In this document: positions 1 through 64,000 of the stretch, piece by piece
Position numbering within the stretch: the stretch's first letter is position 1
Layout of the letters: every line of letters starts with the position of its first letter
IMG/VR virus record: IMGVR_UViG_3300020426_000391
Source of the DNA: a virus
Lineage: Duplodnaviria; Heunggongvirae; Uroviricota; Caudoviricetes
Direction: 5' to 3' (one strand)
Length of the DNA stretch: 64,000 bases
Program-made: the position numbers and the translations under genes
Notes under the pieces: generated by a model
The model's database searches: none
What the model saw: only the letters and a program-made list of their open reading frames with translations
What the model was told of the DNA's origin: nothing

Positions 1-1455
1 GTTCGAGCAGGTGCTGTTCCACGCGCCGAAGCCGCCTTCGACCCAGCTGTAGGAGCACGCCGAGTAGTCCGCCACTGTCTGCGTGGTCGGGGGCTTGGTC
101 GCGGGGTTGCACTCGCTGTTGGCGACGGTCGTGCCGTCCGAACGGCGGCAGGTGACCGTCTGGTTCTGCGTCTCGCTCGCGGTGCACGAGGGACCCGGAT
201 CCTGGAAGCCGCCCTGGACCCACGCGTAGGAGCAGGACGAATAGTCCTCGACCGTGCGGCTGGTGGCCAGCTTGGGCTTCGTGCAGAAGCTGTCGGCGAC
301 GTCGCGGCCGTCGCTGCTGCGGCAGGTGACGGTGCGGCTCTGGGCCTCGTTCGCCGAGCACGACGCACCCGGATCCCGCCAGGCGCCTGGCACCCAGTCG
401 TAGGTGCACGAATCGTAGACCGGCTTCGTCTCGCTGACGTCGGGCTTGGCACCGTCGTCCTCGAGGCAGCGAGCTGCCATGTCGTTCGTCACGGTTCCGT
501 CGCTGCGCAGGCAGTTCACCGTGCGCGTGCGGTTGGCGGTCGAGGAGCACTGCGAGTCCCATGCCCCCCACGTCTGCGGATCCCAGGAGTAGTCGCAGCC
601 CGAGAAGTCCTCGACACTCTGGGTTGCGGCCGGCCGCTCCGCTGCATCGCACTTGGTGTCCGCCTCGACATTGTCGTCGAGATCGCGGCGGCACCAGACG
701 GCGCGGGTCTGCGTCTCGTTCGCGGTGCAGCTGTCACCCGGATCGGTGAAGTCCTCCTCGGCGTCCCAGCTGTACGAACACGAGGAATAGTCCTCACGCA
801 CGTCGATCGTCGTCGGCTTGCTGCCGGCATCGCACTGTCCGTCGGCGACCTGGACCTTGTCGAGATCGCGTTCGCAGAACACGTCGCGGGTCCACTCCTC
901 GGTGGCTGTGCAGTTCTGGCCCGGGTCGGCGAAGGGATCGCTCGAGTTCCACGAATAGGTGCAGGTCGAGTGATCGACGACCGTCCGTTCCGTCGTGGGC
1001 TTGGTCCCGCTACAGAGGGCGTCGGCGACCTTCACGTCATCGTAGGAACGCCGGCACTCCACGGTGCGCTGCTGCGCCTCTGCGTTCGAACAGGAGGGAC
1101 CCGGATCCTGCCACTGGCCTTGGTACCAGTCGTAGGAGCAGCCCGTGTCGATGAAGGACTGCTTCGAATCCTCGGGCTTGGGCCCCACGTCGCGGCAGTA
1201 GGAATCACCGACCGGGCGCTCGTTCACGACGCACTGGACGTCACGGCGCTCCTCGTAGGGACCGCAGGCGTTCTGCGGCTGGACCACGTTGCCGTTGGTG
1301 TCGTAGATGAGGAAGGGACTGACCCGCCACTCCGCGCCCTTGGTCGGGACGATGAGGGGCCGCCGCATGACGACCTCCTGGGCACTCGCGGCCATCGGTA
1401 TCGTGGCCGTCATCACGGCGCAGGCCGCACTCGCAAGCAGAATGGCACGTCTCAT
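1..1455 (-). CDS. secreted Cys-rich tandem-repeat protein; start codon near 1455, C-terminus runs off the window edge
   Basis: My own minus-strand translation: MRRAILLASAACAVMTATIPMAASAQE signal peptide, then at least 7 repeats of about 60 aa, each with 4 Cys and the core C-x-Y-x-W...W-x-DPG-x-C-[ST]-A-x-E-x-Q-x-R-x-V-x-C-R. The ORF has no stop before position 1, so it is missing from the ORF track. Confidence 0.6.
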   Translation of the reverse strand, partial: MRRAILLASAACAVMTATIPMAASAQEVVMRRPLIVPTKGAEWRVSPFLIYDTNGNVVQPQNACGPYEERRDVQCVVNERPVGDSYCRDVGPKPEDSKQSFIDTGCSYDWYQGQWQDPGPSCSNAEAQQRTVECRRSYDDVKVADALCSGTKPTTERTVVDHSTCTYSWNSSDPFADPGQNCTATEEWTRDVFCERDLDKVQVADGQCDAGSKPTTIDVREDYSSCSYSWDAEEDFTDPGDSCTANETQTRAVWCRRDLDDNVEADTKCDAAERPAATQSVEDFSGCDYSWDPQTWGAWDSQCSSTANRTRTVNCLRSDGTVTNDMAARCLEDDGAKPDVSETKPVYDSCTYDWVPGAWRDPGASCSANEAQSRTVTCRSSDGRDVADSFCTKPKLATSRTVEDYSSCSYAWVQGGFQDPGPSCTASETQNQTVTCRRSDGTTVANSECNPATKPPTTQTVADYSACSYSWVEGGFGAWNSTCSN

Positions 1456-1548
1456 GGTCAGCACTCTCGTCCGAATAGAATCACTCTGTGCAGAGCATAG
1501 AGGATTTTCAGGATGAGAGAAGAGGAAAAAGGCCACACATCCGGTATG

Positions 1549-1956
1549 TTACGCGCAAGAACCGCACCTGATCTGATCAAGGGTCAGATATTTTTCTCGC
1601 GATTCAATGACATCCGCCATACTGCGGTAGCGGAAGCCGAGGGCCTTTTCGGTGCGATCGACACGCTCCACGTCCTGCCTCGCTTTCAGGATGATGTCCC
1701 CTTCGCCGGTATGGATCCAGGAGTCGACATAGCTTTCGCGCCATATGCGCGCATGGAGGCAGGCGAGCGCCAGTGCGTCCTTCGTGTCCCCGTCCATGGC
1801 GGGCTGGTCGTCGGCGAGGCGGAGCAGCAGGGATCGGTGCGCTTCGATGGTCTTCCGGGTCTCTTCCTCTATGGAGGGATCGTCGAACGCTTCCCTGTCA
1901 CTGATCGCGTCCATGACGATCGAGCGGAGGATGCGGCGCGGAGGCATCTTGGCCAT
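1549..1956 (-). CDS. hypothetical protein (about 135 aa)
   Basis: C-terminal part of track ORF 1549..2655. Internal ATG (MAKMPPRRILRS...) sits 3 nt after the stop of the upstream FtsK-like gene; codon usage is coherent. Confidence 0.45.
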   Translation of the reverse strand: MAKMPPRRILRSIVMDAISDREAFDDPSIEEETRKTIEAHRSLLLRLADDQPAMDGDTKDALALACLHARIWRESYVDSWIHTGEGDIILKARQDVERVDRTEKALGFRYRSMADVIESREKYLTLDQIRCGSCA

Positions 1957-1958
1957 GG

Positions 1959-3290
1959 TCAGGCCGCTCCCCGCATCTGAACGACGTTCCCGTCCTCCGC
2001 TTCGTCTGATACCGGGCAGTCTTCGGAGATGGCCTCCGCCATGAGCTGCGCGTCCCACGGATCCATGTAGCTGGACTGTGCGAACTGGGCTCCCCCGGGA
2101 ACTCCGCCGATGATCGCCAGCATGTGCCCGGCTCCCATGAGGTCCTCTGCGCCGGCCTCGTCTATGACGAGGTTGGAATTGACCTTCGAGGACACCCGCA
2201 GGCAGATCTTGTTGGCGATGTTCGCCTTGATCTTGCCGGGGATCGTGATCTTGTCCGGACGCTGCGTCACGAGGATCAGGTGGATGCCGCAGGCCCGGCC
2301 CTTCGCCGCGAGCCTGGCGATCAGGCTTCCGGTGTCCTTGCGGTAGTCGTCGTCGATCATGTAGTCCGCCAACTCGTCGTGGACGACGTAGAGGCGCGGC
2401 ATGACCCGGGCATCGTGCTCCTGGAAGGAGACTTCCTGCACGGGGCCGTCGGTGGCGACCTTCACCTTCACCTGGACCTTGTCGATCTCTCCGCTGCGCA
2501 CGCGCTCGTTGAACGTGTCGAGATCGCGGGCGCGCGCCCCGCCGAGCAGGGCGTATCGACGCTCCATCTCGGCGACAAGGTCGACGTATCGCTGACTGGA
2601 CTCGTCCATCTCGGTGACGATCCCGCCTTCGAGGTGAGGAAGGCTCTCGAGCCACTGGTAGTCGACGCCGGCCTTCGGGTCGATCAGGTGGATGCGCGCC
2701 ATCTCCGGGGAGTTGGTGGCGCAGATGTCCATGATCAGATTGGCCGCGAGCACGCCCTTGCCGCCGCCCGATTCACCGGCGATGAGGGTGTGCGGCCCCG
2801 AGACCGGCTGCCCGCCGAAGGGGTGGGCGAGGTTGAGGTAGAGGAGTTCACCGCTGTCCTCGCGCTCTCCGACCACGAAGCTGGTGTTGTAGTAGGGCGC
2901 GGTTTCCGCGAGCTCACGGCGCTGCCACAACAGACCCGTCTCGGTCACGTGGCGGCTGTCGCGCTTGACCATGACCGCGATGTATCCCTTGCCCGGACGC
3001 ACCGCGAGGATGTCGAGACCCCATGTGGTGTAGAGATAGCTGCGCTTCTTCTCGATGCGATCGACCGAGATGTTGTCGTTGCCCTTGAAGAGCACGAGTG
3101 CGGCATTGGGCGTCAGCCGGATCGACTTGATGTCGGCCTTCATGTGGTAGGAGCGGAGAGCCTCCTTGAGGGTCTCGGCGGTGTCCGAGAGCCACGCGTC
3201 GGCATTCGCCATCTCGCCGCCGTCGTGATAGTCAGCGAGAAGGGCCGGGACGCTCTTGTGGAAGGTTCCGGTCTGCGCGATCTTGGTCAT
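1959..3290 (-). CDS. FtsK/SpoIIIE-family P-loop ATPase (single ATPase domain, no TM segments)
   Basis: Walker A GESGGGKG, Walker B LYVVHDELAD, and HLILVTQRP typical of FtsK/HerA-like translocases. The N-terminal 170 aa are an unknown domain. Confidence 0.7.
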   Translation of the reverse strand: MTKIAQTGTFHKSVPALLADYHDGGEMANADAWLSDTAETLKEALRSYHMKADIKSIRLTPNAALVLFKGNDNISVDRIEKKRSYLYTTWGLDILAVRPGKGYIAVMVKRDSRHVTETGLLWQRRELAETAPYYNTSFVVGEREDSGELLYLNLAHPFGGQPVSGPHTLIAGESGGGKGVLAANLIMDICATNSPEMARIHLIDPKAGVDYQWLESLPHLEGGIVTEMDESSQRYVDLVAEMERRYALLGGARARDLDTFNERVRSGEIDKVQVKVKVATDGPVQEVSFQEHDARVMPRLYVVHDELADYMIDDDYRKDTGSLIARLAAKGRACGIHLILVTQRPDKITIPGKIKANIANKICLRVSSKVNSNLVIDEAGAEDLMGAGHMLAIIGGVPGGAQFAQSSYMDPWDAQLMAEAISEDCPVSDEAEDGNVVQMRGAA

Positions 3291-3377
3291 TGTCGTTTTC
3301 CCTTGCGATCAGTCATTCGCATGCGCACCCACGCATGGGTTCAGGTGGCGACCGAAGGGCCGCCACCTGTGTTGTGT

Positions 3378-4097
3378 TCAGAGCTTTCCGATGATCTCGG
3401 ATGCGTATTGCGGCGCCGCGAAGGAGGTGCCCGTAGCGAGAGTCGGCTGACCGTCGCGGTCGATGGTGGGCACATCCTCGCCGACGCGCCATACCATGCG
3501 TTCGCGCAGACGGCCGTTCATCCGGGCGCTGAATTCCGAAGGGCGACCTTCCGCGTCCAGCGACGAGACGATGTAGACGTTGGCATCCGCCTCCTTGAGG
3601 ATCATGCCGCCCAGCGCCACGCCGCCCTGATTGCCCGCGGCGAGAACCACGGCGATACCCTTGTTGGCGGCCTCGATGAAGAGGTCACGCGTCTCGCTGT
3701 GCATCCGTCCGCTGAGCGATGCCTGGATCACATCGACGTCCATGTCGATGGCCATGCGCAGCGCGCGTCGGATGGCGCGTTCGTCGACCTCGCAGATGTC
3801 GCCGCGGCAGCGGTTCTTGTCGACGCGCATGCCGATGAAGCGCACGTTCGGTCCGGTCCGCTCGGCGATGATGTTCGCGACCATCGTTCCGTGCGAGGAG
3901 CGCATCTCCTCGCGGGGGTCCTCAGGATCGTAGAGGTCGTAGTTGCCGTCGACGCGGCCCGTGAGCGCACCGACCTCGGTGATGCCCGTATCCAGGACGG
4001 CGACGGTGATCGTGTTCCTGGTCTCCTGCGCGCTGATCTGCGTCGGCATTGCCAGCAGGGCCGCGATCGCGATGATGATCTTCTTCATTTTTTCCAT
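3378..4097 (-). CDS. secreted subtilisin-like serine peptidase (S8 family), minimal 239 aa form
   Basis: Signal peptide MEKMKKIIIAIAALLAMPTQISA. Catalytic triad motifs VAVLDTGI (Asp), HGTMVA (His), GTSFAAP (Ser). Confidence 0.8.
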   Translation of the reverse strand: MEKMKKIIIAIAALLAMPTQISAQETRNTITVAVLDTGITEVGALTGRVDGNYDLYDPEDPREEMRSSHGTMVANIIAERTGPNVRFIGMRVDKNRCRGDICEVDERAIRRALRMAIDMDVDVIQASLSGRMHSETRDLFIEAANKGIAVVLAAGNQGGVALGGMILKEADANVYIVSSLDAEGRPSEFSARMNGRLRERMVWRVGEDVPTIDRDGQPTLATGTSFAAPQYASEIIGKL

Positions 4098-4172
4098 CCT
4101 TGCAGATTATCTGCCCTAATCGCTCCTCGGAGCATTTTCGGAAAGTCGTTTTCCACCGGCGGGTGTGGATGC

Positions 4173-4202
4173 AAAAAAAGGGCCGCCCGTCATGGGCGGC
4201 CC
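4173..4202 (-). terminator. rho-independent terminator downstream of tRNA-Arg (minus strand)
   Basis: GC hairpin gggccgcccgtcatgggcggccc preceded on the plus strand by a7, which is a T-run on the minus strand. Followed by the conserved GCATCC motif. Confidence 0.6.
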
Positions 4203-4213
4203 TTCTCTGCGTC

Positions 4214-4290
4214 TGGTGCGCTCGACAGGATTCGAACCTGTGGCCCCCGGATTAGGAATCCGATGCTCTATCCAGCTGAGCTACGAGCGC
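4214..4290 (-). tRNA. tRNA-Arg (anticodon CCU), copy 1, CCA encoded
   Basis: Reverse complement folds as a cloverleaf: GCGCUCGUAGCUCAGCUGGAUAGAGCAUCGGAUUCCUAAUCCGGGGGCCACAGGUUCGAAUCCUGUCGAGCGCACCA. Anticodon loop is UUCCUAA. Confidence 0.85.
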
Positions 4291-4320
4291 ATGGGAGATT
4301 TTCCTCTCCCTATCTGGTAT

Positions 4321-4518
4321 TCATCTCTCCACGGACTGACAATCGTATGCCGATTCCTCGTGGTATTGTCCCTCGTCAGTCCTGATGGTGAGCATGGCTC
4401 CTCCGTCGAGGTCGCGCCGGATATTGGTGACCGTTCCTTCGATGGCCTCATCGTTCCGGTCGACCCGCACGCGACTTCCGCAGTGGAAGTCGGTCTCGTC
4501 GAAGTCGATCATGATCAT
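4321..4518 (-). CDS. hypothetical small protein
   Basis: Track ORF 4321..4563; likely start at the internal MIMIDFDETDF just after the upstream stop. Confidence 0.4.
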   Translation of the reverse strand: MIMIDFDETDFHCGSRVRVDRNDEAIEGTVTNIRRDLDGGAMLTIRTDEGQYHEESAYDCQSVER

Positions 4519-4522
4519 CCTT

Positions 4523-4825
4523 TCAGGATTGCGTTTCCTCTTCCTCGTGGATCTCGACATCATACATGAACATGTTGATGATCCAGTCCGCTCCCTCGGG
4601 GTTGTGCATCTCCGCCGCGGTTAGCATGAGACAGGGGAATCGTTCGGGATCCTCGTCCCAGAGCTTCTGGTTCGGGATCGGTCTATCGTTGCCCTGCCAG
4701 GCGTAGCTGCGGCCCTTGAGGCTCTCTTGGTATTCGTCGAGTTCCTCGCGGTTCCGGAAGAGGACCGGGTTGCGGTAGCCGCCGATGGTGGCGGCGATGC
4801 GGGCGTCGTTGTCGAGGTATTGCAT
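4523..4825 (-). CDS. hypothetical protein
   Basis: Track ORF 4523..4867; plausible start MQYLDNDARI. Confidence 0.4.
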   Translation of the reverse strand: MQYLDNDARIAATIGGYRNPVLFRNREELDEYQESLKGRSYAWQGNDRPIPNQKLWDEDPERFPCLMLTAAEMHNPEGADWIINMFMYDVEIHEEEETQS

Positions 4826-4962
4826 GTGCGTATTCCTTGGTGCGGCCTCATCGGCCGTAGATCTCAAGGCACGCGGATCTTTCTGCTTCAGTCCACGTGC
4901 CGCTCAGGCGGGGGTGCGGCTGAAGCCATTTAGTCGAGAATTCATTTTTCCATCCTTCATGA

Positions 4963-5916
4963 TCAGGCTGCCTTCCTTCGGCTGGCCAGGTCGATGACCT
5001 CGAATTCATTGGTCTCGCGCAGGGGGTTCTCAGGCTCGTCCACGTGCCCCTTGGGGTCGATGTGGATGATCACTTCCGTATCGGGGAATTCCTTGGCGAG
5101 GTCCGCCTCGATGTTGTCAATGATGTCGTGTGCCTCGCCGACGGTCACGTCGTCCGGCATGTCGACGTGGAACTGAGCGAAGTGCGTCGAACCGCTGGTG
5201 CGGGTGCGCAGATCGTGCAGGTTGGAAACCTCGTGGTGCTGGGCCACGATCAGGATCAGCTTCTCGCGGCGTTCCTCGTCCCATTCTCGGTCCATGAGAT
5301 GGTCGATGGCCTCGCTCGCGGTGTGCCAGGCTCCGTTGGCGAGCCATGCGGCGATGGCCAAGCCGCAGAGGGGGTCGATCCAGGTCACGTTGGTGAACGC
5401 CTGCGCGCCCATGGCGACGATGACCGACAGGTTGAGCAGGAGATCGCTCTTGTAGTGCATGGCGTCCGCCTTGATGGCGATCGAGCCGGTTCGCATGACG
5501 ACGAAGCTCTGGTATCCGATGAGCGCGAGCGTGAGGGCGATGGCGATTCCCGAGGCGATGATCGCCGGTCCTGTCGCGATATGCCCCGACGTAGGTGATG
5601 CGAGCTCCAGCATTGCCGAATAGGCGATGAGCAGGGCGGCGGCGCCGACGAGTGCCATCTGCGCGGCGGCACCGAGGGCCTCTGCCTTGCCGTGTCCGAA
5701 TCGGTGATCCTCGTCGGCCGGCTTGGCAGCGTAGGCGACGGCGATGAAGACCATCACCGAAGCGGCGAGGTCCAGGCCCGTGTCCGACAGACTGGCGAGC
5801 ATGGCGGTCGAGCCGCTGGCGAAGGCTGCCCATCCCTTGACCGCGAGAAGCGCGAGGGCGGTGCAGACCGAAGCGATGGCGGCGGAGCGGGTCAGTGCCG
5901 AACGTTCCGTTGTCAT
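4963..5916 (-). CDS. cation diffusion facilitator (CDF) family divalent-metal efflux transporter
   Basis: Six hydrophobic helices, HYKSDLLLN and H/D metal-site motifs, and a C-terminal cytoplasmic domain typical of CzcD/FieF. Confidence 0.8.
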   Translation of the reverse strand: MTTERSALTRSAAIASVCTALALLAVKGWAAFASGSTAMLASLSDTGLDLAASVMVFIAVAYAAKPADEDHRFGHGKAEALGAAAQMALVGAAALLIAYSAMLELASPTSGHIATGPAIIASGIAIALTLALIGYQSFVVMRTGSIAIKADAMHYKSDLLLNLSVIVAMGAQAFTNVTWIDPLCGLAIAAWLANGAWHTASEAIDHLMDREWDEERREKLILIVAQHHEVSNLHDLRTRTSGSTHFAQFHVDMPDDVTVGEAHDIIDNIEADLAKEFPDTEVIIHIDPKGHVDEPENPLRETNEFEVIDLASRRKAA

Positions 5917-6038
5917 GGCTTTTTCCTTTCGAAATTCATGTTGTGCAGCACTCTCCCCATGGAGAGATCCCCGCTCCGTGTTCGTATGGTCGCATTTTCA
6001 GGATGGGATGGGAACATGCCGCGTGCATGCGGCATGCC

Positions 6039-6230
6039 TCAGGCGGAGATGTCCGTCACCTCGATGCTCTCGATCATCCCGCCGCGGGCGCCGTAGGCAT
6101 CGAGGACCGTCATGCGGTCCCCGAGCATGTCCTCAGCCGCCTTCTTCATGGCAGCGGGATCGCCCTGCAGGTCCTCGTCCATCTCGAGATCGAGGACGAC
6201 CTTGGTCTCGACGCGATACTTGACCTTCAT
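6039..6230 (-). CDS. hypothetical small protein (63 aa), last gene of the nucleotidyltransferase operon
   Basis: Track ORF, 13 nt downstream of the NTase stop. Confidence 0.4.
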   Translation of the reverse strand: MKVKYRVETKVVLDLEMDEDLQGDPAAMKKAAEDMLGDRMTVLDAYGARGGMIESIEVTDISA

Positions 6231-6243
6231 GTCCGTTCTCCTG

Positions 6244-7233
6244 TCAGGCTGCGATCTGTGAGAGGTGGCGGGGGAGGACGATCTCCGAGATCATCTTCTC
6301 GATCTCTTCATCTTCCGGCTTGGGCGGTAGCACGCTGTCGATCCGGTCGAGTTCGTCGACGAGGCCCTCGAGAAGGGGCTGGATCTCCGGATAGGCGAAC
6401 TTGCCGAGCTTGATGGCGAGCAGTTCCTCGGCATCGGGACGCGGAAAGGTGATGCTGCCCGTGAGCATGAGCTCGTGCGCCTGACGCGCGACGCGCACCG
6501 CGTGGCTGACGGCCTTCCAGTCGACCCCGTTGCTATCCTTGGCCTTGCGCGCCCGGTCACCGTAGTTCTTCCAGACGGCGCCGTAGATCTTGGAGGCCTC
6601 CTCCAGGTCGTTGCGCATCGAGACCTTGCGGTCGCAGCACTCGATGTGGAGCATGTCCGGCGTATGTCCCGAGGAGAGGACGATCATGTTCGCCATCTCG
6701 ACGCGCTCGGTGAACGCGCGGAGATCGTCCTCGATCACCTCCAGCCGGGTCTTGGGGCCGTGCTTCTCCTTGGCTTCGGCCAGAAGGACGACGAGCTTCT
6801 CGACCGCTTCCATGCGGCTGCCCTTGACGCCGTATTTCGCGGCCTGCTGCTTGCAGTATCCGACGAAGCCCTTGCAATCCGCATTGAGCAGTGTGCGTGC
6901 CTCGGCGCGCAGTGTCTCCCATTCCGGTGCGGCCTCGACGATGCAGTCGTCGGGAGCGAACAGGATCTCGGTCGCGACGCCGTCGCCCAGCGCCAGCATG
7001 CGGCAGAACTTCTCCACCGAGTAGGACTGGTGGTCCACGGCGTCACCTGTGTTCTTGCCGGCCGCGTTCTTCGCCTTGATCGATTCGTCGAACACGTTCT
7101 CGGGACGCTGGAGGAGGATGCCCCTGCCGCTGGGAAGATGGACACCCTTGTAATCCTCGTCCGAAGATGGCGTGCTCGTGCCGTACAGGTGCGAACCGTG
7201 AACGGTGGTGACGAGCTTTCGGAGCGGCTTCAT
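6244..7233 (-). CDS. Pol-beta superfamily nucleotidyltransferase (about 330 aa) with a C-terminal helical domain
   Basis: hG[GS]-x10-D-x-[DE] motif VHGSHLYGTSTPSSDEDY; further acidic residues at GDAVDH and FAPDDC. Likely start MKPLRKL at residue 32 of track ORF 6244..7326, directly after the upstream stop. Confidence 0.6.
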   Translation of the reverse strand: MKPLRKLVTTVHGSHLYGTSTPSSDEDYKGVHLPSGRGILLQRPENVFDESIKAKNAAGKNTGDAVDHQSYSVEKFCRMLALGDGVATEILFAPDDCIVEAAPEWETLRAEARTLLNADCKGFVGYCKQQAAKYGVKGSRMEAVEKLVVLLAEAKEKHGPKTRLEVIEDDLRAFTERVEMANMIVLSSGHTPDMLHIECCDRKVSMRNDLEEASKIYGAVWKNYGDRARKAKDSNGVDWKAVSHAVRVARQAHELMLTGSITFPRPDAEELLAIKLGKFAYPEIQPLLEGLVDELDRIDSVLPPKPEDEEIEKMISEIVLPRHLSQIAA

Positions 7234-7460
7234 ACGTAGACCCTGCGTGCTTCGCGTGCCGCGTGCTCGGCGCGTGCACGGGCCATGGTGGCCGACGCGC
7301 TCTCGGCTCGTTTCTTCAGCGCGCACGAGACGTGCTGCGTGAAGATGGCGGTGTAGTCCGAAGGCTTGCCGCCGAACTTGCGAGCTCGTTCCGCGGCCGA
7401 GGGGACGAGCTTGATGGGCTTGCTGCAGATCGTGCAGTGACCCTTGGGCGTCTTGCTCAT
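7230..7460 (-). CDS. hypothetical small basic protein, possibly Zn-binding (C-x2-C ... H-x3-C)
   Basis: Internal start MSKTPKGHCTICSKPIKLVP... in track ORF 7230..7706. Its stop overlaps the NTase start. Confidence 0.45.
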   Translation of the reverse strand: MSKTPKGHCTICSKPIKLVPSAAERARKFGGKPSDYTAIFTQHVSCALKKRAESASATMARARAEHAAREARRVYV

Positions 7461-7687
7461 TTTCCGTCCTTTCCGATGTCTTTCCAGAACGGCTGCCATC
7501 CGGAGCTGGTCTCCAGCAGCTGTTCGATCTCGTAGGCGTAGGCCGCCTGGGCTCCGAGGAGCCTCTGCCGCCTGATGAAGCGCCATCTCGGTGTCTTCTC
7601 GCGGCTGCGCTCGATCTCGTCGCGATGCTTCTCGAGGCGCGAGAGGATGACGCTCACGGGAAGCAGATGGTCGACCGGTGCTTCCAT
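7457..7687 (-). CDS. hypothetical small protein (77 aa)
   Basis: Internal start MEAPVDHLLPV... with upstream GGAAAGGGA RBS-like sequence. Overlaps the downstream gene by 4 nt. Confidence 0.45.
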   Translation of the reverse strand: MEAPVDHLLPVSVILSRLEKHRDEIERSREKTPRWRFIRRQRLLGAQAAYAYEIEQLLETSSGWQPFWKDIGKDGK

Positions 7688-7928
7688 GGCTGGTCCCTTT
7701 CCGCATTCTCGGGCATTGTGGCGATGATAGGATGGGTCACCCGCCATCTCGGCCTGCATTTCCGCTTGCGGTCGGCTGCAGGCTCCGGTGAACGAGTGAC
7801 CCCCGTAGCCGCATCCCCCGTCTCGCCCTGCTGTGCAGGGTCCGACGAAGGGATGCGCCCGAGCGAACGCCCCTCATGTCTCGCCCTGCAGTGCAGGGTC
7901 CGAAGAAGGGCGCGCTGTTCGTGTTGCG

Positions 7929-8333
7929 TTATCCGACCGTGGTGTAGACCGGTATGGAGAGCTGGTGCACGACGCAGAACTCGCCGCGATCCTCTGCGGC
8001 CGTAACCGTCGCATCCTTGTCCGGGACGTTGGGGCAGTAGACCGGCTGGTCCTCCTCGCCCTCGCATCCCATGAGGACGAGGTATTCGGTGTTGATGTCG
8101 ACCGGCTCGTCCGCGAAGTCCTCGATCATCGAGAAGTCCTCGATGTCGTCTTCGAGGATCGGCTGGAGGAGGTACTTGCCCTCCAGATCCATCTCGGCGA
8201 GCTTCGCCATGACCGCGCCTGCGGCGGCGAGGGTCAGGACCTCGAAGCTGGCGAAGTCGACGGGGCAGGTTCCATCGCCCTGGATGTTGTTACCGTTCTC
8301 GTCCGCGAGCTGGTATCCGATCAACTTGGCCAT
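7929..8333 (-). CDS. hypothetical acidic protein
   Basis: Track ORF with coherent GC3-rich codon usage. Confidence 0.45.
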   Translation of the reverse strand: MAKLIGYQLADENGNNIQGDGTCPVDFASFEVLTLAAAGAVMAKLAEMDLEGKYLLQPILEDDIEDFSMIEDFADEPVDINTEYLVLMGCEGEEDQPVYCPNVPDKDATVTAAEDRGEFCVVHQLSIPVYTTVG

Positions 8334-8486
8334 CTTGTATCTCCGTTGCTTGATGAGGATTACCCCGCACGCTTCGTGCGGGCAGGGCCGATGGCGGACG
8401 ACACGTAGCCGTGGCCCGTCGGATGCCGCGCGCCCATCGCGTGCGGGGTTTCCTTTTCCTCCCCTCCCGGGGATTCACATGTTCGC

Positions 8487-8765
8487 TTAGCTCATTAGCC
8501 TTCTTGCGAAGGCAGCCGCCTGCGACATCGTCTCCTGGTCGAGATCGAGCCCGTCGCAGGCCTTCTGTATCATGGTCTCCGCATCGCTGTGGAAGCGTGG
8601 GGACTGGCGGGTCTCTGTCCGCGTCTGGTTGCTCGTATTTCCGATGGTGCTTCCCGTTCGGGCGGAGCCGAGGGTGAGCGTTCTGCGTGTCCTCTCGCTC
8701 ATGCGCGAGACGTCCACGTCTTGGCATTCTCTATCATGATGTTCCCTGTGGTCTTGATCGCTCAT
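8487..8765 (-). CDS. hypothetical protein
   Basis: Track ORF 8487..8816; likely start MSDQDHREHH. Confidence 0.35.
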   Translation of the reverse strand: MSDQDHREHHDRECQDVDVSRMSERTRRTLTLGSARTGSTIGNTSNQTRTETRQSPRFHSDAETMIQKACDGLDLDQETMSQAAAFARRLMS

Positions 8766-8840
8766 CCGGCGATCGGAAGGATTACAGCAGGATGGACCTT
8801 CGGGTTCAAGGTCCATCCTGATTTTTCCACTGCGCGTTCC

Positions 8841-9545
8841 TCAGGCCACGCTGCGGCGGTCTGCGCCATTGGGCTTGAGCGCGCGGCCCATGTGCCGGCG
8901 CACGGCCGTCTCGGTCCAGTCGCCCGGAATGCCGGACCGCCTGGCCAGCATGGCGGAGAGCCTCTCGACCCTTCCGTCCTCGGTTCCCGTGCCCGTCCAC
9001 TCCGCAGTGGTCTGGACATCGGATTCGCTGATCAGCATGGACATCGCGAGACGCATGATCGCGGCCTCCGCGATAGGCCGGAAATTGATGTCCGATCCCT
9101 TGTCGTGCCTGATGACACGACCGACGTCGTAGGTGATCTGGCCCTGTTCGTCCCTCTCGCGCCCGTCCGGCAGGGTCAACACGACCATGCGGACGCCTTC
9201 GATGGTATGACCGCGCGCCGGCTCCATCGCCGAATGCGCGAGTGCGAGCGCGATGAGTGCGCGGCCCTCGACCGAATCGGGATCGGCGTCGATCAGGATC
9301 ATGGCGTCGCGTGCGGCGGTGCCGGTGTCGACCAGGATGACCCCGGGATGACCGGAGTCGCTGACTTCGGATGCATAGGCCGCTATGCCCTCGCCGTTAT
9401 CGAGATGCCGGATCGCGGTATCCACCGTGATGATCTCCGCACCGGAAAGGATGGCGAGACGCCTCGCGTCCACGGGCTTGTCGTCCCGGTAGGCGCGCCT
9501 CTTCAGGCGATCCGATTCGAGCAGGAGGTCGCTGAGCATGATCAT
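8841..9545 (-). CDS. hypothetical protein (234 aa)
   Basis: Track ORF. Confidence 0.45.
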   Translation of the reverse strand: MIMLSDLLLESDRLKRRAYRDDKPVDARRLAILSGAEIITVDTAIRHLDNGEGIAAYASEVSDSGHPGVILVDTGTAARDAMILIDADPDSVEGRALIALALAHSAMEPARGHTIEGVRMVVLTLPDGRERDEQGQITYDVGRVIRHDKGSDINFRPIAEAAIMRLAMSMLISESDVQTTAEWTGTGTEDGRVERLSAMLARRSGIPGDWTETAVRRHMGRALKPNGADRRSVA

Positions 9546-9598
9546 TGCGGGAGTTTCCTTGCTGGTTGTGAGGATTGTGAGGAGAGGTGATCGGATCG

Positions 9599-9964
9599 TC
9601 AGTCCATGTTGAAGCGACTCGCGTCCACGACCTGTCCTCGTCCGAAGCTGATGATCTCGGCGGTGACCCTGCGGTCCTTGCTGATCGTGTCGGCGAGCCT
9701 TTCGAGGGTCGAGAACATCTCGGCCTGGTCCGCGAAGCGGCGATAGGCGATGTCCTCCTCGAGCAGTTGCTCGGTGACTTCCTCACCGAGCGGGTCGAAC
9801 AGGGAGTAGCGGCTGCTGCTGCCGGTGTTCTGGCTCATGATGACGGTGATGATCTCATCGGTGCCCTGACTGACGGTCTGGGCGAGTTCGAGGATGCTCG
9901 AGGGCATGATGTCGGTCATTCGGGGTCCTTTTCCGTTTTCTTTCATCTCTGTTCCGATGGTCAT
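9599..9964 (-). CDS. hypothetical protein
   Basis: Track ORF; stop 4 nt past the start of the downstream gene. Confidence 0.4.
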   Translation of the reverse strand: MTIGTEMKENGKGPRMTDIMPSSILELAQTVSQGTDEIITVIMSQNTGSSSRYSLFDPLGEEVTEQLLEEDIAYRRFADQAEMFSTLERLADTISKDRRVTAEIISFGRGQVVDASRFNMD

Positions 9965-10467
9965 CCCATCATGTGGTCCAGTATCCCTGGCGCCGGAGCC
10001 TCGGGGCCTTCGATCCTCTCGCGTGCCTGGTCCCAGGTCATTCGCTCCTCGCGATGGTCGAGATGGTAGCTGACCCGGTCCTCCTCATGGACGAGGCTGT
10101 AGACCGCGCGGTCGCGATGGAACGGCAGATCGACGGCGCCGCCGAGGAGCAGGACATCATCGTTCATCTGCGCCCTGTGCGTCTCGATGAGCGCCTTGGG
10201 GAACGAGCCGTAGAGGGTCACGACGCTCTCGGTGATGTCCCACTTGGCCGACGGACCGGAGGTTCCGTTGAGATTGATCCTGCGTCCGTCGGGTCCGTCG
10301 TTCTGGAAGTGCAGTTTCCCGAAGACGTCGAAATCCATCGGAACTCTGATGCCGCCGCAGCGCACGCTCTCGATGATGCCCTTGAAGGTCTCGTATTGCG
10401 ATGGTGACTCGTTCCTGCCGCGCTGGAGGATGTAGGCGGCGAAATCGCCGACGAGTATGGTGCGCAT
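9961..10467 (-). CDS. hypothetical protein (about 169 aa)
   Basis: Track ORF 9961..10530; start moved to MRTILVGDF to clear the upstream stop at 10479. Confidence 0.4.
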   Translation of the reverse strand: MRTILVGDFAAYILQRGRNESPSQYETFKGIIESVRCGGIRVPMDFDVFGKLHFQNDGPDGRRINLNGTSGPSAKWDITESVVTLYGSFPKALIETHRAQMNDDVLLLGGAVDLPFHRDRAVYSLVHEEDRVSYHLDHREERMTWDQARERIEGPEAPAPGILDHMMG

Positions 10468-10478
10468 GGGGATGCCTC

Positions 10479-10793
10479 CTATTCGGACCGCATGGCCAGA
10501 TAGTGGTCGATATCCTTGATCTCTCCCCACGAGGCGTCTTCCTGGTAGGCCTTCACCCGATGGTGGAATGTCGCAAGATCGTCCTTGTGGATGCGGATCC
10601 GGTGGTAGTCCCCGCCCTTCTCGTCGAGATGCTTCCAGCGCAGGCCCTCTCCGAGATCGGGGCTCCTGAGGATGCCGCGCGCATAGTGACTGGCATACTG
10701 GTTCTGCCCCAGACGCCGATCCTCGTTGAAGGGGACGTAGCCGTCCTCGTCCGCCTTCCTGAGGTAGGGTTCCATCCAGTCCACCGCGCTCAT
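10479..10793 (-). CDS. hypothetical protein (about 105 aa)
   Basis: Internal start MSAVDWMEPYL. ATGA overlap with the upstream gene ending at 10790. Confidence 0.4.
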   Translation of the reverse strand: MSAVDWMEPYLRKADEDGYVPFNEDRRLGQNQYASHYARGILRSPDLGEGLRWKHLDEKGGDYHRIRIHKDDLATFHHRVKAYQEDASWGEIKDIDHYLAMRSE

Positions 10794-11242
10794 CGCGTCA
10801 TCGCCTTCATGGCGTCGATGCTGCCGCCGCGCTGGGCCGACCGTGCGATCATGATCATGGCGTGGCGATCTCGGCTCACGTCGTCGGCCACCAGGCCGCC
10901 CGATGGGTAGGCACCGATGAGATCGACTGCGGCCCGCATCCGCGCGGCCTCCTCCCAGACGTTGCGCTCCTTGGCGTCGTCCTGCAGGATCGTGATCCGC
11001 GAAGGTGTCGCGGTCAGGTCGCCGTCCTCGTCCACGTCGCACACGATGGTGACCTTCCCCTCGTGGTTCCATGCCCGGTCGAGCGCTTCGTTGATGACGT
11101 CATCGCTGTCGTCCTCGTTCTCGCCCGTGATGATGAGCTGGGCCGTGTAGGCGAAGGGTCGCGATGCGTGGATCTCCGCGTAGCGGATGCCGCATTTCGC
11201 TCCGGTGTGGCGGAGCCATCCGGTGATGGTCGCTTTCGTCAT
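10790..11242 (-). CDS. hypothetical acidic protein (150 aa)
   Basis: Track ORF. Confidence 0.45.
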   Translation of the reverse strand: MTKATITGWLRHTGAKCGIRYAEIHASRPFAYTAQLIITGENEDDSDDVINEALDRAWNHEGKVTIVCDVDEDGDLTATPSRITILQDDAKERNVWEEAARMRAAVDLIGAYPSGGLVADDVSRDRHAMIMIARSAQRGGSIDAMKAMTR

Positions 11243-11526
11243 TCTTCTTCTTCCTCGTCCTGTCCCAGTCGCTCGATCTTCTCGAGGATCGGGATCATGT
11301 CGATCGCACGGCCCTCCATCTGCACCTTGACGGTGTGATAGAGGATGCCGCGTTCCATGCTGATGTTGTCCTGCAGGCCGTTGCGCCTGATGTCCTCCCG
11401 AAGTCTGGCTGCGACCTCGGAGGCTCCGCAGAAGCGGAGTATCTCGACGGGCACGGTTATGCGTGCCCGCTGCTCGGGCTTCTCGAGTATCATGGCCTTC
11501 GTGGTCGCCAGATTGTATCGTGCCAT
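11239..11526 (-). CDS. hypothetical protein (about 95 aa)
   Basis: Internal start MARYNLATTK in track ORF 11239..11898. Confidence 0.35.
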   Translation of the reverse strand: MARYNLATTKAMILEKPEQRARITVPVEILRFCGASEVAARLREDIRRNGLQDNISMERGILYHTVKVQMEGRAIDMIPILEKIERLGQDEEEEE

Positions 11527-11549
11527 GGGTTTTCCTTTCCCTGATGGGA

Positions 11550-12500
11550 TCACGCGGCGATGGCGTAGTGCCTCATGCCGTTCGTCTTCCATTCCCGGGT
11601 CTGCCGGTGGCGTCCGGTGTCGCTGTAGAGCGCGCGCAGACGTTCCATCTGGTGGCGCAGGTGACTGATCTTCTCGTTGAGCGCTTCGAGTTCCTCGCGA
11701 TCGGTGAGGCGGTCCTCGACATCGTCGTTCCTGCGCTTGAGGCGTTCGGCGACGCGGTTCCGCGCTTCCAGGTAGCTGTCGAGGCTCCGCTTGGCGTAGT
11801 CGGCGCCATCCGCAACGTGGATGCGGTGCTTGGGAAAGCTGCGCACGAAGCAGTCGATGATGTGCTCCAGCCGGTTGCGCGGCAGCCGGAAGAGCCACCG
11901 GTTGCCGCTGCGCTTCGTGTTCTGGACCTGCTGCACGAGAAGGCGGCGGCCGGCGGCGAAGGAGAAGCCGATCGTCATGACGTGCTCGCCCTTCCAGTGG
12001 ACGAGGAAGCCGAAGACGCCGTCGAGATAGGTGCGCGAATGTTCGGAATAACCGTAGTCGTTACGGCCCGTCGTCTGGTCGAGCGTGATCTCGAACTCGT
12101 CGCTTCCCAGGTCGAAGGATGCGAGGCCTTCCATGGCGGAGACGATGTCGTTCCATGCACCGCGGTCGTATCCCCAACGCCAGGTGGAGCTGTCGATCTT
12201 GCGGATGATGCGCAGGACCGGATCCTTCTCCAGTTCGCGTTCCACGTCCGAGGGGAGCGAGTTCTTGGGGAAGAGCATGGTCTTCGCGGTCTTGCCGGTA
12301 TCGAGCCTCCTGAAGGCTTCGATCGGGAGGTGATGAGCCAGTTCCTCGATGTCGTCAGTGTCGTAGTAGTCGAGCATGTACCTACGGAATTTATCACCGA
12401 AGATGCCCATGGCGTCGAACGAGCGGACGGGCTTGCGGTTCTGGTGCACGGGGACGCGGGTGAGGCCGACGTCGAGTGTGCTCAGCGGTGTGCCCTTCAT
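11550..12500 (-). CDS. hypothetical protein (316 aa)
   Basis: Track ORF. Confidence 0.5.
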   Translation of the reverse strand: MKGTPLSTLDVGLTRVPVHQNRKPVRSFDAMGIFGDKFRRYMLDYYDTDDIEELAHHLPIEAFRRLDTGKTAKTMLFPKNSLPSDVERELEKDPVLRIIRKIDSSTWRWGYDRGAWNDIVSAMEGLASFDLGSDEFEITLDQTTGRNDYGYSEHSRTYLDGVFGFLVHWKGEHVMTIGFSFAAGRRLLVQQVQNTKRSGNRWLFRLPRNRLEHIIDCFVRSFPKHRIHVADGADYAKRSLDSYLEARNRVAERLKRRNDDVEDRLTDREELEALNEKISHLRHQMERLRALYSDTGRHRQTREWKTNGMRHYAIAA

Positions 12501-12604
12501 TTTCCATCTCCTTCGAACTGTTCATTCGGACGCACAGTCCCGAAAAGGGGCATTCCCGGTTTTCAGGATGGACCTTCCTTAATGATTCGTTACCATTCGC
12601 CTTC

Positions 12605-12868
12605 ATGAGACGCCGCAGCCTTGTCCTGACCACCGAATCCGCCCGTCACCCCTTCCGGGCATCCCTTCCTCCGCATGTGTTCGTGGTGCCGAAGGTGGAG
12701 GCGGAAGTCGAGGCCGCGATGACGAGGAACGACGGACTGCGGTCCGCCCGTGCGATCGCGCTGCAGGCGTCGGAACGCCGCGCGGAGATTATCGGGGACA
12801 TCAAGGCCGTGTCGATCATCTGCTGCTTCGGCCTGCTCATGGCCTGGATGCAGCCCCCGGGATTCTGA
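12605..12868 (+). CDS. possible small plus-strand protein (about 87 aa) in an otherwise minus-strand region
   Basis: Internal start MRRRSLVLTTE... in plus ORF 12476..12868, inside a 425-bp gap between minus genes. Followed by hairpin gcggcccgccggaaggcgggccgc. Confidence 0.25.
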   Translation: MRRRSLVLTTESARHPFRASLPPHVFVVPKVEAEVEAAMTRNDGLRSARAIALQASERRAEIIGDIKAVSIICCFGLLMAWMQPPGF

Positions 12869-12926
12869 TCGGGCTCTCCTGACGGGAGGCCTTGCGGCCC
12901 GCCGGAAGGCGGGCCGCATTTCCCAT

Positions 12927-13466
12927 CTACAGCATTCCCAGCATGCCCTTGGCGCGCGGCTTGCCGCCGCCGAGCTGCTCCCGCAGCTTCATCAGCAGCT
13001 GGCCCAGCACGTTCGCGCCGCGATACGTGCCATCGCCCTGGGGCTTCGCGCCCCAGAAGGCGTCACGCATGCTCAGCTCCACGATCTCGCGATCGTCGGT
13101 GCTCAGCAGCTCGTCGACGAACCGGCGGTTGGTCGACTTCAGCAGCAGCGCCTGCCACATCAGCTCCACATTCACCTCCAGCCAGTCGGCGCGGCTCTCG
13201 TCCACGCGCGCATGTGCGACCTGCTTGGCGAGGAAGCCGTTGCCCGCCAGGCGGATCTCTTCCTGCAGCGCCGGCAGGTGCGGGAAGCGCTGGGCCTGGT
13301 ACCACGCTTCCGAGCTCGTCCAGCGCAGGCCCGTCGCCGGGTCGACGAACGGCGCGCCGCCGGCCATATTCCCCAATATCCCCAAGGGGTCGCGGGCCTT
13401 GCAGAATACCGCGGCACGGCCGTCCTTGCTCCAAAGGCGGCTCTTATCGCTCTCAAACTCTACCAT
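12927..13466 (-). CDS. NADAR (DUF1768, YbiA-like) domain protein
   Basis: Matches YbiA/NADAR conserved blocks: W-T-S-S-E-A-W-Y-Q-A-Q-R-F, and DAFWGAKPQGDGTYRGANVLGQLLMKLREQL. Start MVEFESDK. Confidence 0.75.
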   Translation of the reverse strand: MVEFESDKSRLWSKDGRAAVFCKARDPLGILGNMAGGAPFVDPATGLRWTSSEAWYQAQRFPHLPALQEEIRLAGNGFLAKQVAHARVDESRADWLEVNVELMWQALLLKSTNRRFVDELLSTDDREIVELSMRDAFWGAKPQGDGTYRGANVLGQLLMKLREQLGGGKPRAKGMLGML

Positions 13467-13581
13467 TTTCCATCCTCCTGATCTTGGCAGGAGCACATCA
13501 TCTTGAGAATCTTCAACGTGGGTTGAAGACTGTCCGGAGAGTTTTGTGGGAACGCGTTTCTGTTGGAATATGTGTTGTCGC

Positions 13582-13863
13582 CTACAACGGAAGCGCATCC
13601 AGTGACGGGTAGGAGGTCTTGCGCTCGATCGGCGAGCGATAGGCAGGTTCCGACACGACCTCCTGCGTGAGGCTGTAGACCGACCGGCTGGTGCCGAGCC
13701 CCGTGGCGCGGTGGATGTAGCCTTCCTTCACCATGGAGATGAGACAATCGGAGATCTCGGTCTCGTCGCATTCGAAGGCGGCAGCGAATTCCGAATCGCT
13801 TCCGCGGATGGCTCCGTGGGCGACAAGGGCGGTGAGGATGTCATCGCGCAGGATGGTTCGCAT
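13582..13863 (-). CDS. hypothetical small protein, possibly winged-helix DNA-binding
   Basis: Start MRTILRDDILTALVAHGAIRGSDSEFAAAFECDETEISDCLISMVKEGYIHR resembles a wHTH recognition unit. Confidence 0.35.
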   Translation of the reverse strand: MRTILRDDILTALVAHGAIRGSDSEFAAAFECDETEISDCLISMVKEGYIHRATGLGTSRSVYSLTQEVVSEPAYRSPIERKTSYPSLDALPL

Positions 13864-13921
13864 CGTGATACTCCCGTGTAGTTGCGGCATTCTCCCACAT
13901 CCATTTGAGGATGGGAAGCGT

Positions 13922-14083
13922 TCAGGCGCTGAGCAGCGCGCCCTTGGTCAGCGCCGCGCTGGGATTGCTCCCGTCGTCGTCAGGGCCGTTGTCGTTCATG
14001 GCGTTGTCGTTGCGGGCCAGGCGGATAAGCTTGCGTGCTGCGGCCCGGCTGTCGGCGACGATCCGGTTGCTGAAGGTGCCCAT
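13922..14083 (-). CDS. possible small protein (53 aa), below the track size cut-off
   Basis: My translation: MGTFSNRIVADSRAAARKLIRLARNDNAMNDNGPDDDGSNPSAALTKGALLSA. Starts just downstream of a terminator and promoter-like gap. Confidence 0.25.
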   Translation of the reverse strand: MGTFSNRIVADSRAAARKLIRLARNDNAMNDNGPDDDGSNPSAALTKGALLSA

Positions 14084-14142
14084 GGGATTTTCCTTTCACT
14101 ATGAGGACTTCGGCCATCCTCGTCCGACCCGGATGCGGATGC

Positions 14143-14168
14143 AAAAAAGGGGCGGCCTATACCGCCCC
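14143..14168 (-). terminator. rho-independent terminator (minus strand)
   Basis: Hairpin ggggcggcctataccgcccc with a6 upstream on the plus strand. Followed on the minus strand by GCATCCGCATCC. Confidence 0.55.
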
Positions 14169-14612
14169 TTCCTGCTTCGGATGGAACACCGCCCATGGCG
14201 TGTCGTTCGTCCTGACGATGTCCAGTATCTCTGCGTCCGGGTCCCAGTAGGGCTCCATGATGCCCATCTCTCCGATGATGTCCCCCAGGCTGCGTCCGGG
14301 CATCGAGGCGATCACCGTCGACGGTAGCCTGTGACCGAGGTCGATGTGGTGCTCGACGGGCGCGCTGGAGGAGAGGCTGATCTCCCTGACGCGGGTCCGC
14401 CCCACGAAGAAGAGGATCTCGTATCCCGTCAGACCGGTCCTGAGGCCGCTGTACCATGGTTCGATCTTCGATATCGTGAAGGGCGATTCGGTGAACTCCA
14501 GCTCCTCCTGGATCCTCTCGAGGAGCCCGGTGCGGATGCGTATCCGCTCCTTGAGGTTTTCCGGCGAGCACACCCGCTGCGTCAGATGAAGGACGACGGG
14601 TCCGAACCTCAT
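14157..14612 (-). CDS. hypothetical protein, paralog A1 (151 aa)
   Basis: Shares RFGP..L, GRSLGDI.G and WDPD..I blocks with 14865..15344. Confidence 0.5.
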   Translation of the reverse strand: MRFGPVVLHLTQRVCSPENLKERIRIRTGLLERIQEELEFTESPFTISKIEPWYSGLRTGLTGYEILFFVGRTRVREISLSSSAPVEHHIDLGHRLPSTVIASMPGRSLGDIIGEMGIMEPYWDPDAEILDIVRTNDTPWAVFHPKQEGAV

Positions 14613-14872
14613 GGAGCCAGTTCCGAGGGAACCAGCCAGCGACCGCTCTCATGGCGCGTCGGCATGCCGGATGCTCTGCGTTGACCGAGATCCTCGAGCC
14701 ATGTGTGCATCCAAGGATTGGGAGCGTAGCGGAAGGCGCGCGGCATCCGGTCGGGCTCGACGCCGTTGTGCTCGGCGACGATCGCGCACCCGGCCTCGCT
14801 CAGTGGGTGATCTGCAGCGGCCGCGGTGAAGCCCACGGCGCGGAATTCCTCCGGGGTCGGGACGTCAGGCAT
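14609..14872 (-). CDS. possible small protein (87 aa) between paralogs A1 and A2
   Basis: Track ORF bridging the two paralogs with ATGA-type overlaps. Confidence 0.3.
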   Translation of the reverse strand: MPDVPTPEEFRAVGFTAAAADHPLSEAGCAIVAEHNGVEPDRMPRAFRYAPNPWMHTWLEDLGQRRASGMPTRHESGRWLVPSELAP

Positions 14873-15344
14873 GGACGGATCCTCCGAGATAGTGGTTGAT
14901 CGACCAGGAGGGCACCCGCACGACCATGTGCGATGAGCCCTTGATGGTTGCTATGCCGGTGATCCGCTCATCCGGATCCCAGACACCGGTCATCCTCTCG
15001 AGGCCCGAGACGATGTCACCGAGGCTGCGTCCGATGGTGCCTTGAAGGACCGCTTCGGGAAATTCCGAGCGGATGAGGTGGCGGCTGGAATGATCGTCGA
15101 CCTGTTCGTAGAAGACCGTGTCCTTGACGAGCAGTCCGATCTGGTATCCCACATGCCCCATGTCGACGTCCACCAGTGGGTCGGCATTGAGATAGAGGAA
15201 GTCACATGGAGCACTCTTGAGGTTGACTTCGCCCGCATACTGCGGATTCTTCAGGAAGCGCCGCATGTGGTTCGTGCGCTCCACCGGATCGTCACTGGCC
15301 GCTTCGACGACCTTCAGGAGTGCGGGGCCGAATCTCCCCTTCAT
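14865..15344 (-). CDS. hypothetical protein, paralog A2 (about 159 aa)
   Basis: Internal start MKGRFGPALL; shared blocks with A1. Confidence 0.5.
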   Translation of the reverse strand: MKGRFGPALLKVVEAASDDPVERTNHMRRFLKNPQYAGEVNLKSAPCDFLYLNADPLVDVDMGHVGYQIGLLVKDTVFYEQVDDHSSRHLIRSEFPEAVLQGTIGRSLGDIVSGLERMTGVWDPDERITGIATIKGSSHMVVRVPSWSINHYLGGSVHA

Positions 15345-16354
15345 GCGATCTCTCCGAGGAGCTCGTCGATGGCGAGCACCCATGCATCCACGTCGGAGGC
15401 GTAGCGCCCGAGGTTCATGGGCGGGTTGAGTTCGATGGGAACGACCTTGCCGGTGTTCCTGTCGATGCACAGATCGAGGCTGTAGGCGAGGGCCCTGCCG
15501 TTCTCCGCGGCGAACTCCTTGCCGAAGGCTTCGGCGAACTCGCGATAGGCATCGAGCACGTCACGCGCGGTGACGACGCCCGTCCTGTTGCGCACCGGCT
15601 CCATCTTGGGATCGAAGACGTCCCAGTTGTCGAGCGGCGTGAAGGCCTCGACGCATCCCGCTCCGGTCACCGGGCGGTCGCCGACCATGAACATCCGGTA
15701 TTCATGGGTCGGCTCGATGACGCCCTGGACGCTGAAGTAGGGCGCGGTGTTGCCCTCGTACTGGATGGTGGACCACATGATGCCCTCGTCCTGGGCGCAG
15801 ATCTGCTCCCATGCGTCCTTGCCGGCCTCGATGGAGTAGCGCTGCGCCATCTCCTTCTTGATCGTCTTGATGAAGATCTCGCCCGCCTGCGGAACGATGC
15901 GCCGGATCGCTTCGGACACGGCCTGGCCGTCCGGTCGGACCAGTTCCATCTGACGTCCGGCGTGCTTGCGGAAGGTCTCGGAGGAGGCGTGCTTGCCGAT
16001 CGCGTCGAGCGCCTTCGTGCTCTGCAGCGGGAGCGAGAAGTCGATGCCCGTCGTGTGGTCGCTCCCCCGGATTCCCGAATGGAAGAAGGCGGGCTCGCCC
16101 TCGCCCGAGACGAGCGTGTCGGCGGATGAGCTGATCCAGACCGCGGGAGTGGATCCCATGATCTCGTGCTCGACCCCCAGCCGCGCGAAGGACTCGATGA
16201 AGCAGGCGTTCTCGACCCAGTCCTCCTTGTCACGTTCCTCGGGTCTGGAGTCCGGGAAGGCCGCGAGCCATGCGGCCGTGATCGCCGGTGCGTACTGCTC
16301 GGCACCGATCGGGTGGCTGTCGCGTCCCAGAGGGCGCATCAGATGCTTGGCCAT
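15341..16354 (-). CDS. ATP-grasp-like enzyme (about 337 aa)
   Basis: C-terminal GKVVPIELNPPMNLGRYASD resembles the ATP-grasp E-x-N loop. Start MAKHLMRPLG. Confidence 0.45.
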   Translation of the reverse strand: MAKHLMRPLGRDSHPIGAEQYAPAITAAWLAAFPDSRPEERDKEDWVENACFIESFARLGVEHEIMGSTPAVWISSSADTLVSGEGEPAFFHSGIRGSDHTTGIDFSLPLQSTKALDAIGKHASSETFRKHAGRQMELVRPDGQAVSEAIRRIVPQAGEIFIKTIKKEMAQRYSIEAGKDAWEQICAQDEGIMWSTIQYEGNTAPYFSVQGVIEPTHEYRMFMVGDRPVTGAGCVEAFTPLDNWDVFDPKMEPVRNRTGVVTARDVLDAYREFAEAFGKEFAAENGRALAYSLDLCIDRNTGKVVPIELNPPMNLGRYASDVDAWVLAIDELLGEIA

Positions 16355-16380
16355 GGGCCTTTTCCTTTCTCGTGGAATTC

Positions 16381-17175
16381 TCAGAGCGCGTTGTGGATCA
16401 CGACGTGCTTGTTGGGCTGCCGGTCGGCGCCGAAGGTGACGCTGACGGTGAGATCGTCCTTCTCGGCCTGCTCGATCTCGTCGATCCATTCGTCCCCGAA
16501 GGCGATGAACTCGCACATAGGGGCGATGTTCTTGCCGCCGTAGGAGGTCATGCGCCGGAACGAGACGATGGCGTAGCCCTTGCCAGTCTTGGCGACGCCC
16601 CGCCGCGTGATGCGCGGCTTGCCGGTGGCGCCCACAGGAAGGTCCTCGCGGCTCACCCTCGTGAAGCCCTGCTCCATGTCGCTGCGTGCGCTCTTCACCG
16701 AATTGTAGAGGTCATTGATATCCTTCTCGGTGAGTGGCGGTTCGGCCCGTGCATGCTGCCACATGCTCTCGCCGGCGGTCTCCATGAAGCTCGCGAACGC
16801 ATCGTTCCATGCGGCACTGAAATCGGGCTGCGGCTCGTAGGGGCGCGAGGTTCCGCCCTGTTGCTCCCAAGGATCGCGTGACCGGCCCGGTGTCGATGCA
16901 CTCTGCAGGCTGCCGGATTCCACGATGTCTCCCCAACTCGTCTTCAGCGCCGCGATCTCGCGACTGACGGCGACGATCATGCGGTCGCCCGTCTTGGTCT
17001 GGAGATGTTCGAGGACCCATTGCTGGGGCGTTCCGGTGAGGTGCCTGATCGCGCCCTTGCGGATGATGTCGACGATCATGAGCCCGGTCTTGCGCTCGAT
17101 GAGGTTGACGGCCGACTGGCGCTCGTTCTCGTGGTCGGAACGCAGCCGTTCGGCGATGCCGCGGATTATGCTCAT
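16381..17175 (-). CDS. hypothetical protein, paralog B1 (264 aa)
   Basis: N-terminus MSIIRGIAERLRSDHENERQSAVNLIERKTG parallels that of 17244..17861. Confidence 0.5.
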   Translation of the reverse strand: MSIIRGIAERLRSDHENERQSAVNLIERKTGLMIVDIIRKGAIRHLTGTPQQWVLEHLQTKTGDRMIVAVSREIAALKTSWGDIVESGSLQSASTPGRSRDPWEQQGGTSRPYEPQPDFSAAWNDAFASFMETAGESMWQHARAEPPLTEKDINDLYNSVKSARSDMEQGFTRVSREDLPVGATGKPRITRRGVAKTGKGYAIVSFRRMTSYGGKNIAPMCEFIAFGDEWIDEIEQAEKDDLTVSVTFGADRQPNKHVVIHNAL

Positions 17176-17226
17176 GTTCTTTTCCTCTCAGGGAAGGTGT
17201 ATCGCCTGCCCTGCGTCTGTGGATGC

Positions 17227-17259
17227 AAAAAAAGGCGGCCCGGTCAGACCGTAACCGCC
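17227..17259 (-). terminator. rho-independent terminator (minus strand)
   Basis: a7 then hairpin ggcggcccggtcagaccgtaaccgcc; GCATCC motif on the minus strand. Confidence 0.5.
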
Positions 17260-17861
17260 TCTATGTGTTCGTGTCTCACGCCCGGGTCACGCAGTGCTAT
17301 CGTGATCGGTCTTTCATCGTTGGCTGACCGGCGCACCCTCGCGGCGGCATCGCCGCGAGCGACGAACGGGACGAGTGGTCTGAAGGACCTGTCCTGGTGA
17401 TCCGCCTCCAGCATGTAGAAGACGACCGTCTTCCTCCCTTCGTTGTCCATGCCGGGCTCCCAGAGGTTGGGGATTCCCGTGATCTCGTCCGGCATGGCAT
17501 CCCGGCGGACGCCTTCCAGACCCGGCCGCTTGGCGGCCGGATGATCGCATCCGGTGCGCAGGTGCTCGATTCGTTCGGCGATGCCGAGGGAATCGCCCTT
17601 GGCGATGACGTTCTGCCAACTGACTCCGTTTCGTCTCAGGATCACCTCGAGAGCCTGTATCATGACATCGCCGCTATAGGTCTCCATGAGATGCAGTGCG
17701 ATAGCCCTCTCCTCGTGTCCGAGGCTTCGCCGCAGGCCTCGCCGGATGAGTTCGTCGACGTGCTTGCCGGTCTCTCGCTCTATCAGTCGCACTGCGGAGC
17801 GTCTCTCGTTCTCGGTGTCCGCACGCATCAGTTCGGAGAGGGCGGAAAGTCTGCGATCCAT
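17244..17861 (-). CDS. hypothetical protein, paralog B2 (205 aa)
   Basis: N-terminus MDRRLSALSELMRADTENERRSAVRLIERETG. Confidence 0.5.
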   Translation of the reverse strand: MDRRLSALSELMRADTENERRSAVRLIERETGKHVDELIRRGLRRSLGHEERAIALHLMETYSGDVMIQALEVILRRNGVSWQNVIAKGDSLGIAERIEHLRTGCDHPAAKRPGLEGVRRDAMPDEITGIPNLWEPGMDNEGRKTVVFYMLEADHQDRSFRPLVPFVARGDAAARVRRSANDERPITIALRDPGVRHEHIEAVTV

Positions 17862-17886
17862 TTTTTCCTCCCGTCTGTCGATCTCG

Positions 17887-18426
17887 TCAGGCCGCCGATC
17901 TCATCGCCAGTCCATGCGCCATGTAGGTGCTCTGGGACCAGGAAAGATCCCTTTTCAGCTTCGGGATGTAGATCGCATGCTCTCCCACGCTTCCCATCTC
18001 CTTTACCGGGAAGTCGGGAAGCCCCTCGGCCTGCATGACCTCGGAGAGGTTCATTTTCCCCTCTCGTGTCATCGTCATATGCCTCTGTCTCGTGGTTTCG
18101 GGCACGATGAGCGTCAGACCTCCTTCGGGGTCCAGCGTCCAACCATCGGCATGTGTCAGGATCATCCTCACCTGGCTCCTGACACCGATGCTGATATCGT
18201 CGCCTTCGTCCGTGACCCGTGTGCTCGCTTTCACGATGGCCTCGTATCTTCCATCCCGGATCACATGGACGGTCGATGTCTCGATATTGTCGATCTCCTC
18301 GTTGGGCGTGCACATGGTGAGGAGATTCTGAACCGATGCGATGAAGCGTTCTGTCTCGTCGCGGCCCGACTTGGCCGCGTAGCGCATCAGGATCCAGCGG
18401 GAGATCGCATCGGTCCTGACCGTCAT
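17887..18426 (-). CDS. hypothetical protein
   Basis: Internal start MTVRTDAISRW; ATGA overlap with the upstream gene. Confidence 0.4.
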   Translation of the reverse strand: MTVRTDAISRWILMRYAAKSGRDETERFIASVQNLLTMCTPNEEIDNIETSTVHVIRDGRYEAIVKASTRVTDEGDDISIGVRSQVRMILTHADGWTLDPEGGLTLIVPETTRQRHMTMTREGKMNLSEVMQAEGLPDFPVKEMGSVGEHAIYIPKLKRDLSWSQSTYMAHGLAMRSAA

Positions 18427-18890
18427 GCCGGCTCCCTGCGTGCCTCGATGGAGGCCTTCAATGCGCTCCACGTGATCGATGCATCCCGGTCCCAGTCCTC
18501 GAGATGGAAGACGGTGTAGCCCTCGTCGCGCATGATCTGGTACCCCAGGACGCGTCTCTCCTTCATCGAGCCGATGTCGATGAGCCTCGCGGCCAGCATG
18601 GCGCCCTCGGCGATCTCCGTGTCCCACCGCAGCATCACGGTGTGAGGAAAATGGACCTGTTCCACGAAGACTCGCGTCTCGTCGATCTGGTAGCCGTTGT
18701 AGTGGAGGAAGCCGGTCAGCTCATAGCCGTGAGCGCGGTCGTGCAGATGGACCTTGGTCCTGCCTTCGATGGTGAACATCCTCGGGCGCGCCTCGGTGAT
18801 CGCTGTGTCGATCTCTGCGACGGCTGCATCCCGATCGCCGATGTTCTCGATGATGTGCCGAGCGAGCGGCCCGACCGTGGGGTTCAGCAT
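18423..18890 (-). CDS. hypothetical protein
   Basis: Internal start MLNPTVGPLARH. Confidence 0.4.
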   Translation of the reverse strand: MLNPTVGPLARHIIENIGDRDAAVAEIDTAITEARPRMFTIEGRTKVHLHDRAHGYELTGFLHYNGYQIDETRVFVEQVHFPHTVMLRWDTEIAEGAMLAARLIDIGSMKERRVLGYQIMRDEGYTVFHLEDWDRDASITWSALKASIEARREPA

Positions 18891-19210
18891 ATCTCGATCT
18901 TCTGGAAGGGGTGGCGCAGGCATGCGGCCATGAGGCGTGAGAGCATGAGCGTCGAGGTGAAGATCGTGCCCCACTTGTTCTTCGCGTCGAATTCGGCGCG
19001 CATTGCATCCTCGTCCTTCTCGCACAGCATCTCGCTAAGGCGCTCGAGACCCGCTTCGATGTATTCGGCGGCTTCGGCCCCGGTCATGCCGTAGAGGCCG
19101 TTTATGCCGGCTTCGCGTCCGCTGTCTCCAGGGAGGATCTCCTTGAAGAGCGCGTGGGTGTTGTAGGTGTGGTTGAATTCCTCGTCAGCGATCGAGATGT
19201 CATAGGACAT
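18884..19210 (-). CDS. hypothetical protein (108 aa)
   Basis: Track ORF. Confidence 0.4.
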   Translation of the reverse strand: MSYDISIADEEFNHTYNTHALFKEILPGDSGREAGINGLYGMTGAEAAEYIEAGLERLSEMLCEKDEDAMRAEFDAKNKWGTIFTSTLMLSRLMAACLRHPFQKIEIC

Positions 19211-19220
19211 GGCGGTCTCC

Positions 19221-19766
19221 TCAGGCGCGTTGGTCTTCGGTGTGGACGGTGCCGCCGAAGTTCAGGCGGTTGTAGACCTCCTTCAGCGCATCCAAGCTGA
19301 AGTCGCGGTCGATCGTGATGTATCCCAGAGGCGTGTTGCGGAACCGGCGTTGCTGTGGCAGATCAAGCTCGTCCCAGCTATGCTCATTCTCGGTGCCGAC
19401 GAATATGCGCATGCCTTCTTCCATATAGGCACGCAGAGAGTAGAGCCTATGTTTTCCGTCGAGAAGATTATCCGCCTGAATCGGGTATCTCCCCGTTTCA
19501 GGATCCATCTGTCCTTCATCTGATACGACGATGGTGCCGATGGAGATTCCCAGCCAGACACTCTCCACGAGACGCCTCTTCTGGTCGGTCGTCCAGACGT
19601 CGGGTCGCTGGTATGACGGAATGTAGAAGTGCCCGAGTTGCTCCAGCCCCTGAACCGAGCCTTCGAACATCTTTTCGTATTTTGGTTCGCGTTTCCGCAT
19701 GAGATCTGAAATTGTTCTCGAGCTGGTCGTGCCGCGGATGAGCGGCTGGGGAAGAGTGACGGTCAT
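19221..19766 (-). CDS. DUF262 (ParB/Srx-like nuclease or NTPase domain) protein, short stand-alone form
   Basis: YQRPDVW....RRLVESVWLGISIGTIVV and LLDGKHRL correspond to the DUF262 QR and DGQQR signature blocks. Confidence 0.6.
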   Translation of the reverse strand: MTVTLPQPLIRGTTSSRTISDLMRKREPKYEKMFEGSVQGLEQLGHFYIPSYQRPDVWTTDQKRRLVESVWLGISIGTIVVSDEGQMDPETGRYPIQADNLLDGKHRLYSLRAYMEEGMRIFVGTENEHSWDELDLPQQRRFRNTPLGYITIDRDFSLDALKEVYNRLNFGGTVHTEDQRA

Positions 19767-20083
19767 CGTGTCGTGTCTCCTCGCAGGGTGGCGTAGGCCT
19801 GCTCATCATAGGGCTTGCACGAATACGTGCTCTGGTCCCAGTAATGCGTTCCGCTCCGCAGGAGTTCGGCTGCCTGCCTACCCTTTGCGAGCGTCGGCCA
19901 GGAGCCGATCGGGTGCCATGGACCATGGATGTCGGGCTCGAACCACCAGGGTCCGTTTTCCGCTATCCGTCTCATCCTCATGTCGAAGGCCCAGTGGCCG
20001 TCCTTCTTGCGCTCTGCGCGGATGAATTCTCCGCCGTGGAGGCCTGGCATGGTTCGCCGCATGGCGAGCGAATCGCTTCCCAT
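19763..20083 (-). CDS. hypothetical protein
   Basis: Track ORF overlapping the DUF262 gene by 4 nt. Confidence 0.4.
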   Translation of the reverse strand: MGSDSLAMRRTMPGLHGGEFIRAERKKDGHWAFDMRMRRIAENGPWWFEPDIHGPWHPIGSWPTLAKGRQAAELLRSGTHYWDQSTYSCKPYDEQAYATLRGDTTR

Positions 20084-20142
20084 GTTGGTCTCCTCGTTGG
20101 CATGGGTGGACGAGGGGAAGGTGGTCCTCCCCCTCGTCTGGT

Positions 20143-22587
20143 TCAGAAGCGCAGGTTCCAGCTGCTGACCGCGCGCACGTCACGGCCTTCGACGTCGCTC
20201 GCCGCACCGAAGCGGAAGGCGGAGCGTTCGCCGGTCTTCTCGTAGCCGAAGGTCAGCTGCGGAGCCATCCGGCCGCGCATGTCGACGGTGCGATCCTCGA
20301 AGGTGAGGCCGCGGATGCCGAGATCGTAGCCGTTGCCGACGGTAAAGGTCGCATTGCCCGAGAGCGCGACCAGCCGCTGAGCGACCCCGAAGCTCACGAG
20401 ACCGCCGAGGGCCTCGCGGCTGGCGGTGAGACCGAACCGTCCGCTGGTGATCGTGTCCGCATCGGTGAGCAGCATGTCGTCGGCCAGCTTCAGGCGCGTC
20501 GCGCCCAGGCTCGCATAGCCGTCGAACTGCCAGCGACCGAGGTCGAAGCCGCTCGCGGCCTCGACGAACACCGTGCTCGAGCCGTCACCGAAGCGCATCG
20601 CGCCGGCGCCGACCGGAGTGCCGAAAACCGTGCCGGTCTCGTCGACCAGTCCGAGCTTCAGCGAGGAGGGACCCTGCTGCCACTGGACCGTCAGGCCGTT
20701 GGTGGCGGTGTTCTCCTGGCGTCCGACGTATGCCGAGACCGCGAGGCGTCCCTCGCCCAGCTTGTGGCTCACGCCCATGCTGGTCTGCGCGAGCGGCGAG
20801 TAGGCGAACATCGCGTCCGAGGTTGGCGCGAGGCCCATGACATCGTCCATGACGTTGTCACCGGTGTTGTAACCGGCGGTCACGGTCGTGTCCTCGTTCA
20901 TGCGGAACGCGAAGGCGGCGTTCGACAGGTGGTTCCGGAGCACCGGATCACCGTTCGAGTCGCGGAACTGCGTCTCGAAGGCCGTGTAGCCGATCGAGGC
21001 CGAGGCCTTGGGACTGATGAAGCCGGTGGACCCGGCGTTCGTCTGCGCCTGGACCCGGCGCTGCAGCCAGTTGGCGTTCGCCTGGCCCGGACGGATCACG
21101 AGACCCGAGATGTCGCCATCGTAGTCGCGACCGTAGGCATCGAGGACGGTGACGTCGCTGTAGACCGATTCGATCGAGGACGGACCGTATCCGCCACCGA
21201 AGGCACCGCCCACGACCATCACCGAGTTGTCGATCGAACTCGAGGTCTTGCCGTTCGACAGCATCGGATCGACGGGCGACAGAGCGGCCTTGGCATCGAT
21301 CAGGCCGTGTCCGTAGATCTCGTCGACGCCCGCCTCGCCGATGTCGCGAGCGGTGTTGATGATCACGTTGCCGGCGTCCACGCCGGAGAGCTGCGGCCAC
21401 TTGGACAGGATCATCGCAGCGAGCGCAGTGACCTGCGGTGCGGCCGAACTGGTGCCGCCGAAGCCGACGATTTCGCCGTTCACGTCATGCGTGACGTTGC
21501 TTCCGACCGCAGCGACGCAGCGATCCATCGCCAGGCCGCAGTGGTTGGAGTAGCTCGCGATCTTGTATTCGGTCTGCGACGGCGCGAGAGCCACGACGAA
21601 CAGCAGCGCCTCGGCGTTTGCGTCGGTCATGTCCAGGTAGTTGCCGGGATTGTCCTGCACGTTGTTGCCCGCGCTATTGATCACGAGGCCACCGAATGCG
21701 GCATAGTCAGCCAGCACGTTCTGCATGATGGCCGAGGTCGTGGTCGGATCGCTGCGGCTCAGCGACATGTTCAGCAGCTTGATGTCGTTCGCGATGGCGT
21801 ATTCGATCGCCTCGTTGCTGCGGAAGCCGTACATGCGATTGCCATTCACCATCGCGTCGACCCGCAGCGAGACGAGCGTGACGTCCGGAGCGAGGCCCTG
21901 GACGCCCTGGCCGTCGTTGCGTGCACCGATGATCGCAGCCACCGGAGTGCCGTGGATCGAGGTCCCGTCCCCGCTGTTGGCTCCGCCTTCGCGGGGCTGC
22001 AGCTTGCCGTCGACGACGACGCCGCCGAAGTCGCGACTGAGCTCGCGATCGACCTGGCCTTCGAGCTCCGGAATGGCGTTGATGCCGTCGTCGAGGATGC
22101 CGACGAGGACGCCTTCACCGGTCCAGCCGTTGTCGAGCGCGTAGAGAGCGTTGATGTATTCGGCCGCGGTGTAGTTGCGACGATATTCGGTGTCGTCCTG
22201 GACCGAGCGCTGCGGCTGCTGGTCGCGGGGAGTGATCACGTAGCCCGCGGGCGGGGGCACCGGTGCGCAGTTCGGCTCGCACGACGGAGGCGTCGGAGTG
22301 GGAGTGGGAGTGGGTGCCGGAGTCGGAGTGGGCGTCGGCGTCGGCGTGGGTGCCGGCGTGGGTGCCGGCGTGGGTGCCGGCGTGGGCGTGGGTGCCGGCG
22401 TGGGCGTGGGTGCCGGCGTGGGCGAAGGTGCCGGAGTCGGAGCGGGTGCCGGAGCGGGCGACGGGGTGCCCACCGGAGGAGGGGGCGGAGCGGGAGTCGA
22501 CTGGACACCGCCGCCGCCGCCGCAGGCTGCGAGACTGGCGAGTGCGACCGTGCTGGCGGTCACGCGCAGGATCTGTGAAATCTTCAT
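20143..22587 (-). CDS. S8 subtilase autotransporter lipoprotein (814 aa)
   Basis: Lipobox LAACGG; long Pro/Thr/Ala linker. S8 triad motifs ILDDGI, HGTPVA, GTSSAAP. C-terminal beta-barrel-like region ending in an aromatic residue (WNLRF). Confidence 0.8.
22290..22475. repeat. tandem GC-rich short repeats (ggcgtgggtgcc units) encoding the PT/PA linker of the autotransporter
   Basis: Visible head-to-tail repetition of 6-12 nt units. Confidence 0.7.
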
Positions 22588-22599
22588 ATCGTTTTTCCT

Positions 22600-22733
22600 C
22601 TTGATCTGGAACTATGCAATTCCAGTTTACCTATCGTTAATTTCGGCTTTCCCTTTTGGACTTTTCCGGATGGCGTCCGTAGTTCTCGGATGTTTCCGGG
22701 CGCTCTCGGACTTTTCCGGGCGCATGGAGGAGG
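22600..22733 (-). promoter_or_regulatory. 5' leader of the autotransporter gene carrying three direct repeats CGGAAA(A/C)(G/A)TCC(G/A)A
   Basis: Plus-strand ggacttttccgg twice and ggatgtttccggg once, between tRNA-Met and the autotransporter start. Confidence 0.3.
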
Positions 22734-22809
22734 TGGTAGCCCCGGCAGGATTCGAACCTGCGACCTACCCGTTATGAGCGGGCAGCTCTTACCGCTGAGC
22801 TACGGGGCC
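22734..22809 (-). tRNA. tRNA-Met (anticodon CAU; elongator-type G1-C72), CCA encoded
   Basis: RC GGCCCCGUAGCUCAGCGGUAAGAGCUGCCCGCUCAUAACGGGUAGGUCGCAGGUUCGAAUCCUGCCGGGGCUACCA. A lysidine-modified Ile2 identity cannot be excluded. Confidence 0.8.
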
Positions 22810-22816
22810 GTATTGT

Positions 22817-23023
22817 TCAGGAGTGCTGAGCGAGAAGCAGGTCGGCTGCCTTCCCGCACGCGCGTCGTATTCGTTCTTCCCCGATTTCCGGGTGCATCGT
22901 CATCGTGCGATCGAGGATCGTCTGCGCTCTCGTTCCAGGAACGGCCGCGCGCGCCATCCGCACCACATCGGCGACGACCTCGATGTCATCGATCGTTCTC
23001 GTGGTGGCGGACATGGTCGTCAT
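22817..23023 (-). CDS. hypothetical small protein
   Basis: Track ORF. Confidence 0.35.
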   Translation of the reverse strand: MTTMSATTRTIDDIEVVADVVRMARAAVPGTRAQTILDRTMTMHPEIGEERIRRACGKAADLLLAQHS

Positions 23024-23075
23024 CCCATCCTCATATTGCCTCTTTCCCTTGTCGGGAAGAGGCTTTTTCTCCGTG

Positions 23076-23390
23076 TCATGCGGCGAAGGGCAGGTCCCGG
23101 CCGGTTTCGTTGTCGCGGAACAGGTCCCATTGGAAGCCGCCGTGGATGCGGATGTGCTTCTCGGCCTTCAGGTCCAGATTGTGCCGGAGATGCCGCGTGA
23201 TGTTCTCCTCGCGGATCTCCTCTTTTCTGCGTTCGGCTTCGGCACGCGCCAGCGCATACGAGGAGTGCTCGTCGCTCTCTTCCGTAGTCGCGCGCTGCAT
23301 GGCATCGTGCGCAAGGGTGCGGGCCCGTGTCATGGACTCGCCGCTGGTCACGCAATCCGTTGCTGTGTCCTTCCAGGGCAGATCTGCCAT
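23076..23390 (-). CDS. hypothetical protein
   Basis: Track ORF. Confidence 0.4.
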   Translation of the reverse strand: MADLPWKDTATDCVTSGESMTRARTLAHDAMQRATTEESDEHSSYALARAEAERRKEEIREENITRHLRHNLDLKAEKHIRIHGGFQWDLFRDNETGRDLPFAA

Positions 23391-23420
23391 TTTTCCGTTC
23401 TCCTTTTCGAAAATCGTCTC

Positions 23421-24032
23421 TCAGGCGTCTTTCGAAGATTCTATGAGATCCAGGATGATCCTGTAGATTATGATGTTGTGAGGATCGCTAGCCATGCTCG
23501 TCATAACGTCTTGCACGTCTTCCGGGGTGAACCGGTATTCCTCCGGGACGTAGCTCAGTCGCGGTATTCTCGTTTCCCGGACACGCGGCCCCGTCGTCAT
23601 GGATACGCGCTTGTTCGCGACACGCATGGCGACTTTCGCCGTTCCGCTATGCCCGGGTGAGATCTCGATCGTGGCTCTCGTGGCGATTCCATCTCCCGTC
23701 ATCGTCCGCAGTGCCGTTGAGGGGATGATGCGTGGCTCACGCATGTTCGCTGTCGCGACTCCGATCAGCAGGTCTCCGGCCAGCCCCCTGGCCAACAGTG
23801 CTGCCGATTGCTTTTCCGTGGCGCTGTAGAACCAGATCAGCATGAGGGCGATGGTTGCGAGCACTGTCTGCATGGTATCGAAGAGCGTTGCGGGGATTAA
23901 GGCGGAGGAGAGTATCTGCATCGCGAGGCATATCGTCAGGACGACGCTGACCGCCTGCTGGATCGTCGCGCTCCTGTTCCTGCGCCGGAGCGATGTCCAG
24001 CGCAGGTCGATCATCTCGCTGACGGGGTTCAT
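23421..24032 (-). CDS. hypothetical membrane protein (2 predicted TM helices)
   Basis: Hydrophobic stretches VSVVLTICLAMQILSSALIPATLF and LATIALMLIWFY. Confidence 0.45.
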   Translation of the reverse strand: MNPVSEMIDLRWTSLRRRNRSATIQQAVSVVLTICLAMQILSSALIPATLFDTMQTVLATIALMLIWFYSATEKQSAALLARGLAGDLLIGVATANMREPRIIPSTALRTMTGDGIATRATIEISPGHSGTAKVAMRVANKRVSMTTGPRVRETRIPRLSYVPEEYRFTPEDVQDVMTSMASDPHNIIIYRIILDLIESSKDA

Positions 24033-24646
24033 GTCTCTTCGCTGGTCACAGCCAGCGATCTCACGAGCCGGGCCTGGGTGGTCAGTCCCAGTTTGATGTT
24101 CTGGTAGGCGGCGTATTGTGCAGGGAAGTTGCGGCGCGCGACCTTCATCATCGGGATGATGCGCTCATCTGTGAAGTCCACGTAGGACAGCATCTTCTTC
24201 TGGTTGAACACACCGCCCATGGTGTGCTGGTTCATCAGCCTGTCGACGGGTTTGCCGATCGAGGCTATCGGGCATGCGGCCATCGCCTGATAGAGCATGT
24301 CCTCGTCGCGCTTGTCGCCGTTCTCGTCGATCTTGGTCATGCGCCATGTCGCGTCCGCGATCTGTTCGCCGAACCGTCCCGCGACCTCATGGCGCGATAC
24401 GGGGGTGTCCTCGATCGTATCGTGCAGGAAGGCCACCGCGATCGTGGCCTCCGGGAAGATGAGTCCGGGCAGGGTCGAGATGTGGATTGCGATCTCCGTC
24501 TGGTGCGCGAATTCGGGAGTGACATTGTCCTTTCGCGTGCCCTGGTGATGCTGCCGTGCGAATTCCATGGCTTCCAGTGCGACATTGTATCCACGCCCCT
24601 GCAGCCAGCCGCGCAGGAATACCGTCTGTTTCTGAAACTCGTTCAT
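24029..24646 (-). CDS. HD-domain (p)ppGpp hydrolase-like protein (small alarmone hydrolase, SpoT/Mesh1-type)
   Basis: H...HD motif AFLHDTIEDT with an upstream His (EFAHQTEIAIH). Size about 205 aa. Start MNEFQKQ. Confidence 0.65.
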   Translation of the reverse strand: MNEFQKQTVFLRGWLQGRGYNVALEAMEFARQHHQGTRKDNVTPEFAHQTEIAIHISTLPGLIFPEATIAVAFLHDTIEDTPVSRHEVAGRFGEQIADATWRMTKIDENGDKRDEDMLYQAMAACPIASIGKPVDRLMNQHTMGGVFNQKKMLSYVDFTDERIIPMMKVARRNFPAQYAAYQNIKLGLTTQARLVRSLAVTSEET

Positions 24647-24740
24647 GGCAGGTTTTCCCTTCTCTGATATATCTCTTGCACCCCCTGACACCGAGAGGGT
24701 GACGGGTCGTCCGATTCCCCCTGGGCGGCCCGTCTTCGCG

Positions 24741-25205
24741 TCAGCCTGGCTGTCCGATGCCTACCCTGTAGTAGGGTATGCCTTCCCATTCCTCGGACAG
24801 CGGCTCCTGGAGCTTGCGCGCCATTGCGACCGCCTCGGAGCGATCGCTAGAATGGCAGGTGACGCGCTTCAGGTTCGCGAACCGCGCCGGTTCTTCGAGC
24901 ATGAGGTGGAGGACGCGTTCGACCGCATCATGCCCGGTCGTCGTTCCCGATCCGAGATACCAGTCGAGGGAGAGGCGCTCGAGGCGGCCCGGCTCGAGGG
25001 TCCGCAGCAGTTCCATGAGCGCGGTGACGCTCTTGACCAGCGTCCATCCCTCGGGAGGTGCGCGTTCGTCGTCGAGATAGATCTTCACGCCGCCTTCGGT
25101 CGGAGGGGTTTCGCGCCGGAGGGCTTCCTGTTCAGCTTTGCGGGCGAGGAACTTCGCCGACGGCTTGCGCGGTTTCTTGGGAGGCTTGATCTTGAAGCCG
25201 CTCAT
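24741..25205 (-). CDS. hypothetical protein with a basic N-terminal tail
   Basis: Track ORF; KIYLDDERAPPEGW block is of unknown family. Confidence 0.4.
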   Translation of the reverse strand: MSGFKIKPPKKPRKPSAKFLARKAEQEALRRETPPTEGGVKIYLDDERAPPEGWTLVKSVTALMELLRTLEPGRLERLSLDWYLGSGTTTGHDAVERVLHLMLEEPARFANLKRVTCHSSDRSEAVAMARKLQEPLSEEWEGIPYYRVGIGQPG

Positions 25206-25494
25206 GCTGTCTTTTCCTCTTTCCGTGAATCAGGCATATTGCTCTTCATCAGATCAGGGCATCCTTGCTGACCAGTTGTTTTGCTTATGGTCTAACGGAA
25301 CGGCCTGTGACCATTGCCTGTCTCATCGCTGTAAGGCCAGTTCTTGAGGCAGCCGCCTGTATATCTGGATCCCATCCGGGAGCGATCGAGAATGAGAGCG
25401 TGAAGTGGCATGTGACACAGCTTGGGACGTGAGCCGCTATCATCGTATCCCATGATCATTTATGTGTCCTTCCTCTGGTCGACGGCAGACGCGT

Positions 25495-26919
25495 TCATGC
25501 TGCCTTCTTTTTCTCTTCCGTGACATTCGGAAGACCCGCCCTGTAGGCGGAGATGTGGGCCTTCACGGACCGGAGGATCGAGGCGTGGTGCGGCCGGTCG
25601 ATGCTCTGTCCGATCACTTCTGAGGCGATTGTCGCGCTGACCGCGTTCATGTCGGTCTTCTCGATGCCGAGGAAGCGCTTCAGCTGCTCTTCCGTCGGCC
25701 AGAGGAAGACACCATCCTCCGGTTCGATGACGATCGAATCCTTGGCCATGCGCGCCTGTGACTTGACCGGGGTGGGAATGGAGGTGGACTTGGGCGTGAT
25801 GCGCCGCAGCCGGCCGCATTCCTTGCCGTCGTTGAGCGACTTCGAGTGCGAGACGTCGCGGCACTGGTCGAGATCGTTCTTTACCACCGCCCAGGCATCC
25901 TTCTCGCGGTCCGTGAAGGGCTCTTCGAAGGCGAAGGGCGCATCGAGCTGCGTGAAGACCACGTAGGCCCGGCGCCGTGACGTCCATCCTCCGTAGAGCC
26001 GGGCGTCGCCCACGTGCTCATGGCACGTGTAGCCCCAGCGGCGCAGACGCAAGGAGGCGACCTTGTATGCGGCCGAATCGAGCATGCCGGCGACGTTCTC
26101 GAAGAGCACGACGGGCACGGCCAGGCGCTCGATCACGTTGAGGAGGTCGATGATCATGTCCTCGCTCGATGTCGCCTCCTCGTTGTGGCGCTCCTTCAGC
26201 TTGCCGGCCTTTAGCGGGGAATGGTCGTCGCATTGGGGCGAGGCGTGGAAGAGCATCACCGGGTTGCGTTCCATGGCCCGCTCGATCTCGTCGAGGACCG
26301 CGCTGGTGACGTCCTCGTTGAAGAGGGCATGCAGTGGGCCCGAGTTGGCGAGCGCGCACAGGGCGCCCGTCTCGGTGAGATCGGCCTTGTCGCGCGATTC
26401 CTGCGGTCGCCATTCGAGGACCGCGGAGACCGAGAACCCTTCTTCGCGCAGCGACATGAGATCGACGCCTGAGGTCAGTGCGGCGAAGGTCGACGCCGGA
26501 TCCGCTGTCTGGGCGTTGGCGATCGCTCGTTCGCTCATGGTCCGTAGCGGCGTGACGACCACGCGGCCGCGCTCGAAGCGCACATGGACCCGCGTGCAGT
26601 CGGAAGGGAAGCTCTCGTCGAGCAGCTTCTGCGAGGAGACCTCGAGCTGGGTCTCGAGCGGATTGTTCTTCCGACGCGGATAGCTGCGGGCATAGACCTT
26701 CTTGGTCGGTGCCTGCTCGAACAGGTCGTAGACGCGTTCGATCACCATGCCCTTCCCCTTGCCGAGACTGGTCTCGACGACATCGTCGCCCTTGTTGAAG
26801 TCGAACAGAGTCAGCAGGTTCGAGGAGATGGTGAGGATGCGGCGGCTGCCCTTGTGGCGGAAGGCGAGCTGTTTGGTCGCGATCTCGGGCACGTTCACCT
26901 TGACGAGTGTATCGGTCAC
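25495..26919 (-). CDS. DNA (cytosine-5)-methyltransferase
   Basis: PC motif FHASPQCDD (motif IV) and ENV motif VVLFENVAGM (motif VI). Extra 150-aa N-terminal domain. Confidence 0.75.
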   Translation of the reverse strand: MTDTLVKVNVPEIATKQLAFRHKGSRRILTISSNLLTLFDFNKGDDVVETSLGKGKGMVIERVYDLFEQAPTKKVYARSYPRRKNNPLETQLEVSSQKLLDESFPSDCTRVHVRFERGRVVVTPLRTMSERAIANAQTADPASTFAALTSGVDLMSLREEGFSVSAVLEWRPQESRDKADLTETGALCALANSGPLHALFNEDVTSAVLDEIERAMERNPVMLFHASPQCDDHSPLKAGKLKERHNEEATSSEDMIIDLLNVIERLAVPVVLFENVAGMLDSAAYKVASLRLRRWGYTCHEHVGDARLYGGWTSRRRAYVVFTQLDAPFAFEEPFTDREKDAWAVVKNDLDQCRDVSHSKSLNDGKECGRLRRITPKSTSIPTPVKSQARMAKDSIVIEPEDGVFLWPTEEQLKRFLGIEKTDMNAVSATIASEVIGQSIDRPHHASILRSVKAHISAYRAGLPNVTEEKKKAA

Positions 26920-26944
26920 GGGATTCTCCTTCGAAGGATGTGTG

Positions 26945-27466
26945 TCAGTTGCGGGGCGCTAGGCGCAGGCCGTTGCCCTGCCGGATGATGGGCCGGCCGT
27001 TCACGGCGAGGCAGCCATCGACGAGACCTGCGTGGATGGGGTGGTCATCGAAGGCGGTGTGGGTGTTCCTCGCGGACCCCCATTCGAGCACGAGCTCGTT
27101 CCGGTCCGTCCGGTTGATCTCGACCTCGGTCAGATCGCGATCATGGATCCGATCGTCGAGATGGCGTTTCATCACCCACAGTCCTTCGCCATGTGACATG
27201 ATGCGCGCCGGCCACCAGAGGAGACGGTCCTGTTCGGCGATGTGCACGCCCCGCAGGAGCTCGTTCTCGCCTGCCATGTTCGAGAGGGTCAGCCGGGCGA
27301 TCTCCCAGTGCCGTTCGGCCTGGACGATATACTGGACGTTCCGTTCTCGGTCACGTCTCTGGCCGCGCAGGCGTTCTTCGTATGGGATGTCCCACGCTAT
27401 CAAGCTCGGCCTCCTGCGCTGCGATCCGGGTTCGTATGCTGTCGGTCTCGACTCGTCTCCCGGCAT
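26945..27466 (-). CDS. hypothetical protein
   Basis: Track ORF. Confidence 0.4.
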   Translation of the reverse strand: MPGDESRPTAYEPGSQRRRPSLIAWDIPYEERLRGQRRDRERNVQYIVQAERHWEIARLTLSNMAGENELLRGVHIAEQDRLLWWPARIMSHGEGLWVMKRHLDDRIHDRDLTEVEINRTDRNELVLEWGSARNTHTAFDDHPIHAGLVDGCLAVNGRPIIRQGNGLRLAPRN

Positions 27467-27648
27467 GCCGGTCAGTCTGCGAGTTCTTCTTCGGCGGGCG
27501 TCAGGCCGACCTCGAGATAGGCATCGCCTTCGCTGCCGTCGTCGTTGACCTCGACGAGACTCAGGCCGCCTTCGTCGATCGCCACGTCCGCATCATCGGG
27601 CAGGGTGGAGAGCCAGCGTTCGATTTCCTTCTTCTTCATCATGGTCGT

Positions 27649-27891
27649 TCAATCCTTAGTGTAGATCTCATAGGCCGCGAATTCGTCATCGAATCCGAAT
27701 ACGGTGATGCCGACGCCCTCGAGTGTATCGCCATCGGCGGTATAGCGGGACTTCGCTTCATCGAGCGGAAGATCCATGTAGCATCGCATCACCCCCGTGT
27801 AGCCGATGGCGATCATCAGGTGCTTGTGGTCTCCCTTGATCTCGTCGCACATGACCTGTGTGACGTTTTCGGCGTCTTCGAGGAGCTTCAT
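27649..27891 (-). CDS. hypothetical small protein (about 80 aa)
   Basis: Internal start MKLLEDAENV. Confidence 0.35.
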   Translation of the reverse strand: MKLLEDAENVTQVMCDEIKGDHKHLMIAIGYTGVMRCYMDLPLDEAKSRYTADGDTLEGVGITVFGFDDEFAAYEIYTKD

Positions 27892-28601
27892 TTTCCGTTC
27901 TCCGTGTCTCGGGCGATCATTGCGTTGAGACCCTCCGCCTTGGTCAGCGGGAAGCCTGCGATGCGCAGGTGTGTCTTCATGTCGGTCAGCGATCCGCCCT
28001 CGGGGTAGTCGAATACCTGGAAGGGCGCGACACCGACTTCCACCATGGGCATGTCGCGCGGCTCGTTCCGCAGGAACTGGGCTGTGTCGCGCTTTACCAG
28101 CTCCACGAGCTTCTCCTCGTCGAGGGGGTAGGGTTCGATTTCCTTGCCGCCGGATTCGACGATACGCAGGCGTCCTGCTTCCATGAGCGAGCGCCCTTCT
28201 TCGGACGGATGGACCTCGAAGCCGTCCATCGTCCCGTGGTTGTGGAAGTCCATCATGGACTTCATCCTCGTGACCTCGTCGCCTTTCCATCCCGTCCTGT
28301 TCAGGTCGGTGAAGCTGGCTAGGATCTTGCGTTCGGCGAACCCCGTGTAGCCCTGCATCGAATGGATGGCGCGACCGATGAAGTCGATCACGACGATGCC
28401 GTAGCCGCTCGCCCGGAAGGGCTGGGGGCCGGCGTAGCTGTCATGACGCAGGGTCTCGAGCAGTGTTTCCCGTACCACCCTGTCGTCACCCGACAGGGTG
28501 GTCTCGTTCATGACCATGCGCGGGATGAAGTTGGTCCATCCGTCCACACAGATGGCGTCGCCGTCATTGAAGCGCGTTGCGATGTTGATGCTTCCGCCCA
28601 T
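27888..28601 (-). CDS. hypothetical protein (237 aa)
   Basis: Track ORF. Confidence 0.45.
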   Translation of the reverse strand: MGGSINIATRFNDGDAICVDGWTNFIPRMVMNETTLSGDDRVVRETLLETLRHDSYAGPQPFRASGYGIVVIDFIGRAIHSMQGYTGFAERKILASFTDLNRTGWKGDEVTRMKSMMDFHNHGTMDGFEVHPSEEGRSLMEAGRLRIVESGGKEIEPYPLDEEKLVELVKRDTAQFLRNEPRDMPMVEVGVAPFQVFDYPEGGSLTDMKTHLRIAGFPLTKAEGLNAMIARDTENGK

Positions 28602-28663
28602 GGTCTTCCTCGTGTCGTTTCAGGGACGAGGGCGCCGCGGTCATCCGCGACGCCCTCGTCGGT

Positions 28664-29527
28664 TCACTTGATGTTGACGAGTCCGTTCGCATCGCCGTCC
28701 ATGACGACGGTGTTCGCACCGGTCTCGGCGAACTTCATCAGCGCCTCGTTGTATTGCTGGCGCAGCAGCGAGGGCGTGATGGAGGCGGAGACGGCGCGGT
28801 TGGCTTCGGCTTCGCCCTGGGCACGGGTGACGGCGATCTCGGCTTGCTTCTCGGCGATCTCGAGTTCGACCTCGGTACGCTCCAGGTCCTTCTGCGCCTT
28901 GACCGCGAGCTGGATCGATTCCTCGATCGACTTGTCGGTCGTGACCGCGCGCAGGGCGACCTGCGTGACGGTGAAGGCGCCAGGGCTCAGCGAATCGAGA
29001 CTGCGCTGAAGGCGGATCTTGATCGCGTTCGTCAGTTCGTCGCGCTTCTGGTGGATGGTCAGGCTGTCGATCGTGGAGACGGTGTCGTAGATCGCTTCAC
29101 GTGCCTGACGCATCACGACGCCGTAGCCTGCGAGATAGACGCCTTCCTGCTCGTCATAGCGCGTCTGGCCGAGGAACTCGACATGGAGGTCCGCGACCCG
29201 ACCCGGATTGACCTGGTAGAACACGGAGACGTCGAGGTCCTGCAGCGAGAGGTTGTCGCCGGCCTTGGGCTTGAGGTCGATGAAGTCGATCACGGTCTCG
29301 CGCACGTTGTACTCGTCGACCGAGGTGACGAACGGCAGCTTGGGCACGAAGCCGGCCGTCGATTCCTCGAGGCTCGTCTGGCCCATCGTCTTCTTGACGC
29401 CGACGTTGCCGGTCGAGACGATGCTGAAGCAGCCCATCAGGGCGATCAGGATGACGATCGGGACGACCACCCATTTCACGATGCCGCCGACGCGGATTCG
29501 GGGAGTCTGGTCCATTCGTAATTGCAT
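28664..29527 (-). CDS. SPFH/band-7 (stomatin/prohibitin/HflC-like) membrane protein
   Basis: N-terminal TM anchor, SPFH core, and a C-terminal coiled-coil rich in E/A/Q. Confidence 0.65.
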   Translation of the reverse strand: MQLRMDQTPRIRVGGIVKWVVVPIVILIALMGCFSIVSTGNVGVKKTMGQTSLEESTAGFVPKLPFVTSVDEYNVRETVIDFIDLKPKAGDNLSLQDLDVSVFYQVNPGRVADLHVEFLGQTRYDEQEGVYLAGYGVVMRQAREAIYDTVSTIDSLTIHQKRDELTNAIKIRLQRSLDSLSPGAFTVTQVALRAVTTDKSIEESIQLAVKAQKDLERTEVELEIAEKQAEIAVTRAQGEAEANRAVSASITPSLLRQQYNEALMKFAETGANTVVMDGDANGLVNIK

Positions 29528-29567
29528 GTGTTTTCCTTCCTTTGAACTTGTTCGGGTATTCTTCCGG

Positions 29568-30686
29568 TCAGTCGTCCTGCCCGAATTTCCTGAGGAAGAC
29601 GTCGCAGTGCGTCTTCAGTATCGGTCGCATGAAATTGCCGAGCTTGGTCTGGCGCATGTCCTGTTCGCCGACAGCCCGGATGACGATTCCCTCGCGGATG
29701 TGCTTGGCATCGAGAGTGGTGTCCCCCTCGCGCAGTTCCTCGACCTTTGCCGCGTCGTACATGCCGCGCCACAGCACGGGTGCGGGCTGGATCCCGGCCT
29801 GCATGAGATAGCTGTCGATCTCGGTCTCGTTGAGCCAGCGCTGGCCCACGCGGATGTCGAATCCGCGCACGGATGGCTTGCTCTGGCCGTAGTGAAGCTT
29901 CTTGATGCCCGGCCCGATGGCTTCGGCGAAGAGCTGGACGGTCTGGTCGGCCGCGCGCATATTGTGGACCATCATGCCGAAGCGGCGGATGAGATCGGCG
30001 TTGCGCGCGGCGCGGATGACGGGCACCTTCTCTGAGGCCTCGCACTCGCGGAAGATGAGACCTTGTCGGGCGAGTCCCTTGGTGGCGATCGCGATCTGTC
30101 CGTCACCGTGAGCCCCTTCGACCGGTTCGTCACCGAGCCAGGTCATTTGGAGGCACTCGCCTTCGAGCTTCTCGGTGATGACGACCTCCGAGCCTTCCAG
30201 GAATTCGGGATAGGTCTTGAGTCGGCCGATCTGGTAGTCCACCTTGGCGCGAGCGACGGGCATGGCGATCTTCAGGAGTTCGGGGTCGATCTCCGGAATC
30301 CATTCGGTGATGCCGAAGTGGTCCGAGACGTCGGTGGTATCGGGCAGGTGCGCGAGTTCATCGGGCAGCTTCCACAGCAGCCCTGTCGAGAGCTGGCCGC
30401 GCAGGGTGACCGGCTTGATGACGTCGCCGCCGGGGCCGGAGAGGAGGCCCATCTCGGTTTCCTTCTGGGGATGCAGGCCCCAGAAGCCGTGCTCCTTGAG
30501 GAGATTCTCGGGCAGGCGGCAGCCCTCTGCCACGTAGACGACCCGTTCGCCGACGGCGAACCGCGGGCTGCCGTCGGGCAGGTTGTTGCTCACGGCGTCG
30601 TATCCGAGGACCTTGTAGGCTGTGAGCCGATCGGCCTTGGGGATGTGATGCGTGCCGGTGATGGGAAGAATGCGTGCGGTCGTCAT
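29568..30686 (-). CDS. ATP-dependent RNA ligase-like nucleotidyltransferase (Rnl family)
   Basis: Motif I EKLEG (KxxG), motif III LFAEAIGPG, motif IV REGIVIR (EGhVh), motif V TKLGNFMRPILK. Confidence 0.55.
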   Translation of the reverse strand: MTTARILPITGTHHIPKADRLTAYKVLGYDAVSNNLPDGSPRFAVGERVVYVAEGCRLPENLLKEHGFWGLHPQKETEMGLLSGPGGDVIKPVTLRGQLSTGLLWKLPDELAHLPDTTDVSDHFGITEWIPEIDPELLKIAMPVARAKVDYQIGRLKTYPEFLEGSEVVITEKLEGECLQMTWLGDEPVEGAHGDGQIAIATKGLARQGLIFRECEASEKVPVIRAARNADLIRRFGMMVHNMRAADQTVQLFAEAIGPGIKKLHYGQSKPSVRGFDIRVGQRWLNETEIDSYLMQAGIQPAPVLWRGMYDAAKVEELREGDTTLDAKHIREGIVIRAVGEQDMRQTKLGNFMRPILKTHCDVFLRKFGQDD

Positions 30687-30725
30687 GTTCTGTCTTTTTT
30701 CCGTTCGCTGTGATTGTCGTGGATC

Positions 30726-31265
30726 TCACTTCCACTGGGTGCGCCGCCATCCCTTCCAGCCGCGCGTGTCGGTGCGGCGCGAAAGGTCCCAGTCGGGATT
30801 GCTGCGCTTGCGCTTGAGAGCGATCCGCCGTCCGCAGACGAGGATCTCGCTCAGCTGGCTATCGTGGTCGTCTTGGTGGCGAATTTCCTTCAGACGGCAT
30901 TTTCGCGTCTTCCAGGGTCCGCCCTTGTAGGACCCGGTGCCCGGGATGGGCAGCCCGTGCTCGCGCGCGTGGCGCAGTTCCTTGCAGTAGCGGCTCTCTC
31001 GCCGGCATTCCGGCTCGCGGGGCCAGTCCGCATTGGTGACGATCCGCCCGTGGTCATCACGGGCGATGTAGCGGTTGGTGATGGTGTGGATCTCACCGTC
31101 GATGTCGACGATGCGCTCGACATGCTGACGGTGGAGAGGGAGGTGCAGTCGTCCGGCGAAGGTCCGGCGACGGATGGTGGGAGCGAAACGTCGCGCTTCG
31201 ATCTCGTCGTAGCTGAAGACGGTGCCGTCGATGTCGATGATGTGGATGGGATAGGCGATGTGCAT
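30726..31265 (-). CDS. hypothetical protein with a Cys/His cluster (possible Zn-finger nuclease)
   Basis: CRRESRYCKELRHAREHG. Confidence 0.35.
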   Translation of the reverse strand: MHIAYPIHIIDIDGTVFSYDEIEARRFAPTIRRRTFAGRLHLPLHRQHVERIVDIDGEIHTITNRYIARDDHGRIVTNADWPREPECRRESRYCKELRHAREHGLPIPGTGSYKGGPWKTRKCRLKEIRHQDDHDSQLSEILVCGRRIALKRKRSNPDWDLSRRTDTRGWKGWRRTQWK

Positions 31266-31404
31266 GGATCATGCTCCTTGTTGGTTCATAATCTCATGAT
31301 GATTTTCCTTTCTTCCGATGGTTGCCTGTTCTCGTTTCTCAGAGGAACCAGTTCTTCCTGATGCTCACGGACCAGCCTGTAGCACGGTCGTAGAGTACTG
31401 CGTC

Positions 31405-31725
31405 CTATCCCGTCTTGCCCCAGACGTATCTCTCGCCCTGATAGGGCAGTCCGTAGCGCCATGGACGCTGCAGCAGGATGATGCCCGGATTATAGACGGG
31501 CGGACTCGGCTTCTCCCTGACCCGACTATCCCGCGGATCTATGACGACCCGGCCGTCACCGTCGTAATTCCTGACGGGCACTCCGTCCTTGACGATCTCC
31601 TCGACCGGCCTCCCCTCGTAGCGAACGGTGGGCACCTGACCGTAGGGCTGCGCCTTGACGGAAGGGGCGATGCACATGGCGCAGGAGAGAATGATTCCGA
31701 TGTGTGTCTTCATGGACGCGATCAT
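31405..31725 (-). CDS. small secreted protein
   Basis: Signal peptide MIASMKTHIGIILSCAMCIAPSVKA. Confidence 0.45.
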   Translation of the reverse strand: MIASMKTHIGIILSCAMCIAPSVKAQPYGQVPTVRYEGRPVEEIVKDGVPVRNYDGDGRVVIDPRDSRVREKPSPPVYNPGIILLQRPWRYGLPYQGERYVWGKTG

Positions 31726-31740
31726 GCCCGCTTTCTCATT

Positions 31741-32091
31741 TCATGGACGTGAATCCTCGTCCGGCTGGTCGTCTTCGTTCCGTCTTTCGCGATCCTCATT
31801 GCATTTGCGATGGGCGGCGACGAGGTTCGGAGGGCCGTCGAGCCCTCCGTCCTCGAAGCGGATCACGTGCTCGAACGTGGCGAGCCAGGCAGCGGGTCGC
31901 CTGTCCTCCTCGCCATCGGGGACTTCGCCGAACGATCTCGAGCACCAGTGGCACAGACCATCCTGCTCCTCGATGAGCCGCTCCTTGAGTTCGGGCGGAT
32001 GTCTCAGGCGTATCCGACGCCCCCATGCATCGTATTCGGGTTCGTCCGGTCTCCGCCACTTGCGCTTGGGAGGCGGTCGTGTCGGCTTCAT
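31741..32091 (-). CDS. HNH endonuclease
   Basis: CHWCSR ... FEHVIRFEDGG ... NLVAAHRKCN. Confidence 0.75.
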   Translation of the reverse strand: MKPTRPPPKRKWRRPDEPEYDAWGRRIRLRHPPELKERLIEEQDGLCHWCSRSFGEVPDGEEDRRPAAWLATFEHVIRFEDGGLDGPPNLVAAHRKCNEDRERRNEDDQPDEDSRP

Positions 32092-33014
32092 GCCGCGATG
32101 GGCAGGCCGAAGTCCGATGCCAGATCGGGACGCATGCGCTCGACCTTGGGGAAGACCATGTTGCCGTTCTCGTCGAGGCCGTAATGGCTGACCTCGACCA
32201 CGTAGTGATCCATCATGGTCATGACGGCGTGGCGATCGAAACGCTTGTCGAACGATCCGACGCGACCTGCCTTCACCAGTTTGCCGTTCTCGTCGTAGCG
32301 TTTCACGTCGAGGCTGCCGGCGCCGAGCGAGGGATCGCCCTTGTTGGGGTTCCAGCCGGTGACGATGAGGTCCTCGGTCTGGCGGATCTTGACCTTCCAG
32401 GCCCGGCCGCGCTTGGTGTTGCCGTTGAGGTTGAGCGCGTGCGGCGCGGTACGATCCCAGAAGACCAGGCCTTCCATCTTGCGCCGCTCGATCTCGGCGA
32501 GCATGCCGTCGTAGTCGCGGATGTGCTCGAGATCGTATTCGACCCCCATCGTGGAGATCGGCATGGAATTGTAGACCTGCATGAAGTCCTTCACACGCTG
32601 GAAGCGATCCTCGTAGGGGTTGCAGGCATCACTGCCGTCGAGACGCAGCATGTCGAAGGGCGACACGAAGATCTCTTCGGGGTCATCGTTCAGCGCCCTC
32701 TGGAAGCTGTAGGTGCCCTCCTCGAGCGTATGGGCCTCGACGTCGAACATCCACCCTTGGGGCGCGCTCTTGAAGGCCCATACGACATGTCGCAGCTTGT
32801 CGGTCCAGTCGAGCGTGCCGTTGCGCGAGTAGATGCGGGTGTTCTCGCCGGCGGTGATGACATGAGCGCGGTTGCCGTCGCGCTTGCGCGTCCCGATCAG
32901 CTGGCCGCGCTGCCACATGCGGTTGAATTCTTCCGGTTCGATCGTCTGCACCGGCTTCTGAAGGGCCCAGCCCTGGGGGAAGAGGGTCATTTTTCCACTC
33001 CTGTGTGATTTCAT
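32088..33014 (-). CDS. ATP-dependent DNA ligase, compact phage/viral type (about 300 aa)
   Basis: Motif I TRKRDGNRAH (KxDGxR), motif III FDVEAH, motif IV EGLVFW, motif V AWKVK. Confidence 0.8.
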   Translation of the reverse strand: MKSHRSGKMTLFPQGWALQKPVQTIEPEEFNRMWQRGQLIGTRKRDGNRAHVITAGENTRIYSRNGTLDWTDKLRHVVWAFKSAPQGWMFDVEAHTLEEGTYSFQRALNDDPEEIFVSPFDMLRLDGSDACNPYEDRFQRVKDFMQVYNSMPISTMGVEYDLEHIRDYDGMLAEIERRKMEGLVFWDRTAPHALNLNGNTKRGRAWKVKIRQTEDLIVTGWNPNKGDPSLGAGSLDVKRYDENGKLVKAGRVGSFDKRFDRHAVMTMMDHYVVEVSHYGLDENGNMVFPKVERMRPDLASDFGLPIAA

Positions 33015-33044
33015 CCTGTATGCATGATCTGATGGAACAGGCCG

Positions 33045-33548
33045 TCAGGCCACGCTCTCCACGCCCGCTGCCGTCAGGACGTGCCGCGGCGCTCCTCTGT
33101 TGAGGGCTATCGACACCTTCCCGTCCTTCTCCTCGGCCCTGCTCGTCCACGCTCCGATGAGGTAGGGGTGATCGATGATATCGCTGGCCTTCATGACGAC
33201 GTCCCTGTCCGTGAGCTTCAGACGCAGGGCCTCCGGGACCATCTCCTTGCGTATCAGTATCCCTCCGCGTCCGAAGCTGTAGCCCTCGCCATCGTAGTTG
33301 GCGGCCAGGATCACGGTCCGGGAGGCGATCTTGCGGTAGTGGACCTCGACCGACCGCTTGGGCGACGGCCATTGGCACTTGAAGACCGTCGAGTCGTATT
33401 TCTCGACACGTCCGCACAGCTCATGCATCCTGCGGGCGGTCGTGCCGGTGTTCGTCTCGATCCATTTCAGCAGTTCGGCCATCCCTGCGTCGAGCAGGGG
33501 ATCGCGCATGCTCGCCCGCTGCATTCCCATAGCGACCGTCTGCCTCAT
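33045..33548 (-). CDS. hypothetical protein, paralog C1
   Basis: Shares DPLLD.GM..LL.W.E, IIDHPYL.GA and RHVLT..G.E with 33545..34018. Confidence 0.5.
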   Translation of the reverse strand: MRQTVAMGMQRASMRDPLLDAGMAELLKWIETNTGTTARRMHELCGRVEKYDSTVFKCQWPSPKRSVEVHYRKIASRTVILAANYDGEGYSFGRGGILIRKEMVPEALRLKLTDRDVVMKASDIIDHPYLIGAWTSRAEEKDGKVSIALNRGAPRHVLTAAGVESVA

Positions 33549-34018
33549 GTCATCGCCTCGATGCCCGTGGAAGTGAGGACGTGTCTCGCGGGTTCGCGGT
33601 AGATGGACAGGAGCAGGTTGGTGTTCATCTCTCCGTCGCCCGCCTTTGCCCCCGTGAGATAGGGGTGATCTATGATGGTGCTTGCATCAACGATGCCGTC
33701 TGGATCACATAGGACCGTGAGACTGGTCTGGGTGAGGGCCTTCCTCCCGATCACGAGCAGATCGTTCGTCAACGTCCAACTCTTGCCGTAGATGGTGGCG
33801 ATGAGGATCATCCTGCCCGAAGGATCTTCTGGATCGTCGCGGTGACTGATCTCGATCCAGTCGTCAGCCGACCTTTTCCTCTCATAGACCTTGGCGTTAT
33901 CCCCGGTGGTATCGAGGCATTTCTGATGGATGTCTCTCAGGATGCGCGGTCTGGTCTGTTCCAGCCATCGTAGTAGCGCGACCATGCCGTCATCGAGAAG
34001 CGGGTCGCTCCTCTTCAT
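33545..34018 (-). CDS. hypothetical protein, paralog C2
   Basis: See C1. Confidence 0.5.
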   Translation of the reverse strand: MKRSDPLLDDGMVALLRWLEQTRPRILRDIHQKCLDTTGDNAKVYERKRSADDWIEISHRDDPEDPSGRMILIATIYGKSWTLTNDLLVIGRKALTQTSLTVLCDPDGIVDASTIIDHPYLTGAKAGDGEMNTNLLLSIYREPARHVLTSTGIEAMT

Positions 34019-34536
34019 CGTGTCTCCCCTTCATCGATCTCGATGCAGTGGCGATCCGCATATTCCATGACGCACCTCCTCGTCCGCTCGTCGACCTCGC
34101 TTCCGATGCGTATGCCCGTCAGCTTGCCGTGCAGTTCGCGGATGTCTCCGATGACGAACGCCTCGTCAGGGTCGTCGAGCGATGCCTTCACTGCTCGGGC
34201 ACGCATCTCGGGAAGGCTCTCGACCGCCATGAGGCGGCGCCTGTCATAGGCGTCGGACATCAGGAATATCTCGTGTCCGTCGATGTCGCAGATGTGATTC
34301 GCGAGTCGGGTCCTGTCGACTGTGAAACCGATCCCCTCCCCGCTGTGCGCGTTCCAGTTCTTGCCGGGAATGCCGAAGGAGAGACCGGTCTTGGGGTATA
34401 TCTTGTCGAGACCGCTGATCTCATGGGGGATCCAGTGTCGCACGCGTCCGATCATGGCATCGCGCCTGACATACTGGGAGGCCGCCTTGTGATCCACCCA
34501 CCGTATGAGGTGTGATGAATCGAACGCCTGCATCAT
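34015..34536 (-). CDS. hypothetical protein
   Basis: Internal start MMQAFDSSHLIRW. Confidence 0.4.
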   Translation of the reverse strand: MMQAFDSSHLIRWVDHKAASQYVRRDAMIGRVRHWIPHEISGLDKIYPKTGLSFGIPGKNWNAHSGEGIGFTVDRTRLANHICDIDGHEIFLMSDAYDRRRLMAVESLPEMRARAVKASLDDPDEAFVIGDIRELHGKLTGIRIGSEVDERTRRCVMEYADRHCIEIDEGETR

Positions 34537-34874
34537 GCCTCGAGGATTTCCTGGATCTTGCGCTGCCCCTCGACGTAGGACTGGAAGCTCTCCCTGATCG
34601 GGGTCGCCCATGCCAGCGCATCCTCGCGGTAGGTGGTGTCCGGATCGTGGTATTCCGGAGCGGTCAGACCGGTCTCCTCGAGGATCGTCTCGGCCGCCTT
34701 GCCGATACTGCCGCCGAAGACCTCGTCATAGACCGCGCTCCAGTCCTCGTCGTTCCCCGCCATGTTGAAGGCGACGCCGCAGACCGAATCGAAGGCTGCG
34801 ATCTTCGAGATCGTGTCGAGGCGCTTGAAATCGGGCGTGGCGAGCGCCGAGGTTATGCCCTTGATTGCCGACAT
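34533..34874 (-). CDS. hypothetical protein (113 aa)
   Basis: Track ORF. Confidence 0.4.
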   Translation of the reverse strand: MSAIKGITSALATPDFKRLDTISKIAAFDSVCGVAFNMAGNDEDWSAVYDEVFGGSIGKAAETILEETGLTAPEYHDPDTTYREDALAWATPIRESFQSYVEGQRKIQEILEA

Positions 34875-34896
34875 GGCTTTTCCTTTCGATTGGGAT

Positions 34897-36354
34897 TCAC
34901 AGAAGGCCGAGCTGCTGAGGCCCTTCCTGCTTGCTGGTTGTCTGGGTGGTCTGCTGGACGGCTTCCACCGGTCCTGCTCCTTCGCCCCATCTACCGAGTT
35001 CCACGCCGATTGCCACTCCCAGCGCCCGGAAAGGTGCTGCGACGATCGACTGCCCGAGCATCTCGTGTGCTGTCGTGATGCCGAGACCCTCGATCATCTC
35101 CTCCGGGGTGCCTTTTATGCGGGCGTGCTCCACCGGGGTGAACTGGCGCAGGAGCTTCGGATCGGTGGGGTGACGCAGCTTGGGTTCTGTCGAGCGGATC
35201 TTGGCGTAGCCGCGACCGATTGTGCCGACCTTCGTGTCCTGCGGGCCCAGGATCTGCATCCGGAAGCCCTTGCCTGCTATGCGGTCCCGCGTTTCCTTGT
35301 CCTTCAGGTAGCGCATCTCGGACCACAGACCCGAATCGGGCGGGACGTCCTCGAGGATGTCACCGACGGTGATCTCTCCCTGACCGCCCTTCTCGATGGC
35401 CGAGAGGATGTCGGCCTTCATGCCCCGGCTGGTGGCGAGCAGGGCCATCCGGTGGCGATGTTCCAGGCAGTCGAAGTCTTCGCCCTTGAGGATGACGTGG
35501 ACGACGTCGTACTGCCATTCGCGCAGCTGGTTGCATAGGATCGAGAAGCTCGCGGAATCCGCATACTGGGGCACGTTCTCCACCAGGACTACGGATGGAT
35601 TGGTCGCGGCGACGATGGCGAGGAATCCGACGACGAGATGTCCCGCGACCGGATCGTGCTCGGGCATCGCCAGCTTCTTCTTGGATCGTCCCGCGATCGA
35701 GTGTGCGGTGCAGGGGATGCCTGCCTCGAGGATGTCCACCTCCTCGATTCGTCCGATGGCGTCGCGGTCGAAGGCGAATTCCTGCAGCGGCATGTTGATG
35801 GCGACGGTATCGTCATGCCAGGCAGGATTGCGCGCCGCGCACAGGTCCTGGTATTCCTGGTCGATCTCGACCGAGAAGGCGAGTTCGCTGGTCCTGCCCG
35901 CATGGGCGAGACCCTCGTGGATCGCGTGACTCAGGACACCAAGACCGGTCGAGACCGATCCGGCGCGCAGGGGCAGATGCGCATCGAGACGTGATTTCGT
36001 TCGTTGCTCGCGGCGCTGGCGCCGCGCCTCGACGGCGGAAGGCTCGATCGTCAGCGTTCCCTTGGTGAAGTCGATTCGCAGCGTCTCGATGCCCTCGAAA
36101 CTGCGCAGGATGCCGGCATTGGCGATGTCGATGATGGGATCCTCGTTGCCGCGACGCTTGCGCCGACTGACGGTGCGGTCCCCCTGCGCGTCTAGCGCTA
36201 GGACGATCCTCTGCGCATCGGCGTCGATCGTCATCCGGTAGCGGGACTGCGGAAGGAATCCGGCTGCCTCGAGCTTCCGCCCCTCGATCCAGATGCGTGG
36301 ATTGCCGCGCTTGTCACTGGCGAGCCTGGTGGTGGAGATCGCGTTGGCGTTCAT
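34897..36354 (-). CDS. DNA (cytosine-5)-methyltransferase, second copy of the family
   Basis: PC motif GIPCTAHS and ENV motif VVLVENVPQY. Start MNANAISTTRL at residue 70 of track ORF 34897..36561. Confidence 0.7.
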   Translation of the reverse strand: MNANAISTTRLASDKRGNPRIWIEGRKLEAAGFLPQSRYRMTIDADAQRIVLALDAQGDRTVSRRKRRGNEDPIIDIANAGILRSFEGIETLRIDFTKGTLTIEPSAVEARRQRREQRTKSRLDAHLPLRAGSVSTGLGVLSHAIHEGLAHAGRTSELAFSVEIDQEYQDLCAARNPAWHDDTVAINMPLQEFAFDRDAIGRIEEVDILEAGIPCTAHSIAGRSKKKLAMPEHDPVAGHLVVGFLAIVAATNPSVVLVENVPQYADSASFSILCNQLREWQYDVVHVILKGEDFDCLEHRHRMALLATSRGMKADILSAIEKGGQGEITVGDILEDVPPDSGLWSEMRYLKDKETRDRIAGKGFRMQILGPQDTKVGTIGRGYAKIRSTEPKLRHPTDPKLLRQFTPVEHARIKGTPEEMIEGLGITTAHEMLGQSIVAAPFRALGVAIGVELGRWGEGAGPVEAVQQTTQTTSKQEGPQQLGLL

Positions 36355-36542
36355 CAGAATTCTCCTGGATAGATGGGTGTGTCGCGATTGGGACGTGGCG
36401 TGTCCTCGTAGATCGGGACGACGCGTGGATAGCCGCGGTTCTGCATGGCCTTGCCTCGTCGCACGAGAAAACGGCCCGCTCTCTCGAGAAGGCGTCCGAA
36501 TCGATCGATCATGTCGTGGTTCCTGGTTCTGTGTGCTGTCAT
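36354..36542 (-). CDS. possible small protein (62 aa) translationally coupled to the methyltransferase
   Basis: Track ORF ending in an ATGA overlap with the MTase start. Confidence 0.3.
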   Translation of the reverse strand: MTAHRTRNHDMIDRFGRLLERAGRFLVRRGKAMQNRGYPRVVPIYEDTPRPNRDTPIYPGEF

Positions 36543-36574
36543 GTTCGCCGGCGGTCGTCATGCGACCGCCGGGC

Positions 36575-37054
36575 TCATTGTGTGATGGGGTGCGGGACGG
36601 GCTCGTCGAGCTGCAGGCGCATCCTCCAGTTCGCGCTCCCGCGTCGCCGCAGCGAGACGACGACCCTTTCGGCGAGATGGGGAAGGGCCACGATCTGGTC
36701 GACCGTGCGTCCGGTCACACTGGCCTGTATGCATTCGGGCAGGTCGCGCAGCACGATCTCGGTCTCCCTGATCCTCCAGTCGTCGCTCGTGATCTCCGCA
36801 GAGAACCGGTGGAGATGGAAGTCGTAGGAGATCTGGGTCCGCGTCCCCTTGCCGAAATGATCGGGAAGCCCGTTGAAGAACATGACCTCCTGCGGAGCGT
36901 TGAGTATGCCGTACCTGTTCGGGCGCTTGTTGCCGATCCGGTCGTGCAGCTTCATGGCGAGATCGTGCCATGCGCGTTCGATGCCGATCTCGATCAGCGC
37001 GGCATGGGCATTGGGGAGGGCCGTGATCGGCGTGCCCGGCTTGCGTTTCGGCAT
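36575..37054 (-). CDS. hypothetical protein
   Basis: Track ORF. Confidence 0.45.
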   Translation of the reverse strand: MPKRKPGTPITALPNAHAALIEIGIERAWHDLAMKLHDRIGNKRPNRYGILNAPQEVMFFNGLPDHFGKGTRTQISYDFHLHRFSAEITSDDWRIRETEIVLRDLPECIQASVTGRTVDQIVALPHLAERVVVSLRRRGSANWRMRLQLDEPVPHPITQ

Positions 37055-37070
37055 CGCGTTTTCCTCTCGC

Positions 37071-37643
37071 TCAGGGATTCTCTTCGTCTAGGAGCTTCAC
37101 GTAGGCGATACCGGCATTGCGCCATTCGCCCATGGACCGGGGGATATCCGCAATGGCTCCGTCCCTGTGGCTGCCCGACAGGATCAGGATGGCCCCGTCT
37201 CCGCTCAGATCGATGTCCTCGATGCACCGGCCTTTCAGGTAGTGCAGATCCATGATCTCGGTCGCCGGGAAGGATCCCTCCGTCAGTCTTTCCCGGTATG
37301 CGTGGAGAATGCTCGATGGTGTCCCGATCACGCTGATCGTGTCGTCGTCGATCCTCCACTTGAGCGGTGCGGAGGCCGAGGTAAGGCGTGCATGGAGCCA
37401 GGTCGTCTCCTGTCCCGGGTCCTTTTCGATCCGCCATTCGATCTTGCGCGTCGAGCCGCTGATGGAGCCTACCGCGTTCCTGATGCGGTTATCGATGCCG
37501 GCATGACGCAGATTGTCCATGGCGTTGCTGCAGGTCATCATCGCCTGCCTGGGGGCGCTGGCGGCCTCGATCATGAGGAGATGGTGTGCGGCTCTCGTCA
37601 GTAGCACAGGTCCGCCTCCTCGTGGGTCAGCAGGAGGTTCCAT
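37071..37643 (-). CDS. hypothetical protein (true start probably at an internal Met near 37540-37575)
   Basis: Track ORF; the upstream gene ends at 37598. Confidence 0.4.
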   Translation of the reverse strand: MEPPADPRGGGPVLLTRAAHHLLMIEAASAPRQAMMTCSNAMDNLRHAGIDNRIRNAVGSISGSTRKIEWRIEKDPGQETTWLHARLTSASAPLKWRIDDDTISVIGTPSSILHAYRERLTEGSFPATEIMDLHYLKGRCIEDIDLSGDGAILILSGSHRDGAIADIPRSMGEWRNAGIAYVKLLDEENP

Positions 37644-38080
37644 TCGTGATCGAGCAGGTACAGGGTCGAGCCCGCTCCCGCGTCCACGACCCTGGTGATC
37701 CGGACCCCGTCGAGGAGCTCCATGTCGACGACCTCGCGTGCATCGAAGCCGGCGGATGCCCTAGCCTGGTGCTGCGTGCGTTTCGTCTCCGGCACGCCGT
37801 GTATGGTCATCGAATGGGCATCGATGGCGAGGATGGTCGTGAGGTAGGTCACCGCCAACGTGACCTTGTCCATGTCCGCCTCGAGGAAGAACTGCAGCGT
37901 GGCATCGCCGCAGGGCATGGAATGGATCATGGCGGTGATGGTATCCTCGCTGGAACCATCCAGTTCCTCGTCGATCCTGGCGAGCAGCGTGGCGTCGAGC
38001 TTTCCATCATGCCTGCGGCCGATGTCGAGCATGCGCTTCGTCCCCCGCGTCATTCCGATCTTCATGGATTTTCCCTTCAT
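37598..38080 (-). CDS. hypothetical protein
   Basis: Track ORF. Confidence 0.4.
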   Translation of the reverse strand: MKGKSMKIGMTRGTKRMLDIGRRHDGKLDATLLARIDEELDGSSEDTITAMIHSMPCGDATLQFFLEADMDKVTLAVTYLTTILAIDAHSMTIHGVPETKRTQHQARASAGFDAREVVDMELLDGVRITRVVDAGAGSTLYLLDHEWNLLLTHEEADLCY

Positions 38081-38116
38081 CCGTGTTCCTGCTGTCTCCC
38101 GATCCGTGTCGGGCTC

Positions 38117-38620
38117 TCATTTCGTCCATCCCTCGACGACTGGCAGATCCGTGGCCGGCCTGTCCGCACACGGCGCCAGGTCGAGGATCATCCGATTACT
38201 CATTCCGGTGCGTACTGCGATGACGCTGCGGTTCTCGAGGACGCCGAAGGGGCCGTCCTCTATGACCTTCCGGACATCGAACGGGACCTTCCCCGACAGG
38301 GAGGTGATGATGGTGCTGGGCACTCCGGGGATCGTCACGAGATGGCTCTGGATGGTGATGTTCCCGGAAGGGTCGGTGATCAGCCAGCGCGCATCGAGAG
38401 TGGCGACGCCATCCTCGACCGTGACGGCGTATTCGAGGTCGTATCGACCGGACTTCTCGCGCCTGATCATCCTCGGACCCTTGCGCTGCCCGCTCGCCAT
38501 CTCCCGGGCGACGTGATGGGCGTCGAGCGTGATGCTCTTGCGGGCTCCGTGGTCCTGAGACGTGCTGTGTTCGAGGGCGAGGCGCGCCCAATGGGTTACG
38601 AGGACCTTCACCGGCATCAT
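38117..38620 (-). CDS. hypothetical protein
   Basis: Internal start MMPVKVLVTHW. Confidence 0.4.
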   Translation of the reverse strand: MMPVKVLVTHWARLALEHSTSQDHGARKSITLDAHHVAREMASGQRKGPRMIRREKSGRYDLEYAVTVEDGVATLDARWLITDPSGNITIQSHLVTIPGVPSTIITSLSGKVPFDVRKVIEDGPFGVLENRSVIAVRTGMSNRMILDLAPCADRPATDLPVVEGWTK

Positions 38621-39153
38621 CGGATGGTCTCGGCGGTCTCGGACCACGTGGGCCATTCACGCACCTGTGCGTGCGTCACATAGGCGATCTGCAGCCAGAT
38701 CTTGTCGCGGTCGGCATCGATGTGGCCTTCCGTGATGCTGCGCGCGTCATCCGTCATGAACGAGACGACGTCCTTGACGAGCAAGTCGCCTTCCTTGGCC
38801 TTGGATAGTGTCGAATTCATCTTGGCGTGAGGCATGCCGACGATGGAGATGAGAGCTTCACCGATGTAGGTGGCACCGCCATCGAGCGTGATCTGGCCGC
38901 AGAGGGCCGGCACGCCGTCCTGGAACCTCGCTTCCAGTCGGTATTCGATGCCCGCCTGCTCGTGGACGTAGTTCTTGGCGCCCATTTCCTCGCAGCGATT
39001 GGCGATGGCGTCCTTGATCGCCGAGAAGGCATGCCGCCTGTCCGTAGCGGAGAGGCCCTTCAGGACGGAAAGGACCTTCCGTGCGACTGGCCCGACATGT
39101 GTCGGCGCTCCGGCGTGAGTCGAGGTCCTCTTCACATCCAGTCCCCTGTCCAT
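38617..39153 (-). CDS. hypothetical protein
   Basis: Track ORF. Confidence 0.4.
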   Translation of the reverse strand: MDRGLDVKRTSTHAGAPTHVGPVARKVLSVLKGLSATDRRHAFSAIKDAIANRCEEMGAKNYVHEQAGIEYRLEARFQDGVPALCGQITLDGGATYIGEALISIVGMPHAKMNSTLSKAKEGDLLVKDVVSFMTDDARSITEGHIDADRDKIWLQIAYVTHAQVREWPTWSETAETIR

Positions 39154-39653
39154 GTCCTGAGGCCATCGTGGGTCAGCGCCCCGGCCCTGTTATCGCTTCT
39201 GAGGTCGGACACCAGGAGAGCGAACCAGGGCGGTCCCTCGTCGTATTCGTCGTGATCCTCGTCCGTCTCCACTCCGGTGTAGCGCATGCTCTCCCAAGGA
39301 GCCGTCATGACGGCTCCCACCTGTCCGAGAGTGCTTCCGACCTTGCTCGCGAAATCCATCTTGAACGACTCGGGGATGTCCTTCAGCCAAAGACGGCCGC
39401 TCGACATCTGCCATGCGGAAGTATCCAGATTGAAGAGGAGATCGGCATCGCCGTTCTTCAGGATCATGTTGCAGGAGAGACGGATGTCCCCGATGGCCAC
39501 TTCCGACAGATGGATGATCTTCTGGATGCCTCCCTGATCGCTCGTGAATGCATTGTGGGCTGACCTATGGATCTCCCTCTCGAGACCGGGGAAGCGATCG
39601 CGCGCCATATGGAGCCCGATCGCGCCGAGCAGGGATACGGGGAATGCGTTCAT
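39132..39653 (-). CDS. hypothetical protein
   Basis: Track ORF. Confidence 0.4.
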   Translation of the reverse strand: MNAFPVSLLGAIGLHMARDRFPGLEREIHRSAHNAFTSDQGGIQKIIHLSEVAIGDIRLSCNMILKNGDADLLFNLDTSAWQMSSGRLWLKDIPESFKMDFASKVGSTLGQVGAVMTAPWESMRYTGVETDEDHDEYDEGPPWFALLVSDLRSDNRAGALTHDGLRTWTGDWM

Positions 39654-39993
39654 GTCGGCGCTCCTACGCGAAGATGAGACTGATGGCGCAGCCGGTTACG
39701 ATCAGCGTGCGAAGAGCCTCGACGAGGCGGCCCCTCATGTGATCGCGTGACGTCGTGTCCAATACTGTCTGGATGATGCCCATGTTCGGGTCCTTTTCCT
39801 TCATTCGGATGTCCTCCCGCGTGGAGCGAGAAGAAAAAATTCCTGTCCGTCGTATTTTCCGCTGGACACGGATTCCCATCCTGCATATCATTCGCCGCAT
39901 GTTCACGAAGACCATCCTCTCGCAACGATATTTGCGACTATCGGAATCATCCCTTCAGGGGTGAGGTCTTGACGCGCCTCACCCCGTTAATAC

Positions 39994-40079
39994 GGAGGGT
40001 GGCGCAGGATGGCTGCAAACCGGATTCGAAACCCGGGCCTACCGAAAGGTAGAGAGTTCGACTCTTTCACCTTCCGCCA
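39994..40079 (+). tRNA. tRNA-Ser-like, anticodon CGA, type II with a non-canonical D-arm
   Basis: GGAGGGU acceptor pairs with ACCUUCC-G-CCA. Anticodon arm CCGGA UUCGAAA CCCGG, variable hairpin CUACCGAAAGGUAG, T-arm GAGAG UUCGACU CUUUC. The D region cannot be folded canonically. Confidence 0.45.
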
Positions 40080-40090
40080 GTTCACATGAA

Positions 40091-40126
40091 GGCGTCAGTT
40101 CCCCTCTCGGGATCTGACGCCTTTTT
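40091..40126 (+). terminator. rho-independent terminator inside the tRNA array
   Basis: ggcgtcag...ctgacgcc hairpin followed by TTTTT. Confidence 0.5.
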
Positions 40127-40151
40127 CGTTTCATCGCTTTCAAGGTTCAAC

Positions 40152-40241
40152 GGGTAGTCAAAGCCATACTGGATTTGCGCAACCGGACTGTAAATCCGGT
40201 CCTCGAAAGAGGGGGAGGTTCGATTCCTCGGCTGCCCACCA
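40152..40241 (+). tRNA. tRNA-Tyr-like, anticodon GUA, type II with an aberrant D-arm (possible pseudo-tRNA)
   Basis: Acceptor GGGUAGU/GCUGCCC with two G-U pairs, A73, CCA. Anticodon arm CCGGA CUGUAAA UCCGG, variable hairpin CCUCGAAAGAGG, T-loop UUCGAUU. Confidence 0.4.
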
Positions 40242-40277
40242 AGTTTAGGAGAATGAGTATCGGATGCATGCAATGAC

Positions 40278-40360
40278 GCGAGAGTGGCGGAACCGGTAGA
40301 CGCGCCCGCTTTAAGCCCGGGTGTCCTCGTGGCGTGGGGGTTCGAGTCCCTCCTCTCGCA
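40278..40360 (+). tRNA. tRNA-Leu (anticodon UAA), no CCA encoded
   Basis: GCGAGAG UG GCG GAACCGGUAGA CGC. Anticodon loop UUUAAGC with G37, long variable arm, T-arm GGGGG UUCGAGU CCCUC, acceptor 3' CUCUCGC-A. Confidence 0.7.
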
Positions 40361-40379
40361 TCATTGCCGATAACGGATC

Positions 40380-40465
40380 GCGGAGTTGGCGGAACTGGTA
40401 GACGTCCCTGCTTCAAACCCAGGCGCTCCGGATGGAGCGTGAGAGTTCGAATCTCTCACTCCGCA
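40380..40465 (+). tRNA. tRNA-Leu (anticodon CAA)
   Basis: GCGGAGU UG GCG GAACUGGUAGA CGU. Loop UUCAAAC, variable hairpin GCUCC GGAU GGAGC, T-arm GAGAG UUCGAAU CUCUC. Confidence 0.75.
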
Positions 40466-40492
40466 CCGGTCGTCCTTTCGATTTATGAGATT

Positions 40493-40581
40493 GCCCGATT
40501 GGCGAAGCTGGTAGACGCGCTGGATTCAGGATCCAGTGTCCCGTGAGGGACGTGCAGGTTCGAAGCCTGCATCGGGCACCA
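40493..40581 (+). tRNA. tRNA-Leu (anticodon CAG), CCA encoded
   Basis: GCCCGAU UG GCG AAGCUGGUAGA CGC. Anticodon stem-loop CUGGA UUCAGGA UCCAG, T-arm GCAGG UUCGAAG CCUGC, AUCGGGC-A-CCA. Confidence 0.8.
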
Positions 40582-40599
40582 ATATACAGGACGGTTCAA

Positions 40600-40686
40600 G
40601 CGACCGTGGCGAAGCTGGTAGACGCGCGACGTTGAGGTCGTCGTGGGAGAGATCCCGGGGAGGTTCGAATCCTCTCGGTCGCACCA
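40600..40686 (+). tRNA. tRNA-Leu (anticodon GAG), CCA encoded
   Basis: GCGACCG UG GCG AAGCUGGUAGA CGC. Anticodon stem-loop CGACG UUGAGGU CGUCG, T-arm GGAGG UUCGAAU CCUCU, CGGUCGC-A-CCA. Confidence 0.8.
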
Positions 40687-40696
40687 ACCGTCCTGA

Positions 40697-40770
40697 TGCT
40701 CCTTCGGCTAATGGTAAGCCGCCTGACTCTGAATCAGGAAATCGGGGTTCGACCCCCTGGGGAGCATCCA
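40697..40770 (+). tRNA. tRNA-Gln (anticodon CUG), CCA encoded
   Basis: UGCUCCU UC GGC UAAUGGUAA GCC. Anticodon stem-loop CCUGA CUCUGAA UCAGG, T-arm CGGGG UUCGACC CCCUG, GGGAGCA-U-CCA. U1-A72 is typical of Gln. Confidence 0.75.
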
Positions 40771-40846
40771 GTTTCCGGCCCGCCTTCTCACTGGTGAGCG
40801 GCCGGACGAGCGGTGGGGGTCGCCGGATGGGCGGCCCCCGCTCGGA

Positions 40847-41338
40847 TCAGATCTTCTTCAGGATGGAAGGCATCCGCTGGAGGGGGCCTATCTTCCTCTC
40901 GGAGATGCAGCTGACCTTGCTGACCGGAACCGTCGGGACCTTTCCGCGGCCGATCGTCGTCGGGCATTTGATGCAGCACTTCGGGCGCGACCCCTTGAGC
41001 TTGTCGATCGCTTCATCGACGATTGAGGTCGGAAGGACGGATCCGTCATGAATGGTCTTGCGCTTGTGCGCTTCCATTCGCATGGCGTCCTTGATCTTCT
41101 TGCGTTGTACATCGGTGAGAGCGGTCCGTCCTGCGTCGATGCTGTTATGGACCGCCTTGACCGCGGACGCGGCGACGGACGGCCTGTCCTGCCTGGTCTC
41201 TTCGGTCTTGAGATTGATCTCGCTCCTCACCTGCTCTTGTTGGGATGCATCCTGCGACTGCGCGATCGCCGGAGCGGAGACGCCGGCAAGGGTCAGGGCG
41301 GTGGCGATGGCTAGCTTCTTCATGCTGGTTCCTTTCAT
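40847..41338 (-). CDS. secreted hypothetical protein (163 aa)
   Basis: Signal peptide MKKLAIATALTLAGVSAPAIA; Cys pairs near the C-terminus. Confidence 0.5.
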   Translation of the reverse strand: MKGTSMKKLAIATALTLAGVSAPAIAQSQDASQQEQVRSEINLKTEETRQDRPSVAASAVKAVHNSIDAGRTALTDVQRKKIKDAMRMEAHKRKTIHDGSVLPTSIVDEAIDKLKGSRPKCCIKCPTTIGRGKVPTVPVSKVSCISERKIGPLQRMPSILKKI

Positions 41339-41443
41339 TCCTCGGAGAGAATCGAATTCCTCCCACCGGTCTCTTAGGATCGGTATGATGATACCCCAAG
41401 CACGAACTTTCCGAGTGAATGCAAATGGTTGTAATATGGCCCG

Positions 41444-41896
41444 TTATTTTTTCGATGCAGGGAGAATGACGGTGTCTCCTTCGCGCAGGCCCATCTGCGC
41501 GCTTTTCCCCGCCTCCAACTCCAACACTGCGATAACGGGCCTCTCGGGTGATACGTGCCTGAGGTCGCCCGGCTGCCGATCCGGTGCGACAAGGGATATC
41601 GTTCCGTCTTCCTCGATGAAGATCATGTCGAGAGGAATGAGCGTGTCCTTCATCCAGAACTGCGGGACGCGCGGTGCATCGGAGAGGAAGAGCATCCCGT
41701 CATGCGGGCCGATATCCGGCCTTCCCATGAGACCGGTCGAGATCTCGTGCGGATCGTCCGCGAGCTCGACGGTGAGATCGATGTGACCGGACGGTGTCAC
41801 TACGGCGATATCCACGGAATCGAGTGTATCCTGGCTCTGTGCACAGCATGAGAGAAGGACCGACAGCGCGGTCAGTATGAAGGCCCGTGGAATCAT
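41444..41896 (-). CDS. DUF192 (COG1430) family secreted protein
   Basis: GLMGR ... DGMLFLS ... FWMKDTLIPLDMIFI..DGTI matches the conserved DUF192 blocks. Confidence 0.65.
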   Translation of the reverse strand: MIPRAFILTALSVLLSCCAQSQDTLDSVDIAVVTPSGHIDLTVELADDPHEISTGLMGRPDIGPHDGMLFLSDAPRVPQFWMKDTLIPLDMIFIEEDGTISLVAPDRQPGDLRHVSPERPVIAVLELEAGKSAQMGLREGDTVILPASKK

Positions 41897-41952
41897 GCGC
41901 TATTCTAGGATGCGGGGGCTGGCGAAACAAAGCCGCCGACCCCCGCATGAAG

Positions 41953-43302
41953 TCACTTGTGCGTCTTGTAGGCGACGTGACGATATGTGCTGTAACTGGA
42001 GCACCGAGCCTGACCGTAGAGCCTCGCTTCGATCTGGCTGCACAGGGAAGTGCTATCGCCATTGCGGTAATAGCTCCTCCAGACGAGATTGGGCGTTCCA
42101 TCCCATGTCCGCTGCCAGGCGGTCCCGATGTAGAGGCTCTCATCCTGTGTGAAGGCCATGCCGGGAGCGGTCTCGTATTCGGTCGCATAAAGAGCACCGA
42201 TGCTGGTGATGTTCGCGCCCGACATTCCGTCGGCCTTCCACTTGTCGATCGCCTCGCGGTTCTTGCGGAACCAGTAGGCGATGTAGTCGGCCTTCTCCAG
42301 GACGCTTGCATTGCCCGCGGGAATCGGTCCGGTCCACAGGGGTATGTCCCCCTCGGGCGCGCCTTCGCTCGTGTTGTAGATGGGCTGGGTGTAGACATGC
42401 CAGACATAGTAGTTCGAGTTCGGTAGTCCGGAATCGGCGGCAGTCACGGCTCTTGCCAGATCACCCTTAGCACCGATGCCGGCAGAGCCGTCGAAATCGG
42501 CGATCACGATCGTCGATCCGTCTGGAGCACCATGCATTCTCTGCCATGCCCGCGTGACCCCGATGTAGGATATCTCGGGCCAGGAGGGCGGCATGCTGTA
42601 GAGGAAGCCGGCATCGTAGAGCGACTTGGTCGACGGGAAGGATCCCGAGCCTTCGTCGATCCAGGCATCGGCAGCGGCCTCGACCTGCCGGATGTAGCAT
42701 GCCAGCCACGTCCCGCGAACGTTCATCGCGGCATTTGCTGCCGGCTGGGCGCCGCATATGTCTGGCTGCGTGAAGCGCACGGGAGCCTGCGGACCCGTAT
42801 CCACGGGACCTCCTCCGGTCGCCACCTCTCCTATGCAGCATGGCTCACGGCCTCCGAGCCTTCCGTCCGGGGAGTCGGACCCGTCGCAGCGATAGACACC
42901 GGTCGCGGTGTTCGCCTTGGGAAGGTCGAGCTGTTGCCTCGCCTTGAGGCAGATGTTCAGACTTTCCTCGTGATCCGTGGGGCCGAGCTTGGCTCGTATC
43001 ATGCCGCCGTCGTAGTCGATCGCCCAGCGGTCGACCTCCATCGTCCGTGTCCCGATCGGCTGGTAGTCCAGATAGCCGGCCGATATCAATTCCTGCACCG
43101 GGTCGCCGCTCGTCGGATAGTGACCCTCCTGACGGTAGTAGAGCTCTAGTGCCGCCTCCATCTGTGCACCCTCGCCGACCAGGCGGCCGGCTTCCGCCTC
43201 GATCCGTCCGTTTCCGAAGGCGTCACCACCATAATACAGGATGAAGAGGACCGAGGCAGCTGCCAGCAGGACACCTAGGATGACGAGAGTGATCGTGGTC
43301 AT
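41953..43302 (-). CDS. membrane-anchored extracytoplasmic protein (about 449 aa), Cys-rich
   Basis: N-terminal TM MTTITLVILGVLLAAASVLFILYY, then a large Cys-containing domain. Start adjusted to MTTITLV. Confidence 0.5.
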   Translation of the reverse strand: MTTITLVILGVLLAAASVLFILYYGGDAFGNGRIEAEAGRLVGEGAQMEAALELYYRQEGHYPTSGDPVQELISAGYLDYQPIGTRTMEVDRWAIDYDGGMIRAKLGPTDHEESLNICLKARQQLDLPKANTATGVYRCDGSDSPDGRLGGREPCCIGEVATGGGPVDTGPQAPVRFTQPDICGAQPAANAAMNVRGTWLACYIRQVEAAADAWIDEGSGSFPSTKSLYDAGFLYSMPPSWPEISYIGVTRAWQRMHGAPDGSTIVIADFDGSAGIGAKGDLARAVTAADSGLPNSNYYVWHVYTQPIYNTSEGAPEGDIPLWTGPIPAGNASVLEKADYIAYWFRKNREAIDKWKADGMSGANITSIGALYATEYETAPGMAFTQDESLYIGTAWQRTWDGTPNLVWRSYYRNGDSTSLCSQIEARLYGQARCSSYSTYRHVAYKTHK

Positions 43303-43438
43303 GGCATTTCCGTCGATGGAATAGAAGGATAGCCGTGTTTTTAGGATGAATGGACTTCGTCCCGCAACCACCCGAGGAGGGGTTTATGCTTGCGCATGCG
43401 GAAATGTCCGAAGGCTCTCGTCGGGCGAGTGCGGATGC

Positions 43439-43477
43439 AAAAAAGGGGTGGCATTCCTCTGAATGCCACCCCTTTTG
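43439..43477. terminator. bidirectional rho-independent terminator
   Basis: a6 - ggggtggcattcctctgaatgccacccc - tttt; GCATCC motif on the minus-strand side. Confidence 0.6.
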
Positions 43478-43483
43478 CTGTAT

Positions 43484-43561
43484 TGGCGCGCCCTAGTGGA
43501 CTCGAACCACTGACCTACGGTTTAGAAGACCGTTGCTACTATCCAGCTGAGCTAAGAGCGC
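43484..43561 (-). tRNA. tRNA-Arg (anticodon UCU), CCA encoded
   Basis: RC GCGCUCUUAGCUCAGCUGGAUAGUAGCAACGGUCUUCUAAACCGUAGGUCAGUGGUUCGAGUCCACUAGGGCGCGCCA. Confidence 0.75.
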
Positions 43562-43571
43562 GTTCCGGCCG

Positions 43572-43862
43572 TCATGCGGCCTTGGGAATATCTTTCTCGA
43601 CGACGCCTGTCACGGTCACGGCTTCTCGGCCGGTCCAGCGCATCGTGAGGGTCAGCGCGTCGCCGTCGTTAGCCTGCGCCTCGAGGAGGGCCTTCGCGTT
43701 CTTCCCCTGCGCGATCAGGGAGACCATTCGGCTCTCCTTCTTGAGCTGGACGTTCATCACGCCCTTGGCCATCGGGTTGGCATCCGTCCCGTCCTTCTTG
43801 AGATACTGGATCGTCACCTTGTTGGTGCTCTCGGGGCCCTTCTTGCCCTTGGTGTAACGCAT
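43572..43862 (-). CDS. hypothetical small basic protein (96 aa)
   Basis: Track ORF. Confidence 0.4.
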   Translation of the reverse strand: MRYTKGKKGPESTNKVTIQYLKKDGTDANPMAKGVMNVQLKKESRMVSLIAQGKNAKALLEAQANDGDALTLTMRWTGREAVTVTGVVEKDIPKAA

Positions 43863-43874
43863 GTCTTTTTCCCT

Positions 43875-44051
43875 TCAGACCAGGATGTTCAGTATCTGCC
43901 CGCTACCCCCGGAGATCGGCCGTGTGACGATCGGATCGTCCCTCAGCTTCGCCTGACGGGCCATGCCCTCGTCGATGACCTTCGCGCGTGCACGGCTGAG
44001 CGCCTGCACATTGGCGTACGCCTGGGTGGTATAGTCTCCGAACAGTGCCAT
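43875..44051 (-). CDS. possible small protein (58 aa), below the track cut-off
   Basis: My translation: MALFGDYTTQAYANVQALSRARAKVIDEGMARQAKLRDDPIVTRPISGGSGQILNILV. Confidence 0.25.
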   Translation of the reverse strand: MALFGDYTTQAYANVQALSRARAKVIDEGMARQAKLRDDPIVTRPISGGSGQILNILV

Positions 44052-44075
44052 GACTGATCTCCTGGTGGATGAAGA

Positions 44076-44152
44076 TGGTGCGCTCGACAGGATTCGAACC
44101 TGTGGCCTCCGGATTAGGAATCCGATGCTCTATCCGACTGAGCTACGAGCGC
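44076..44152 (-). tRNA. tRNA-Arg (anticodon CCU), copy 2, CCA encoded
   Basis: Same cloverleaf as copy 1 with 3 substitutions (cctccgg vs cccccgg; ccgactg vs ccagctg). Confidence 0.85.
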
Positions 44153-44185
44153 GTGCGAGAGATTTTTCCTCTCTCGAATTCTGAT

Positions 44186-44446
44186 TCAGGTCCTCGGACC
44201 CCTGTCGGAAGGTCTGAAGTGCGTGGGTCTGTAATGCCGTGGGATCGGCTCTGATCCATGTCGCGTCCACGGCGAGCGCCAGGCCTTCTTGCCCTCGTCG
44301 AAATAGCAATCAGGTACGCGATACTCGTCACGCGGGAGGCCGGAAGCGGATGTGCGCACGATCCACAGGTCCACCCGCGAGGAGCGTCCGTCCCTGGGCG
44401 CCTCGGAGATATCCCGCCAATCGTCGTGCACCGCTTCCTGCGTCAT
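44186..44446 (-). CDS. hypothetical small protein (86 aa)
   Basis: Track ORF. Confidence 0.35.
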   Translation of the reverse strand: MTQEAVHDDWRDISEAPRDGRSSRVDLWIVRTSASGLPRDEYRVPDCYFDEGKKAWRSPWTRHGSEPIPRHYRPTHFRPSDRGPRT

Positions 44447-44467
44447 CGTCCTTCTCGGTTTTTTCGA

Positions 44468-44553
44468 ATGGAGGCCCAGACAGGATTTGAACCTGCGTTC
44501 CTTTCGGAAACCATGGATTTGCAGTCCAGTACCTTACCGCTCGGTCACCGGGC
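44468..44553 (-). tRNA. atypical type II (long variable arm) tRNA with anticodon GCA and discriminator U73, CCA encoded
   Basis: RC GGCCCGG UG ACC GAGCGGUAA GGU A CUGGA CUGCAAA UCCAU GGUUUCCGAAAGGAAC GCAGG UUCAAAU CCUGU CUGGGCC U CCA. Confidence 0.6.
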
Positions 44554-44599
44554 CCCTTCGATGCGACCTTGTAGGATGAGGTCGCGAATTGTCAAATGC

Positions 44600-45250
44600 C
44601 TACCAGCGTTCTCCGCAGATGAACGCCATGTTCCCGGCTTGCGGACGGATCATGAGATTGCGTTCCGCCATGATCTCGAGCCCCCAGGTCTTCTCCTCCA
44701 GGCCGGGAACGCGCTGGACGCGCAGCTTCAGGCCGAGTTCCGGCACCTCGATGATCTCGGTGGGGATGAGCTTGCCCTTGAAGGGGCCATGCTGCCGCCA
44801 TACGACGAACTCCTCGGGCTCGCCCTGCGGTTCGCCGAAGGCCTTCTCGGCCTGCTTGATTGCGCTGTCACGGGACTTCTCGGCAGAGGCGATCCGGTCT
44901 GCCGCCCACTTGGGCAGACGCTTCATACGCCTTTCCTCCAGTTCCGCGGCGTCCAGCCTGGCATCGGGCACGTCCGGTCCTTCGATGTCGAGGTTCTGCG
45001 CGGCGTCTTCGAGAACGGTCTTCAGATCGAATCCGTCGATCGCGTCGATGAGCTCCTCGAGCGCTCCGTGGTCCATGGCCATGATCTGTCCGTTGTCGCC
45101 TTCACGCGCTCCATCGCTCATGTTGTCGAGCGATTCGCCGAGATCGTCGCGGATGCCACGCAGGTCGTCGAGAGCGGCCTCCATGGTCGTTCGCGCTGCC
45201 GCGATCGCTTCGAGAGCCTTCTTCGCCTTCGCGCTGCGCTGCTTGTTCAT
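44600..45250 (-). CDS. hypothetical protein (about 216 aa)
   Basis: Internal start MNKQRSAKAKK; ATGA overlap with the upstream gene. Confidence 0.4.
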   Translation of the reverse strand: MNKQRSAKAKKALEAIAAARTTMEAALDDLRGIRDDLGESLDNMSDGAREGDNGQIMAMDHGALEELIDAIDGFDLKTVLEDAAQNLDIEGPDVPDARLDAAELEERRMKRLPKWAADRIASAEKSRDSAIKQAEKAFGEPQGEPEEFVVWRQHGPFKGKLIPTEIIEVPELGLKLRVQRVPGLEEKTWGLEIMAERNLMIRPQAGNMAFICGERW

Positions 45251-45645
45251 GTCTGCTTCTCCCTGTCCCTCATTCGGGTTCCGCGCGTGATGGCGTTCGA
45301 ATCCGTCTTGCTCATCGGCCCCATGATGGCGCATGTCTGTGTCGGGCCGGCAAAGACCGTCCTGCCCTGGTCCCGCACGATCTCGACGTGGACGCCACGT
45401 TTGCGCGCTCTCTCGACGACCTTGGCCAGATGGTCTTCATCATCTACCTCGATGCATATCTTCGGTTGCCCGTCGGCGAGATACTGGTTGACGAGAAGCG
45501 GCTTGTCGATGGCGAGGCGGACGCCCGCCGAGAAGGCCGCATGTGCTGCCTGGACCTCGGACTTGCCTCTGGTCATCTCGTCGAGGTCGCCGCGGAACGC
45601 GAGCACCATCCTCATTTCCGCGTGGTTCTCCGCTTTCTTGTCCAT
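45247..45645 (-). CDS. peptidyl-tRNA hydrolase, PTH2 family
   Basis: RMVLAFRGDLDEMTRGKSEVQAAHAA, GQPKICIEVDDEDHL and DQGRTVFAGPTQTCAIMGP align block by block with archaeal/eukaryotic Pth2. Confidence 0.7.
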   Translation of the reverse strand: MDKKAENHAEMRMVLAFRGDLDEMTRGKSEVQAAHAAFSAGVRLAIDKPLLVNQYLADGQPKICIEVDDEDHLAKVVERARKRGVHVEIVRDQGRTVFAGPTQTCAIMGPMSKTDSNAITRGTRMRDREKQT

Positions 45646-46091
45646 CAGGCCGCCTGCTTCCGTGCTGCACCCCAGGGCTCGGGTTCGAGATTGTGGACCT
45701 CGACGCCGTAGAGGACGGCCTGGAAGAGCGCGATCCTGTCCTGCTTCCGCAGGAGATTGAAGCGTTTGGCCAGATATGTCGCCGTGAGGAACAGCCGGAA
45801 GAATTCGTCGCTCTGGGTGGTGATGAGGTTTATCTCGCCCTTGCGCCAGGAACGGAAGCCACCGGCGTCGTTTCCCGTGTAGAATTCGGGTGAACCCTCT
45901 TGGCTGAAACCAGCCTCCTGAAGTTTTTCGACTGGAACTTCTCGAACCAGCACCAGCCAGTCTTCGTCGGTATCCGTTGGCGCCGGATCACAGGTCACCC
46001 TGCTGCCGACCGGTTCCGCGTTGGCCAGCACGTCCGCGAGAGCCTCTGCGATCGTCTCGGGCAGCTTGGGGTTGACCGTCTTTTCCATCAC
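45645..46091 (-). CDS. hypothetical protein (148 aa)
   Basis: Track ORF immediately downstream of serS. Confidence 0.4.
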   Translation of the reverse strand: MMEKTVNPKLPETIAEALADVLANAEPVGSRVTCDPAPTDTDEDWLVLVREVPVEKLQEAGFSQEGSPEFYTGNDAGGFRSWRKGEINLITTQSDEFFRLFLTATYLAKRFNLLRKQDRIALFQAVLYGVEVHNLEPEPWGAARKQAA

Positions 46092-46100
46092 CTTCTCCTC

Positions 46101-47366
46101 TCAGCCAATTGCTTCCCTGTTTCCCATGTAGGGTCGCAGGGCCTCGGGGATGGCGACGCGTCCGTCTTCGAGAAGATTGTTCTCGATGATCGCGACAAGA
46201 GCGCGTCCCACGGCGAGCCCGCTCCCGTTGAGGGTGTGCACATGACGCGTCTGGCCGTCCTCTCCACGATAGCGGGCGTTCATGCGCCGCCCCTGGAAGT
46301 CGCCGCACCAGCTGATGCTGGCGATCTCGCGGTAGGCGTTCTGTCCCGGCATCCAGACCTCGATGTCGTAGGTCCGGCGCGCCGCGAATCCCATGTCGCC
46401 TGCACACAGCAGGACGACGCGGTAGGGCAGTTCGAGCCTGTCGAGGATCCGGCAGGCGTCGGCTAGCATCCTGTCGTGTTCCGCCTGCGCGTCCTCTTCG
46501 CGGCAGATCGTCACCAGCTCGACCTTCTCGAACTGGTGCTGCCGGATGTATCCGCGCGTATCCCGGCCGGCGGCGCCTGCCTCGGCGCGGAAGCACTGAG
46601 TCAGCGCCGTCAGTCGCATGGGCCTCTCGAGATCTACGATCTGTTCTCGCACGAGATTGGTGAGGCCCACCTCGGCGGTCGGGATGAGCCACCGGTCATC
46701 GGCGGTCACGAACAGGTCCTCTTCGAACTTCGGGAGTTGCCCGGTGCCTTCGAGGACTTCACGTTTCACCAAGAGCGGGATCGCCGTCTCCTGGTAACCG
46801 GCCTCGTCCGTCTGGATGTCGAGCATGAACTGGCCGAGTGCGCGCTGGAGTCGCGCCATCTGGCCGCGCAGCACTGTGTTGCGTGTGCCGGCGAGGAGCG
46901 TGCCCGCCTCGAAGTCCATGCCGAGTTCGGGGCCGAAGTCGGCATGGTGCCTGCCGGCCTCGCCGGGATCTCCTCGGCGGGCGATCTCGACATTGTCGTT
47001 TTCGTCCGCGCCGTCAGGCACATCCTCGGCCGGAATGTTGGGTAGATTGAGGAGATGTTGGTGCTGCTGTGCGGGGATGTCGTCCTGCTTCAGGTCGTAT
47101 GCGGCGATCCAGTCCTTTGCTTCCGTCACTTCCCCCTTGAGGCGCTCGGCCTTTTCGGTGTCGCCGGCCTTCATCGCCTCGCCGATCTGCCTGCTCTTGG
47201 CGTTGCGCTCGGCGAGGCGCTTCTGCTTCTCAGTCTCGTTGTCACGCAGGGCCCGGTCGAGGACGAGCAGTCGCTTGACCTGCTCTCCGGCGTCGGGAAC
47301 GCCCCGACGCGTCAATCCGTCGACATATGTCTGCGGATCGGCCCGCATTGCCTTGATGTCGTGCAT
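46101..47366 (-). CDS. serS: seryl-tRNA synthetase
   Basis: Full-length class II SerRS, including TGQLPKFEEDLF, CFRAEAGAAGRDTRGYIRQHQFEKVE, GDMGFAARRTYDIEVWMPGQNAYREIAS and HTLNGSGLAVGRALVAIIEN. Near-colinear with E. coli SerS. Confidence 0.95.
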   Translation of the reverse strand: MHDIKAMRADPQTYVDGLTRRGVPDAGEQVKRLLVLDRALRDNETEKQKRLAERNAKSRQIGEAMKAGDTEKAERLKGEVTEAKDWIAAYDLKQDDIPAQQHQHLLNLPNIPAEDVPDGADENDNVEIARRGDPGEAGRHHADFGPELGMDFEAGTLLAGTRNTVLRGQMARLQRALGQFMLDIQTDEAGYQETAIPLLVKREVLEGTGQLPKFEEDLFVTADDRWLIPTAEVGLTNLVREQIVDLERPMRLTALTQCFRAEAGAAGRDTRGYIRQHQFEKVELVTICREEDAQAEHDRMLADACRILDRLELPYRVVLLCAGDMGFAARRTYDIEVWMPGQNAYREIASISWCGDFQGRRMNARYRGEDGQTRHVHTLNGSGLAVGRALVAIIENNLLEDGRVAIPEALRPYMGNREAIG

Positions 47367-47378
47367 GGGATTTTCCTT

Positions 47379-47903
47379 TCAGATTCCCTGTTTCATGGCC
47401 GCCAGGGTCAGTCTGTCGACTCCCACGGCCCAGCCGCATCCGTTCTCGTAGCTTCCGCCGCCGGCGATCTGCTTCTGCGCACCGAGTGCTTCCACCCGGG
47501 CCTCGAAGCCGTTGCGCGAGTAGTAGGAGAGACCGCGCACGGCGTCTCCGTCGATGTCGCATTCGACGCCTGTCGCCTTCAGGGCGCTGACGAGCAGGTC
47601 GCGGCATTCGTCTTCGTAGTAACCGGGCCCTAGGACTTCGATCCCGAACTGGGTGAATTCGCGGTAGCGCCCGGCCTGCGGCCGCTCGTAGCGATAGCAG
47701 CGCTGCTCGTAGAAGACCCGGATCGGCTTCGGGAGCGACTTGCCCCAGCGTTCGCGGTATTCGCGCTGCAGGAGTGCGGTTGCCTCGGGAATGAGCGTGC
47801 AGGGGCGCCCGCCCTTGTCGTCGAAGGTCCACATCTGTCCTTCGATCTCGCGTCCCGACCGGTCGTACCATACGTCCGGTTCGGCGATCGCGGGGAGGAT
47901 CAC
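47379..47903 (-). CDS. HisRS-like class II aaRS catalytic-core fragment (about 174 aa); lacks the insertion and anticodon-binding domains and has a non-ATG (GTG) start
   Basis: Motif 1 region MWTFDDKGGRPCTLIPEATA, motif 2 YRYERPQAGRYREFTQFG, HisA-like RGLSYYSRNGFE, motif 3 GGGSYENGCGWAVGVDRL. The upstream in-frame sequence runs into a TAG without an ATG. Confidence 0.55.
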   Translation of the reverse strand: MILPAIAEPDVWYDRSGREIEGQMWTFDDKGGRPCTLIPEATALLQREYRERWGKSLPKPIRVFYEQRCYRYERPQAGRYREFTQFGIEVLGPGYYEDECRDLLVSALKATGVECDIDGDAVRGLSYYSRNGFEARVEALGAQKQIAGGGSYENGCGWAVGVDRLTLAAMKQGI

Positions 47904-48024
47904 CTCCGAGAAGCCTTCATTGATGAACCGACCTCCGGAGAGAATCGACGGTGCTGCGGAAGACGGCCGCTTCGCGGCCCTGGATGATGCGAGTGCCCTT
48001 GAGCATGATGATGTTCCTTCTGTC

Positions 48025-48246
48025 CTATCGCCTTGCGCCGCGCGCAGGCCTGTATTCGATGCGGCAGCGACTGCCTATCGGCATGATGCACTTGTCGCCG
48101 CTTCCGGTGTTTCCGATGAGGATGGGCTCCTGACCCGCGTCCTCCATGGCCTTGGCCGCCTTGCGGAGATGTTCGAGTGCGGCTTCGAACCGCAGACGTG
48201 CTGCCGTGCCCTTGGGGCCCAGGCGTCCTGCTTCATGGATGTTCAT
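48025..48246 (-). CDS. possible small protein (73 aa)
   Basis: Track ORF; not assignable. Confidence 0.25.
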   Translation of the reverse strand: MNIHEAGRLGPKGTAARLRFEAALEHLRKAAKAMEDAGQEPILIGNTGSGDKCIMPIGSRCRIEYRPARGARR

Positions 48247-48476
48247 GAGTCTGTCTCCAGGAATGTGCCGCGTTCGTGATAGCGGACGCCGGCATTGCCC
48301 TGCATGCGGATCTCGCCGCGGTCCATGGGGCCGGTCCAGCCGGATACCACCGGCTCGATGCCGAGTGCATTTAGAGCGAGGGTACAGCGGTCGACCTCGG
48401 CCATGGCGGCCTCGAATTTCGCGCGGGCTTCCGCGACGCGCGGATCCCGTGCAGACTTGTCTTCGATATCGAACAT
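48243..48476 (-). CDS. possible small protein (about 77 aa) downstream of tRNA-Gly
   Basis: C-terminal part of track ORF 48243..48674 (the N-terminal part overlaps the tRNA). Start MFDIEDKSARD. Confidence 0.3.
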   Translation of the reverse strand: MFDIEDKSARDPRVAEARAKFEAAMAEVDRCTLALNALGIEPVVSGWTGPMDRGEIRMQGNAGVRYHERGTFLETDS

Positions 48477-48494
48477 TCTCTTGTCCTTGTGAGT

Positions 48495-48568
48495 TGGAGC
48501 GGACGACCGGATTCGAACCGGCATTCTCAGCTTGGAAGGCTGATGCTCTACCATTGAACTACGTCCGC
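48495..48568 (-). tRNA. tRNA-Gly (anticodon UCC), CCA encoded
   Basis: RC GCGGACGUAGUUCAAUGGUAGAGCAUCAGCCUUCCAAGCUGAGAAUGCCGGUUCGAAUCCGGUCGUCCGCUCCA. Confidence 0.85.
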
Positions 48569-48655
48569 CTCTGGCCCTTCCGTCATCGGAAAGGCCCATT
48601 GGTCTCTTGGAAGGGCGTTTTTCCCTTCTCGGATATTTCTTGTCTCTCCGCCCCC

Positions 48656-49201
48656 TCAGGGGCGCTTTCCCCATCCGTGGAGGATGTTCTCGATCTCCTC
48701 GCGAGGGCTTTCCTGGAGGATGATCTCGATGCTGTTGTTGGCGCCGTTCCCGGCGATCGTGTGATGAGACATCGCAAGGCCTTCGAAGTAGGGGACATCC
48801 ACCACTTCGCGGATCGGCCTGCCATCGGTGATCTGACCCGTGAGGCTCTCCGGCACGTCGTCCAGGCGCACGAGTTCGCTCTGCGCGCTCATCTTCCTGC
48901 AGGAGACGCGTCCCTGGAGTATCATTCTGCGTTCGAAATCGCCCTCCTCGAGTTCCATGAACGTGAGCGAGAGTGATAGCGTGAATCCGTCTTCACCGGA
49001 TCCCCGGAGGACCTGGAGCTTGACCCAGTCCTGGTCCGCTTCGGCGATCTGCTCGCTGGCGTTGTTGATGGCGCGCACCAGGCTCGTGCGGTGCTCTACG
49101 GGAAGTCCCTTCATGATGGCACGGGCGAGATGATCGGTGAGGATGGGGATGTAGTTGTCGTTGCCTTCCGGAAGACCGATGTCGTAGGCGATCATTCCCA
49201 T
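48656..49201 (-). CDS. hypothetical protein, paralog D1
   Basis: MGMIAYDIGLPEG ... VVDVPYFEGL parallels D2. Confidence 0.45.
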   Translation of the reverse strand: MGMIAYDIGLPEGNDNYIPILTDHLARAIMKGLPVEHRTSLVRAINNASEQIAEADQDWVKLQVLRGSGEDGFTLSLSLTFMELEEGDFERRMILQGRVSCRKMSAQSELVRLDDVPESLTGQITDGRPIREVVDVPYFEGLAMSHHTIAGNGANNSIEIILQESPREEIENILHGWGKRP

Positions 49202-49725
49202 CCCTCCATGACATCCTGCCAGACGAGCGGCTCCCACCTCCCGAGAGAGGCGAGGAGATTGTTCTCCGTGATCTTGGTCGTTTCGATGACGCGCCCCTCG
49301 AACAGAGGGAAGTCGACTATCTCGGTGATGGCCTGTCCTTCGATGCCTCTTGCGATGAGAGCCTCCGGAAGACCGGAGAACAGCACGCTGTTGGCGCTGA
49401 TCATAACGCCGGCCGAATACATCTCGACTGTTCCCTCGATGAGGGCCCCGTCGAGGTTCCCGTGCTCATCCTCGGTGTCGCGTATGGTGCATTCGATCGA
49501 CATGCCCTCACCATCGTCTGCGGCAAGGATTCGGATGGGGGCGTTCGAGCCGTTTCCATACTGGTCGTTGCACCGGTCGTAGGCGAGGCAGATGCCGCGT
49601 ATCACGCTTGGCACGAGCTCATCAGGGATCCGATCGAAGAGCATCCTGGCGACGGCGTCGATCTTGAGCAGCTCCCAGTCCGGTTCTAGTTCCTTGGGAG
49701 GGCCGATGTCGTAGGTCATGCCCAT
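49192..49725 (-). CDS. hypothetical protein, paralog D2
   Basis: MGMTYDIGPPKE ... IVDFPLFEGR. Confidence 0.45.
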   Translation of the reverse strand: MGMTYDIGPPKELEPDWELLKIDAVARMLFDRIPDELVPSVIRGICLAYDRCNDQYGNGSNAPIRILAADDGEGMSIECTIRDTEDEHGNLDGALIEGTVEMYSAGVMISANSVLFSGLPEALIARGIEGQAITEIVDFPLFEGRVIETTKITENNLLASLGRWEPLVWQDVMEGWE

Positions 49726-49753
49726 GTTCCGTTTTTTCCTTCGGTGTTCTTCG

Positions 49754-50278
49754 TCAGAATGGCTCTGCGATATGAGGAAGACCGGCGACGCTCGGCGACG
49801 TGCTCAGTCTCAGACGGGTGATCTCGCCCGCGATCTGGATGCCTTCGATGTGCCGTTCCCCGAGAATGTCGATATCCACATGTTCCTTCAGGAGGCCTCC
49901 GATCGCGATACCATTGCTCCAGGTCAGGGGCATTCCCATCAGGGTTAGTCCCGCCTCGTGGATGACCCATCCCCTGTCCTTGTCCTCGATCTCTCCCGTC
50001 AGCCTGTATGTCCCGCTGGGCTCGTCTCCATGGAGGAGAAGCGTCACACGCCTTCCCGATTGCCAGCCGCGCGCGATCGTCTCGAGCGTCTGCCAGCAGT
50101 GCCGAGTGGCGAGGTCCTCGTATTTCAAGCGTATCGTCCTCACCAGCGTGGCCCTGTCCTCGATCGCTATGCGTGACATTATCTCGGAGGCGACGCGCAT
50201 GGTCCTGTAGATGCTCTCGTCGAAGGGGCGGACGGGTTCGGCGCCTATGTCGAGGCCGTCGCGGATGCTAGATGGCAT
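49754..50278 (-). CDS. hypothetical protein
   Basis: Internal start MPSSIRDGLDIG. Confidence 0.4.
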   Translation of the reverse strand: MPSSIRDGLDIGAEPVRPFDESIYRTMRVASEIMSRIAIEDRATLVRTIRLKYEDLATRHCWQTLETIARGWQSGRRVTLLLHGDEPSGTYRLTGEIEDKDRGWVIHEAGLTLMGMPLTWSNGIAIGGLLKEHVDIDILGERHIEGIQIAGEITRLRLSTSPSVAGLPHIAEPF

Positions 50279-50555
50279 CCCGTGGACTCCCTGTCGGAGG
50301 AGCGTCTCGCTGGTCTCCGCCCTCCTCGATCGGCTCACCGTCCTCGTCGACATCGTAGAAGAATCCCGGCTGGACATGGTCCTCTGCCATGTTTGGCCGG
50401 TCTTCCGGACATGGTTCATCTCCCTCTTGCGATGACCCCCCGGTATCGGGCTCCTGTGATGCGCGGCCGTATGTCGGGGTTTCCAGACATCGCGTGGACT
50501 GGCAGGCCGAGAGCGCCAGCGGAAGGATGATGACGGAGATCTCGAGACCCTTCAT
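50268..50555 (-). CDS. small lipoprotein (about 95 aa)
   Basis: MKGLEISVIILPLALSAC lipobox-like; acidic mature part. Confidence 0.4.
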   Translation of the reverse strand: MKGLEISVIILPLALSACQSTRCLETPTYGRASQEPDTGGSSQEGDEPCPEDRPNMAEDHVQPGFFYDVDEDGEPIEEGGDQRDAPPTGSPRDAI

Positions 50556-50989
50556 GGCGTCTGTCCTTGTTCCTGATTGGCAGTTGGGGAATTCAATTCG
50601 TCCAGTTCGAGGAGCGTCTGTTCCGCGGGTGTGAGTTCGGGATTCAGGGATCCGCCCGAGCGCTTGACGTCGATGCTCTGCACGCAGTCCGTGCTTCTCG
50701 ATCCGATCATCCATTCCCGGGATATGGTGAACTGCTCCATCGTCCACGGACCTCCGCGCTCGTGGTACCAGTCCATCATGTCCGCGTATGCTCTCATCGC
50801 ATTCTCGAATGGAACGCGCTGTTCCTGCAGCGCGTCGCCGATCTCGGCCAGCCTGCGTCCCATGGGCGCCAGGGGCATCAGGGGTTCCTCATCGGCATCA
50901 CGTTCCAGGAGTCTCCCCGGATCGCTCGAGGCCAGATCTCTATCCGATTGCCTGATCCGGATGATCGTCCGCTCTTCGAGCCCGATCAT
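50552..50989 (-). CDS. hypothetical protein (start uncertain)
   Basis: Track ORF; overlaps the upstream ORF by about 50 nt, so the true start is probably internal. Confidence 0.35.
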   Translation of the reverse strand: MIGLEERTIIRIRQSDRDLASSDPGRLLERDADEEPLMPLAPMGRRLAEIGDALQEQRVPFENAMRAYADMMDWYHERGGPWTMEQFTISREWMIGSRSTDCVQSIDVKRSGGSLNPELTPAEQTLLELDELNSPTANQEQGQTP

Positions 50990-51395
50990 CCGGATCAGGC
51001 TCGATGTACGGAGGTAGTCCGAGCGTTCCGACGGGATCGTCGGATATGCGCTGCCTGAGCGTCTGCGGCAGATGCCCTTCTATGATGATGTCGCCTTCGC
51101 GGTATCCCCATTCGCGTCCTTCGATCACGAGATCGATGAGAACGGTCTGCGAACCGTCATCGATGCCCCTGCTGCGGAGCTCGATTCCGGTCCATCCGCC
51201 TCCGAACCCGCCATTGTCGAGGTCCGTGAGCTGGAGGGGCAGGAAGTTCCGTACGCTCACCGGGGACGAGCCACCGCGCCACATGTCCTGCAATCCGACA
51301 TGGAGCTGAGCCTGAAATATCTGCACTCCGACGGGATGCAGGCGTGTCAGGACTTTCCACGCCATCTCGGTGGCGCGATATCGGACCTTATTCAT
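50940..51395 (-). CDS. hypothetical protein
   Basis: Track ORF. Confidence 0.4.
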   Translation of the reverse strand: MNKVRYRATEMAWKVLTRLHPVGVQIFQAQLHVGLQDMWRGGSSPVSVRNFLPLQLTDLDNGGFGGGWTGIELRSRGIDDGSQTVLIDLVIEGREWGYREGDIIIEGHLPQTLRQRISDDPVGTLGLPPYIEPDPDDRARRADDHPDQAIG

Positions 51396-51781
51396 TCGAA
51401 GTCCTTGGTCCTCCCCGCCACGCCGAGTTCGTCGACGATGGCCTGTTCGCTGTCATCGCGCTGGTTGGGCTGGAAGTAGTATTTGGCGTTGTTGCGACAG
51501 AGGTGGCTGAACATGGTCTCGCGTTTCTCGATCTCCCGGTCGTCCGCTCCCATGGGGTTGCTTCCGTCATAGCAGAGCGAGATCTTGACCAGGTCGCCCT
51601 TGTCACGTGAACTGGGCGCCAGGACGTCCTTGATGACATCGATCTCGAAGCGCTGGAGATCGGCCTCATCGGCCGGATATGCCGCATCGATCTCGGCGTC
51701 GTAGAACTCCTGCGAGTTTCCGTCGGCGTCTTCGCCCTCGTAGGTGAGGATGACGTTCGCATTCGCCTTGAAACGGTTCAT
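51392..51781 (-). CDS. hypothetical acidic protein (about 129 aa)
   Basis: Internal start MNRFKANANV. Confidence 0.4.
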   Translation of the reverse strand: MNRFKANANVILTYEGEDADGNSQEFYDAEIDAAYPADEADLQRFEIDVIKDVLAPSSRDKGDLVKISLCYDGSNPMGADDREIEKRETMFSHLCRNNAKYYFQPNQRDDSEQAIVDELGVAGRTKDFE

Positions 51782-51932
51782 TGTGTTCTCCTTCAGATGA
51801 TGACAATCGACATGATGATGGCGAGCACCAGTCCGGCCAGCAGTCCGTCGAAACCCTGCTTGGCTCGACGGGCCGTTCCGTATCGGGCTCGGTGATAGGA
51901 TCTGCGGTAGGCGTTTCTGCAGGTCCTGTAGC

Positions 51933-52169
51933 TCATGCTTCCACCCCGATGAGGCCGAGCATCGTGATGCCTTGATCCGTGAGCCAGGCCTCGTGTCCCG
52001 ATCCGTTCCGCGATGGTTCGGGTTCAAGGACCAGACCTTCGCTTTCGAGCTCCAGGAGTACGGTCTCGTCATCGTGGACCGCATAGGGGCCACTGGGCCT
52101 GTCCCTTCTGACGTCCTCGAGGCAGCGTAGCGCCTGGGTTCCGATCTGATCGGGATCGAGATGCGTCAT
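51933..52169 (-). CDS. hypothetical small protein
   Basis: Track ORF. Confidence 0.35.
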   Translation of the reverse strand: MTHLDPDQIGTQALRCLEDVRRDRPSGPYAVHDDETVLLELESEGLVLEPEPSRNGSGHEAWLTDQGITMLGLIGVEA

Positions 52170-52314
52170 TTTTTTCCTCCTTCACGGATGCCTTTCCTCC
52201 TTCGTGAAACTGGCGGATTTGCAGCTCGTCGTAATTTCAGGATAGAATTCGGAAATGGATGGTTGATTCTACAAATGACCGGTCTCTTCCGGTCCTTACG
52301 GGGAAGCGAGTAAC
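52170..52314. promoter_or_regulatory. divergent intergenic region, relatively AT-rich, likely carrying promoters for the plus-strand receiver gene and the minus-strand gene block
   Basis: The only divergent gap in the window. Local AT enrichment: aatttcaggatagaattcggaaatggatggttgattctacaaatga. Confidence 0.35.
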
Positions 52315-52680
52315 ATGAGCGGACGAGGTATCCTGATAGTCGAGGACGAAGTCCTCATCTCGATGAGTCTCGAGGACGCTCTGCATGACTGGGGGTACGA
52401 TGTGGTCGGCATCGCCCCCACGCTTGACGCGGCCTTCGGGAAGCTCTCATCGACTTCCTTCTGCGCTGCCATCCTCGATATAAATCTCGGTCGCGATCTG
52501 GTATGGCCGTTCGCCCGTGCCCTCATGGGCAGGGGGATAGGCTTCACGTTCCTGAGTTCCGATTGCGAGCGCGACGACTTTCCGTCCGATCTCGCTGGTG
52601 CTCACCGCATGTGCAAGCCCTTCGAGGAACGCCATCTGCAGGTGGTAATGAGGTCTCTCGTCCTTCCTCGTTGCGCCTGA
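52315..52680 (+). CDS. single-domain response regulator (CheY-like receiver)
   Basis: ILIVEDE acidic pocket, phospho-acceptor Asp in AAILDINLG, conserved Lys in CKPF. Confidence 0.8.
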   Translation: MSGRGILIVEDEVLISMSLEDALHDWGYDVVGIAPTLDAAFGKLSSTSFCAAILDINLGRDLVWPFARALMGRGIGFTFLSSDCERDDFPSDLAGAHRMCKPFEERHLQVVMRSLVLPRCA

Positions 52681-53712
52681 TCAGCCGATCGCCCGCGAGT
52701 TGATCCCGAACTGGCAGAGCAGTCCGGTCTCCAGCCATTCCAGCATGAAGTCGACTCCGGAGTTTGAGCTCATCCGCTTCATCAGCTGATGCCCGCTGCC
52801 GCTGTCTCCCGGGACTATCGGCACACCCGAATCCTCGCTCCATGTGAAGGTGAGAATGCCCTCCTTCTCCTGGCATTCGATCCTGACCGTTCCCTGGTCC
52901 TCGGAGAGGGCTCCGTATTTGAGGGCATTGGTCGAGAGTTCGCCGAAGATGAGGGCCATGGTCGCCAGGGCCTGTGGCCCTACGGTCGCCTCCGGCATCC
53001 CGGAGATAGTCACCTGCCTGCTTCTGCCCGTGGCCGCCAGGATGGACTGGATGGCCTCGTTCAATTCCACCGGCTGGTTGTCCCGTGCCGAGAGGATGTC
53101 CTGTGAGGTCGAGAGGCTCATCATCCGTCGGTTGAAGGATTCCATGAAGCCCTTGGTGTCATTGTGATCTCTGGCGGTCATGGCGGCCAGAGATCTGATC
53201 GCGGTGATCTGGTTCTTCAGGCGATGCCGCATCTCCCGTGAGATGAGGTCCCGCTCCTCCGCGGTGTTCCTCGCCTCCTCGAGCATGGCCTGGGACTGCA
53301 TCTGCTCGTTCCGGATGCGCGTTATGTCGCGTGACACGGCGAGGGCGCCGCTGACGCCCTTCTCGTCTTCGATGCTGGTCACGGTCACATCCCACCATGC
53401 ATCCTGACCGTTGCGCGGTCGATACGCCTCGAAGCGGTGCCGCCTCCCGTCGAGCGCCTCCTCGAGTCCGATCTGGACACTGGTCCGCGCCGTCTCGGGC
53501 CATTGCATGACCCAGCCTTCGTCCGTCTCCTCCTGGTCTCCGCAAGGGTTAGCATCGGAGGAGTTGGTGGCGATGACCCGCCCGTCCATGCCGATGATCT
53601 CCACGCAGTCACTGCTGCGCATCAGGGCTTCTTCTATTCTGTTCATTCTTTTCCGTCCGGATTCACTTGCTTTATGGATAACCAGCGTCGGGTCGTTCTG
53701 CAATCGTGTCAT
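52681..53712 (-). CDS. PAS-domain HWE-family sensor histidine kinase
   Basis: H-box HRLKNQ (HRxKN) typical of HWE/HisKA_2 kinases, ATPase block ELSTNALKYGA, N-terminal PAS-like region. Convergent with the receiver gene. Confidence 0.75.
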   Translation of the reverse strand: MTRLQNDPTLVIHKASESGRKRMNRIEEALMRSSDCVEIIGMDGRVIATNSSDANPCGDQEETDEGWVMQWPETARTSVQIGLEEALDGRRHRFEAYRPRNGQDAWWDVTVTSIEDEKGVSGALAVSRDITRIRNEQMQSQAMLEEARNTAEERDLISREMRHRLKNQITAIRSLAAMTARDHNDTKGFMESFNRRMMSLSTSQDILSARDNQPVELNEAIQSILAATGRSRQVTISGMPEATVGPQALATMALIFGELSTNALKYGALSEDQGTVRIECQEKEGILTFTWSEDSGVPIVPGDSGSGHQLMKRMSSNSGVDFMLEWLETGLLCQFGINSRAIG

Positions 53713-54626
53713 CTTTCGAATTTAACCTGGACGTGCTTTCCCATCCATGTCGTGCCGCGATTGCACTTCGATATCCTCAGACCTTCGAAGGGTCTGATCC
53801 GACCTCCTCGACCATCCGTCATGTTGACGGCGAACATCTCCTCGGCGTCACCTCCCATGTCGATGCCCTGCTGCAGGACGATCGGCAGCTTGGCGAGCTT
53901 GACCATCAGCCAGCCGTTCTGGAAGTAGATGCTCTCGTTCAGGTATCCGACGGCGGACATCCGGGATTGCCCGCGTCCCTCGATGCCGAGGACGGGTGGG
54001 TGGATGGAACCGGCCTCGCCCGTCCGGTTCGTGCTGTGGAAGACCAGACGATGTCGCATGATGGCGTCGATCACATCTTCACGAACGTCTTCCGGGATCG
54101 TTGAGAGTATCTTCTCCGCGACCGGATCTGCCTTCACGGGGTCCAAGGCGCGGACAGGTCGTCCGGGATCGTCGACGATGGGGCAGGAAGCGAGGTCCTG
54201 CAGGCTTATCTTGCGTTCGGCGTCGGAAACGGGAGGCTTCAGCGATTCCGGCCAGCAGGTGAATCCCTTGTCGTTGTTGACATAGGTGAGCTTGACGAAG
54301 GGAGGGGTCTTGCGCCCCTTGTTCGGGAGCATCAGGCGGAAGGTGAAGTCCCCGCCGCTCTGCGGGCAGATACCGCATGGATCCGCGAACCTGATCCTGG
54401 CCCACCCGGGCGCATGGGAGAGGTCGTCGGTGTGCTCCATGACGCCTTCGAGATATCGGCGCAGGAGATCGAGGAGTATCCATCGCATCCCGTTTCCGAG
54501 ACGCGGCCACAGCATGGCGAACTTGGGTTCCGCGATGAGTGGCAGATCGGAGGCGAAGCCGAGGACCGTTCTCGACTGCCGGATCGTCCAGCCATGGGCC
54601 CTTATGGCCTCTTCGACGGGGATCAT
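53709..54626 (-). CDS. hypothetical protein (about 305 aa)
   Basis: Internal start MIPVEEAIRAHGW. Confidence 0.45.
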   Translation of the reverse strand: MIPVEEAIRAHGWTIRQSRTVLGFASDLPLIAEPKFAMLWPRLGNGMRWILLDLLRRYLEGVMEHTDDLSHAPGWARIRFADPCGICPQSGGDFTFRLMLPNKGRKTPPFVKLTYVNNDKGFTCWPESLKPPVSDAERKISLQDLASCPIVDDPGRPVRALDPVKADPVAEKILSTIPEDVREDVIDAIMRHRLVFHSTNRTGEAGSIHPPVLGIEGRGQSRMSAVGYLNESIYFQNGWLMVKLAKLPIVLQQGIDMGGDAEEMFAVNMTDGRGGRIRPFEGLRISKCNRGTTWMGKHVQVKFER

Positions 54627-54910
54627 GGGCAGGCCTCTATCTCCACCTGCTTCCCGTCCGTGAGATCGATCACGATGATACCGTCCCTTGCGGCGATGCT
54701 GCTGATCCCCTTCCATCCGATGACGAACTCGTCGGCGATCTCGACTCCGTTGTCGTCCATCAGGAACTCCTCGCGACGTGCCGGGAGCATCTCGCCGTCC
54801 GGCCCCTTCACTATGGTCTGGGATGGCCTGCCGTCATCGGCCTGGCCGGCGATGGAGTAGAGGTGCTCCAGCGCCGACAGGAAGGCGTTCTTCATGGTCA
54901 TGATGCTCAT
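54623..54910 (-). CDS. hypothetical small protein
   Basis: Track ORF. Confidence 0.35.
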   Translation of the reverse strand: MSIMTMKNAFLSALEHLYSIAGQADDGRPSQTIVKGPDGEMLPARREEFLMDDNGVEIADEFVIGWKGISSIAARDGIIVIDLTDGKQVEIEACP

Positions 54911-54988
54911 TGGATGTCCTTGTCGCAGATGCGGAGAAGGCGGCCGTGGCCGCCTTCTCGTGATTGATGGTCGTGTGTGGAGGAGGGC

Positions 54989-55966
54989 TCATCCGTATCC
55001 GTGATGCTGCTGTCCCATGACCTGATAGGCTGCCCGATTCATCTTCAGCCTGGCCTTGGCGATCACCCCTCCTGTCTCCTGTCCTTCGACGGCCAGACCG
55101 TCATCTCCGTATTCGATTCGACGAGGGTTTCTCTCCAGGAGGAGGTCGCGTTCTCTGCCCTCGCTATGCCACCTGAGCTTCTTTCCGTCCATGGTCTCGA
55201 ATTCCATGAATCTCATGTCGGGGCGAGACCTGTGTCCCTTTCCGATGCTCTGGACGTTTCTTCCGGAATGATGAACGGTAGGGCCCATGATCCCGTTCGT
55301 GTCGTTGTATCCGAGCAGCTGGAGACCCTTGACCTGGTCTCCTTCCTTCATGCCCTGATCGCTCATGTCGTAGCGCTCGTAGAGTCCCTTCATCTCTCCT
55401 GGGCGATACTTGACCATGTGATCCATGCTCCGGTGGTAGGAGGGAGCCGGATACTTCATCTCGGGGTTGTTCTCCTTCCAGGCCGGCACCTCGACGTAGA
55501 GTCCTTCCTTGTCACACTTGATGAACTGGTGGGCCCTGCCTTCCTTGTCGAAGTGGACGCCTTCAGGATGATCGGTGAGACCTGCATCACGTTCTGGTCC
55601 TTCCGCATGCCAGTTGACCCGGCGCGGATTGTTCCGATCGAGCTTCGCGAAGGAGCGGATACCGGAGTGGATCCTGCCCTCGTTGTCGAGAGTCGAATCC
55701 TTCCAGCTGACGACTCTGTCACCCGGCTTCAGTCCGCCGTCGCGCATATCTAGGGACTTTCCGACCTTGGCGACGTGGCCCGGCCGATGCCTGGTCCCGT
55801 TCGCCTCGACGTAGAGACCCTCCTCGTCCCTTTCGACGACGTAGGAATTAAGGAGTGCGCGGTTGTGCCTGGGATGCTGCTTGCGCGCCTCGGCCTTTTC
55901 GGCTTCGAGGGCCCGTCTGGCCTCTGATGGAGGTGCTGCCATGTCGTTCATCGGAAGGTCCGCCAT
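54989..55966 (-). CDS. hypothetical protein with internal repeats (KEGLYVE-type)
   Basis: Repeated EEGLYVEANG / KEGLYVEVPA blocks. Start MADLPMNDM. Confidence 0.45.
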   Translation of the reverse strand: MADLPMNDMAAPPSEARRALEAEKAEARKQHPRHNRALLNSYVVERDEEGLYVEANGTRHRPGHVAKVGKSLDMRDGGLKPGDRVVSWKDSTLDNEGRIHSGIRSFAKLDRNNPRRVNWHAEGPERDAGLTDHPEGVHFDKEGRAHQFIKCDKEGLYVEVPAWKENNPEMKYPAPSYHRSMDHMVKYRPGEMKGLYERYDMSDQGMKEGDQVKGLQLLGYNDTNGIMGPTVHHSGRNVQSIGKGHRSRPDMRFMEFETMDGKKLRWHSEGRERDLLLERNPRRIEYGDDGLAVEGQETGGVIAKARLKMNRAAYQVMGQQHHGYG

Positions 55967-56033
55967 ATGAAGGTGTGGATCGTTCCGAATTGTGCACCTT
56001 GCCCTTGTTGGGGTCAATGCATTTGAGGATGGA

Positions 56034-56540
56034 TCAGGCGGCCATCGAAAGCGGGATGGCCAGGGTGGCCGGAATGCCGGCACTGATTCGCAGGTGCTCG
56101 ATCGTTCCGGTGACGACGAGCATTCCCGGTCTGGCGATGACGCCGACGGGTTCGTCGATGCCTATCCAGCGGCACTGGTCGCAGGCGTCGGCATCGACGC
56201 AGATGTCGATCTCGGTGAATGCGATGTGTCCGGTCTCGGTCAGGAAATCGCCCAGATCACGATGTCCGTCATCGGGATGGAATACACCCGCATGGCTGGA
56301 CTTGACCCCGGTCACACGACCCCATGAGCCTGTCTCGGGGTCCTCGAGTTCGAGCGTATAACCGTTGTGGGGATCGATTCCTCTTGCCTCCAGTGCCGCG
56401 AGAAGACGCTGGAAGAGCCCCGGCTTGAGATAGCGCCCGGGATCCCCGATCTGGTATCTGTTGTCCTGCTTGACAGGATGCACGGCGATGCCTCCGCTTG
56501 CCAGACTGGCATTGTCCCTCATTCGGTCCGGATTTGCCAT
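56034..56540 (-). CDS. hypothetical protein
   Basis: Internal start MANPDRMRDN. Confidence 0.35.
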   Translation of the reverse strand: MANPDRMRDNASLASGGIAVHPVKQDNRYQIGDPGRYLKPGLFQRLLAALEARGIDPHNGYTLELEDPETGSWGRVTGVKSSHAGVFHPDDGHRDLGDFLTETGHIAFTEIDICVDADACDQCRWIGIDEPVGVIARPGMLVVTGTIEHLRISAGIPATLAIPLSMAA

Positions 56541-56572
56541 CCTGATTTTCCCTTCCTCTGGATCATTCGCCC

Positions 56573-57334
56573 TCACCCATGGCGATGACGCTCCATCGCT
56601 AGGTCCTGGAAGTCGCTCCATGTCGCTATCCACCATGGATCCTCGCCGGCGGGTGGCTCCTCGATCGGGACGAGATCACCCCAGACGGTCAGCCTCGTCG
56701 TTCCTTCGTTCGGTCGGTCGACTGCGGAGGAGATGAGCAGATCAGCGATGTCAGCCGGACAGTCCATCACCTCGGCGAGAGATCGTCCGACGATCCCGGT
56801 CCTCGTGGTGTCGGTCATGGGCTGGACATCGAGACTCGAGTAGGTTCCGCGCGCACGGATCTTCAGACCGTTTCCGAACCGCAGCATCTTTACCTCGAGA
56901 TGGAGACCCGTCTTTTCTCCGAGGAGATGTTCCTCCCTTTCTTCGGGTCTCCATGCCGGGCTCCGGGATTCCTTGACGATCTCCTCGGGGCTGTAGGAAC
57001 TCCTGTCGATCGCGAACCCGACGAGCGGGTGGACGCCTGTCGCCCAGAGCGGTGGCGGCCCCTGGAAGCGGTCATGGGCGTGCTGCAGTGCCAAGTGTGC
57101 GCGTGCCAGAACGCCGAGGATGTGCTCGATCCGATCGATCTCCATCGCGCAGTCCTCGTCCAGGTGTTCCGGACCGGGGCTCATCGTGAGAGGCCACAGT
57201 GGAAGACGCGGAGTCTCCACATGGATGTTCACGTGCGCTATGCGGTTCTCGATCGTCGCGAACGACGGGTCGAGACCGACTTCGTCGCAGACCCTTTTTG
57301 CCGTGGCATCGAGGATCGTCTGTATTTCCTTCAT
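56573..57334 (-). CDS. hypothetical protein (about 253 aa)
   Basis: Internal start MKEIQTILDAT, just downstream of a terminator. Confidence 0.45.
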   Translation of the reverse strand: MKEIQTILDATAKRVCDEVGLDPSFATIENRIAHVNIHVETPRLPLWPLTMSPGPEHLDEDCAMEIDRIEHILGVLARAHLALQHAHDRFQGPPPLWATGVHPLVGFAIDRSSYSPEEIVKESRSPAWRPEEREEHLLGEKTGLHLEVKMLRFGNGLKIRARGTYSSLDVQPMTDTTRTGIVGRSLAEVMDCPADIADLLISSAVDRPNEGTTRLTVWGDLVPIEEPPAGEDPWWIATWSDFQDLAMERHRHG

Positions 57335-57358
57335 GCGATGCTCCTCCGGATGCGGACC

Positions 57359-57385
57359 AAAAAAAAGCGAGCCACATCGGCTCGC
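57359..57385 (-). terminator. rho-independent terminator (minus strand)
   Basis: a8 then hairpin gcgagccacatcggctcgc; GCATCC motif on the minus strand. Confidence 0.55.
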
Positions 57386-57405
57386 AGGTCTCGTGTTTTT
57401 CCTTC

Positions 57406-58242
57406 TCAGGACCCGGTGTCGGTATTGATGCCCGCACTGGTCATGACGCGTGCCATCAGTTCGAACGCCTCCTCCATGTCGATGGTGGGGCTGCGGATGC
57501 TGAGTTCCGTGCTTTCCCGTGAGAGGACATGTCCCGTGATGATCGCTTCCACTTCGTCGAATCCCGGAATGGAGATGAGCTGGTGCAGGGGACCGTTCTT
57601 CTTGGATGTGAGGACCGTCTCCGGGATGCGCCTGTTCACCCGTAGTCGGTCGTTGGTCATCCGACCGACATCTCCGAGCCTGAACTCGGGGATCAGGATG
57701 CGCTTCCCCGGAAGTCGGAACTCCTCGTGAGGCCTGTCGGCCCCCCGCCATCTGAGCTTCTCGTCGTTCTTCCGGTGTTTCCAGCCGCGTGGAGTTATCG
57801 TTGCGGCACAGCGTCTGCTCACTGGATACCCGAGATGATCCCTTACGCTCTTCCAGCCGGCACTTCCGTCTTCCGCCCTGTAGGTCGCGATGAGTGCGGC
57901 CGAAGTCGCATGGATGGTGAGATTCCTCCGCTCTTCGATGACGCTGGCTGCTGCCGCCTCGAAGCTGGTCATGGCCAACTCCAAGGCCTTTTCTGCATCA
58001 TTTCCGTCGAACGGGATGTTGCCGAAGTCGAGATCGACGTCGATTCGGGAGAGATCCCTGATGAGCCGAATCGTGAGTCCCTTGGCTATGCGGTCACCGT
58101 GATCCCAGCACTGGGTCCAGATGGTCTCCACGTCGAGTCCCATGTGGGCCGGAGGGAGGCACCGATCGGCGGCCTTTCTCACTGCATCCTCGGCGAAGGA
58201 GGGATCGAAGGGAGGCTCGAACTCCCCCTCCTCCTCAGCCAT
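57406..58242 (-). CDS. hypothetical protein (278 aa)
   Basis: Track ORF. Confidence 0.45.
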   Translation of the reverse strand: MAEEEGEFEPPFDPSFAEDAVRKAADRCLPPAHMGLDVETIWTQCWDHGDRIAKGLTIRLIRDLSRIDVDLDFGNIPFDGNDAEKALELAMTSFEAAAASVIEERRNLTIHATSAALIATYRAEDGSAGWKSVRDHLGYPVSRRCAATITPRGWKHRKNDEKLRWRGADRPHEEFRLPGKRILIPEFRLGDVGRMTNDRLRVNRRIPETVLTSKKNGPLHQLISIPGFDEVEAIITGHVLSRESTELSIRSPTIDMEEAFELMARVMTSAGINTDTGS

Positions 58243-58621
58243 TCGTCGTCAGCCTCTCGATGAGGGCCTTCTTCTTCGCGTCGGTCTGTCCGTTGCGCTT
58301 CCACAGCTTCTTGACGCTTCGCGAGATCTTCATCTCCTGCCAGGTGCTCTTGGAGAGGGATCGCCCGTTCGCCCTCAGGCTGCCGTAGCTTGCGGCCTTG
58401 AAGACGTCGTCTGCCGCCTCGATGGAGCTGTCGCACTCGACGGTGAAGGAATCGGGGTTGTCACGGACTCGTTCGAGATAGATCCTCACCAGTTCGGTAT
58501 CCTCGGGATATCTGCGGCGATGGATGAGGTTCCCGATGGTGAGCGGGAGGACGATCACCGGCAGCACGAAGACCAGGATGATCAGACCGAGGAAGGCGAT
58601 CAGCTCGAGGATGATGTTCAT
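58235..58621 (-). CDS. small membrane-anchored protein
   Basis: MNIILELIAFLGLIILVFVLPVIVLPL TM segment. Confidence 0.45.
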   Translation of the reverse strand: MNIILELIAFLGLIILVFVLPVIVLPLTIGNLIHRRRYPEDTELVRIYLERVRDNPDSFTVECDSSIEAADDVFKAASYGSLRANGRSLSKSTWQEMKISRSVKKLWKRNGQTDAKKKALIERLTTNG

Positions 58622-59493
58622 TTGCGTTTTTCCTTCGTTATGCGGTCGTTTTCCGTCCACCGGTCGATGTCGATGAAGGCGGCCTCCCCGCGTTTATAGG
58701 AGGCGATGTCGATCCAACTCCGGTTCCCCCATGTCAGCGGCTCCTTCAGGATCGTGTGGCCATGGAAGACGTGATCGATGTTCTCCACGATGTCCGAGGG
58801 GCGGGGCCGTGACCTGCTTGCGTGTTCGTGCTTGATGCGTCGGATCTCATCGCGCTCCCACATGGCGTCGCTGGCGATGAAGCCGTCCGGACCCTGCTCC
58901 TGCAGAATGCCGGTGAACGGGTTCCAGTCGAGCCTGCCGTGGATGCGTCGCACCTCACCATGGACGATACCGATCCTGTTGCCGGCGGGAGTTGTGATGG
59001 TGAGCGCTATGGGTGCCCCGCAGACGGCGGCGACGATTCTGCGCCCGCGCCGGTCCATGAGGAGGTTGCCGTCCGCATCCCTGTCGTCATCATCCCCGTC
59101 TCCGTCCTGCGGGAGATGATCGAGGATCCAGCTGCCGCCGTTCCTTATGAGATCGACCGGACTGATGCCTCCGTTCCTGGGACGCACGGCATCCTCGAGC
59201 ATCTGCTCGTGATTGCCCTTGACGAAGACGAGGTTGTCCGTATGCCGATCGATGAACTTGGCGACCTTCGTCGTGTGATCTCCTCGGTCCAGCCAGTCCC
59301 CGAGACCGATCATGCGATCTCCGGCCTCGTGATCGTAGTCGACCTTTTTCATGGCACGCCGGATCGGATCGATGTTCCCGTGGACGTCTCCGAACACGAA
59401 GATCCTCCGTGCGGATCCGTAGTCCAGTTCGATATGGGCGGACTGCTGCTCGAACGTGGCCGCGGCGTATGCGGGCTCGTCCTTGTTGTTCAT
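58618..59493 (-). CDS. metallophosphoesterase (PPP-family Ser/Thr phosphatase, lambda-phosphatase-like)
   Basis: GDVHG, GDWLDRG and GNHE motifs. Confidence 0.8.
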   Translation of the reverse strand: MNNKDEPAYAAATFEQQSAHIELDYGSARRIFVFGDVHGNIDPIRRAMKKVDYDHEAGDRMIGLGDWLDRGDHTTKVAKFIDRHTDNLVFVKGNHEQMLEDAVRPRNGGISPVDLIRNGGSWILDHLPQDGDGDDDDRDADGNLLMDRRGRRIVAAVCGAPIALTITTPAGNRIGIVHGEVRRIHGRLDWNPFTGILQEQGPDGFIASDAMWERDEIRRIKHEHASRSRPRPSDIVENIDHVFHGHTILKEPLTWGNRSWIDIASYKRGEAAFIDIDRWTENDRITKEKRK

Positions 59494-59506
59494 TGCTCTT
59501 TTCCTG

Positions 59507-60361
59507 TCACATGGTCATCCATGAATCATCGAAGCCGTCGGGCGCCTCCGCCATTGCCTCCTCGCTCGGATGCAGGGTCATGCTCAGAACCGTCTCTCCA
59601 TCATGATCGATGATGCGTCGGACACTCTGGATGAGGACATCCTCGTTTCCCTCGATGAACGGCGCATCGACCACCTCACCGATCCTCCTTCCCGGAAGTG
59701 CCAGCGTCACCGCTTCGGGCAGTGGCCGCTTGATCTCCAGTCTCACCGTGCGATCGGTCTGGTTCGAGAACAGCTTCACATCGCGCGACGCGTTCTGGAT
59801 CCCGGCGCACACCGCGTATCCGTCTATGAAATACCATTCGCCGACATCGACGCCCTTCGGCGGGTGAAGCGTATTCATGTATGCCGCTTCACCTTGTATC
59901 GAGAGATCGCATCCCTCCTTTTCGAGCCATCTCTTCGTGACCGAGTGGATCGTATGCGTCCAGGGGTCTCTCTCGCAGGTTCCCCGGTGCGATAGCATGG
60001 CACGATATCGACGCGTCGCACGGATGGACCGCTCGACATAGGATCTGAAGAGATGTTCGCCCTCGAATGCGTCACGTGGCTGCTGGATCTCGCTATGCCT
60101 GTCGGCCCTCCTGCGAAGGAGTTCCTTGAGATTGACGGTCTCCTTGGGTTCGATGTTAGTCGGCGTCGAAAGGACTAGCGTGACGTTCTTGCGGCATTCG
60201 TTGGATGGCGCGCTGCGCACGAGTGTCACGGATGATTCGTTGGTCCTCTCGATTGAGATGTCATGATGCTCGAGTCCGGCATCACGGAATCGCCGGGATA
60301 TCTCGGCGTCGAGATCGGTGGCGAAGTCGCCCGTGCGGCGATCTGCTTCCTGGATCTTCAT
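59507..60361 (-). CDS. hypothetical protein (about 284 aa)
   Basis: Internal start MKIQEADRRTG. Confidence 0.4.
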   Translation of the reverse strand: MKIQEADRRTGDFATDLDAEISRRFRDAGLEHHDISIERTNESSVTLVRSAPSNECRKNVTLVLSTPTNIEPKETVNLKELLRRRADRHSEIQQPRDAFEGEHLFRSYVERSIRATRRYRAMLSHRGTCERDPWTHTIHSVTKRWLEKEGCDLSIQGEAAYMNTLHPPKGVDVGEWYFIDGYAVCAGIQNASRDVKLFSNQTDRTVRLEIKRPLPEAVTLALPGRRIGEVVDAPFIEGNEDVLIQSVRRIIDHDGETVLSMTLHPSEEAMAEAPDGFDDSWMTM

Positions 60362-61458
60362 CGTCTTTTCCACCACTCCTTCCTGGCAGGAACCGCCTCG
60401 TATCTCCGCTCGGGCCAGAGAAGCGCTGTAAGATCCCCGCCGAACACGCATCCGGTGTCGATGGCGATGACGTTGTTCAATTCGCGTGGGGCGTCGTGGA
60501 CCACATGACCATGCACGACGGTGGCCTCACCCGTGTATTCCTCCGCCCAGTCGATCGAGAGCGGGTATCCATCCGCATCGACGCCGCCGCATTCGGATGG
60601 CTTTCCGTAGAGGGCGAAGCTGTGCGCTCCCCCTGTCATGCGGCCTTGATACTCCTCATCGATGCCGGCATGGGCGACGACGAGACGCCCACCGTCCAGA
60701 AGATAGTGTGCTTCTGCAGAGAGCATCCATGCTCCCCAGTCCGCACGCTCCTCATGAGTCATGCCAGCGAACTCGTCGATGGTCGGCTGTTGTCCCGGAC
60801 CGACCTTGACATCCCTGCCGTTCAACCATTTCCCGATCTTGGCGTCGTGGTTGCCGAGGACACGCAGACCTCCTTGCTCCTCCAGGCGGCGAGCCATTCG
60901 CATGACGGCCAGATTCATGGGTCCGCGATCGACCAGGTCCCCGAGCAGGACGGTCCTCCGCCCGCTCTCGTGCTTGCGGATGGAGGTGTGGAACTCGTCA
61001 GGACCGCCTTGCTCCCATCCGCTCTCCATGTAGCCCAGCCTCTCGAGGAGATCCCCGAATTCCAGCGCGCATCCATGGATGTCACCGATCAGGTCGAAAG
61101 GTCCCTCGTCGCTGCGCCTGTCGAGAGCCATCGGCGCGAAGCGACAGGGAAGATCGATCCGTTCGGCGCATGCCTCCCACTTGTCTTCCAGGACATACGG
61201 GACGAAGCCCTTCTTGCGCGCGCGCGATGCTATCGCCTTGACGGTCTTCTCGTATGGCAGTGCCATCGTGACCATGAGACGCGGATTGGAATCCAGGAGT
61301 TCTCCCAGCTTCACCAGCGACTCATCGGGTCTCTGTGCGTCCCATTCGTAGATCACCGGCTCGCCCCAGAGAGACATTGCCTTCAGGACCTCTGCGCGGT
61401 TTCCGTCGGGGAGTGTCGACATGACGACCGATCGTTCACAAGGCGTGGTGGTCGTCAT
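60358..61458 (-). CDS. metallophosphoesterase with an N-terminal extra domain
   Basis: GDIHGC, GDLVDRGP and GNHD motifs. Start taken at MTTTTPCERS to clear the upstream gene. Confidence 0.7.
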   Translation of the reverse strand: MTTTTPCERSVVMSTLPDGNRAEVLKAMSLWGEPVIYEWDAQRPDESLVKLGELLDSNPRLMVTMALPYEKTVKAIASRARKKGFVPYVLEDKWEACAERIDLPCRFAPMALDRRSDEGPFDLIGDIHGCALEFGDLLERLGYMESGWEQGGPDEFHTSIRKHESGRRTVLLGDLVDRGPMNLAVMRMARRLEEQGGLRVLGNHDAKIGKWLNGRDVKVGPGQQPTIDEFAGMTHEERADWGAWMLSAEAHYLLDGGRLVVAHAGIDEEYQGRMTGGAHSFALYGKPSECGGVDADGYPLSIDWAEEYTGEATVVHGHVVHDAPRELNNVIAIDTGCVFGGDLTALLWPERRYEAVPARKEWWKRR

Positions 61459-61471
61459 GGATTTTTCCCTT

Positions 61472-61705
61472 CTAATGCTTGGTCGATACTCCTGTCCCGT
61501 CACGGGAGGAATCATCGAAGAGGTCCTCGACACTCTGGCCGAGGACCCTCGATATTCTCATTGCACTGCGCAGCTTCGGAAGCCCGGCTCCGCGTTCTAT
61601 CGTGTTTATGGCCTGACGCGACAATCCCACCTTGTCACCGAGCGCTCCCTGGGAGAGACCGGCATCCTGCCGCGCCTGGATCATGAGGGTCCGTGTCTCG
61701 CCCAT
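61472..61705 (-). CDS. XRE-family HTH transcriptional regulator
   Basis: LSQGALGDKVGLSRQAINTIERG helix-turn-helix. Confidence 0.8.
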   Translation of the reverse strand: MGETRTLMIQARQDAGLSQGALGDKVGLSRQAINTIERGAGLPKLRSAMRISRVLGQSVEDLFDDSSRDGTGVSTKH

Positions 61706-61712
61706 TTCGGCG

Positions 61713-61964
61713 TCAGGCCGCCTTGGCGACAGGGATCCGAATCTTGGCGAGAATCACGTCCGACAGGTCCGCTACGCCTTCGAGACCGGCGAACTCGCCG
61801 CAGTTGACGATGACGTCATGCTCGTCCTCGACGCCGGCCACCATCGAATACAGACCCAGCGAGTCGATATCCATGTCCTCGAACCTGGTCGCTCCGTCCA
61901 GCGGGCACCGGGTGCCTTGTTCCCGAAGATGCCGATGGATGCTCTCGATTACCGCTTCCTTCAT
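61713..61964 (-). CDS. acyl/peptidyl carrier protein-like (phosphopantetheine attachment site)
   Basis: DSLGLYSMV matches the DSL serine motif of PP-binding domains. Confidence 0.55.
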   Translation of the reverse strand: MKEAVIESIHRHLREQGTRCPLDGATRFEDMDIDSLGLYSMVAGVEDEHDVIVNCGEFAGLEGVADLSDVILAKIRIPVAKAA

Positions 61965-62033
61965 GTTCCCCTCCTGCTTGCCTTGTGGGAGCGATGTTTG
62001 TGCATCAGAAGCAAGTGGTTGTCGAGACTGTTT

Positions 62034-62492
62034 TCAGGATGGATTAAGATTGTCCACCGTTGGGCGGGACCGCATGAGGATGTCGATGGCGCTGTCCGCA
62101 TCGTCTGCCGTGATGCCGACATCCGGATCGATGGCTATCCGGTCGTGATGCGGAAGCGCGAAGTCGTCGTCTATGACGACATGTCGGCTTATGTGATTCG
62201 CGGCCATGTGGGCGTCTATTTCTTGTCCGCGGACGGGAAGGTCCGGATCGAGGTCGTCACCCCTGATGAAGGGGGTCCGGTCCGGACAGGATCGGGTGAT
62301 GAACCCTTGGAGACCGAGATCGGAGAGCAGGTGGAGGACGTCGTCGCTTATGCGCCGTTGTGAGCTCACCACGATCATGCAACCGGTGGCTCTGCATATG
62401 TCGGCGACGTATGACGCCCTGCGCCTGACGTCGGGGTCGTCGTTTCCGTCTCCCGGTAGGATGAGGACGCCGTCTATGTCGAGATAGATCAT
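62034..62492 (-). CDS. HAD-superfamily hydrolase-like protein (about 152 aa)
   Basis: Motif I MIYLDIDGVL (DxDG[TV]). Start at residue 128 of track ORF 62034..62873. Confidence 0.5.
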   Translation of the reverse strand: MIYLDIDGVLILPGDGNDDPDVRRRASYVADICRATGCMIVVSSQRRISDDVLHLLSDLGLQGFITRSCPDRTPFIRGDDLDPDLPVRGQEIDAHMAANHISRHVVIDDDFALPHHDRIAIDPDVGITADDADSAIDILMRSRPTVDNLNPS

Positions 62493-62515
62493 GGTCCTTT
62501 TTCCCTTCTGTTCGT

Positions 62516-62722
62516 TCAGTTGCCGGCGGCGTGCTCCTCGCGATGCTTGCGGATGGAGCGTTCTTCGCCTTCCGACATTATCTCCCCGACCTTGTGCATG
62601 GACTGGTCGATCACCCATCGCGCGGTCTCGCTGAAGAGGGCCAGGACCGCGAAGATCATGAATATGAAGGCGAGCATGATCGCGCAGAGCGACATCATGC
62701 AGACATCCTTGAGTTGTTTCAT
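62516..62722 (-). CDS. small membrane protein (about 68 aa)
   Basis: MKQLKDVCMMSLCAIMLAFIFMIFAVLALF. Confidence 0.4.
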   Translation of the reverse strand: MKQLKDVCMMSLCAIMLAFIFMIFAVLALFSETARWVIDQSMHKVGEIMSEGEERSIRKHREEHAAGN

Positions 62723-62781
62723 GTTCCTGTTCTCCTTGGCTGGATGATAGTAGTCTTGGTCGAGGAGCACCATCCTGAAAA

Positions 62782-63750
62782 TCAGGATACGGGATATCGC
62801 GTGCCGAAGCAGAGACGGGTCTCGTCGTCACCCCGGTTCGTCTCGAGGAAGATCGTAGAGATCTCGTTTCCACGTCCGTCCCTGTTTCTCTCGTTGCGCA
62901 TTATCCCGCGCACCCTGAGTCCCCACCCGTGGAGACGCGTGTCATTCACGACCTGCTCCAGACTCTTTCCGGTGAGACTGAGGACGGTGGATTCGGGAAT
63001 GGCCGGTATATTGAGCTTCAGGACCGACCCCTCGATGCTGTAGCGCGAGTTGAAGCGGCAGTTGCTGGTGATCCTGATACCCTCGTAGCACCTGCTCGAA
63101 CCGATCTCGGTCTTCGCGATGGCGGAGTATGTCTGCTTGTCGTCATATTCCCAGTGGGCAGTTCCTGAGATCATGTCCTGGCCTGGCTCCGAGAGACGCT
63201 CATGTCCCTTTCGGATGAACGTAAGGGCACTTCCTGCGGGCATGCGGCGTTCGGCGAGAGCCGCTGCGATCTCGTCCCTGACCGCGTCGGCGGTGGACAT
63301 GTCCTCGCCCTTGCCCTTCATCCCCTCGAGCGCGAGGACCCATGCCGTGAATCCGTCCGTCTCGATGATCTCCCCGCAGACGCAGCGTCGGAGTTCCTTC
63401 TCGTATCGGGCGGCGATACCGTCATGCCATGGGTGATACCCTTCGTCCACGCCGGGAAGCCTGAAGCACTGGGATATCTCCCATAGGGATTCCCGTGGTC
63501 TCTCGTAGTCGATTCGCAGAGGATGGACGATGTCGTCGTCGAGCTTGAGGACGTTATGACCGTTCTCGATGTCCATGGTGAAGAAGGGGACGACCGCGAG
63601 GATGCCGTTCTGGTGGAGGACCTCGAAGGGATCCTCGATGTCCTCGTGCTTCTCGACGTATCTCTGGAGTGCGCGGGCCTTCCTGTCCAGATCCGTGAGA
63701 ACGTCCATGCGCGCGACTATCTGGTCACGCGTGCCGACTGATGGGCGCAT
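62782..63750 (-). CDS. hypothetical protein (about 322 aa)
   Basis: Internal start MRPSVGTRDQIV. Confidence 0.45.
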   Translation of the reverse strand: MRPSVGTRDQIVARMDVLTDLDRKARALQRYVEKHEDIEDPFEVLHQNGILAVVPFFTMDIENGHNVLKLDDDIVHPLRIDYERPRESLWEISQCFRLPGVDEGYHPWHDGIAARYEKELRRCVCGEIIETDGFTAWVLALEGMKGKGEDMSTADAVRDEIAAALAERRMPAGSALTFIRKGHERLSEPGQDMISGTAHWEYDDKQTYSAIAKTEIGSSRCYEGIRITSNCRFNSRYSIEGSVLKLNIPAIPESTVLSLTGKSLEQVVNDTRLHGWGLRVRGIMRNERNRDGRGNEISTIFLETNRGDDETRLCFGTRYPVS

Positions 63751-63810
63751 GGCTGTCTCCTTTTTGGGATGGAGCGTTGAAGCGGGCGTTGCGACGCCCG
63801 GATGGATCAG

Positions 63811-64000
63811 ACCTCGGCTTTGCCGCGGCCCTGGTAATGTGGGCGAGTGGCTGCGACGGGCTGGTAGATGTCGGGATCGGCCCCGGGCTCCCAGGGGAAG
63901 CGATGCCCGCAATCGGCATAGACGATCTGCAGCCACGTGGGTGGCGTCCCCCATTGACAGCTCAGGACCTGCGTGGCCACGAAGCTGGCGAAGGCGTCGT
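63811..64000 (-). CDS. C-terminal fragment of a protein whose gene continues beyond the window
   Basis: My translation: ...DAFASFVATQVLSCQWGTPPTWLQIVYADCGHRFPWEPGADPDIYQPVAATRPHYQGRGKAEV, stop near 63811. Confidence 0.4.

Follow-up and report, generated by a model that had tools for sequence, protein, structure and literature searches.

The 64,000-nt stretch of DNA analyzed here (the window) raises the question of what kind of replicon carries a long run of co-oriented, mostly unfamiliar genes together with thirteen tRNAs. The original prediction read it as the auxiliary region of a large tRNA-rich phage or prophage and not as a typical chromosome. The span examined covers ~90 kb and ~130 genes, or about a third of the parent element: the window itself plus ~16 kb of its left flank and ~10 kb of its right flank. 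With moderate confidence, the window is assigned as a conserved accessory arm to an uncultured marine element that is cosmopolitan, measures 266 kb or more, and is most probably a tailed jumbo phage whose host is a GC-rich Gram-negative bacterium, Sphingomonadales-type Alphaproteobacteria being favored. An alphaproteobacterial host is likely, and the viral nature of the element is probable, not proven, because no virus-particle gene was found in the 90 kb examined.

Gene Organization and Intergenic Signals

Ninety-eight of the 99 coding sequences in the window lie on the minus strand, in agreement with the ~90 co-oriented genes first reported, and the sole called ORF on the plus strand is small (12605-12868). 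The minus-strand set comprises 83 metagenome gene calls matching intact window ORFs and ~15 calls made for this analysis (43.9-53.7 kb), several of which, around 50.2-51.4 kb, are uncertain. Coding sequence fills 87% of the window, proteins have a median length of 159 aa, and TGA accounts for 85% of stops. Four-base overlaps between genes number 21, comprising 20 of the expected ATGA type and one GTGA. Purine-rich ribosome-binding sites and ATGA start/stop coupling recur across the ~130 genes and ~90 kb, all transcribed in one direction. Approximately 73% of window proteins have no Pfam or PHROG family match, consistent with the claim that most genes are ORFans, and PHROG matches were obtained for only about one-fifth of the proteins tested. 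Also as predicted, the window contains no rRNA (Rfam) and no structural, packaging, or integrase genes, and none of these genes is present in the ~26 kb of flanks.

The possibility that an unsampled bacterium contributed the window as ordinary chromosomal sequence with coincidental features is highly improbable and is effectively refuted by the window architecture. A few housekeeping-like genes, encoding seryl-tRNA synthetase (SerRS) and a CDF transporter, and nothing else, speak for it. Against it stand the strand bias, the short and mostly family-less proteins, thirteen tRNAs without rRNA or ribosomal proteins, and a SerRS whose identity to its cellular and phage counterparts in the collections searched reaches only ~48%. 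The view that this is not a typical chromosome is further strengthened by ORFan-rich contigs of up to 266 kb with one gene direction over at least 90 kb, by identical proteins in many ocean metagenomes, and by a syntenic relative at ~81% nucleotide identity.

Two sequence signals recur between genes. The first is a composite in which an intrinsic-terminator hairpin, GC-rich and ending in a run of six to seven T residues, directly precedes the conserved box GCATCC(A/G)CA, with four intergenic copies in gene orientation on the minus strand (4164..4179, 14134, 17218, and 43430); it is kept in the relative L014 and occurs in L017 as well. The second is the box CCATCCT(G/C)AAA. Both may be element-specific promoter or terminator signals that split the arm into transcription units.

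tRNA Genes and the Translation Cluster

The predicted number of thirteen tRNAs is defensible as 11 canonical and two non-canonical species (Ser and Tyr): ARAGORN reports 12, Rfam reports 11 at gathering score, and the thirteenth, tRNA-Ser(CGA) (39994-40079, plus strand), is detected only at relaxed settings. An array found by ARAGORN and Rfam (39994..40770) lies on the plus strand, antisense to the genes, and consists of the non-canonical Ser(CGA) and Tyr(GTA) followed by Leu(TAA), Leu(CAA), Leu(CAG), Leu(GAG), and Gln(CTG); the four Leu isoacceptors and Gln described originally thus occupy 40278-40770. Its nearest phage matches are mostly Caulobacter and Brevundimonas jumbo phages, in 44 of 73 records. 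The remaining tRNAs are on the minus strand and include Arg(CCT) (4214..4290), Met (22734-22809), and Gly(TCC) (48495-48568), each found by both programs, as well as a group of Arg(TCT), Arg(CCT), and an 86-nt "Cys(GCA)" at 43484..44554 (ARAGORN structures; Rfam tRNA scores of 55-75 bits). The last of these has a long variable arm and U73 in the ARAGORN structure.

Beside this group is a minus-strand translation cluster (44600..47903; Pfam and PHROGs) encoding a DUF7239 protein, a PTH2 peptidyl-tRNA hydrolase, a phrog_15166 protein (1.7e-30), SerRS, and a 174-aa HisRS-like fragment. The SerRS is 46-49% identical to sequences from Brevundimonas jumbo phages and bacteria. The adjoining of odd tRNAs with long variable arms to a SerRS gene is a new observation. 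In the element, AGG/AGA make up 22% of Arg codons, GGA 26% of Gly codons, and CTC 53% of Leu codons, and the encoded tRNAs match this usage in part.

Additional Cargo and Its Possible Roles

Pfam supports nearly all of the functions named in the original prediction. Besides SerRS and PTH2, these are an RNA ligase (29568..30686; RNA_ligase), an ATP-dependent DNA ligase (32088-32990; DNA_ligase_A_M, 32.6 bits against a cutoff of 26.2), two C5 DNA methyltransferases (25495..26919 and 34897..36354; DNA_methylase, with PADLOC MTase_II matches, 2e-18 for the second), a NADAR-domain protein (12927..13466), an HD_4 (RelA/SpoT-type hydrolase domain) protein next to a cREC_REC receiver-like protein (24029..25205), two Metallophos phosphoesterases (58618-59493 and 60358-61458), a CDF cation-efflux transporter (4963..5916; Cation_efflux and ZT_dimer, 50% identical to a Sphingomonas plasmid gene), and a PAS-HWE histidine kinase (52681..53646; PAS_4, HWE_HK, and HisKA_2), all on the minus strand. 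The HNH assignment is weaker, since the 116-aa ORF concerned (31741-32091, minus), coupled to the DNA ligase by an ATGA overlap, scores 20.6 bits against a Pfam cutoff of 21.4.

Further minus-strand genes encode an RlaP-type nucleotidyltransferase like T4 nrdC.11 (6244..7233; Pfam RlaP, phrog_388 3.2e-70), with best matches at 51% identity in Erythrobacter phages XM05 and L02, an SPFH/Band_7 membrane protein (28664..29527; Pfam Band_7), an XRE-type HTH protein (61472-61705; Pfam), and a HAD_SAK_2 protein (62034-62492; Pfam). At the left edge (1..1368, minus) lie the N-terminal 456 codons of a thrombospondin type-1 repeat protein (gene call L002/L017; TSP1_ADAMTS, 1.8e-14), which at 1046 aa extends beyond the window. 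A 449-aa protein with an N-terminal hydrophobic helix (41953..43302, minus; gene call) has no Pfam or PHROG match; its N-terminus is 46% identical to an ORF of the cousin contig L109, and its sequence suggests a pilin- or pseudopilin-like protein.

Two S8 proteases are encoded on the minus strand, a secreted one of 236 aa (3378..4088; Peptidase_S8) and one of 814 aa (20143..22587; Peptidase_S8 2.7e-36, phrog_3677 5.7e-28), which are paralogous at 28% identity (BLASTP). The larger is the "autotransporter" of the original prediction and is better described as lipoprotein-type: Pfam places Peptidase_S8 at residues 157-428 only, a Pro/Thr linker follows, and the C-terminal 380 aa carry no Pfam domain and end in an aromatic residue (...WNLRF). 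This large C-terminal domain is possibly an outer-membrane beta-domain, and the C-terminal half matches Sphingomonadales S8 proteins over its full length. The codon usage of the gene is unlike that of the rest of the block, with 0% AGR codons.

Known defense families are touched only by the methylases, a 181-aa DUF262/GmrSD N-terminal-domain protein (19221..19766, minus; GmrSD_N, PADLOC NsnA 1.4e-14), an FtsK/SpoIIIE-type P-loop ATPase of 443 aa (1959..3290, minus; FtsK_SpoIIIE, phrog_1358 2.8e-53, and a faint AAA_10 match), and, weakly, the NADAR protein (PADLOC). A phosphorothioation-sensing (Ssp/Dnd) system was considered and rejected: an SspH C-terminal-region match in the ATPase (5.6e-140, at 2 kb), an SspE/NsnA N-terminus-like DUF262 protein (19 kb), and a DndC/SspD-like PAPS reductase right of the window (phrog_424 2e-30, at ~66 kb) are scattered, do not form an operon, and lack the other components.

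Judged from its domains, this cargo would help the element express its own genes inside the host. Several of the thirteen tRNAs would fit heavily used codons (AGG/AGA, GGA, and CTC), SerRS may be paired with the element's own tRNA-Ser, and PTH2 could recycle stalled peptidyl-tRNA. RNA ligase and the RlaP nucleotidyltransferase may repair tRNAs cut by host anticodon nucleases, the DNA ligase could mend element DNA, and the two C5 methylases could mask it from restriction. NADAR, the HD_4 hydrolase, the lambda-type phosphoesterases, the kinase, and envelope proteins (S8 protease, CDF, SPFH, and OMP) are candidates for remodeling host signaling and the cell surface. The "host-takeover and anti-defense" label attached to this repertoire is likewise a domain-level interpretation.

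A Lineage-Restricted Paralog Family

Also new here is a lineage-restricted paralog family with the signature LPE..GR.L..VVD.P, present in at least 17 copies, or about one gene in eight. The four tandem paralog pairs noticed earlier were recovered by BLASTP (14157/14865, 16381/17244, 33045/33545, and 48656/49192). Family pairs on the minus strand include 14157-14612 with 14865-15344, which are separated by a small ORF and match the family HMM at 1e-18 to 1e-20 (an AF2 model for the region 14157..15344 has a pLDDT of 73); 33045..34018 (30% identity, E 1e-18; orthologues P0001, P0002, and P0039); and 48656..49725. Other minus-strand members recognized by the HMM occur in a run of small ORFs at 36575..38620 (36575-37054, 37598-38080, and 38117-38620, also supported by orthologues) and in a block at 56573..63750 (56573-57334, 57406-58242, 59507-60361, and 62782-63750). 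Distant members sit in two phage-like contigs, L108, which carries RNA ligase, PTH2, and PNKP, and L109, which carries a DUF1064 resolvase, NAD-ligase, sigma factor, DpdA, cell-wall hydrolase, and ThyA.

The Parent Element and Its Flanks

Proteins identical to those of the window are encoded on contigs of 265,950 bp (ENA ERZ908552 k127_115918), 227,742 bp (ERZ27286404 k119_622756), 169,395 bp, and 104,605 bp from different samples, and contigs of 104-266 kb with the same gene content recur across many marine metagenome samples. The two longest are colinear, indicating a replicon of more than 200 kb. In the relative at ~81% DNA identity every ORF is present in the same order, with 57-98% amino acid identity; the DUF262 protein is 98% identical to its copy in the diverged relative.

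The prophage alternative in the original prediction was not supported: no integrase, attachment-site context, or host-type flank was found in the ~90 kb examined, and contig coordinates suggest a separate replicon. A related possibility, a very large island or prophage remnant integrated in a bacterial chromosome, with the long contigs entering host DNA beyond the span examined, is considered improbable. Three contigs (ROBB19 scaffold_3, a MAG contig, and ICM0295MP0780_1181776) do extend past the end of the 265,950-bp contig, one contig belongs to a MAG, and cargo ~12 kb left of the window is strain variable (EF-hand vs. MarR). However, from -16 kb to +74 kb there is no integrase, recombinase, tRNA-attachment context, host-type flank, or shift to conserved housekeeping genes, and two probes found no relative among 185,579 GTDB representative genomes. 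By coordinate arithmetic, two assemblies stop at one coordinate that others cross, which fits a circular or permuted replicon of ~266 kb.

Phage or Non-Viral Element

Pfam and, for ~70 proteins, PHROGs detected none of the genes for capsid, portal, terminase, tail, baseplate, DNA polymerase, or primase within the ~90 kb; the search for virion genes in the left (~16 kb) and right (~10 kb) flanks was negative. None of eight IMG/VR probes (seven protein or profile, one DNA motif) retrieved a relative; one protein probe was derived from the cousin contig L109 and not from the window lineage. INPHARED gave single-gene matches only, no sequenced phage sharing more than one gene with the window. The idea that the window is auxiliary DNA of a large, tRNA-rich phage is the best reading, short of demonstration. 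Favoring a novel jumbo phage are the gene architecture, the cargo for RNA repair and translation, the best single-gene matches, which are to Erythrobacter and Brevundimonas phages, and the phage-like setting of distant relatives of the signature family. Observations that run counter to a phage include the low PHROG rate, the binning of one copy with a bacterial MAG that carries the label "uncultured Salinicola sp.", and cellular, envelope, and regulatory cargo (S8 lipoprotein, OMP barrel, CDF, SPFH, TPM, EF-hand, MarR, and HWE kinase). In the right flank, L009:579-1442 is an ORF with a signal peptide, an SxHxxGxAxD...HxH motif, and no Pfam or PHROG match; it is putatively M15-peptidase-like.

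The lack of virion genes in the ~90 kb, the negative IMG/VR probes, the binning with a MAG, and the cellular-type cargo, together with the FtsK/SpoIIIE-type translocase-like ATPase and the pilin-like protein, would suit a giant non-viral extrachromosomal element (plasmid-like or Borg-like) of a marine proteobacterium, with its own translation toolkit, envelope and regulatory cargo, and no virion. Multi-copy families and one-directional blocks, which are also Borg features, point the same way, and large putative plasmids with analogous translation gene sets have been documented (Al-Shayeb et al., 2020, PMC7162821). This explanation is nevertheless rather unlikely. No Rep, ParA/B, relaxase, T4SS, toxin-antitoxin, integrase, or transposase domain is on record from Pfam among the ~130 genes, and the 72,556 plasmids of PLSDB match nothing beyond single cargo genes, with no backbone similarity and only a tRNA matched by megablast. 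The strand bias, the 159-aa median, and the set of RNA-repair, RlaP, DprA-like (phrog_768, 2.8e-52), and PAPS-reductase genes are more typical of large phages, and RlaP has its best homologues in phages. More doubtful still is the specific proposal that marine proteobacteria harbor a new kind of giant cosmopolitan non-viral element, extrachromosomal and equivalent to Borg-like elements in a bacterial setting. Were it true, the element would keep its own tRNA, aminoacyl-tRNA synthetase (aaRS), and RNA-repair toolkit together with an expanding lineage-specific family of at least 17 copies, and its secreted proteases, outer-membrane proteins, and pilin-like proteins would reshape the host envelope.

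Comparison with Known Systems

Borgs are archaeal (Methanoperedens), low-GC, linear elements with long terminal repeats and one-directional gene blocks. The marine element resembles them in its large size, in long one-directional blocks, in a protein set that is mostly unknown, and in expanded multi-copy families, which are described for Borgs in PMC12660748. It is set apart from Borgs by a class-II tRNA-Tyr of bacterial type, by Shine-Dalgarno-like sites, and by envelope proteins of the Gram-negative kind.

Huge phages carry tRNAs and aaRS, and the element, favored here as a jumbo phage, shares with them a size above 200 kb, many tRNAs, an aaRS, co-oriented and mostly ORFan blocks, and recovery from cellular-fraction metagenomes (PMC7162821). 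It departs from them in that no virion or replication module was seen in ~90 kb, phage protein sharing is limited to single genes, and envelope and signaling proteins are unusually abundant among the cargo. With alphaproteobacterial jumbo siphophages (Caulobacter phiCbK-like phages, Bertelyvirus, and Brevundimonas vB_BpoS, 280-357 kb) it has in common high GC, similar genome size, tRNA-Leu at 75-80% identity, and SerRS at 46-47%, but SerRS and the tRNAs are the sole matches and the ~130 proteins show no multi-gene synteny. Whole-genome tblastn of the element's known proteins against Erythrobacter phage XM05 recovers only RlaP, and the signature family is absent; nevertheless, XM05 and vB_EliS-L02 (about 150 kb, 61% GC) encode the best RlaP homologue (51%), and XM05 additionally carries RNA-repair genes and a short ORF resembling HisRS. 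T4-type RNA-repair modules (RNA ligase, Pnk, and the nrdC.11/RlaP nucleotidyltransferase) are matched in that the element has both an RNA ligase and an RlaP-type nucleotidyltransferase, with homologues in T4-like phages, and the distant cousin contig L108 adds PNKP and PTH2. In the window, however, the ligase and the nucleotidyltransferase are separated by 23 kb and do not share an operon, and a polynucleotide kinase-phosphatase is missing.

Gene Architecture and Intergenic Signals

The window has a GC content of 62%, varying little along its length, and its genes run almost entirely one way, with 98 protein genes on the minus strand and one small called ORF (12605-12868) on the plus strand. 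The 83 intact ORFs are metagenome gene calls mapped across from identical contigs; about 15 further genes were called in this analysis for 43.9-53.7 kb, a stretch without recorded calls, from GC3 and a purine-rich ribosome-binding motif (AAGGAAAA / AGGGAAAAA), a few of those at ~50.2-51.4 kb being uncertain. Coding density is 87%, the median protein has 159 aa, TGA is the stop codon in 85% of genes, and neighboring genes are coupled by 20 ATGA overlaps and one GTGA overlap. Pfam and PHROGs gave no match for ~73% of the window proteins. The original prediction described strand bias, overlapping genes, tRNAs without rRNA, tandem paralog pairs and a set of named functions, and as a whole this observation is borne out; all four paralog pairs were recovered by BLASTP. 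Cumulative GC skew climbs to ~40-42 kb and then drops with gene orientation unchanged (window 38000-44000), the turnover coinciding with an antisense tRNA array. An origin-like repeat structure at this point (~40 kb) was considered and rejected, the repeats there being tRNA paralogs only, and no iteron-like repeats were found.

Two intergenic signals recur. The first, a GC-rich hairpin with T6-7 followed directly by GCATCC(A/G)CA, is present at 4164, 14134, 17218 and 43430 and once in the left flank (16357 of contig L017), occurs in gene orientation only, and is kept in a relative ~81% identical in DNA. The second is a CCATCCT(G/C)AAA box with about eight copies in gene orientation (1506, 5996, 12561, 13904, 43339, 52235, 56022 and 62032) and two more on the opposite strand. 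Together they are interpreted as putative terminator and promoter modules, which would split the arm into separate transcription units. A search of IMG/VR with the terminator-box DNA motif gave 83 matches, a chance level, none related to the element.

tRNAs and Translation Genes

ARAGORN called 12 tRNAs and Rfam 11 at gathering score, and Rfam detected no rRNA in the window. The 13 tRNAs counted originally are reached when Ser(CGA) at 39994-40079 (+), detected under relaxed settings and by a sub-threshold Rfam match, is added to the ARAGORN set. Seven tRNAs (Ser, Tyr, four Leu and Gln) form a plus-strand array antisense to all neighboring genes. The tRNA set partly follows the codon usage of the element: AGG and AGA together make up 22% of Arg codons and are served by three tRNA-Arg genes, while GGA (26% of Gly codons), CTC (53% of Leu codons) and TCG (28% of Ser codons) are served by tRNA-Gly(UCC), tRNA-Leu(GAG) and tRNA-Ser(CGA); the codons of the TTA and TTG tRNAs are hardly used. 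Ser(CGA) and the adjacent Tyr(GTA) (40152-40241, +) are non-canonical class-II tRNAs with poorly paired D-arms, for which the top Rfam model is tRNA-Sec at sub-threshold scores (25 and 30 bits); Ser(CGA) has G73 and an encoded CCA.

A 'Cys(GCA)' tRNA at 44469-44554 (-) is 86 nt long, and its variable arm is long and class-II-like, with a 4-bp stem; the D-stem has 3 bp, the discriminator base is U73, and the SerRS gene lies ~1.5 kb away. SerRS recognizes its tRNA mainly by the long variable arm, and for this reason SerRS may load the 86-nt tRNA with Ser; the molecule could just as well be an unusual but normal tRNA-Cys. SerRS and PTH2, both named in advance, are confirmed by domain. A HisRS-like fragment of 174 aa (47379-47903, -) is also present and spans only part of the catalytic core; it has no detectable similarity by tblastn to XM05_48, a short ORF of Erythrobacter phage XM05 annotated as histidyl-tRNA synthetase.

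Other Cargo

Domain matches likewise support the expected RNA ligase, DNA ligase, two C5 methylases, NADAR, HD_4, CDF, PAS-HWE kinase and two Metallophos proteins, and add cREC_REC, Band_7, GmrSD_N, RlaP, two S8 peptidases, FtsK/SpoIIIE, HTH_3 and HAD_SAK_2. The proposed HNH protein has a borderline Pfam match only. The supposed autotransporter is an S8 lipoprotein, and its C-terminal half is without a Pfam match. The S8 protease gene at 20143-22587 (-) differs in composition from the whole block, with AGR codons at 0% (vs. 22%), GGA at 9% (vs. 26%) and a higher GC content. Zero AGR and raised GC match the expectation for recent host-gene acquisition, and the gene looks recently acquired from a Sphingomonadales-like host. 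It also contains a Pro/Thr-coding tandem repeat (22292-22460). A 1046-aa protein at 1-1368 (-), continuing in left-flank contig L002 (11923-15063), carries a thrombospondin type-1 repeat (Pfam, 1.8e-14), a domain characteristic of animals that bacteria and phages seldom carry.

PADLOC tied few genes to defense: the methylases, a DUF262 protein, an FtsK-like ATPase and, weakly, NADAR. The ATPase (1959-3290) matches the C-terminal region of SspH (5.6e-140), the DUF262 protein (19221-19766) resembles the N-terminus of SspE/NsnA, and a PAPS reductase in the right flank (contig L009, 6752-7798) is DndC/SspD-like. These homologs of phosphorothioation defense are scattered rather than co-located and form no system; they might be decoys, anti-defense proteins or remnants.

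Replicon Form and Relatives

By exact-protein look-ups the window was placed on four large metagenome contigs: ENA k119_622756 (227,742 bp; contig coordinate = window + 44), Tara Oceans k127_115918 (265,950 bp), ROBB19-1 scaffold_3 (169,395 bp), and CALFQK010000168.1 (104,605 bp) of the NCBI MAG GCA_937921195.1, labeled 'uncultured Salinicola sp.'. Window proteins are also found on many shorter contigs from other marine samples. The MAG contig begins at about window coordinate 40,639, within the plus-strand tRNA array. Coordinate arithmetic gives two assemblies a shared end point at window coordinate ~227,700 and would carry three other contigs across the 265,950-bp contig's far end, a pattern that fits a circular or circularly permuted replicon of ~266 kb as the putative form of the element.

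The ~81% identical relative (contigs L014-L016) is perfectly syntenic over 20 kb and keeps every ORF, even those of 53-76 aa, at 57-98% amino acid identity, and a third clade, more diverged, came out of an exhaustive profile search. The window 'ORFans' are therefore real genes, conserved within a lineage. In 90 kb a single variable spot was seen, a strain-variable cassette ~12 kb left of the window, comprising either two EF-hand proteins on the opposite strand (L017, 16406-16992) or MarR and small ORFs (contig L018, 13102-15350).

The lineage carries a signature module, a C-terminal segment of ~60-80 aa with the motif (L/I)PE(T/S)(V/I)...G(R/K).L.(D/E)(V/I)(V/I)D.P. At least 17 proteins in the 90 kb contain it, with 12 in the window (14157-63750) and the rest in the flanks (L002 and L009). 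Against a local profile built by iteration each member scores E < 1e-6 (best of tenfold shuffled controls, 0.06). The family is lineage-restricted, has no Pfam model or assignable fold, and counts only 37 representatives among 1.84 billion proteins. A word-indexed search returned only orthologs of known window genes; an exhaustive one added diverged orthologs and, on short contigs of other origin than the element's, a wider family. Two distant members lie on co-oriented, phage-like contigs, one (L108) encoding RNA ligase, PTH2 and PNKP, and the other (L109; GC 65%, module present twice) a DUF1064 resolvase, NAD-ligase, sigma factor, DpdA, cell-wall hydrolase and ThyA; no virion genes were found in the readable parts of either.

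Nature of the Element

The readable span reaches ~16 kb beyond the left edge of the window and ~10 kb beyond its right edge, giving ~130 genes in all; a JGI scan for flanking sequence yielded contigs of 1.9-7 kb only. The left flank holds the rest of the 1046-aa protein, a TPM-domain protein, an OMP beta-barrel, a DprA-like protein (phrog_768, 2.8e-52) and the variable EF-hand/MarR cassette, and the right flank DUF4262, Rce1-like, PAPS-reductase and His_Phos_1 genes, together with one for a secreted protein read from its sequence as M15-peptidase-like. None of the ~130 genes in these ~90 kb, about a third of the element, encodes a capsid, portal, terminase, tail or polymerase protein, and none encodes Rep/Par, a relaxase, T4SS, integrase or transposase. 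INPHARED gave no megablast match and single-gene matches only by tblastn (51% identity for RlaP in Erythrobacter phages, 46-47% for SerRS in Brevundimonas jumbo phages and ~31% for the FtsK-like protein). Phage XM05 (GC 61%) was rejected as a relative, sharing only RlaP in whole-genome comparison. No relative was found in IMG/VR with seven probes (six of proteins or profiles, one of a DNA motif), or among GTDB representative genomes with two probes, and the lineage is not described in the Moraphages paper (PMC12619734) or a marine jumbo-phage survey (PMC9123017).

The large tRNA-rich phage proposed originally is the best-supported reading and somewhat probable, given the architecture, the RNA-repair and translation cargo, the phage-biased homologs, the lack of a plasmid or integrative backbone, and the phage-like contigs on which distant relatives of the signature family lie. 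It is unproven because no hallmark gene is seen in a third of the element, because the lineage is in none of the virus catalogs searched, and because comparable translation genes can occur on large plasmid-like elements (PMC7162821). That last point would suit a giant plasmid-like or Borg-like element, which we consider rather unlikely; the span contains no plasmid backbone, and PLSDB plasmids returned nothing but a 72-nt tRNA match and cargo-gene matches. A very large chromosomal island is improbable, the span containing no integrative backbone.

Host

The 90-nt tRNA-Tyr, with its long variable arm, is bacterial in type, and a Gram-negative envelope is implied by the S8 lipoprotein, the OMP barrel and the signal peptides. 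Among the cargo, the CDF transporter shares 50% identity with a Sphingomonas homolog, the S8 protease has full-length matches in Sphingosinicella, Erythrobacter and Sphingomonas, the HWE kinase has its match in Agrobacterium, RlaP is nearest to Erythrobacter phages, and the phage matches of the tRNA array are mostly Caulobacter and Brevundimonas jumbo phages. From these homologies an alphaproteobacterium of Sphingomonadales type is favored as the likely host, an assignment that depends on database content. The MAG label 'Salinicola' (Gammaproteobacteria) is doubtful as a host, the cargo homologies being to Sphingomonadales and other Alphaproteobacteria, a pattern that PLSDB composition may bias; the element may be a mis-binned mobile element in that MAG.

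Significance and Proposed Roles

If a phage, the element represents an uncatalogued jumbo-phage lineage with three or more diverged clades that is widespread in ocean metagenomes, among them Tara and several further marine sample sets, and would be a concrete case, one copy being MAG-binned, of large-phage diversity missed by standard virus catalogs; if not, it would be a giant extrachromosomal element of bacteria belonging to a new class. The arm offers testable material in a rare family of at least 17 paralogs, a SerRS with its own tRNA-Ser, a long-variable-arm tRNA with a Cys anticodon, and element-specific putative terminator and promoter boxes. SerRS with its tRNA-Ser, PTH2, RNA ligase and RlaP would support continued translation and tRNA repair, DNA ligase and the methylases may mend and mask the element's DNA, and NADAR, HD_4, the phosphoesterases and the kinase may interfere with host signaling, roles suggested by domain content and by analogy with T4-type RNA repair and the translation repertoires of huge phages (PMC7162821).

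Follow-up and report, generated by a model that had tools for sequence, protein, structure and literature searches.

A nucleotidyltransferase assigned to the RlaP family and its gene neighbourhood in a jumbo-phage-like viral contig

Nucleotidyltransferases of the RlaP family are best described from two Pseudomonas enzymes (PfRlaP and PaRlaP), which add one or two NMPs at RNA 3'-OH ends, prefer Mn2+, show little selectivity among NTPs and use neither DNA nor protein as a substrate (PMC12776372, a December 2025 preprint). Both enzymes favoured the tRNA 5' half, after cleavage, and partly restored the aminoacylation of a tRNA one nucleotide short (PMC12776372). The addition of NMPs at 3'-OH ends is known for PfRlaP and PaRlaP only, and NrdC.11 of phage T4 falls in cluster 5 of the RlaP family network (PMC12776372). 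In jumbo phages, RlaP is the most prevalent nucleotidyltransferase of its kind; it is distributed in parallel with RNA ligases, and its predicted role is to replace, prior to ligation, nucleotides lost to nucleases such as RloC (PMC7824862). The T4 segment spanning nrdC.11 to mobD.3 can be deleted (PMC9825161).

A gene of this family was found in a 64,000-nucleotide stretch of viral DNA (the window, i.e., the whole stretch analysed here), within a block of four genes. A first-pass annotation made from the letters alone had left the enzyme among three families (CD-NTases/SMODS, RlaP-type RNA-repair enzymes and MNT-type toxin-antitoxin partners), and had suggested a signalling, RNA-tailing or anti-defence module of an undescribed type.

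Host contig and gene block

The identical sequence of the window sits in a 227,742-bp contig. All but a few of the protein genes of the window lay on one strand and the majority had no known family; the source looks like a large, jumbo-phage-like, uncultured marine phage of at least 227 kb. Comparison of the first 50 kb and of the nucleotidyltransferase (NTase) regions with Erythrobacter phage XM05 displayed only the NTase in common, and an XM05-like phage was therefore rejected as the source. A prophage boundary at the tRNA-Arg gene at 4214-4290 was also rejected, since the flanking genes on both sides were syntenic in all related contigs; a second, near-identical tRNA-Arg(CCT) at 44076-44152 counted against it as well. 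The block comprised the following genes:

7457-7687, minus strand: gA, 76 aa, basic and clade-specific; its stop overlaps the gB start
7230-7460, minus strand: gB, 76 aa, small CCHC protein (CxxC...HxxC, phrog_8738); its stop overlaps the NTase start
6244-7233, minus strand: NTase, 329 aa, Pol-beta nucleotidyltransferase assigned to the RlaP family (PF10127; T4 NrdC.11-like)
6039-6230, minus strand: p63, 63 aa, acidic; a real gene, loosely attached to the block

The four ORFs followed one another head to tail, all on the minus strand, as first annotated, and the two reported overlaps (7457-7460 and 7230-7233) were both four-base ATGA overlaps. The start of p63 was located 13 nt past the NTase stop, with GGAG in front of it. 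Since the high G+C content of this DNA (62-64%) yields abundant long spurious ORFs, the frame-specific third-position G+C (GC3) was checked. It was high (0.8 to 0.97) in one frame at a time, and the frame changed at about 7690, 7460, 7233 and 6240. The same four products were present in the public gene calls of identical contigs. Longer ORFs starting at 7759 for gA and at a GTG at 7326 for the NTase were rejected, the ATG codons at 7687 and 7233, respectively, being favoured by the GC3 profile, by the starts of homologs and by the public gene calls.

In pairwise comparisons with three related lineages, dN/dS ranged from 0.04 to 0.41 in all four genes (dS roughly 0.3 to 2.0), and gA, gB, the NTase and p63 are therefore genuine protein-coding genes under purifying selection. 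The ATGA overlaps suggest translational coupling, and gA, gB and p63 may here be co-transcribed or translationally coupled with the NTase. The gene next downstream of the block encoded a CDF cation-efflux transporter. As already remarked in the first pass, no effector of the phospholipase, TIR, nuclease or transmembrane kind was adjacent to the block.

Family assignment of the nucleotidyltransferase

Among the three families first named for the NTase, RlaP was the right one. The Pfam model of RlaP (PF10127) matched residues 10-289 with 41.4 bits, against a gathering cut-off of 23, and phrog_388 ('nucleotidyltransferase') matched with an E-value of 3e-70. A database search returned 1778 homologs, and the best 120 of these 1778 all carried PF10127, including one identical to the window protein. 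NrdC.11 of the T-even phage PP01 aligned end to end with the NTase (32% identity, E 1e-51), and tblastn found homologs in 1505 GenBank phage records, mostly of T4-like phages, in which the gene is named nrdC.11. On its sequence, the 329-aa protein is thus assigned to the phage RlaP-family nucleotidyltransferases, as a relative of T4 NrdC.11.

The GS...DxD active site reported from the sequence was located at H12-G13-S14 and, ten residues further, D25-E26-D27. The downstream acidic residues and the helical C-terminal domain described with it were also retrieved, as D67 and D84, both invariant, and as a helical region at 105-327 in the structural model. In 30 homologs, G13, S14, D25, D27, D67 and D84 were invariant; D67 was kept in T-even NrdC.11 too, and either D67 or D84 is a candidate third carboxylate. 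The catalytic motif is intact. An AlphaFold (AF2) model built on 30 homologs (pLDDT 89.5) displayed an N-terminal alpha/beta domain from residue 1 to about 101, followed by a mainly helical C-terminal part (105-327). A long final helix was predicted at 308-327, and the modelled domain order was that of the PfRlaP crystal structure, in which a terminal helix packs back.

Sequence searches of the PDB gave no match, with the NTase alone or with a 30-sequence profile, and NCBIfam and PADLOC gave none for any of the four proteins. The fold search retrieved no close solved structure. Aminoglycoside/lincosamide nucleotidyltransferases and HEPN-like helical domains were among the remote matches, and no cGAS, DncV or OAS chain was among the fold matches listed.

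The NTase thus resembled the RlaP family in scoring above the curated cut-off of the family model, in its conserved GS...DxD...D centre, in the predicted two-domain plan (N-terminal NTase domain, C-terminal helical domain and final helix), and in the association of its homologs with RNA ligases and end-healing enzymes. Unlike the bacterial enzymes, it was located outside any RtcB-RtcA operon, and it belonged to a phage branch rather than to bacterial cluster 1a. In the window, moreover, the ligase was distant. With T4 NrdC.11 (phrog_388) it shared, besides full-length similarity, the motifs HGSHLYGTSTPxSDxD and IDWKAxSHA, and both are phage accessory genes amid small early-type ORFs, the T4 gene being dispensable in the laboratory (PMC9825161). 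The two differed in that the window phage belongs to a high-GC, marine, jumbo-like lineage, and in that the window NTase had no nrdC/mobD context and appears coupled to gA and gB instead.

RNA-repair genes and the proposed role of the NTase

Viral homologs of the NTase were recurrently associated with RNA-repair genes. In a sample of 80 viral contigs with NTase relatives (31-54% identity), ORFs within 3 kb of the NTase were clustered and identified with Pfam. Recurrent neighbours were nearly all on the same strand as the NTase and often abutted it:

HD phosphohydrolase: NTase neighbour in 12 of 80 loci
ATP-dependent ligase: NTase neighbour in 11 of 80 loci
RtcB: NTase neighbour in 11 of 80 loci
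Metallophosphoesterase: NTase neighbour in 9 of 80 loci
T4-type polynucleotide kinase-phosphatase (Pnkp): NTase neighbour in 9 of 80 loci
HD_4 protein: NTase neighbour in 8 of 80 loci

An RNA-repair-type or HD gene was present within 3 kb of the NTase in 49 of the 80 loci. In a lineage closer to the window (L107, 58% NTase identity), a Pnkp-type kinase-phosphatase-ligase protein was encoded about 2.2 kb downstream. The window itself encoded an RNA ligase and an HD_4 protein elsewhere on the same strand:

24029-24646, minus strand: HD_4 phosphohydrolase, 205 aa (Pfam HD_4)
29568-30686, minus strand: RNA ligase, 372 aa (PF09414; Pfam RNA_ligase, E 1.5e-16)

The nearest ligase to the NTase in the window was 22 kb away. 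Homologs of this 372-aa RNA ligase were found directly downstream of the NTase homolog in two further viral loci (L005 and L009), and the NTase probably has the enzyme at 29568-30686 as its partner for ligation. At 26-35% identity, the window HD_4 protein was a distant relative of the HD_4 genes abutting the NTase homolog in other viral contigs (L004, L007, L008, L010, L028 and L078). Two metallophosphoesterases, a seryl-tRNA synthetase (SerRS), a PTH2 peptidyl-tRNA hydrolase and 12 tRNA genes were also encoded in the window. In related lineages (L091, L104, L113/L114 and L115), a second PF09414 ligase, of 226 aa, was located 0.6 to 3.3 kb upstream of the NTase; neither the window nor L089 had a counterpart of it at the corresponding position. 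Taken over the whole clade, the arrangement is thus the ligase-associated one from which the family takes its name, and the window lineage harbored a dispersed version of it.

The most likely job of the NTase is RNA end repair. With a probability of about 0.7, it is a phage RlaP that repairs tRNA ends and thereby counters host anticodon nucleases, a ligase resealing the tRNA. A host anticodon nuclease would cut a tRNA and trim off a nucleotide, and the NTase would then extend the 3'-OH end of the tRNA 5' fragment by one or two NMPs, through its G13-S14 / D25-x-D27 and third-carboxylate centre and probably with Mn2+. A 5'-phosphate RNA ligase, for which the PF09414 enzyme at 29568-30686 is the candidate here, would reseal the tRNA. 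Phage translation would thereby be protected, alongside the phage's own tRNAs, SerRS and PTH2. We infer the activity of the NTase from the two bacterial RlaP enzymes, and likewise its substrate and its counter-defence role. The proposed purpose, undoing anticodon-nuclease damage, is that of the T4 Pnkp/Rnl1 system and of the bacterial Pnkp/Hen1 or RtcB systems, and Pnkp, RtcB and ligase genes were found beside NTase homologs. Unlike the NTase, which is neither a ligase, a kinase nor a phosphatase, these systems operate without the nucleotide-restoring step that it would supply.

Small proteins, upstream RNA element and alternative readings

Alternatively, gA, gB and the NTase could form a clade-specific three-component unit, in which the NTase would be regulated, targeted or inhibited by its small companions (e.g., as specificity or RNA-binding subunits) and an RNA element upstream of gA would act as a leader, small RNA or substrate mimic. 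The ATGA overlaps, suggestive of translational coupling, and the purifying selection acting on all three genes are consistent with such a unit, as is the gA-gB-NTase order, which was kept in every lineage with an NTase identity of at least 65%, i.e., in the window and in its sister lineages L089, L115, L103, L091, L104 and L105 (65-86% NTase identity). However, the same lineages were syntenic throughout the neighbourhood (CDF transporter, FtsK-like gene, 134-aa and 234-aa genes), so that descent from a common ancestor can by itself account for the three genes being linked, with no functional tie. Moreover, the NTase persisted at 62% identity and below, where gA and gB were gone: neither these two nor p63 was found near the NTase in L106, L107 and L108 (62, 58 and 56% identity, respectively). 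A tblastn search of the three small proteins against 82 distant loci around NTase homologs gave no match, and all-against-all clustering of the distant NTase neighbours displayed no family in common with the window lineage.

The status of the small proteins as NTase companions, implied by the initial reading of the block, was accordingly limited to one clade for gA and gB and did not extend to p63. The latter was absent from two sister lineages, L103 (80% NTase identity) and L105 (65%), and in three others (L089, L091 and L104) an inserted gene of 188 or 117 aa stood between p63 and the NTase, which argues against a conserved four-gene module. Its dN/dS ranged from 0.10 to 0.21, and it had no match in GenBank phages or in family databases. 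For gA (dN/dS 0.11-0.18), identity in the sister lineages was 44-89%; no match was obtained in Pfam, PHROG, NCBIfam or PADLOC, and GenBank phages gave one marginal match (E 9e-3), located 21 kb from the NTase of that phage.

By contrast with gA, gB matched a known profile (phrog_8738, E 9e-22). The Cys/His cluster first seen in one small protein was confirmed in gB as C9, C12, H43 and C46, invariant in 24 homologs, which is in line with the three-component unit; its role as a general NTase partner was not supported. The gB family was present in 123 GenBank phage records, mainly of Pseudomonas and Escherichia phages, and in three of these E. coli and Pseudomonas phages and in an 80-kb metagenomic contig its homologs were surrounded by further small ORFs and the flanking 3-5 kb contained no NTase, which counts against the unit. 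The dN/dS of gB was 0.04-0.41, and its model (AF2, pLDDT 89) displayed a short CxxC-bearing knuckle and a pair of short helices, with a long helix at the C-terminal end; a fold search of the PDB gave nothing below E = 1. Small CCHC proteins of the gB family are thus widespread in phages and lie, outside this clade, away from any NTase. Within the clade, gA and gB accompany the NTase, to which p63 is attached only loosely, and none of them is a general RlaP partner.

The spacer upstream of gA contained two non-coding features:

7719-7867, minus strand: structured non-coding element of about 125 nt with two hairpins, just upstream of gA
7870-7910, minus strand: additional hairpin 1 copy further upstream (33-nt direct repeat of 7820-7852), with a CCCTGC-N3-GCAGGG palindrome

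This 241-nt spacer was far better conserved than the flanking genes, with about 120 nt nearly identical across lineages whose synonymous sites were close to saturation. As RNA, the element gave a fold z-score of -4.4, each hairpin having an outer and an inner stem, the latter reading CCUGC(A), and an internal loop CGGA/CGAG. A covariance model derived from five lineages retrieved a diverged sixth copy (88 bits), and a metagenome scan with the element yielded three further copies; a scan of IMG/VR gave no match, and an Rfam search no matching family. Across ten distinct sequences, the two-hairpin structure comprised 42 pairs with 97.9% of cells paired. Compensatory double changes were found in 11 of the 42 pairs, compared with 0-1 when partners were slid by 1-3 columns; fitting the alignment to the model favours pairing, but these slid controls argue that the signal is real nonetheless.

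The extra copy of hairpin 1 was present in the window and in L089, and a U-run followed hairpin 2 in L103, L104 and L105 and was lacking in the window. The element was always located just past the stop of the upstream gene (an RNA ligase in L091 and L104) and 0-2 genes before gA. Its constant vicinity to gA in these lineages fits the three-component unit, whereas the other genes lying between the element and gA in L104 and L105 do not, and on balance such a unit is unlikely. The element may act as a small RNA, may serve as a structured terminator or 3' UTR, or may be a site of RNase III-type processing, a kind known in T7 early transcripts. This unannotated structured RNA next to the block is one place of residual novelty; the other would be a modulation of the enzyme by gA and gB.

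Two further readings concern the NTase itself. A signalling or defence enzyme, i.e., a CD-NTase/SMODS-like or Hailong HalB-like protein making cyclic or linear oligonucleotides, or an MNT-type antitoxin nucleotidylating its partner, is very unlikely. Neither Pfam, PADLOC nor the fold search matched the NTase to CD-NTase/SMODS or MNT, two identities that had been entertained at first and that are not supported. A cGAS/DncV-like fold or SMODS profile together with an adjacent effector, as in CBASS, was not found, and neither was the MNT-HEPN pairing of a minimal NTase of about 100-150 aa with a gene for an HEPN RNase bearing Rx4-6H. HalB (PDB 9dbh), a 217-aa protein that makes oligodeoxyadenylate for a defence ion channel, shared 18% identity with the NTase over 135 residues, with no family-level sequence match, and no HalA-like partner was present at the window NTase.

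That the NTase acts on another substrate, as an aminoglycoside/lincosamide resistance enzyme, a CCA-adding enzyme or a housekeeping GlnE/GlnD fragment, is barely plausible and already largely refuted by the assignment to RlaP: the remote fold matches (TM 0.2-0.35, 8-16% identity) reflect the common Pol-beta fold and helical-domain architecture, no Pfam or NCBIfam profile of these families matched, the contig is phage-like rather than a resistance cassette, and the family is ubiquitous in T4-like phages.

Repair of tRNA ends by a phage RlaP thus remains the preferred reading. With the RlaP identity, the 'RNA-tailing' and, in a broad sense, the 'anti-defence' roles initially suggested fit, and 'signalling' does not, no CD-NTase or defence-system signal having been obtained; the type is not undescribed either, the family being that of T4 NrdC.11 and RlaP. 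The locus thereby ceases to be a candidate for a new module of signalling or anti-defence, and the NTase is placed in a family that received its name in 2016 and whose biochemistry was assayed for two bacterial members in 2025. That RlaP belongs, in this marine jumbo-phage clade, to a larger undescribed unit with gB, gA, the covarying two-hairpin RNA and often a preceding RNA ligase is a long shot; if true, regulation of RlaP, or the substrate or nucleotide specificity missing in the bacterial enzymes in vitro (PMC12776372), would come from the small proteins, from the RNA or from both. Lineages with and lineages without an RNA ligase next to the NTase form a natural series in this clade, and the window phage would be one more case of a large phage with genes for tRNA repair and the protection of translation.

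Non-coding elements around the nucleotidyltransferase block

A conserved non-coding element with two hairpins, roughly 125 nt long, was located upstream of gA, one of the small genes coded beside the RlaP-family nucleotidyltransferase (NTase), and was also found at related loci.

Window 7719-7910, minus strand: two-hairpin element, including an additional copy of hairpin 1
L089 5355-5502; L091 5386-5533; L103 88-237; L104 3661-3805; L105 1360-1493; also L112, L115 and L116: copies of the two-hairpin element

The element was far more conserved than its flanking genes, and 11 of its 42 base pairs displayed compensatory changes. No matching family was found in Rfam. The element may act as a structured terminator or processing site, or may be expressed as a small RNA. 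At the other end of the block, an inverted repeat lacking a U-run (CATGCCGC-ATGCAC-GCGGCATG; window 6000-6038, minus strand) directly followed the stop codon of p63, the 63-aa protein gene, and could form a hairpin at which the transcript ends or is processed, marking the block end. In L106, the lineage whose NTase shares 62% identity with that of the window, an IS605 OrfB/TnpB-type gene (L106 3161-4450) lay directly upstream of the NTase homolog in divergent orientation, and may mark the break point of local synteny with gA and its small neighbor gB.

Translation genes, ligases and metallophosphoesterases

The window encoded 12 tRNA genes, along with translation genes, ligases and phosphoesterases.

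40152-40770, plus strand: tRNA array (Tyr, four Leu isoacceptors, Gln)
4214, 22734, 43484, 44076, 44469 and 48495, minus strand: further tRNA genes
46101-47366, minus strand: seryl-tRNA synthetase
47379-47903, minus strand: short class-II synthetase-like protein (174 aa, HisRS-like)
45247-45645, minus strand: PTH2 peptidyl-tRNA hydrolase
29568-30686, minus strand: RNA ligase (PF09414) carrying an OB-like domain at its N-terminus
32088-32990, minus strand: weak ATP-dependent DNA-ligase-like protein
58618-59493 and 60358-61533, minus strand: two NinI-like metallophosphoesterases

The tRNA array ran opposite to nearly all protein genes. The synthetase, HisRS-like and PTH2 genes formed a cluster adjoining tRNA genes. 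Two near-identical copies of tRNA-Arg(CCT), differing at 3 positions, were 40 kb apart. The genes for the RNA ligase and the separate DNA-ligase-like protein were spaced 1.4 kb apart. The two NinI-like proteins may function in RNA end healing; one of them also matched the phosphoesterase portion of a PHROG carrying the annotation 'RNA ligase'.

Transport, signalling, peptidase and DNA-modification genes

4963-5916, minus strand: full-length CDF cation-efflux transporter (Cation_efflux and ZT_dimer)
52681-53646, minus strand: PAS/HWE histidine kinase
52315-52680, plus strand: response-regulator-like gene (faint match)
3378-4097 and 20143-22260, minus strand: two subtilisin-like S8 peptidases
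25495-26919 and 34897-36354, minus strand: two C5 DNA methyltransferases
19221-19766, minus strand: GmrSD_N-like protein

The CDF transporter, an auxiliary gene unusual in phage, was located within the phage-like gene array and shared 68-92% identity in every sister lineage except L105. The kinase and response-regulator-like genes were divergently oriented within the phage-like contig, and the S8 peptidase at 3378-4097 displayed a predicted hydrophobic signal-like segment at its N-terminus. The C5 methyltransferases, together with the GmrSD_N-like protein, suggest DNA-modification or anti-restriction functions.

Follow-up and report, generated by a model that had tools for sequence, protein, structure and literature searches.

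The locus studied here raises the question whether two ligase genes that stand ~1.4 kb apart form, together with the genes between them, a dedicated repair operon. They lie in a 64-kb stretch of DNA (hereafter the window) from a giant marine mobile element, phage- or plasmid-like, whose contigs reach 0.27-0.62 Mb and on which no structural genes were seen. A first-pass annotation had read positions 29568-33014 as a nucleic-acid repair cluster resembling phage pathways that heal and seal anticodon-nuclease damage. It was right for the most part in its sequence observations; the healing-and-sealing idea is supported in part, and for the RNA ligase only. The region consists of two polynucleotide ligases of known kinds plus an inserted HNH gene and is not a dedicated repair operon. 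Five ORFs are found here, including one that had been missed (31405-31725), and the minus strand carries all real genes of the region. GC content at the third codon position is 0.72-0.86 for the five ORFs, compared with about 0.4-0.5 at position 2. Two C5 DNA methyltransferases flank the region.

The RNA ligase (29568-30686, minus strand, 372 aa) was confirmed as a member of the ligase family by matches to PF09414 (E=1.5e-16, 61.5 bits; cutoff 27), phrog_968 (E=7.5e-24) and TIGR02306, i.e., RNA_lig_DRB0094 (E=1.5e-32). The score with the last model, 112.8 bits, is under the equivalog cutoff of 151, and the substrate preference is therefore extrapolated. An OB domain forms the N-terminal part of the protein (about residues 1-130; PF21189, PHA02142 OB, matches residues 6-105 below its cutoff with E=8.6e-4) and a nucleotidyltransferase domain the C-terminal part. 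This domain order is identical in DraRnl (DR_B0094) from Deinococcus radiodurans and in NgrRnl from Naegleria gruberi (PDB 5cot), where the OB domain likewise precedes the adenylyltransferase. When the AF2 model (pLDDT 92.6) was searched with Foldseek, the top 13 matches were to full-length NgrRnl (E 4e-22 to 6e-20, TM 0.67-0.76), followed by Rnl2 with the NTase domain only (5e-9). Together with the family matches, this fold match identifies an Rnl5-type RNA ligase.

Across 32 homologs, motif I (TEK173LEG), motif IV (R331-E-G-I-V) and lysine K358 of motif V do not vary, the invariant residues being E172, K173, G176, E255, R331, E332, G333 and K358. The KxxG and EGhVh motifs named before thus hold, but KxK is only xK. 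K173 aligns with DraRnl K165 and with the motif I lysine of NgrRnl and is the predicted adenylylated lysine. Although motifs I, III, IV and V are kept, identity is 29% to DraRnl and only 19-29% to characterised Rnl5 enzymes. The window ligase falls in a clade of its own with about 45 clusters, whose members come from 0.3-0.6 Mb metagenomic contigs and from one Erythrobacter replicon. Rnl5 members with 33-37% identity to it also occur in phiCbK-like jumbo phages, and the family has already been recorded in bacterial viruses (PMC5397189). K173 would be the site of adenylylation, and the enzyme would seal 3'-OH/5'-PO4 nicks in duplexes with RNA as the 3'-OH strand. From the biochemistry of DraRnl and NgrRnl, Rnl5 enzymes are duplex nick sealers and poor on single-stranded loops, hence anticodon-loop breaks are not an obvious substrate; in T4, anticodon loops are repaired by an Rnl1-type ligase.

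The second ligase is a two-domain DNA ligase, predicted to be ATP-dependent as annotated, with matches to PF01068 (E=9.1e-8, 32.5 bits; cutoff 26.2) and phrog_114 (E=1e-17). Its minus-strand frame is open to 33014, which gave the 308 aa reported before. A start at M9, i.e., a 300-aa product of 32088-32990, is more likely because AGGAG lies 9 nt upstream and because this start agrees with homolog N-termini and all database gene models (300 aa, 100% identity). In 308-aa numbering, we found motifs I (K44-R-D-G-N-R), III (D91-V-E93), IIIa (F120-D121), IV (E181-G182, in EGLVFW), V (W206-K207-V-K209) and VI (F-P-K-V-x-R-x-R295-P-D297-L), all six nucleotidyltransferase motifs as in minimal ATP-dependent DNA ligases. 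K44, G47, R49, D91, E93, F120, D121, E181, G182, W206, K207, K209, R295 and D297 are invariant in 26 homologs. We predict that the adenylylated lysine is K36 (K44 in 308-aa numbering).

ATP-dependent DNA ligases made up 50/50 top Foldseek matches of the AF2 model (pLDDT 88.8). They include the LigD ligase domain (LigD-LIG; 1vs0/6nhx), Lig E (6gdr/4d05/8u6x) and T7 ligase (1a0i), moreover the ASFV, T4 and Rhizobium-phage enzymes. Like Chlorella virus ligase, bacterial Lig E and the LigD ligase domain, the window enzyme has NTase and OB domains in about 300 aa and no extra DNA-binding domain. However, structure alignments gave only 14-23% identity to the characterised groups, and the best NCBIfam match, the LigD ligase domain (1.3e-17), reached 64 bits against a cutoff of 228. 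The window enzyme is without the POL or PE domains of LigD and without the periplasmic signal of Lig E. Specific to its clade, motif IV ends in Trp instead of Lys, motif VI ends in Leu (RPDL), and an invariant H-x-x-N-x-N-G-N-T-K-R-G insert is found between motifs IV and V. The clade lies far from any characterised subfamily, and its substrate preference is extrapolated. It is a tiny family with 41 clusters among 5.8 billion proteins and one GTDB genome; no member was found in INPHARED phages or IMG/VR. The enzyme would self-adenylylate on K36, pass AMP to a 5'-phosphate and close nicks in DNA during replication or repair of the element.

Directly behind the DNA ligase gene stands the HNH nuclease gene (31741-32091, minus strand, 116 aa). 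Its product scores just under the PF01844 cutoff (20.6 bits; cutoff 21.4) and matches 14 HNH PHROG families (best E=8e-7), with the residues C47-H-W-C50...H75...N89...H94-xx-C97. Judged by these residues and the ligase motifs above, all three enzymes are real and have complete catalytic motifs. The HNH start ATG overlaps the ligase stop by 4 nt (ATGA), and no Shine-Dalgarno of its own was found in the upstream sequence. The overlap had been taken as fusion and translational coupling; it is real, but the ORFs are separate. Moreover, the HNH gene is missing from the relative L010, which has a 90% identical DNA ligase and a 78% identical RNA ligase and is otherwise collinear in gene order over 21 kb. 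Nucleotide homology between both (87%) stops at window position 32092, the base that immediately precedes the ligase stop codon; where L010 has a 44-nt spacer, the window has the HNH ORF. From its absence in L010 and a breakpoint exactly at the stop codon, we conclude that the HNH gene is a lineage-specific, free-standing insertion and not a functional partner of the DNA ligase. The overlap is hence incidental and not evolved coupling.

The gene is probably a homing-type selfish insertion that would have entered the spacer just behind the ligase stop codon in the window lineage only. Free-standing HNH homing endonuclease genes of phages are likewise small lone ORFs in intergenic spacers beside a conserved DNA-metabolism gene, with presence/absence polymorphism among close relatives and a patchy distribution. 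Compared with these, the window protein is only a putative homing nuclease, and its Pfam score is just below threshold. The only phage homolog (43% identity) was found in one of five Brevundimonas jumbo phages. One might instead see in HNH and ligase a module for cutting and resealing, packaging or defence, where the nuclease helps a terminase or attacks competitors while the ligase protects self DNA. HNH proteins assist terminases in some phages. Furthermore, HNH domains fused to Rnl2 ligases have been speculated to attack competing DNA (PMC7824862). We nevertheless regard such a module as extremely improbable, with no terminase or structural genes detectable near the region by Pfam or PHROG, no PADLOC defence-system match among ten neighbouring proteins and an HNH gene that is dispensable in L010.

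Two small genes remain between the ligases. The first encodes a function-unassigned protein of 179 aa (30726-31265, minus strand) that had been described as a Zn-cluster protein. Its four cysteines (86, 93, 122, 144) vary, with none conserved among 10 or 38 homologs, and a Zn-cluster protein is not supported. The protein is beta-rich in its N-terminal part, carries an invariant GLPIPGTG-like motif and ends in a basic WKxxRxTQWK tail; it had no match in Pfam, PDB, NCBIfam, PHROG or PADLOC. The 38 family members also gave no Pfam or PDB match. In a profile search the family comprised 85 representative clusters of 105-220 aa and, as outliers, two long multi-stretch proteins (518 and 1419 aa), none of them annotated. 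Synteny of this gene with the DNA ligase is seen in L010 and L006, but not in L027, a relative at greater distance. The second protein (31405-31725, minus strand, 106 aa) had no family match in Pfam, PHROG or NCBIfam. Its N-terminus, MKTHIGIILSC..., reads as signal-peptide or lipobox-like, so the product is probably exported. Homologs follow the DNA ligase in L010 (59% identity) and L006 (33% identity). This protein is unrelated to nucleic-acid repair, and since it sits mid-cluster, the cluster is functionally heterogeneous. Both small genes are best explained as conserved passengers.

Could the four annotated genes nevertheless act as one coordinated cluster, i.e., a T4-like healing-and-sealing system against anticodon nucleases with the HNH nuclease as partner of the DNA ligase? 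They are co-directional and closely spaced, the HNH and ligase genes overlap, and healing-type phosphatases and tRNAs are present in the window. Also, some phages encode an HNH domain fused to an RNA ligase (PMC7824862). However, the whole window is equally co-directional, forming one very large one-directional gene array, and tight spacing is therefore not specific to the cluster. The ligases neighbour each other only in the window lineage and its close relative L010, and this adjacency is not kept in six other relatives. They stand apart in the DNA-ligase relatives L006, L007 and L008, and in the RNA-ligase relatives L009, L029 and L030; the same holds for the E. aureus replicon. Next to the RNA ligase, a Band_7 gene and a 529-aa gene are present in some cases and absent in others. 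The exported and the unassigned protein interrupt the supposed cluster, its RNA ligase is Rnl5 and not Rnl1, the window has no kinase, and neither the DNA ligase nor the HNH nuclease has a place in tRNA healing and sealing. The HNH polymorphism largely refutes a coordinated cluster, which we accordingly consider very unlikely. We think it fairly probable that the DNA ligase and the Rnl5 enzyme are chance neighbours, the latter serving in dispersed RNA repair, and that the HNH gene is selfish.

Candidates for such RNA repair are indeed spread over the window. The metallophosphatases and the HAD protein that had been noted elsewhere are present. One metallophosphatase is encoded at 58618-59493. 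The other (60358-61533, minus strand, PF00149) is a close homolog of the bacterial Pnkp metallophosphoesterase domain, a 2',3'-phosphatase, and is a candidate RNA 3'-end healing enzyme. It matches TIGR04075 bacter_Pnkp (E=3.7e-79, model positions 168-419 of 851) and, with residues 139-388, the Clostridium thermocellum Pnkp phosphatase domain (PDB 4j6o, E=1.7e-59). It has an N-terminal extension of ~100-130 aa; the true start is likely the ATG at 61458 or 61422. The protein has no Walker A/P-loop, no Hen1-like methyltransferase was detected beside it, and the gene is 27 kb from the ligase cluster. The HAD protein (62034-62495, minus strand) is a stand-alone HAD_SAK_2, or 'Swiss Army Knife' RNA-repair HAD (PF18143, E=3.3e-15, 57.1 bits; cutoff 27.5), with a DxDGV motif at its N-terminus, and may be an RNA-end phosphatase. 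RlaP, i.e., an RNA-ligase-associated Pol-beta nucleotidyltransferase (6244-7326, minus strand; PF10127, E=2.2e-10, 41.1 bits; cutoff 23) and a further candidate for RNA repair, is encoded 22 kb from the RNA ligase, and the family has a described role as RNA-repair component (PMC7824862). A cREC_REC domain protein (24741-25205, minus strand; precomputed PF20274 match) lies 4.4 kb downstream of the RNA ligase, in the same position as its 60% identical counterpart in L010. cREC is a proposed cyclic-phosphate-processing receiver domain with described linkage to RNA ligases (PMC7824862). The window also contains 12 tRNA genes, SerRS and PTH2.

RNA repair is the most likely role of the Rnl5 ligase, because the Pnkp phosphatase homolog, HAD_SAK_2, RlaP, cREC and the tRNAs share the window, and because Rnl5 homologs recur near tRNA or tmRNA genes and the toolkit is known from jumbo phages (PMC7824862). 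The ligase would provide the sealing step of a dispersed toolkit (with SerRS and PTH2 as further parts) that would protect the translation apparatus from host or competitor ribonucleases. The RNA-repair/NAD-conflict toolkit of jumbo phages described by Iyer et al. 2021 (PMC7824862) has in common with the window tRNA arrays, an ATP-dependent RNA ligase, RlaP, a Swiss-Army-Knife HAD, cRec, NADAR and metallophosphoesterases. In contrast, its usual ligases are Rnl1, Rnl2 and RtcB, it usually includes a polynucleotide kinase, and it belongs to phages, whereas the window element is not an established phage and is absent from IMG/VR. T4 Pnkp with Rnl1 and bacterial Pnkp/Hen1 likewise combine an ATP-dependent RNA ligase with end-healing phosphoesterases, and the element also has the CthPnkp phosphatase-domain homolog and many tRNAs. 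Here, however, the ligase is neither Rnl1 nor a Pnkp C-terminal ligase domain, the kinase domain is missing, and the parts are spread over 56 kb instead of one operon, with the healing candidates 4-31 kb from the RNA ligase. In agreement with the first-pass annotation, no Pnk-type P-loop or 5'-OH polynucleotide kinase was found in any gene of the window, from which a full heal-and-seal pathway can therefore not be assembled. The sole Walker-A-like motif, GESGGGKG, is carried by an FtsK-like protein.

Alternatively, both ligases may share the sealing of the element's own DNA nicks. Rnl5 would take 3'-ribonucleotide ends, from ribo-patch gap filling, as proposed for DraRnl in Deinococcus, or RNA-primed ends, and the LigD-like minimal DNA ligase would take all-DNA nicks. 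The sole genetic evidence on an Rnl5 enzyme favours such DNA 'ribo-patch' repair: DraRnl deletion leads to radiation sensitivity and delayed genome reassembly, and the enzyme requires RNA on the 3'-OH side only (PMC5397189). The neighbouring DNA ligase, whose nearest families are LigD ligase domains, fits this reading, as do the flanking methyltransferases and the fact that in two lineages the ligases are neighbours, separated by the same pair of small genes. We hold this division of labour to be unlikely, yet the most serious competitor to an Rnl5 role in dispersed RNA repair. None of the more distant relatives examined keeps the ligases adjacent, Pfam revealed no primase/polymerase, Ku or PolX nearby, and both the accessory genes for RNA repair and the repeated nearness to tRNA genes point elsewhere. 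In L012, L001, L009, L029 and L010, the Rnl5 homolog is no more than about 0.6-7 kb away from tRNA or tmRNA genes. This nearness could be chance, since tRNA genes are frequent in these elements; the L012 homolog sits inside a 13-tRNA array.

The minus-strand interval 29568-33014 was described in the first-pass annotation as a four-gene repair cluster. Our ORF reading gives five genes, all on the minus strand: an RNA ligase (29568-30686, 372 aa), p179 (30726-31265, 179 aa), p106 (31405-31725, 106 aa), an HNH gene (31741-32091, 116 aa) and a DNA ligase (32088-33014, longest ORF of 308 aa). The window has a GC content of 60–65%, all its credible genes are on the minus strand, and the combination of high GC3 and low GC2 was found in minus-strand frames only. 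Gaps of 39, 139 and 15 nt and then a 4-nt overlap separate the five genes; such tight spacing is general to the entire 64-kb window and not special to the ligase region. Scanning 28.5–35 kb yielded no promoter-like sites (at or below chance), and terminator-like sites occurred there at chance level only and on the wrong strand. None of ten region proteins matched a PADLOC defence model, and a defence-system reading of the region was dropped on this result.

The RNA ligase matched PF09414 over residues 167–348 (E=1.5e-16) and phrog_968 (E=7.5e-24), together with a weak, sub-threshold match of residues 6–105 to the OB family PF21189. RefSeq auto-annotation names it 'RNA ligase family protein'. 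With TIGR02306, i.e., the DRB0094/DraRnl family, it scored 112.8 bits (E=1.5e-32) and did not reach the equivalog cutoff of 151.15 bits. The protein belongs to a divergent clade, an Rnl5 member by fold and motifs and not an 'equivalog' by the NCBI rule. In a sequence search of solved structures, Naegleria NgrRnl was the sole match, with an alignment that spans motif I. We computed an AlphaFold (AF2) model from 32 homologs (mean pLDDT 92.6); NgrRnl accounted for each of its 13 best PDB fold matches, which extend across both domains (E 4e-22 to 6e-20, TM 0.67–0.76). T4 Rnl2 and REL1 formed the next group, with the nucleotidyltransferase domain only and at E 5e-9 or weaker. No Rnl1-family structure was among the top 50 PDB matches; beyond NgrRnl these were NTase domains of Rnl2/REL1, Rnl3 and Trl1 only, at E of at least 5e-9. 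The OB domain is N-terminal and the adenylyltransferase C-terminal, which is the domain order of Rnl5.

BLASTP against DraRnl from D. radiodurans pMP1 gave 29% identity and placed K173 opposite K165, the experimentally defined nucleophile (PMC5397189). K173 also aligned with the lysine of the NgrRnl KLDG motif (K170). Invariant in the 32 homologs, down to 24% identity, were E172, K173 and G176 of motif I, E255 of motif III, R331-E332-G333 of motif IV and K358 of motif V. The earlier claim of an Rnl-like RNA ligase agrees with these conserved motifs and with the family and fold matches: the protein neither lacks a conserved lysine on alignment nor falls into a non-ligase family, because K173 is conserved and both kinds of match lead to Rnl5. 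By sequence and model, it is a genuine Rnl5-type RNA ligase. Homologs of 33–37% identity, annotated as RNA ligase, are found in phiCbK-like jumbo phages of Caulobacter and Brevundimonas. The closer clade (41–95% identity) comes from metagenomic contigs of up to 0.3–1.3 Mb and from a 408-kb replicon of Erythrobacter aureus; 249 hits were obtained for members of the Rnl5 clade.

The DNA ligase matched PF01068 with 32.5 bits (cutoff 26.2) and phrog_114 with E=1e-17. All six covalent-nucleotidyltransferase motifs were found in an alignment of 26 homologs (46–79% identity): K44-R-D-G-N-R, D91-V-E93, F120-D121, E181-G182, W206-K207-x-K209 and F-P-K-V-x-R-x-R295-x-D297-L (308-aa numbering). The first five of these are invariant (K44RDGNR, D91vE93, F120D121, E181G182, W206K207vK209), in line with the KxDGxR and motifs III–V noted at first reading. 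In the model (pLDDT 88.8), an NTase domain precedes a β-rich C-terminal OB domain at residues 212–294, with the conserved motif VI. The 50 best PDB fold matches were without exception ATP-dependent DNA ligases, covering both domains, with LigD-LIG, Lig E, T7 and a Rhizobium-phage ligase as minimal representatives. The clade deviates in having a terminal Trp in place of Lys in motif IV and a Leu at the end of motif VI, and it carries an invariant HxxNxNGNTKRG segment between motifs IV and V. LigD ligase domains were the best curated families, far under threshold (TIGR02779, 64 vs 227.75 bits; TIGR02776, 61.5 vs 373.2 bits). In contrast to LigD of NHEJ, the protein stands alone at 300 aa, with no associated POL or PE domains, and we do not count it as a LigD member; Pfam searches of its neighbours gave no Ku or primase-polymerase match.

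The true start of the DNA ligase is probably M9, giving a gene of 32088-32990, because an AGGAG lies 9 nt upstream of the M9 codon (32990), the 100%-identical database entry has 300 aa and the homolog N-termini coincide at M9. UniRef and JGI/IMG label the protein 'ATP-dependent DNA ligase', RefSeq 'hypothetical protein'. The family is small, with 41 clusters in 5.8 billion proteins and one GTDB species, Croceicoccus gelatinilyticus; tblastn against 50,697 phage records found no match, and IMG/VR contained none at close range. Both ligases belong to known enzyme classes, with the DNA ligase standing out by its divergence. Enzymologists may find it of interest as part of a small, very divergent minimal-ligase clade whose motifs IV and VI are altered.

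Two genes lie between the RNA ligase and the HNH gene. The zinc-cluster protein of the first-pass annotation is evidently p179, and we rejected this assignment: no cysteine of its four is conserved in 10 close homologs or in 38 distant ones, and profile searches of PDB and Pfam were empty. R69/D70/G73 are invariant in p179, as are a GLPIPGTG-like motif and, at the C terminus, a basic WKxxRxTQWK. Searches of Pfam, PHROGs, NCBIfam, PADLOC and the PDB, also with profiles, gave no match for p179, and a full HMM search recovered 85 representative clusters of similar small proteins, none of them annotated. The p106 protein starts with a signal-peptide or lipobox-like segment. Both genes come after the DNA ligase in L010, a collinear relative, and in L006, a contig with a related DNA ligase; a conserved linkage of p179 to ligases holds in these two and fails in the more distant contig L027.

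The HNH protein has the signature residues C47xxC50, H75, N89 and H94xxC97 and matched 14 HNH PHROGs; PF01844 scored 20.6 bits, just below the cutoff of 21.4. Its ATG overlaps the TGA of the DNA ligase, and no ribosome-binding site of its own was found upstream. The overlap that had suggested coupling to the DNA ligase is real, but we reject the HNH protein as a functional partner because the gene is present, and identical, in four contigs of different samples (L002–L005) and absent in the collinear L010. L010 shares about 30 genes in common order with the window, its DNA and RNA ligases being 90% and 78% identical to those of the window, and has a 44-nt spacer in place of the HNH ORF. Nucleotide identity between the two (87%) stops at window position 32092, the last base before the DNA ligase stop codon, and a short motif, AATGAGA-AGC, is kept in both ahead of the next gene's start. 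The HNH gene is also missing from the contigs with DNA-ligase relatives, L006, L007 and L008, and its sole phage homolog (43% identity) occurs in one of five closely related Brevundimonas jumbo phages. This is what a mobile, free-standing HNH gene would show, and from these comparisons we would classify the gene as one. The overlap with the DNA ligase is a result of where the HNH gene landed.

We then compared the ligase neighbourhood among relatives. The order DNA ligase, p106, p179, RNA ligase is common to the window and L010. L010 has an extra 529-aa gene before the RNA ligase and lacks the Band_7 gene after it, the latter being another recent gene gain or loss. In the window this SPFH/Band_7 membrane protein (28664-29527, minus strand; phrog_200, E=2.9e-46) is encoded directly downstream of the RNA ligase. 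Three other DNA ligase relatives (76%, 54% and 52% identity; L006–L008) have no RNA ligase within 8 kb, and three other RNA ligase relatives (60%, 50% and 50% identity) have no DNA ligase within 7–20 kb. Because these six relatives carry no second ligase nearby, the adjacency is evolutionarily shallow and the region plastic. A conserved RNA-ligase/DNA-ligase operon was rejected, and the notion of a coordinated repair cluster is not supported, as only L010 among eight relatives has the ligases adjacent. The enzymes themselves are real, with good evidence behind them; support is lacking for the cluster concept, for the zinc protein and for the HNH coupling. Apart from the Rnl5 context and the divergent DNA ligase, the finding is ordinary: both enzymes are of known classes, the HNH gene is a selfish one, and the ligases were already auto-annotated.

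C5 DNA cytosine methyltransferases (25495-26919 and 34897-36561, minus strand) flank the ligase region and are 93% and 69% identical to those of L010. Tandem arrays of paralogous 157–190 aa proteins without a database family occupy 33045-34018 and 36575-39653 (minus strand). The copies at 33045-33548 and 33545-34018 share 30% identity; in L010 only one copy is found at the first site, and the array at the second is longer.

Candidate RNA-repair genes are scattered through the window, all on the minus strand. The gene at 60358-61533 resembles the phosphatase domain of Clostridium thermocellum Pnkp (TIGR04075, E=3.7e-79, positions 168–419 of 851; PDB 4j6o, E=1.7e-59) and has no kinase or ligase domain, both having been lost or never present. 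Its N-terminal extension of about 100–130 aa showed no detectable similarity in NCBIfam and PDB searches. Since the longest ORF runs with its 5' end into the upstream HTH gene, translation probably begins at an ATG at 61458 or 61422. Bacterial Pnkp/Hen1 systems differ from this arrangement in their tri-domain Pnkp (kinase, phosphatase, ligase) and adjacent Hen1: there is no Hen1 beside the Pnkp-like gene, and the downstream 314-aa protein had no Pfam or PHROG match. A HAD_SAK_2 "Swiss Army Knife RNA repair" phosphatase (62034-62495), RlaP (6244-7326), NADAR (12927-13598) and an HD_4 (RelA/SpoT-type HD) protein (24029-24691) were recognized by domain matches, and a cREC_REC protein (24741-25205) has the same position in L010. 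These genes reproduce the RNA-repair and NAD-conflict toolkit of jumbo phages, which Iyer et al. 2021 describe as their answer to host attacks on tRNAs (PMC7824862). The stretch from the HAD_SAK_2 gene to the Pnkp-like gene also encodes a small XRE-type HTH regulator (61472-61705, minus strand) and an 83-aa acyl-carrier-like protein (61713-61964, minus strand; PP-binding DSL motif, PF00550 21.6 bits).

Measured against T4 Pnkp and Rnl1, a 2',3'-cyclic/3'-phosphate phosphoesterase could be provided by 60358-61533 and 62034-62495, 27–31 kb from the RNA ligase. The other two T4 components differ: the ligase of the window is Rnl5 and not Rnl1, and a 5'-OH polynucleotide kinase is missing within the 64-kb window. 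Walker A scans of six frames and of all called proteins of the window found only an FtsK-like GESGGGKG, in agreement with the earlier remark that no polynucleotide kinase P-loop was seen. This only P-loop-like motif of the window, atypical in that Gly replaces Ser/Thr, belongs to an FtsK/SpoIIIE-family ATPase (1959-3290, minus strand).

The healing-and-sealing idea thus stands in part. For the RNA ligase it is favored by the Pnkp-phosphatase homolog, HAD_SAK_2, RlaP, cREC_REC and 12 tRNAs; a complete pathway is not, with no kinase in the window and an Rnl5-type ligase. Unlike Rnl1, which joins loops, Rnl5 enzymes close nicks in duplexes. They seal 3'-OH/5'-PO4 nicks in duplexes, only with RNA as the 3'-OH strand and in a Mn2+-dependent manner, and the sole genetic data on the family, from Deinococcus, point to DNA ribo-patch repair (PMC5397189). 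For the RNA ligase, RNA repair is in our view the likeliest role, at about an even chance, given that the window has no kinase, that the healing candidates are 4–31 kb away, that Rnl5 enzymes close duplex nicks and that the Deinococcus genetics point to DNA. The main alternative, which we consider unlikely, is sealing of ribo-nicks in DNA together with the adjacent DNA ligase. Still less probable, in our view, is an undescribed marine element family of 0.3–0.6 Mb, missing from the phage and IMG/VR collections, in which Rnl5 would seal in a kinase-less RNA-repair route or, with the LigD-like DNA ligase and p106/p179, would seal ribonucleotide-containing DNA nicks as a new module. An Rnl5 clade on giant tRNA-rich elements with RNA-end-healing enzymes, and sometimes a DNA ligase, is natural material to test RNA repair against repair of ribo-patched DNA.

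Besides its 12 tRNA genes, the window has a minus-strand group of translation genes: those for the peptidyl-tRNA hydrolase PTH2 (45247-45645), for a complete seryl-tRNA synthetase (46101-47366) and for a 174-aa HisRS-like fragment (47379-47903). This last product shares 56% identity with an ORF of L012, a 516,805-bp IMG/VR genome, located just before two tRNA-His at the start of a 13-tRNA array and 5 kb from the Rnl5 gene, which itself lies inside this array. The Rnl5 gene of phage Bambus is 3 kb from tRNAs, and that on the E. aureus replicon is 1.3 kb from a tRNA-Gly. On L029, a 587-kb metagenomic contig, ARAGORN called a permuted tmRNA gene at 4961-5339 whose tag is ANDNVALAVAA; it lies upstream of the Rnl5 gene, at a distance of 1.7 kb. 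In the window, a six-tRNA array at 40152-40770 (Tyr, four Leu isoacceptors, Gln) is on the plus strand, opposite to all protein genes; the six other tRNAs, at 4214, 22734, 43484, 44076, 44469 and 48495, are on the minus strand. tRNA-Arg(CCT) is present twice.

Identical copies of the region were found in ocean metagenomes (Tara, ENA, JGI, Logan) on contigs of 228–266 kb, and ligase copies of at least 90% identity on contigs of up to 618 kb. In RefSeq the proteins are assigned to a MAG named "uncultured Salinicola sp." A megablast search of phages with 9 kb gave no match, the element is absent from INPHARED, and neither ligase clade was found in IMG/VR at close range. PHROG scans recognized no phage structural genes in the window, and for ten large unannotated window proteins they returned a protease match only. 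The element may be a huge phage or a megaplasmid. Its one-directional gene array, tRNAs, synthetases and RNA-repair toolkit are typical of huge phages. The related, distant 408-kb replicon of E. aureus YH-07 (NZ_CP031358.1), on which we found no literature, is recorded as a plasmid, and its gene content includes flagellar genes, ParB-N, thyA, DHFR, MazG and several DNA methyltransferases. Cargo of the window that is unusual for a phage includes two subtilases (3378-4097 and 20143-22587), a cation-efflux transporter (4963-5916), a HWE histidine kinase (52681-53712) and a short GmrSD_N/DUF262-domain protein (19221-19766), all on the minus strand; the last recurs in L007, on the E. aureus replicon (L009) and in L010 with 35–68% identity.
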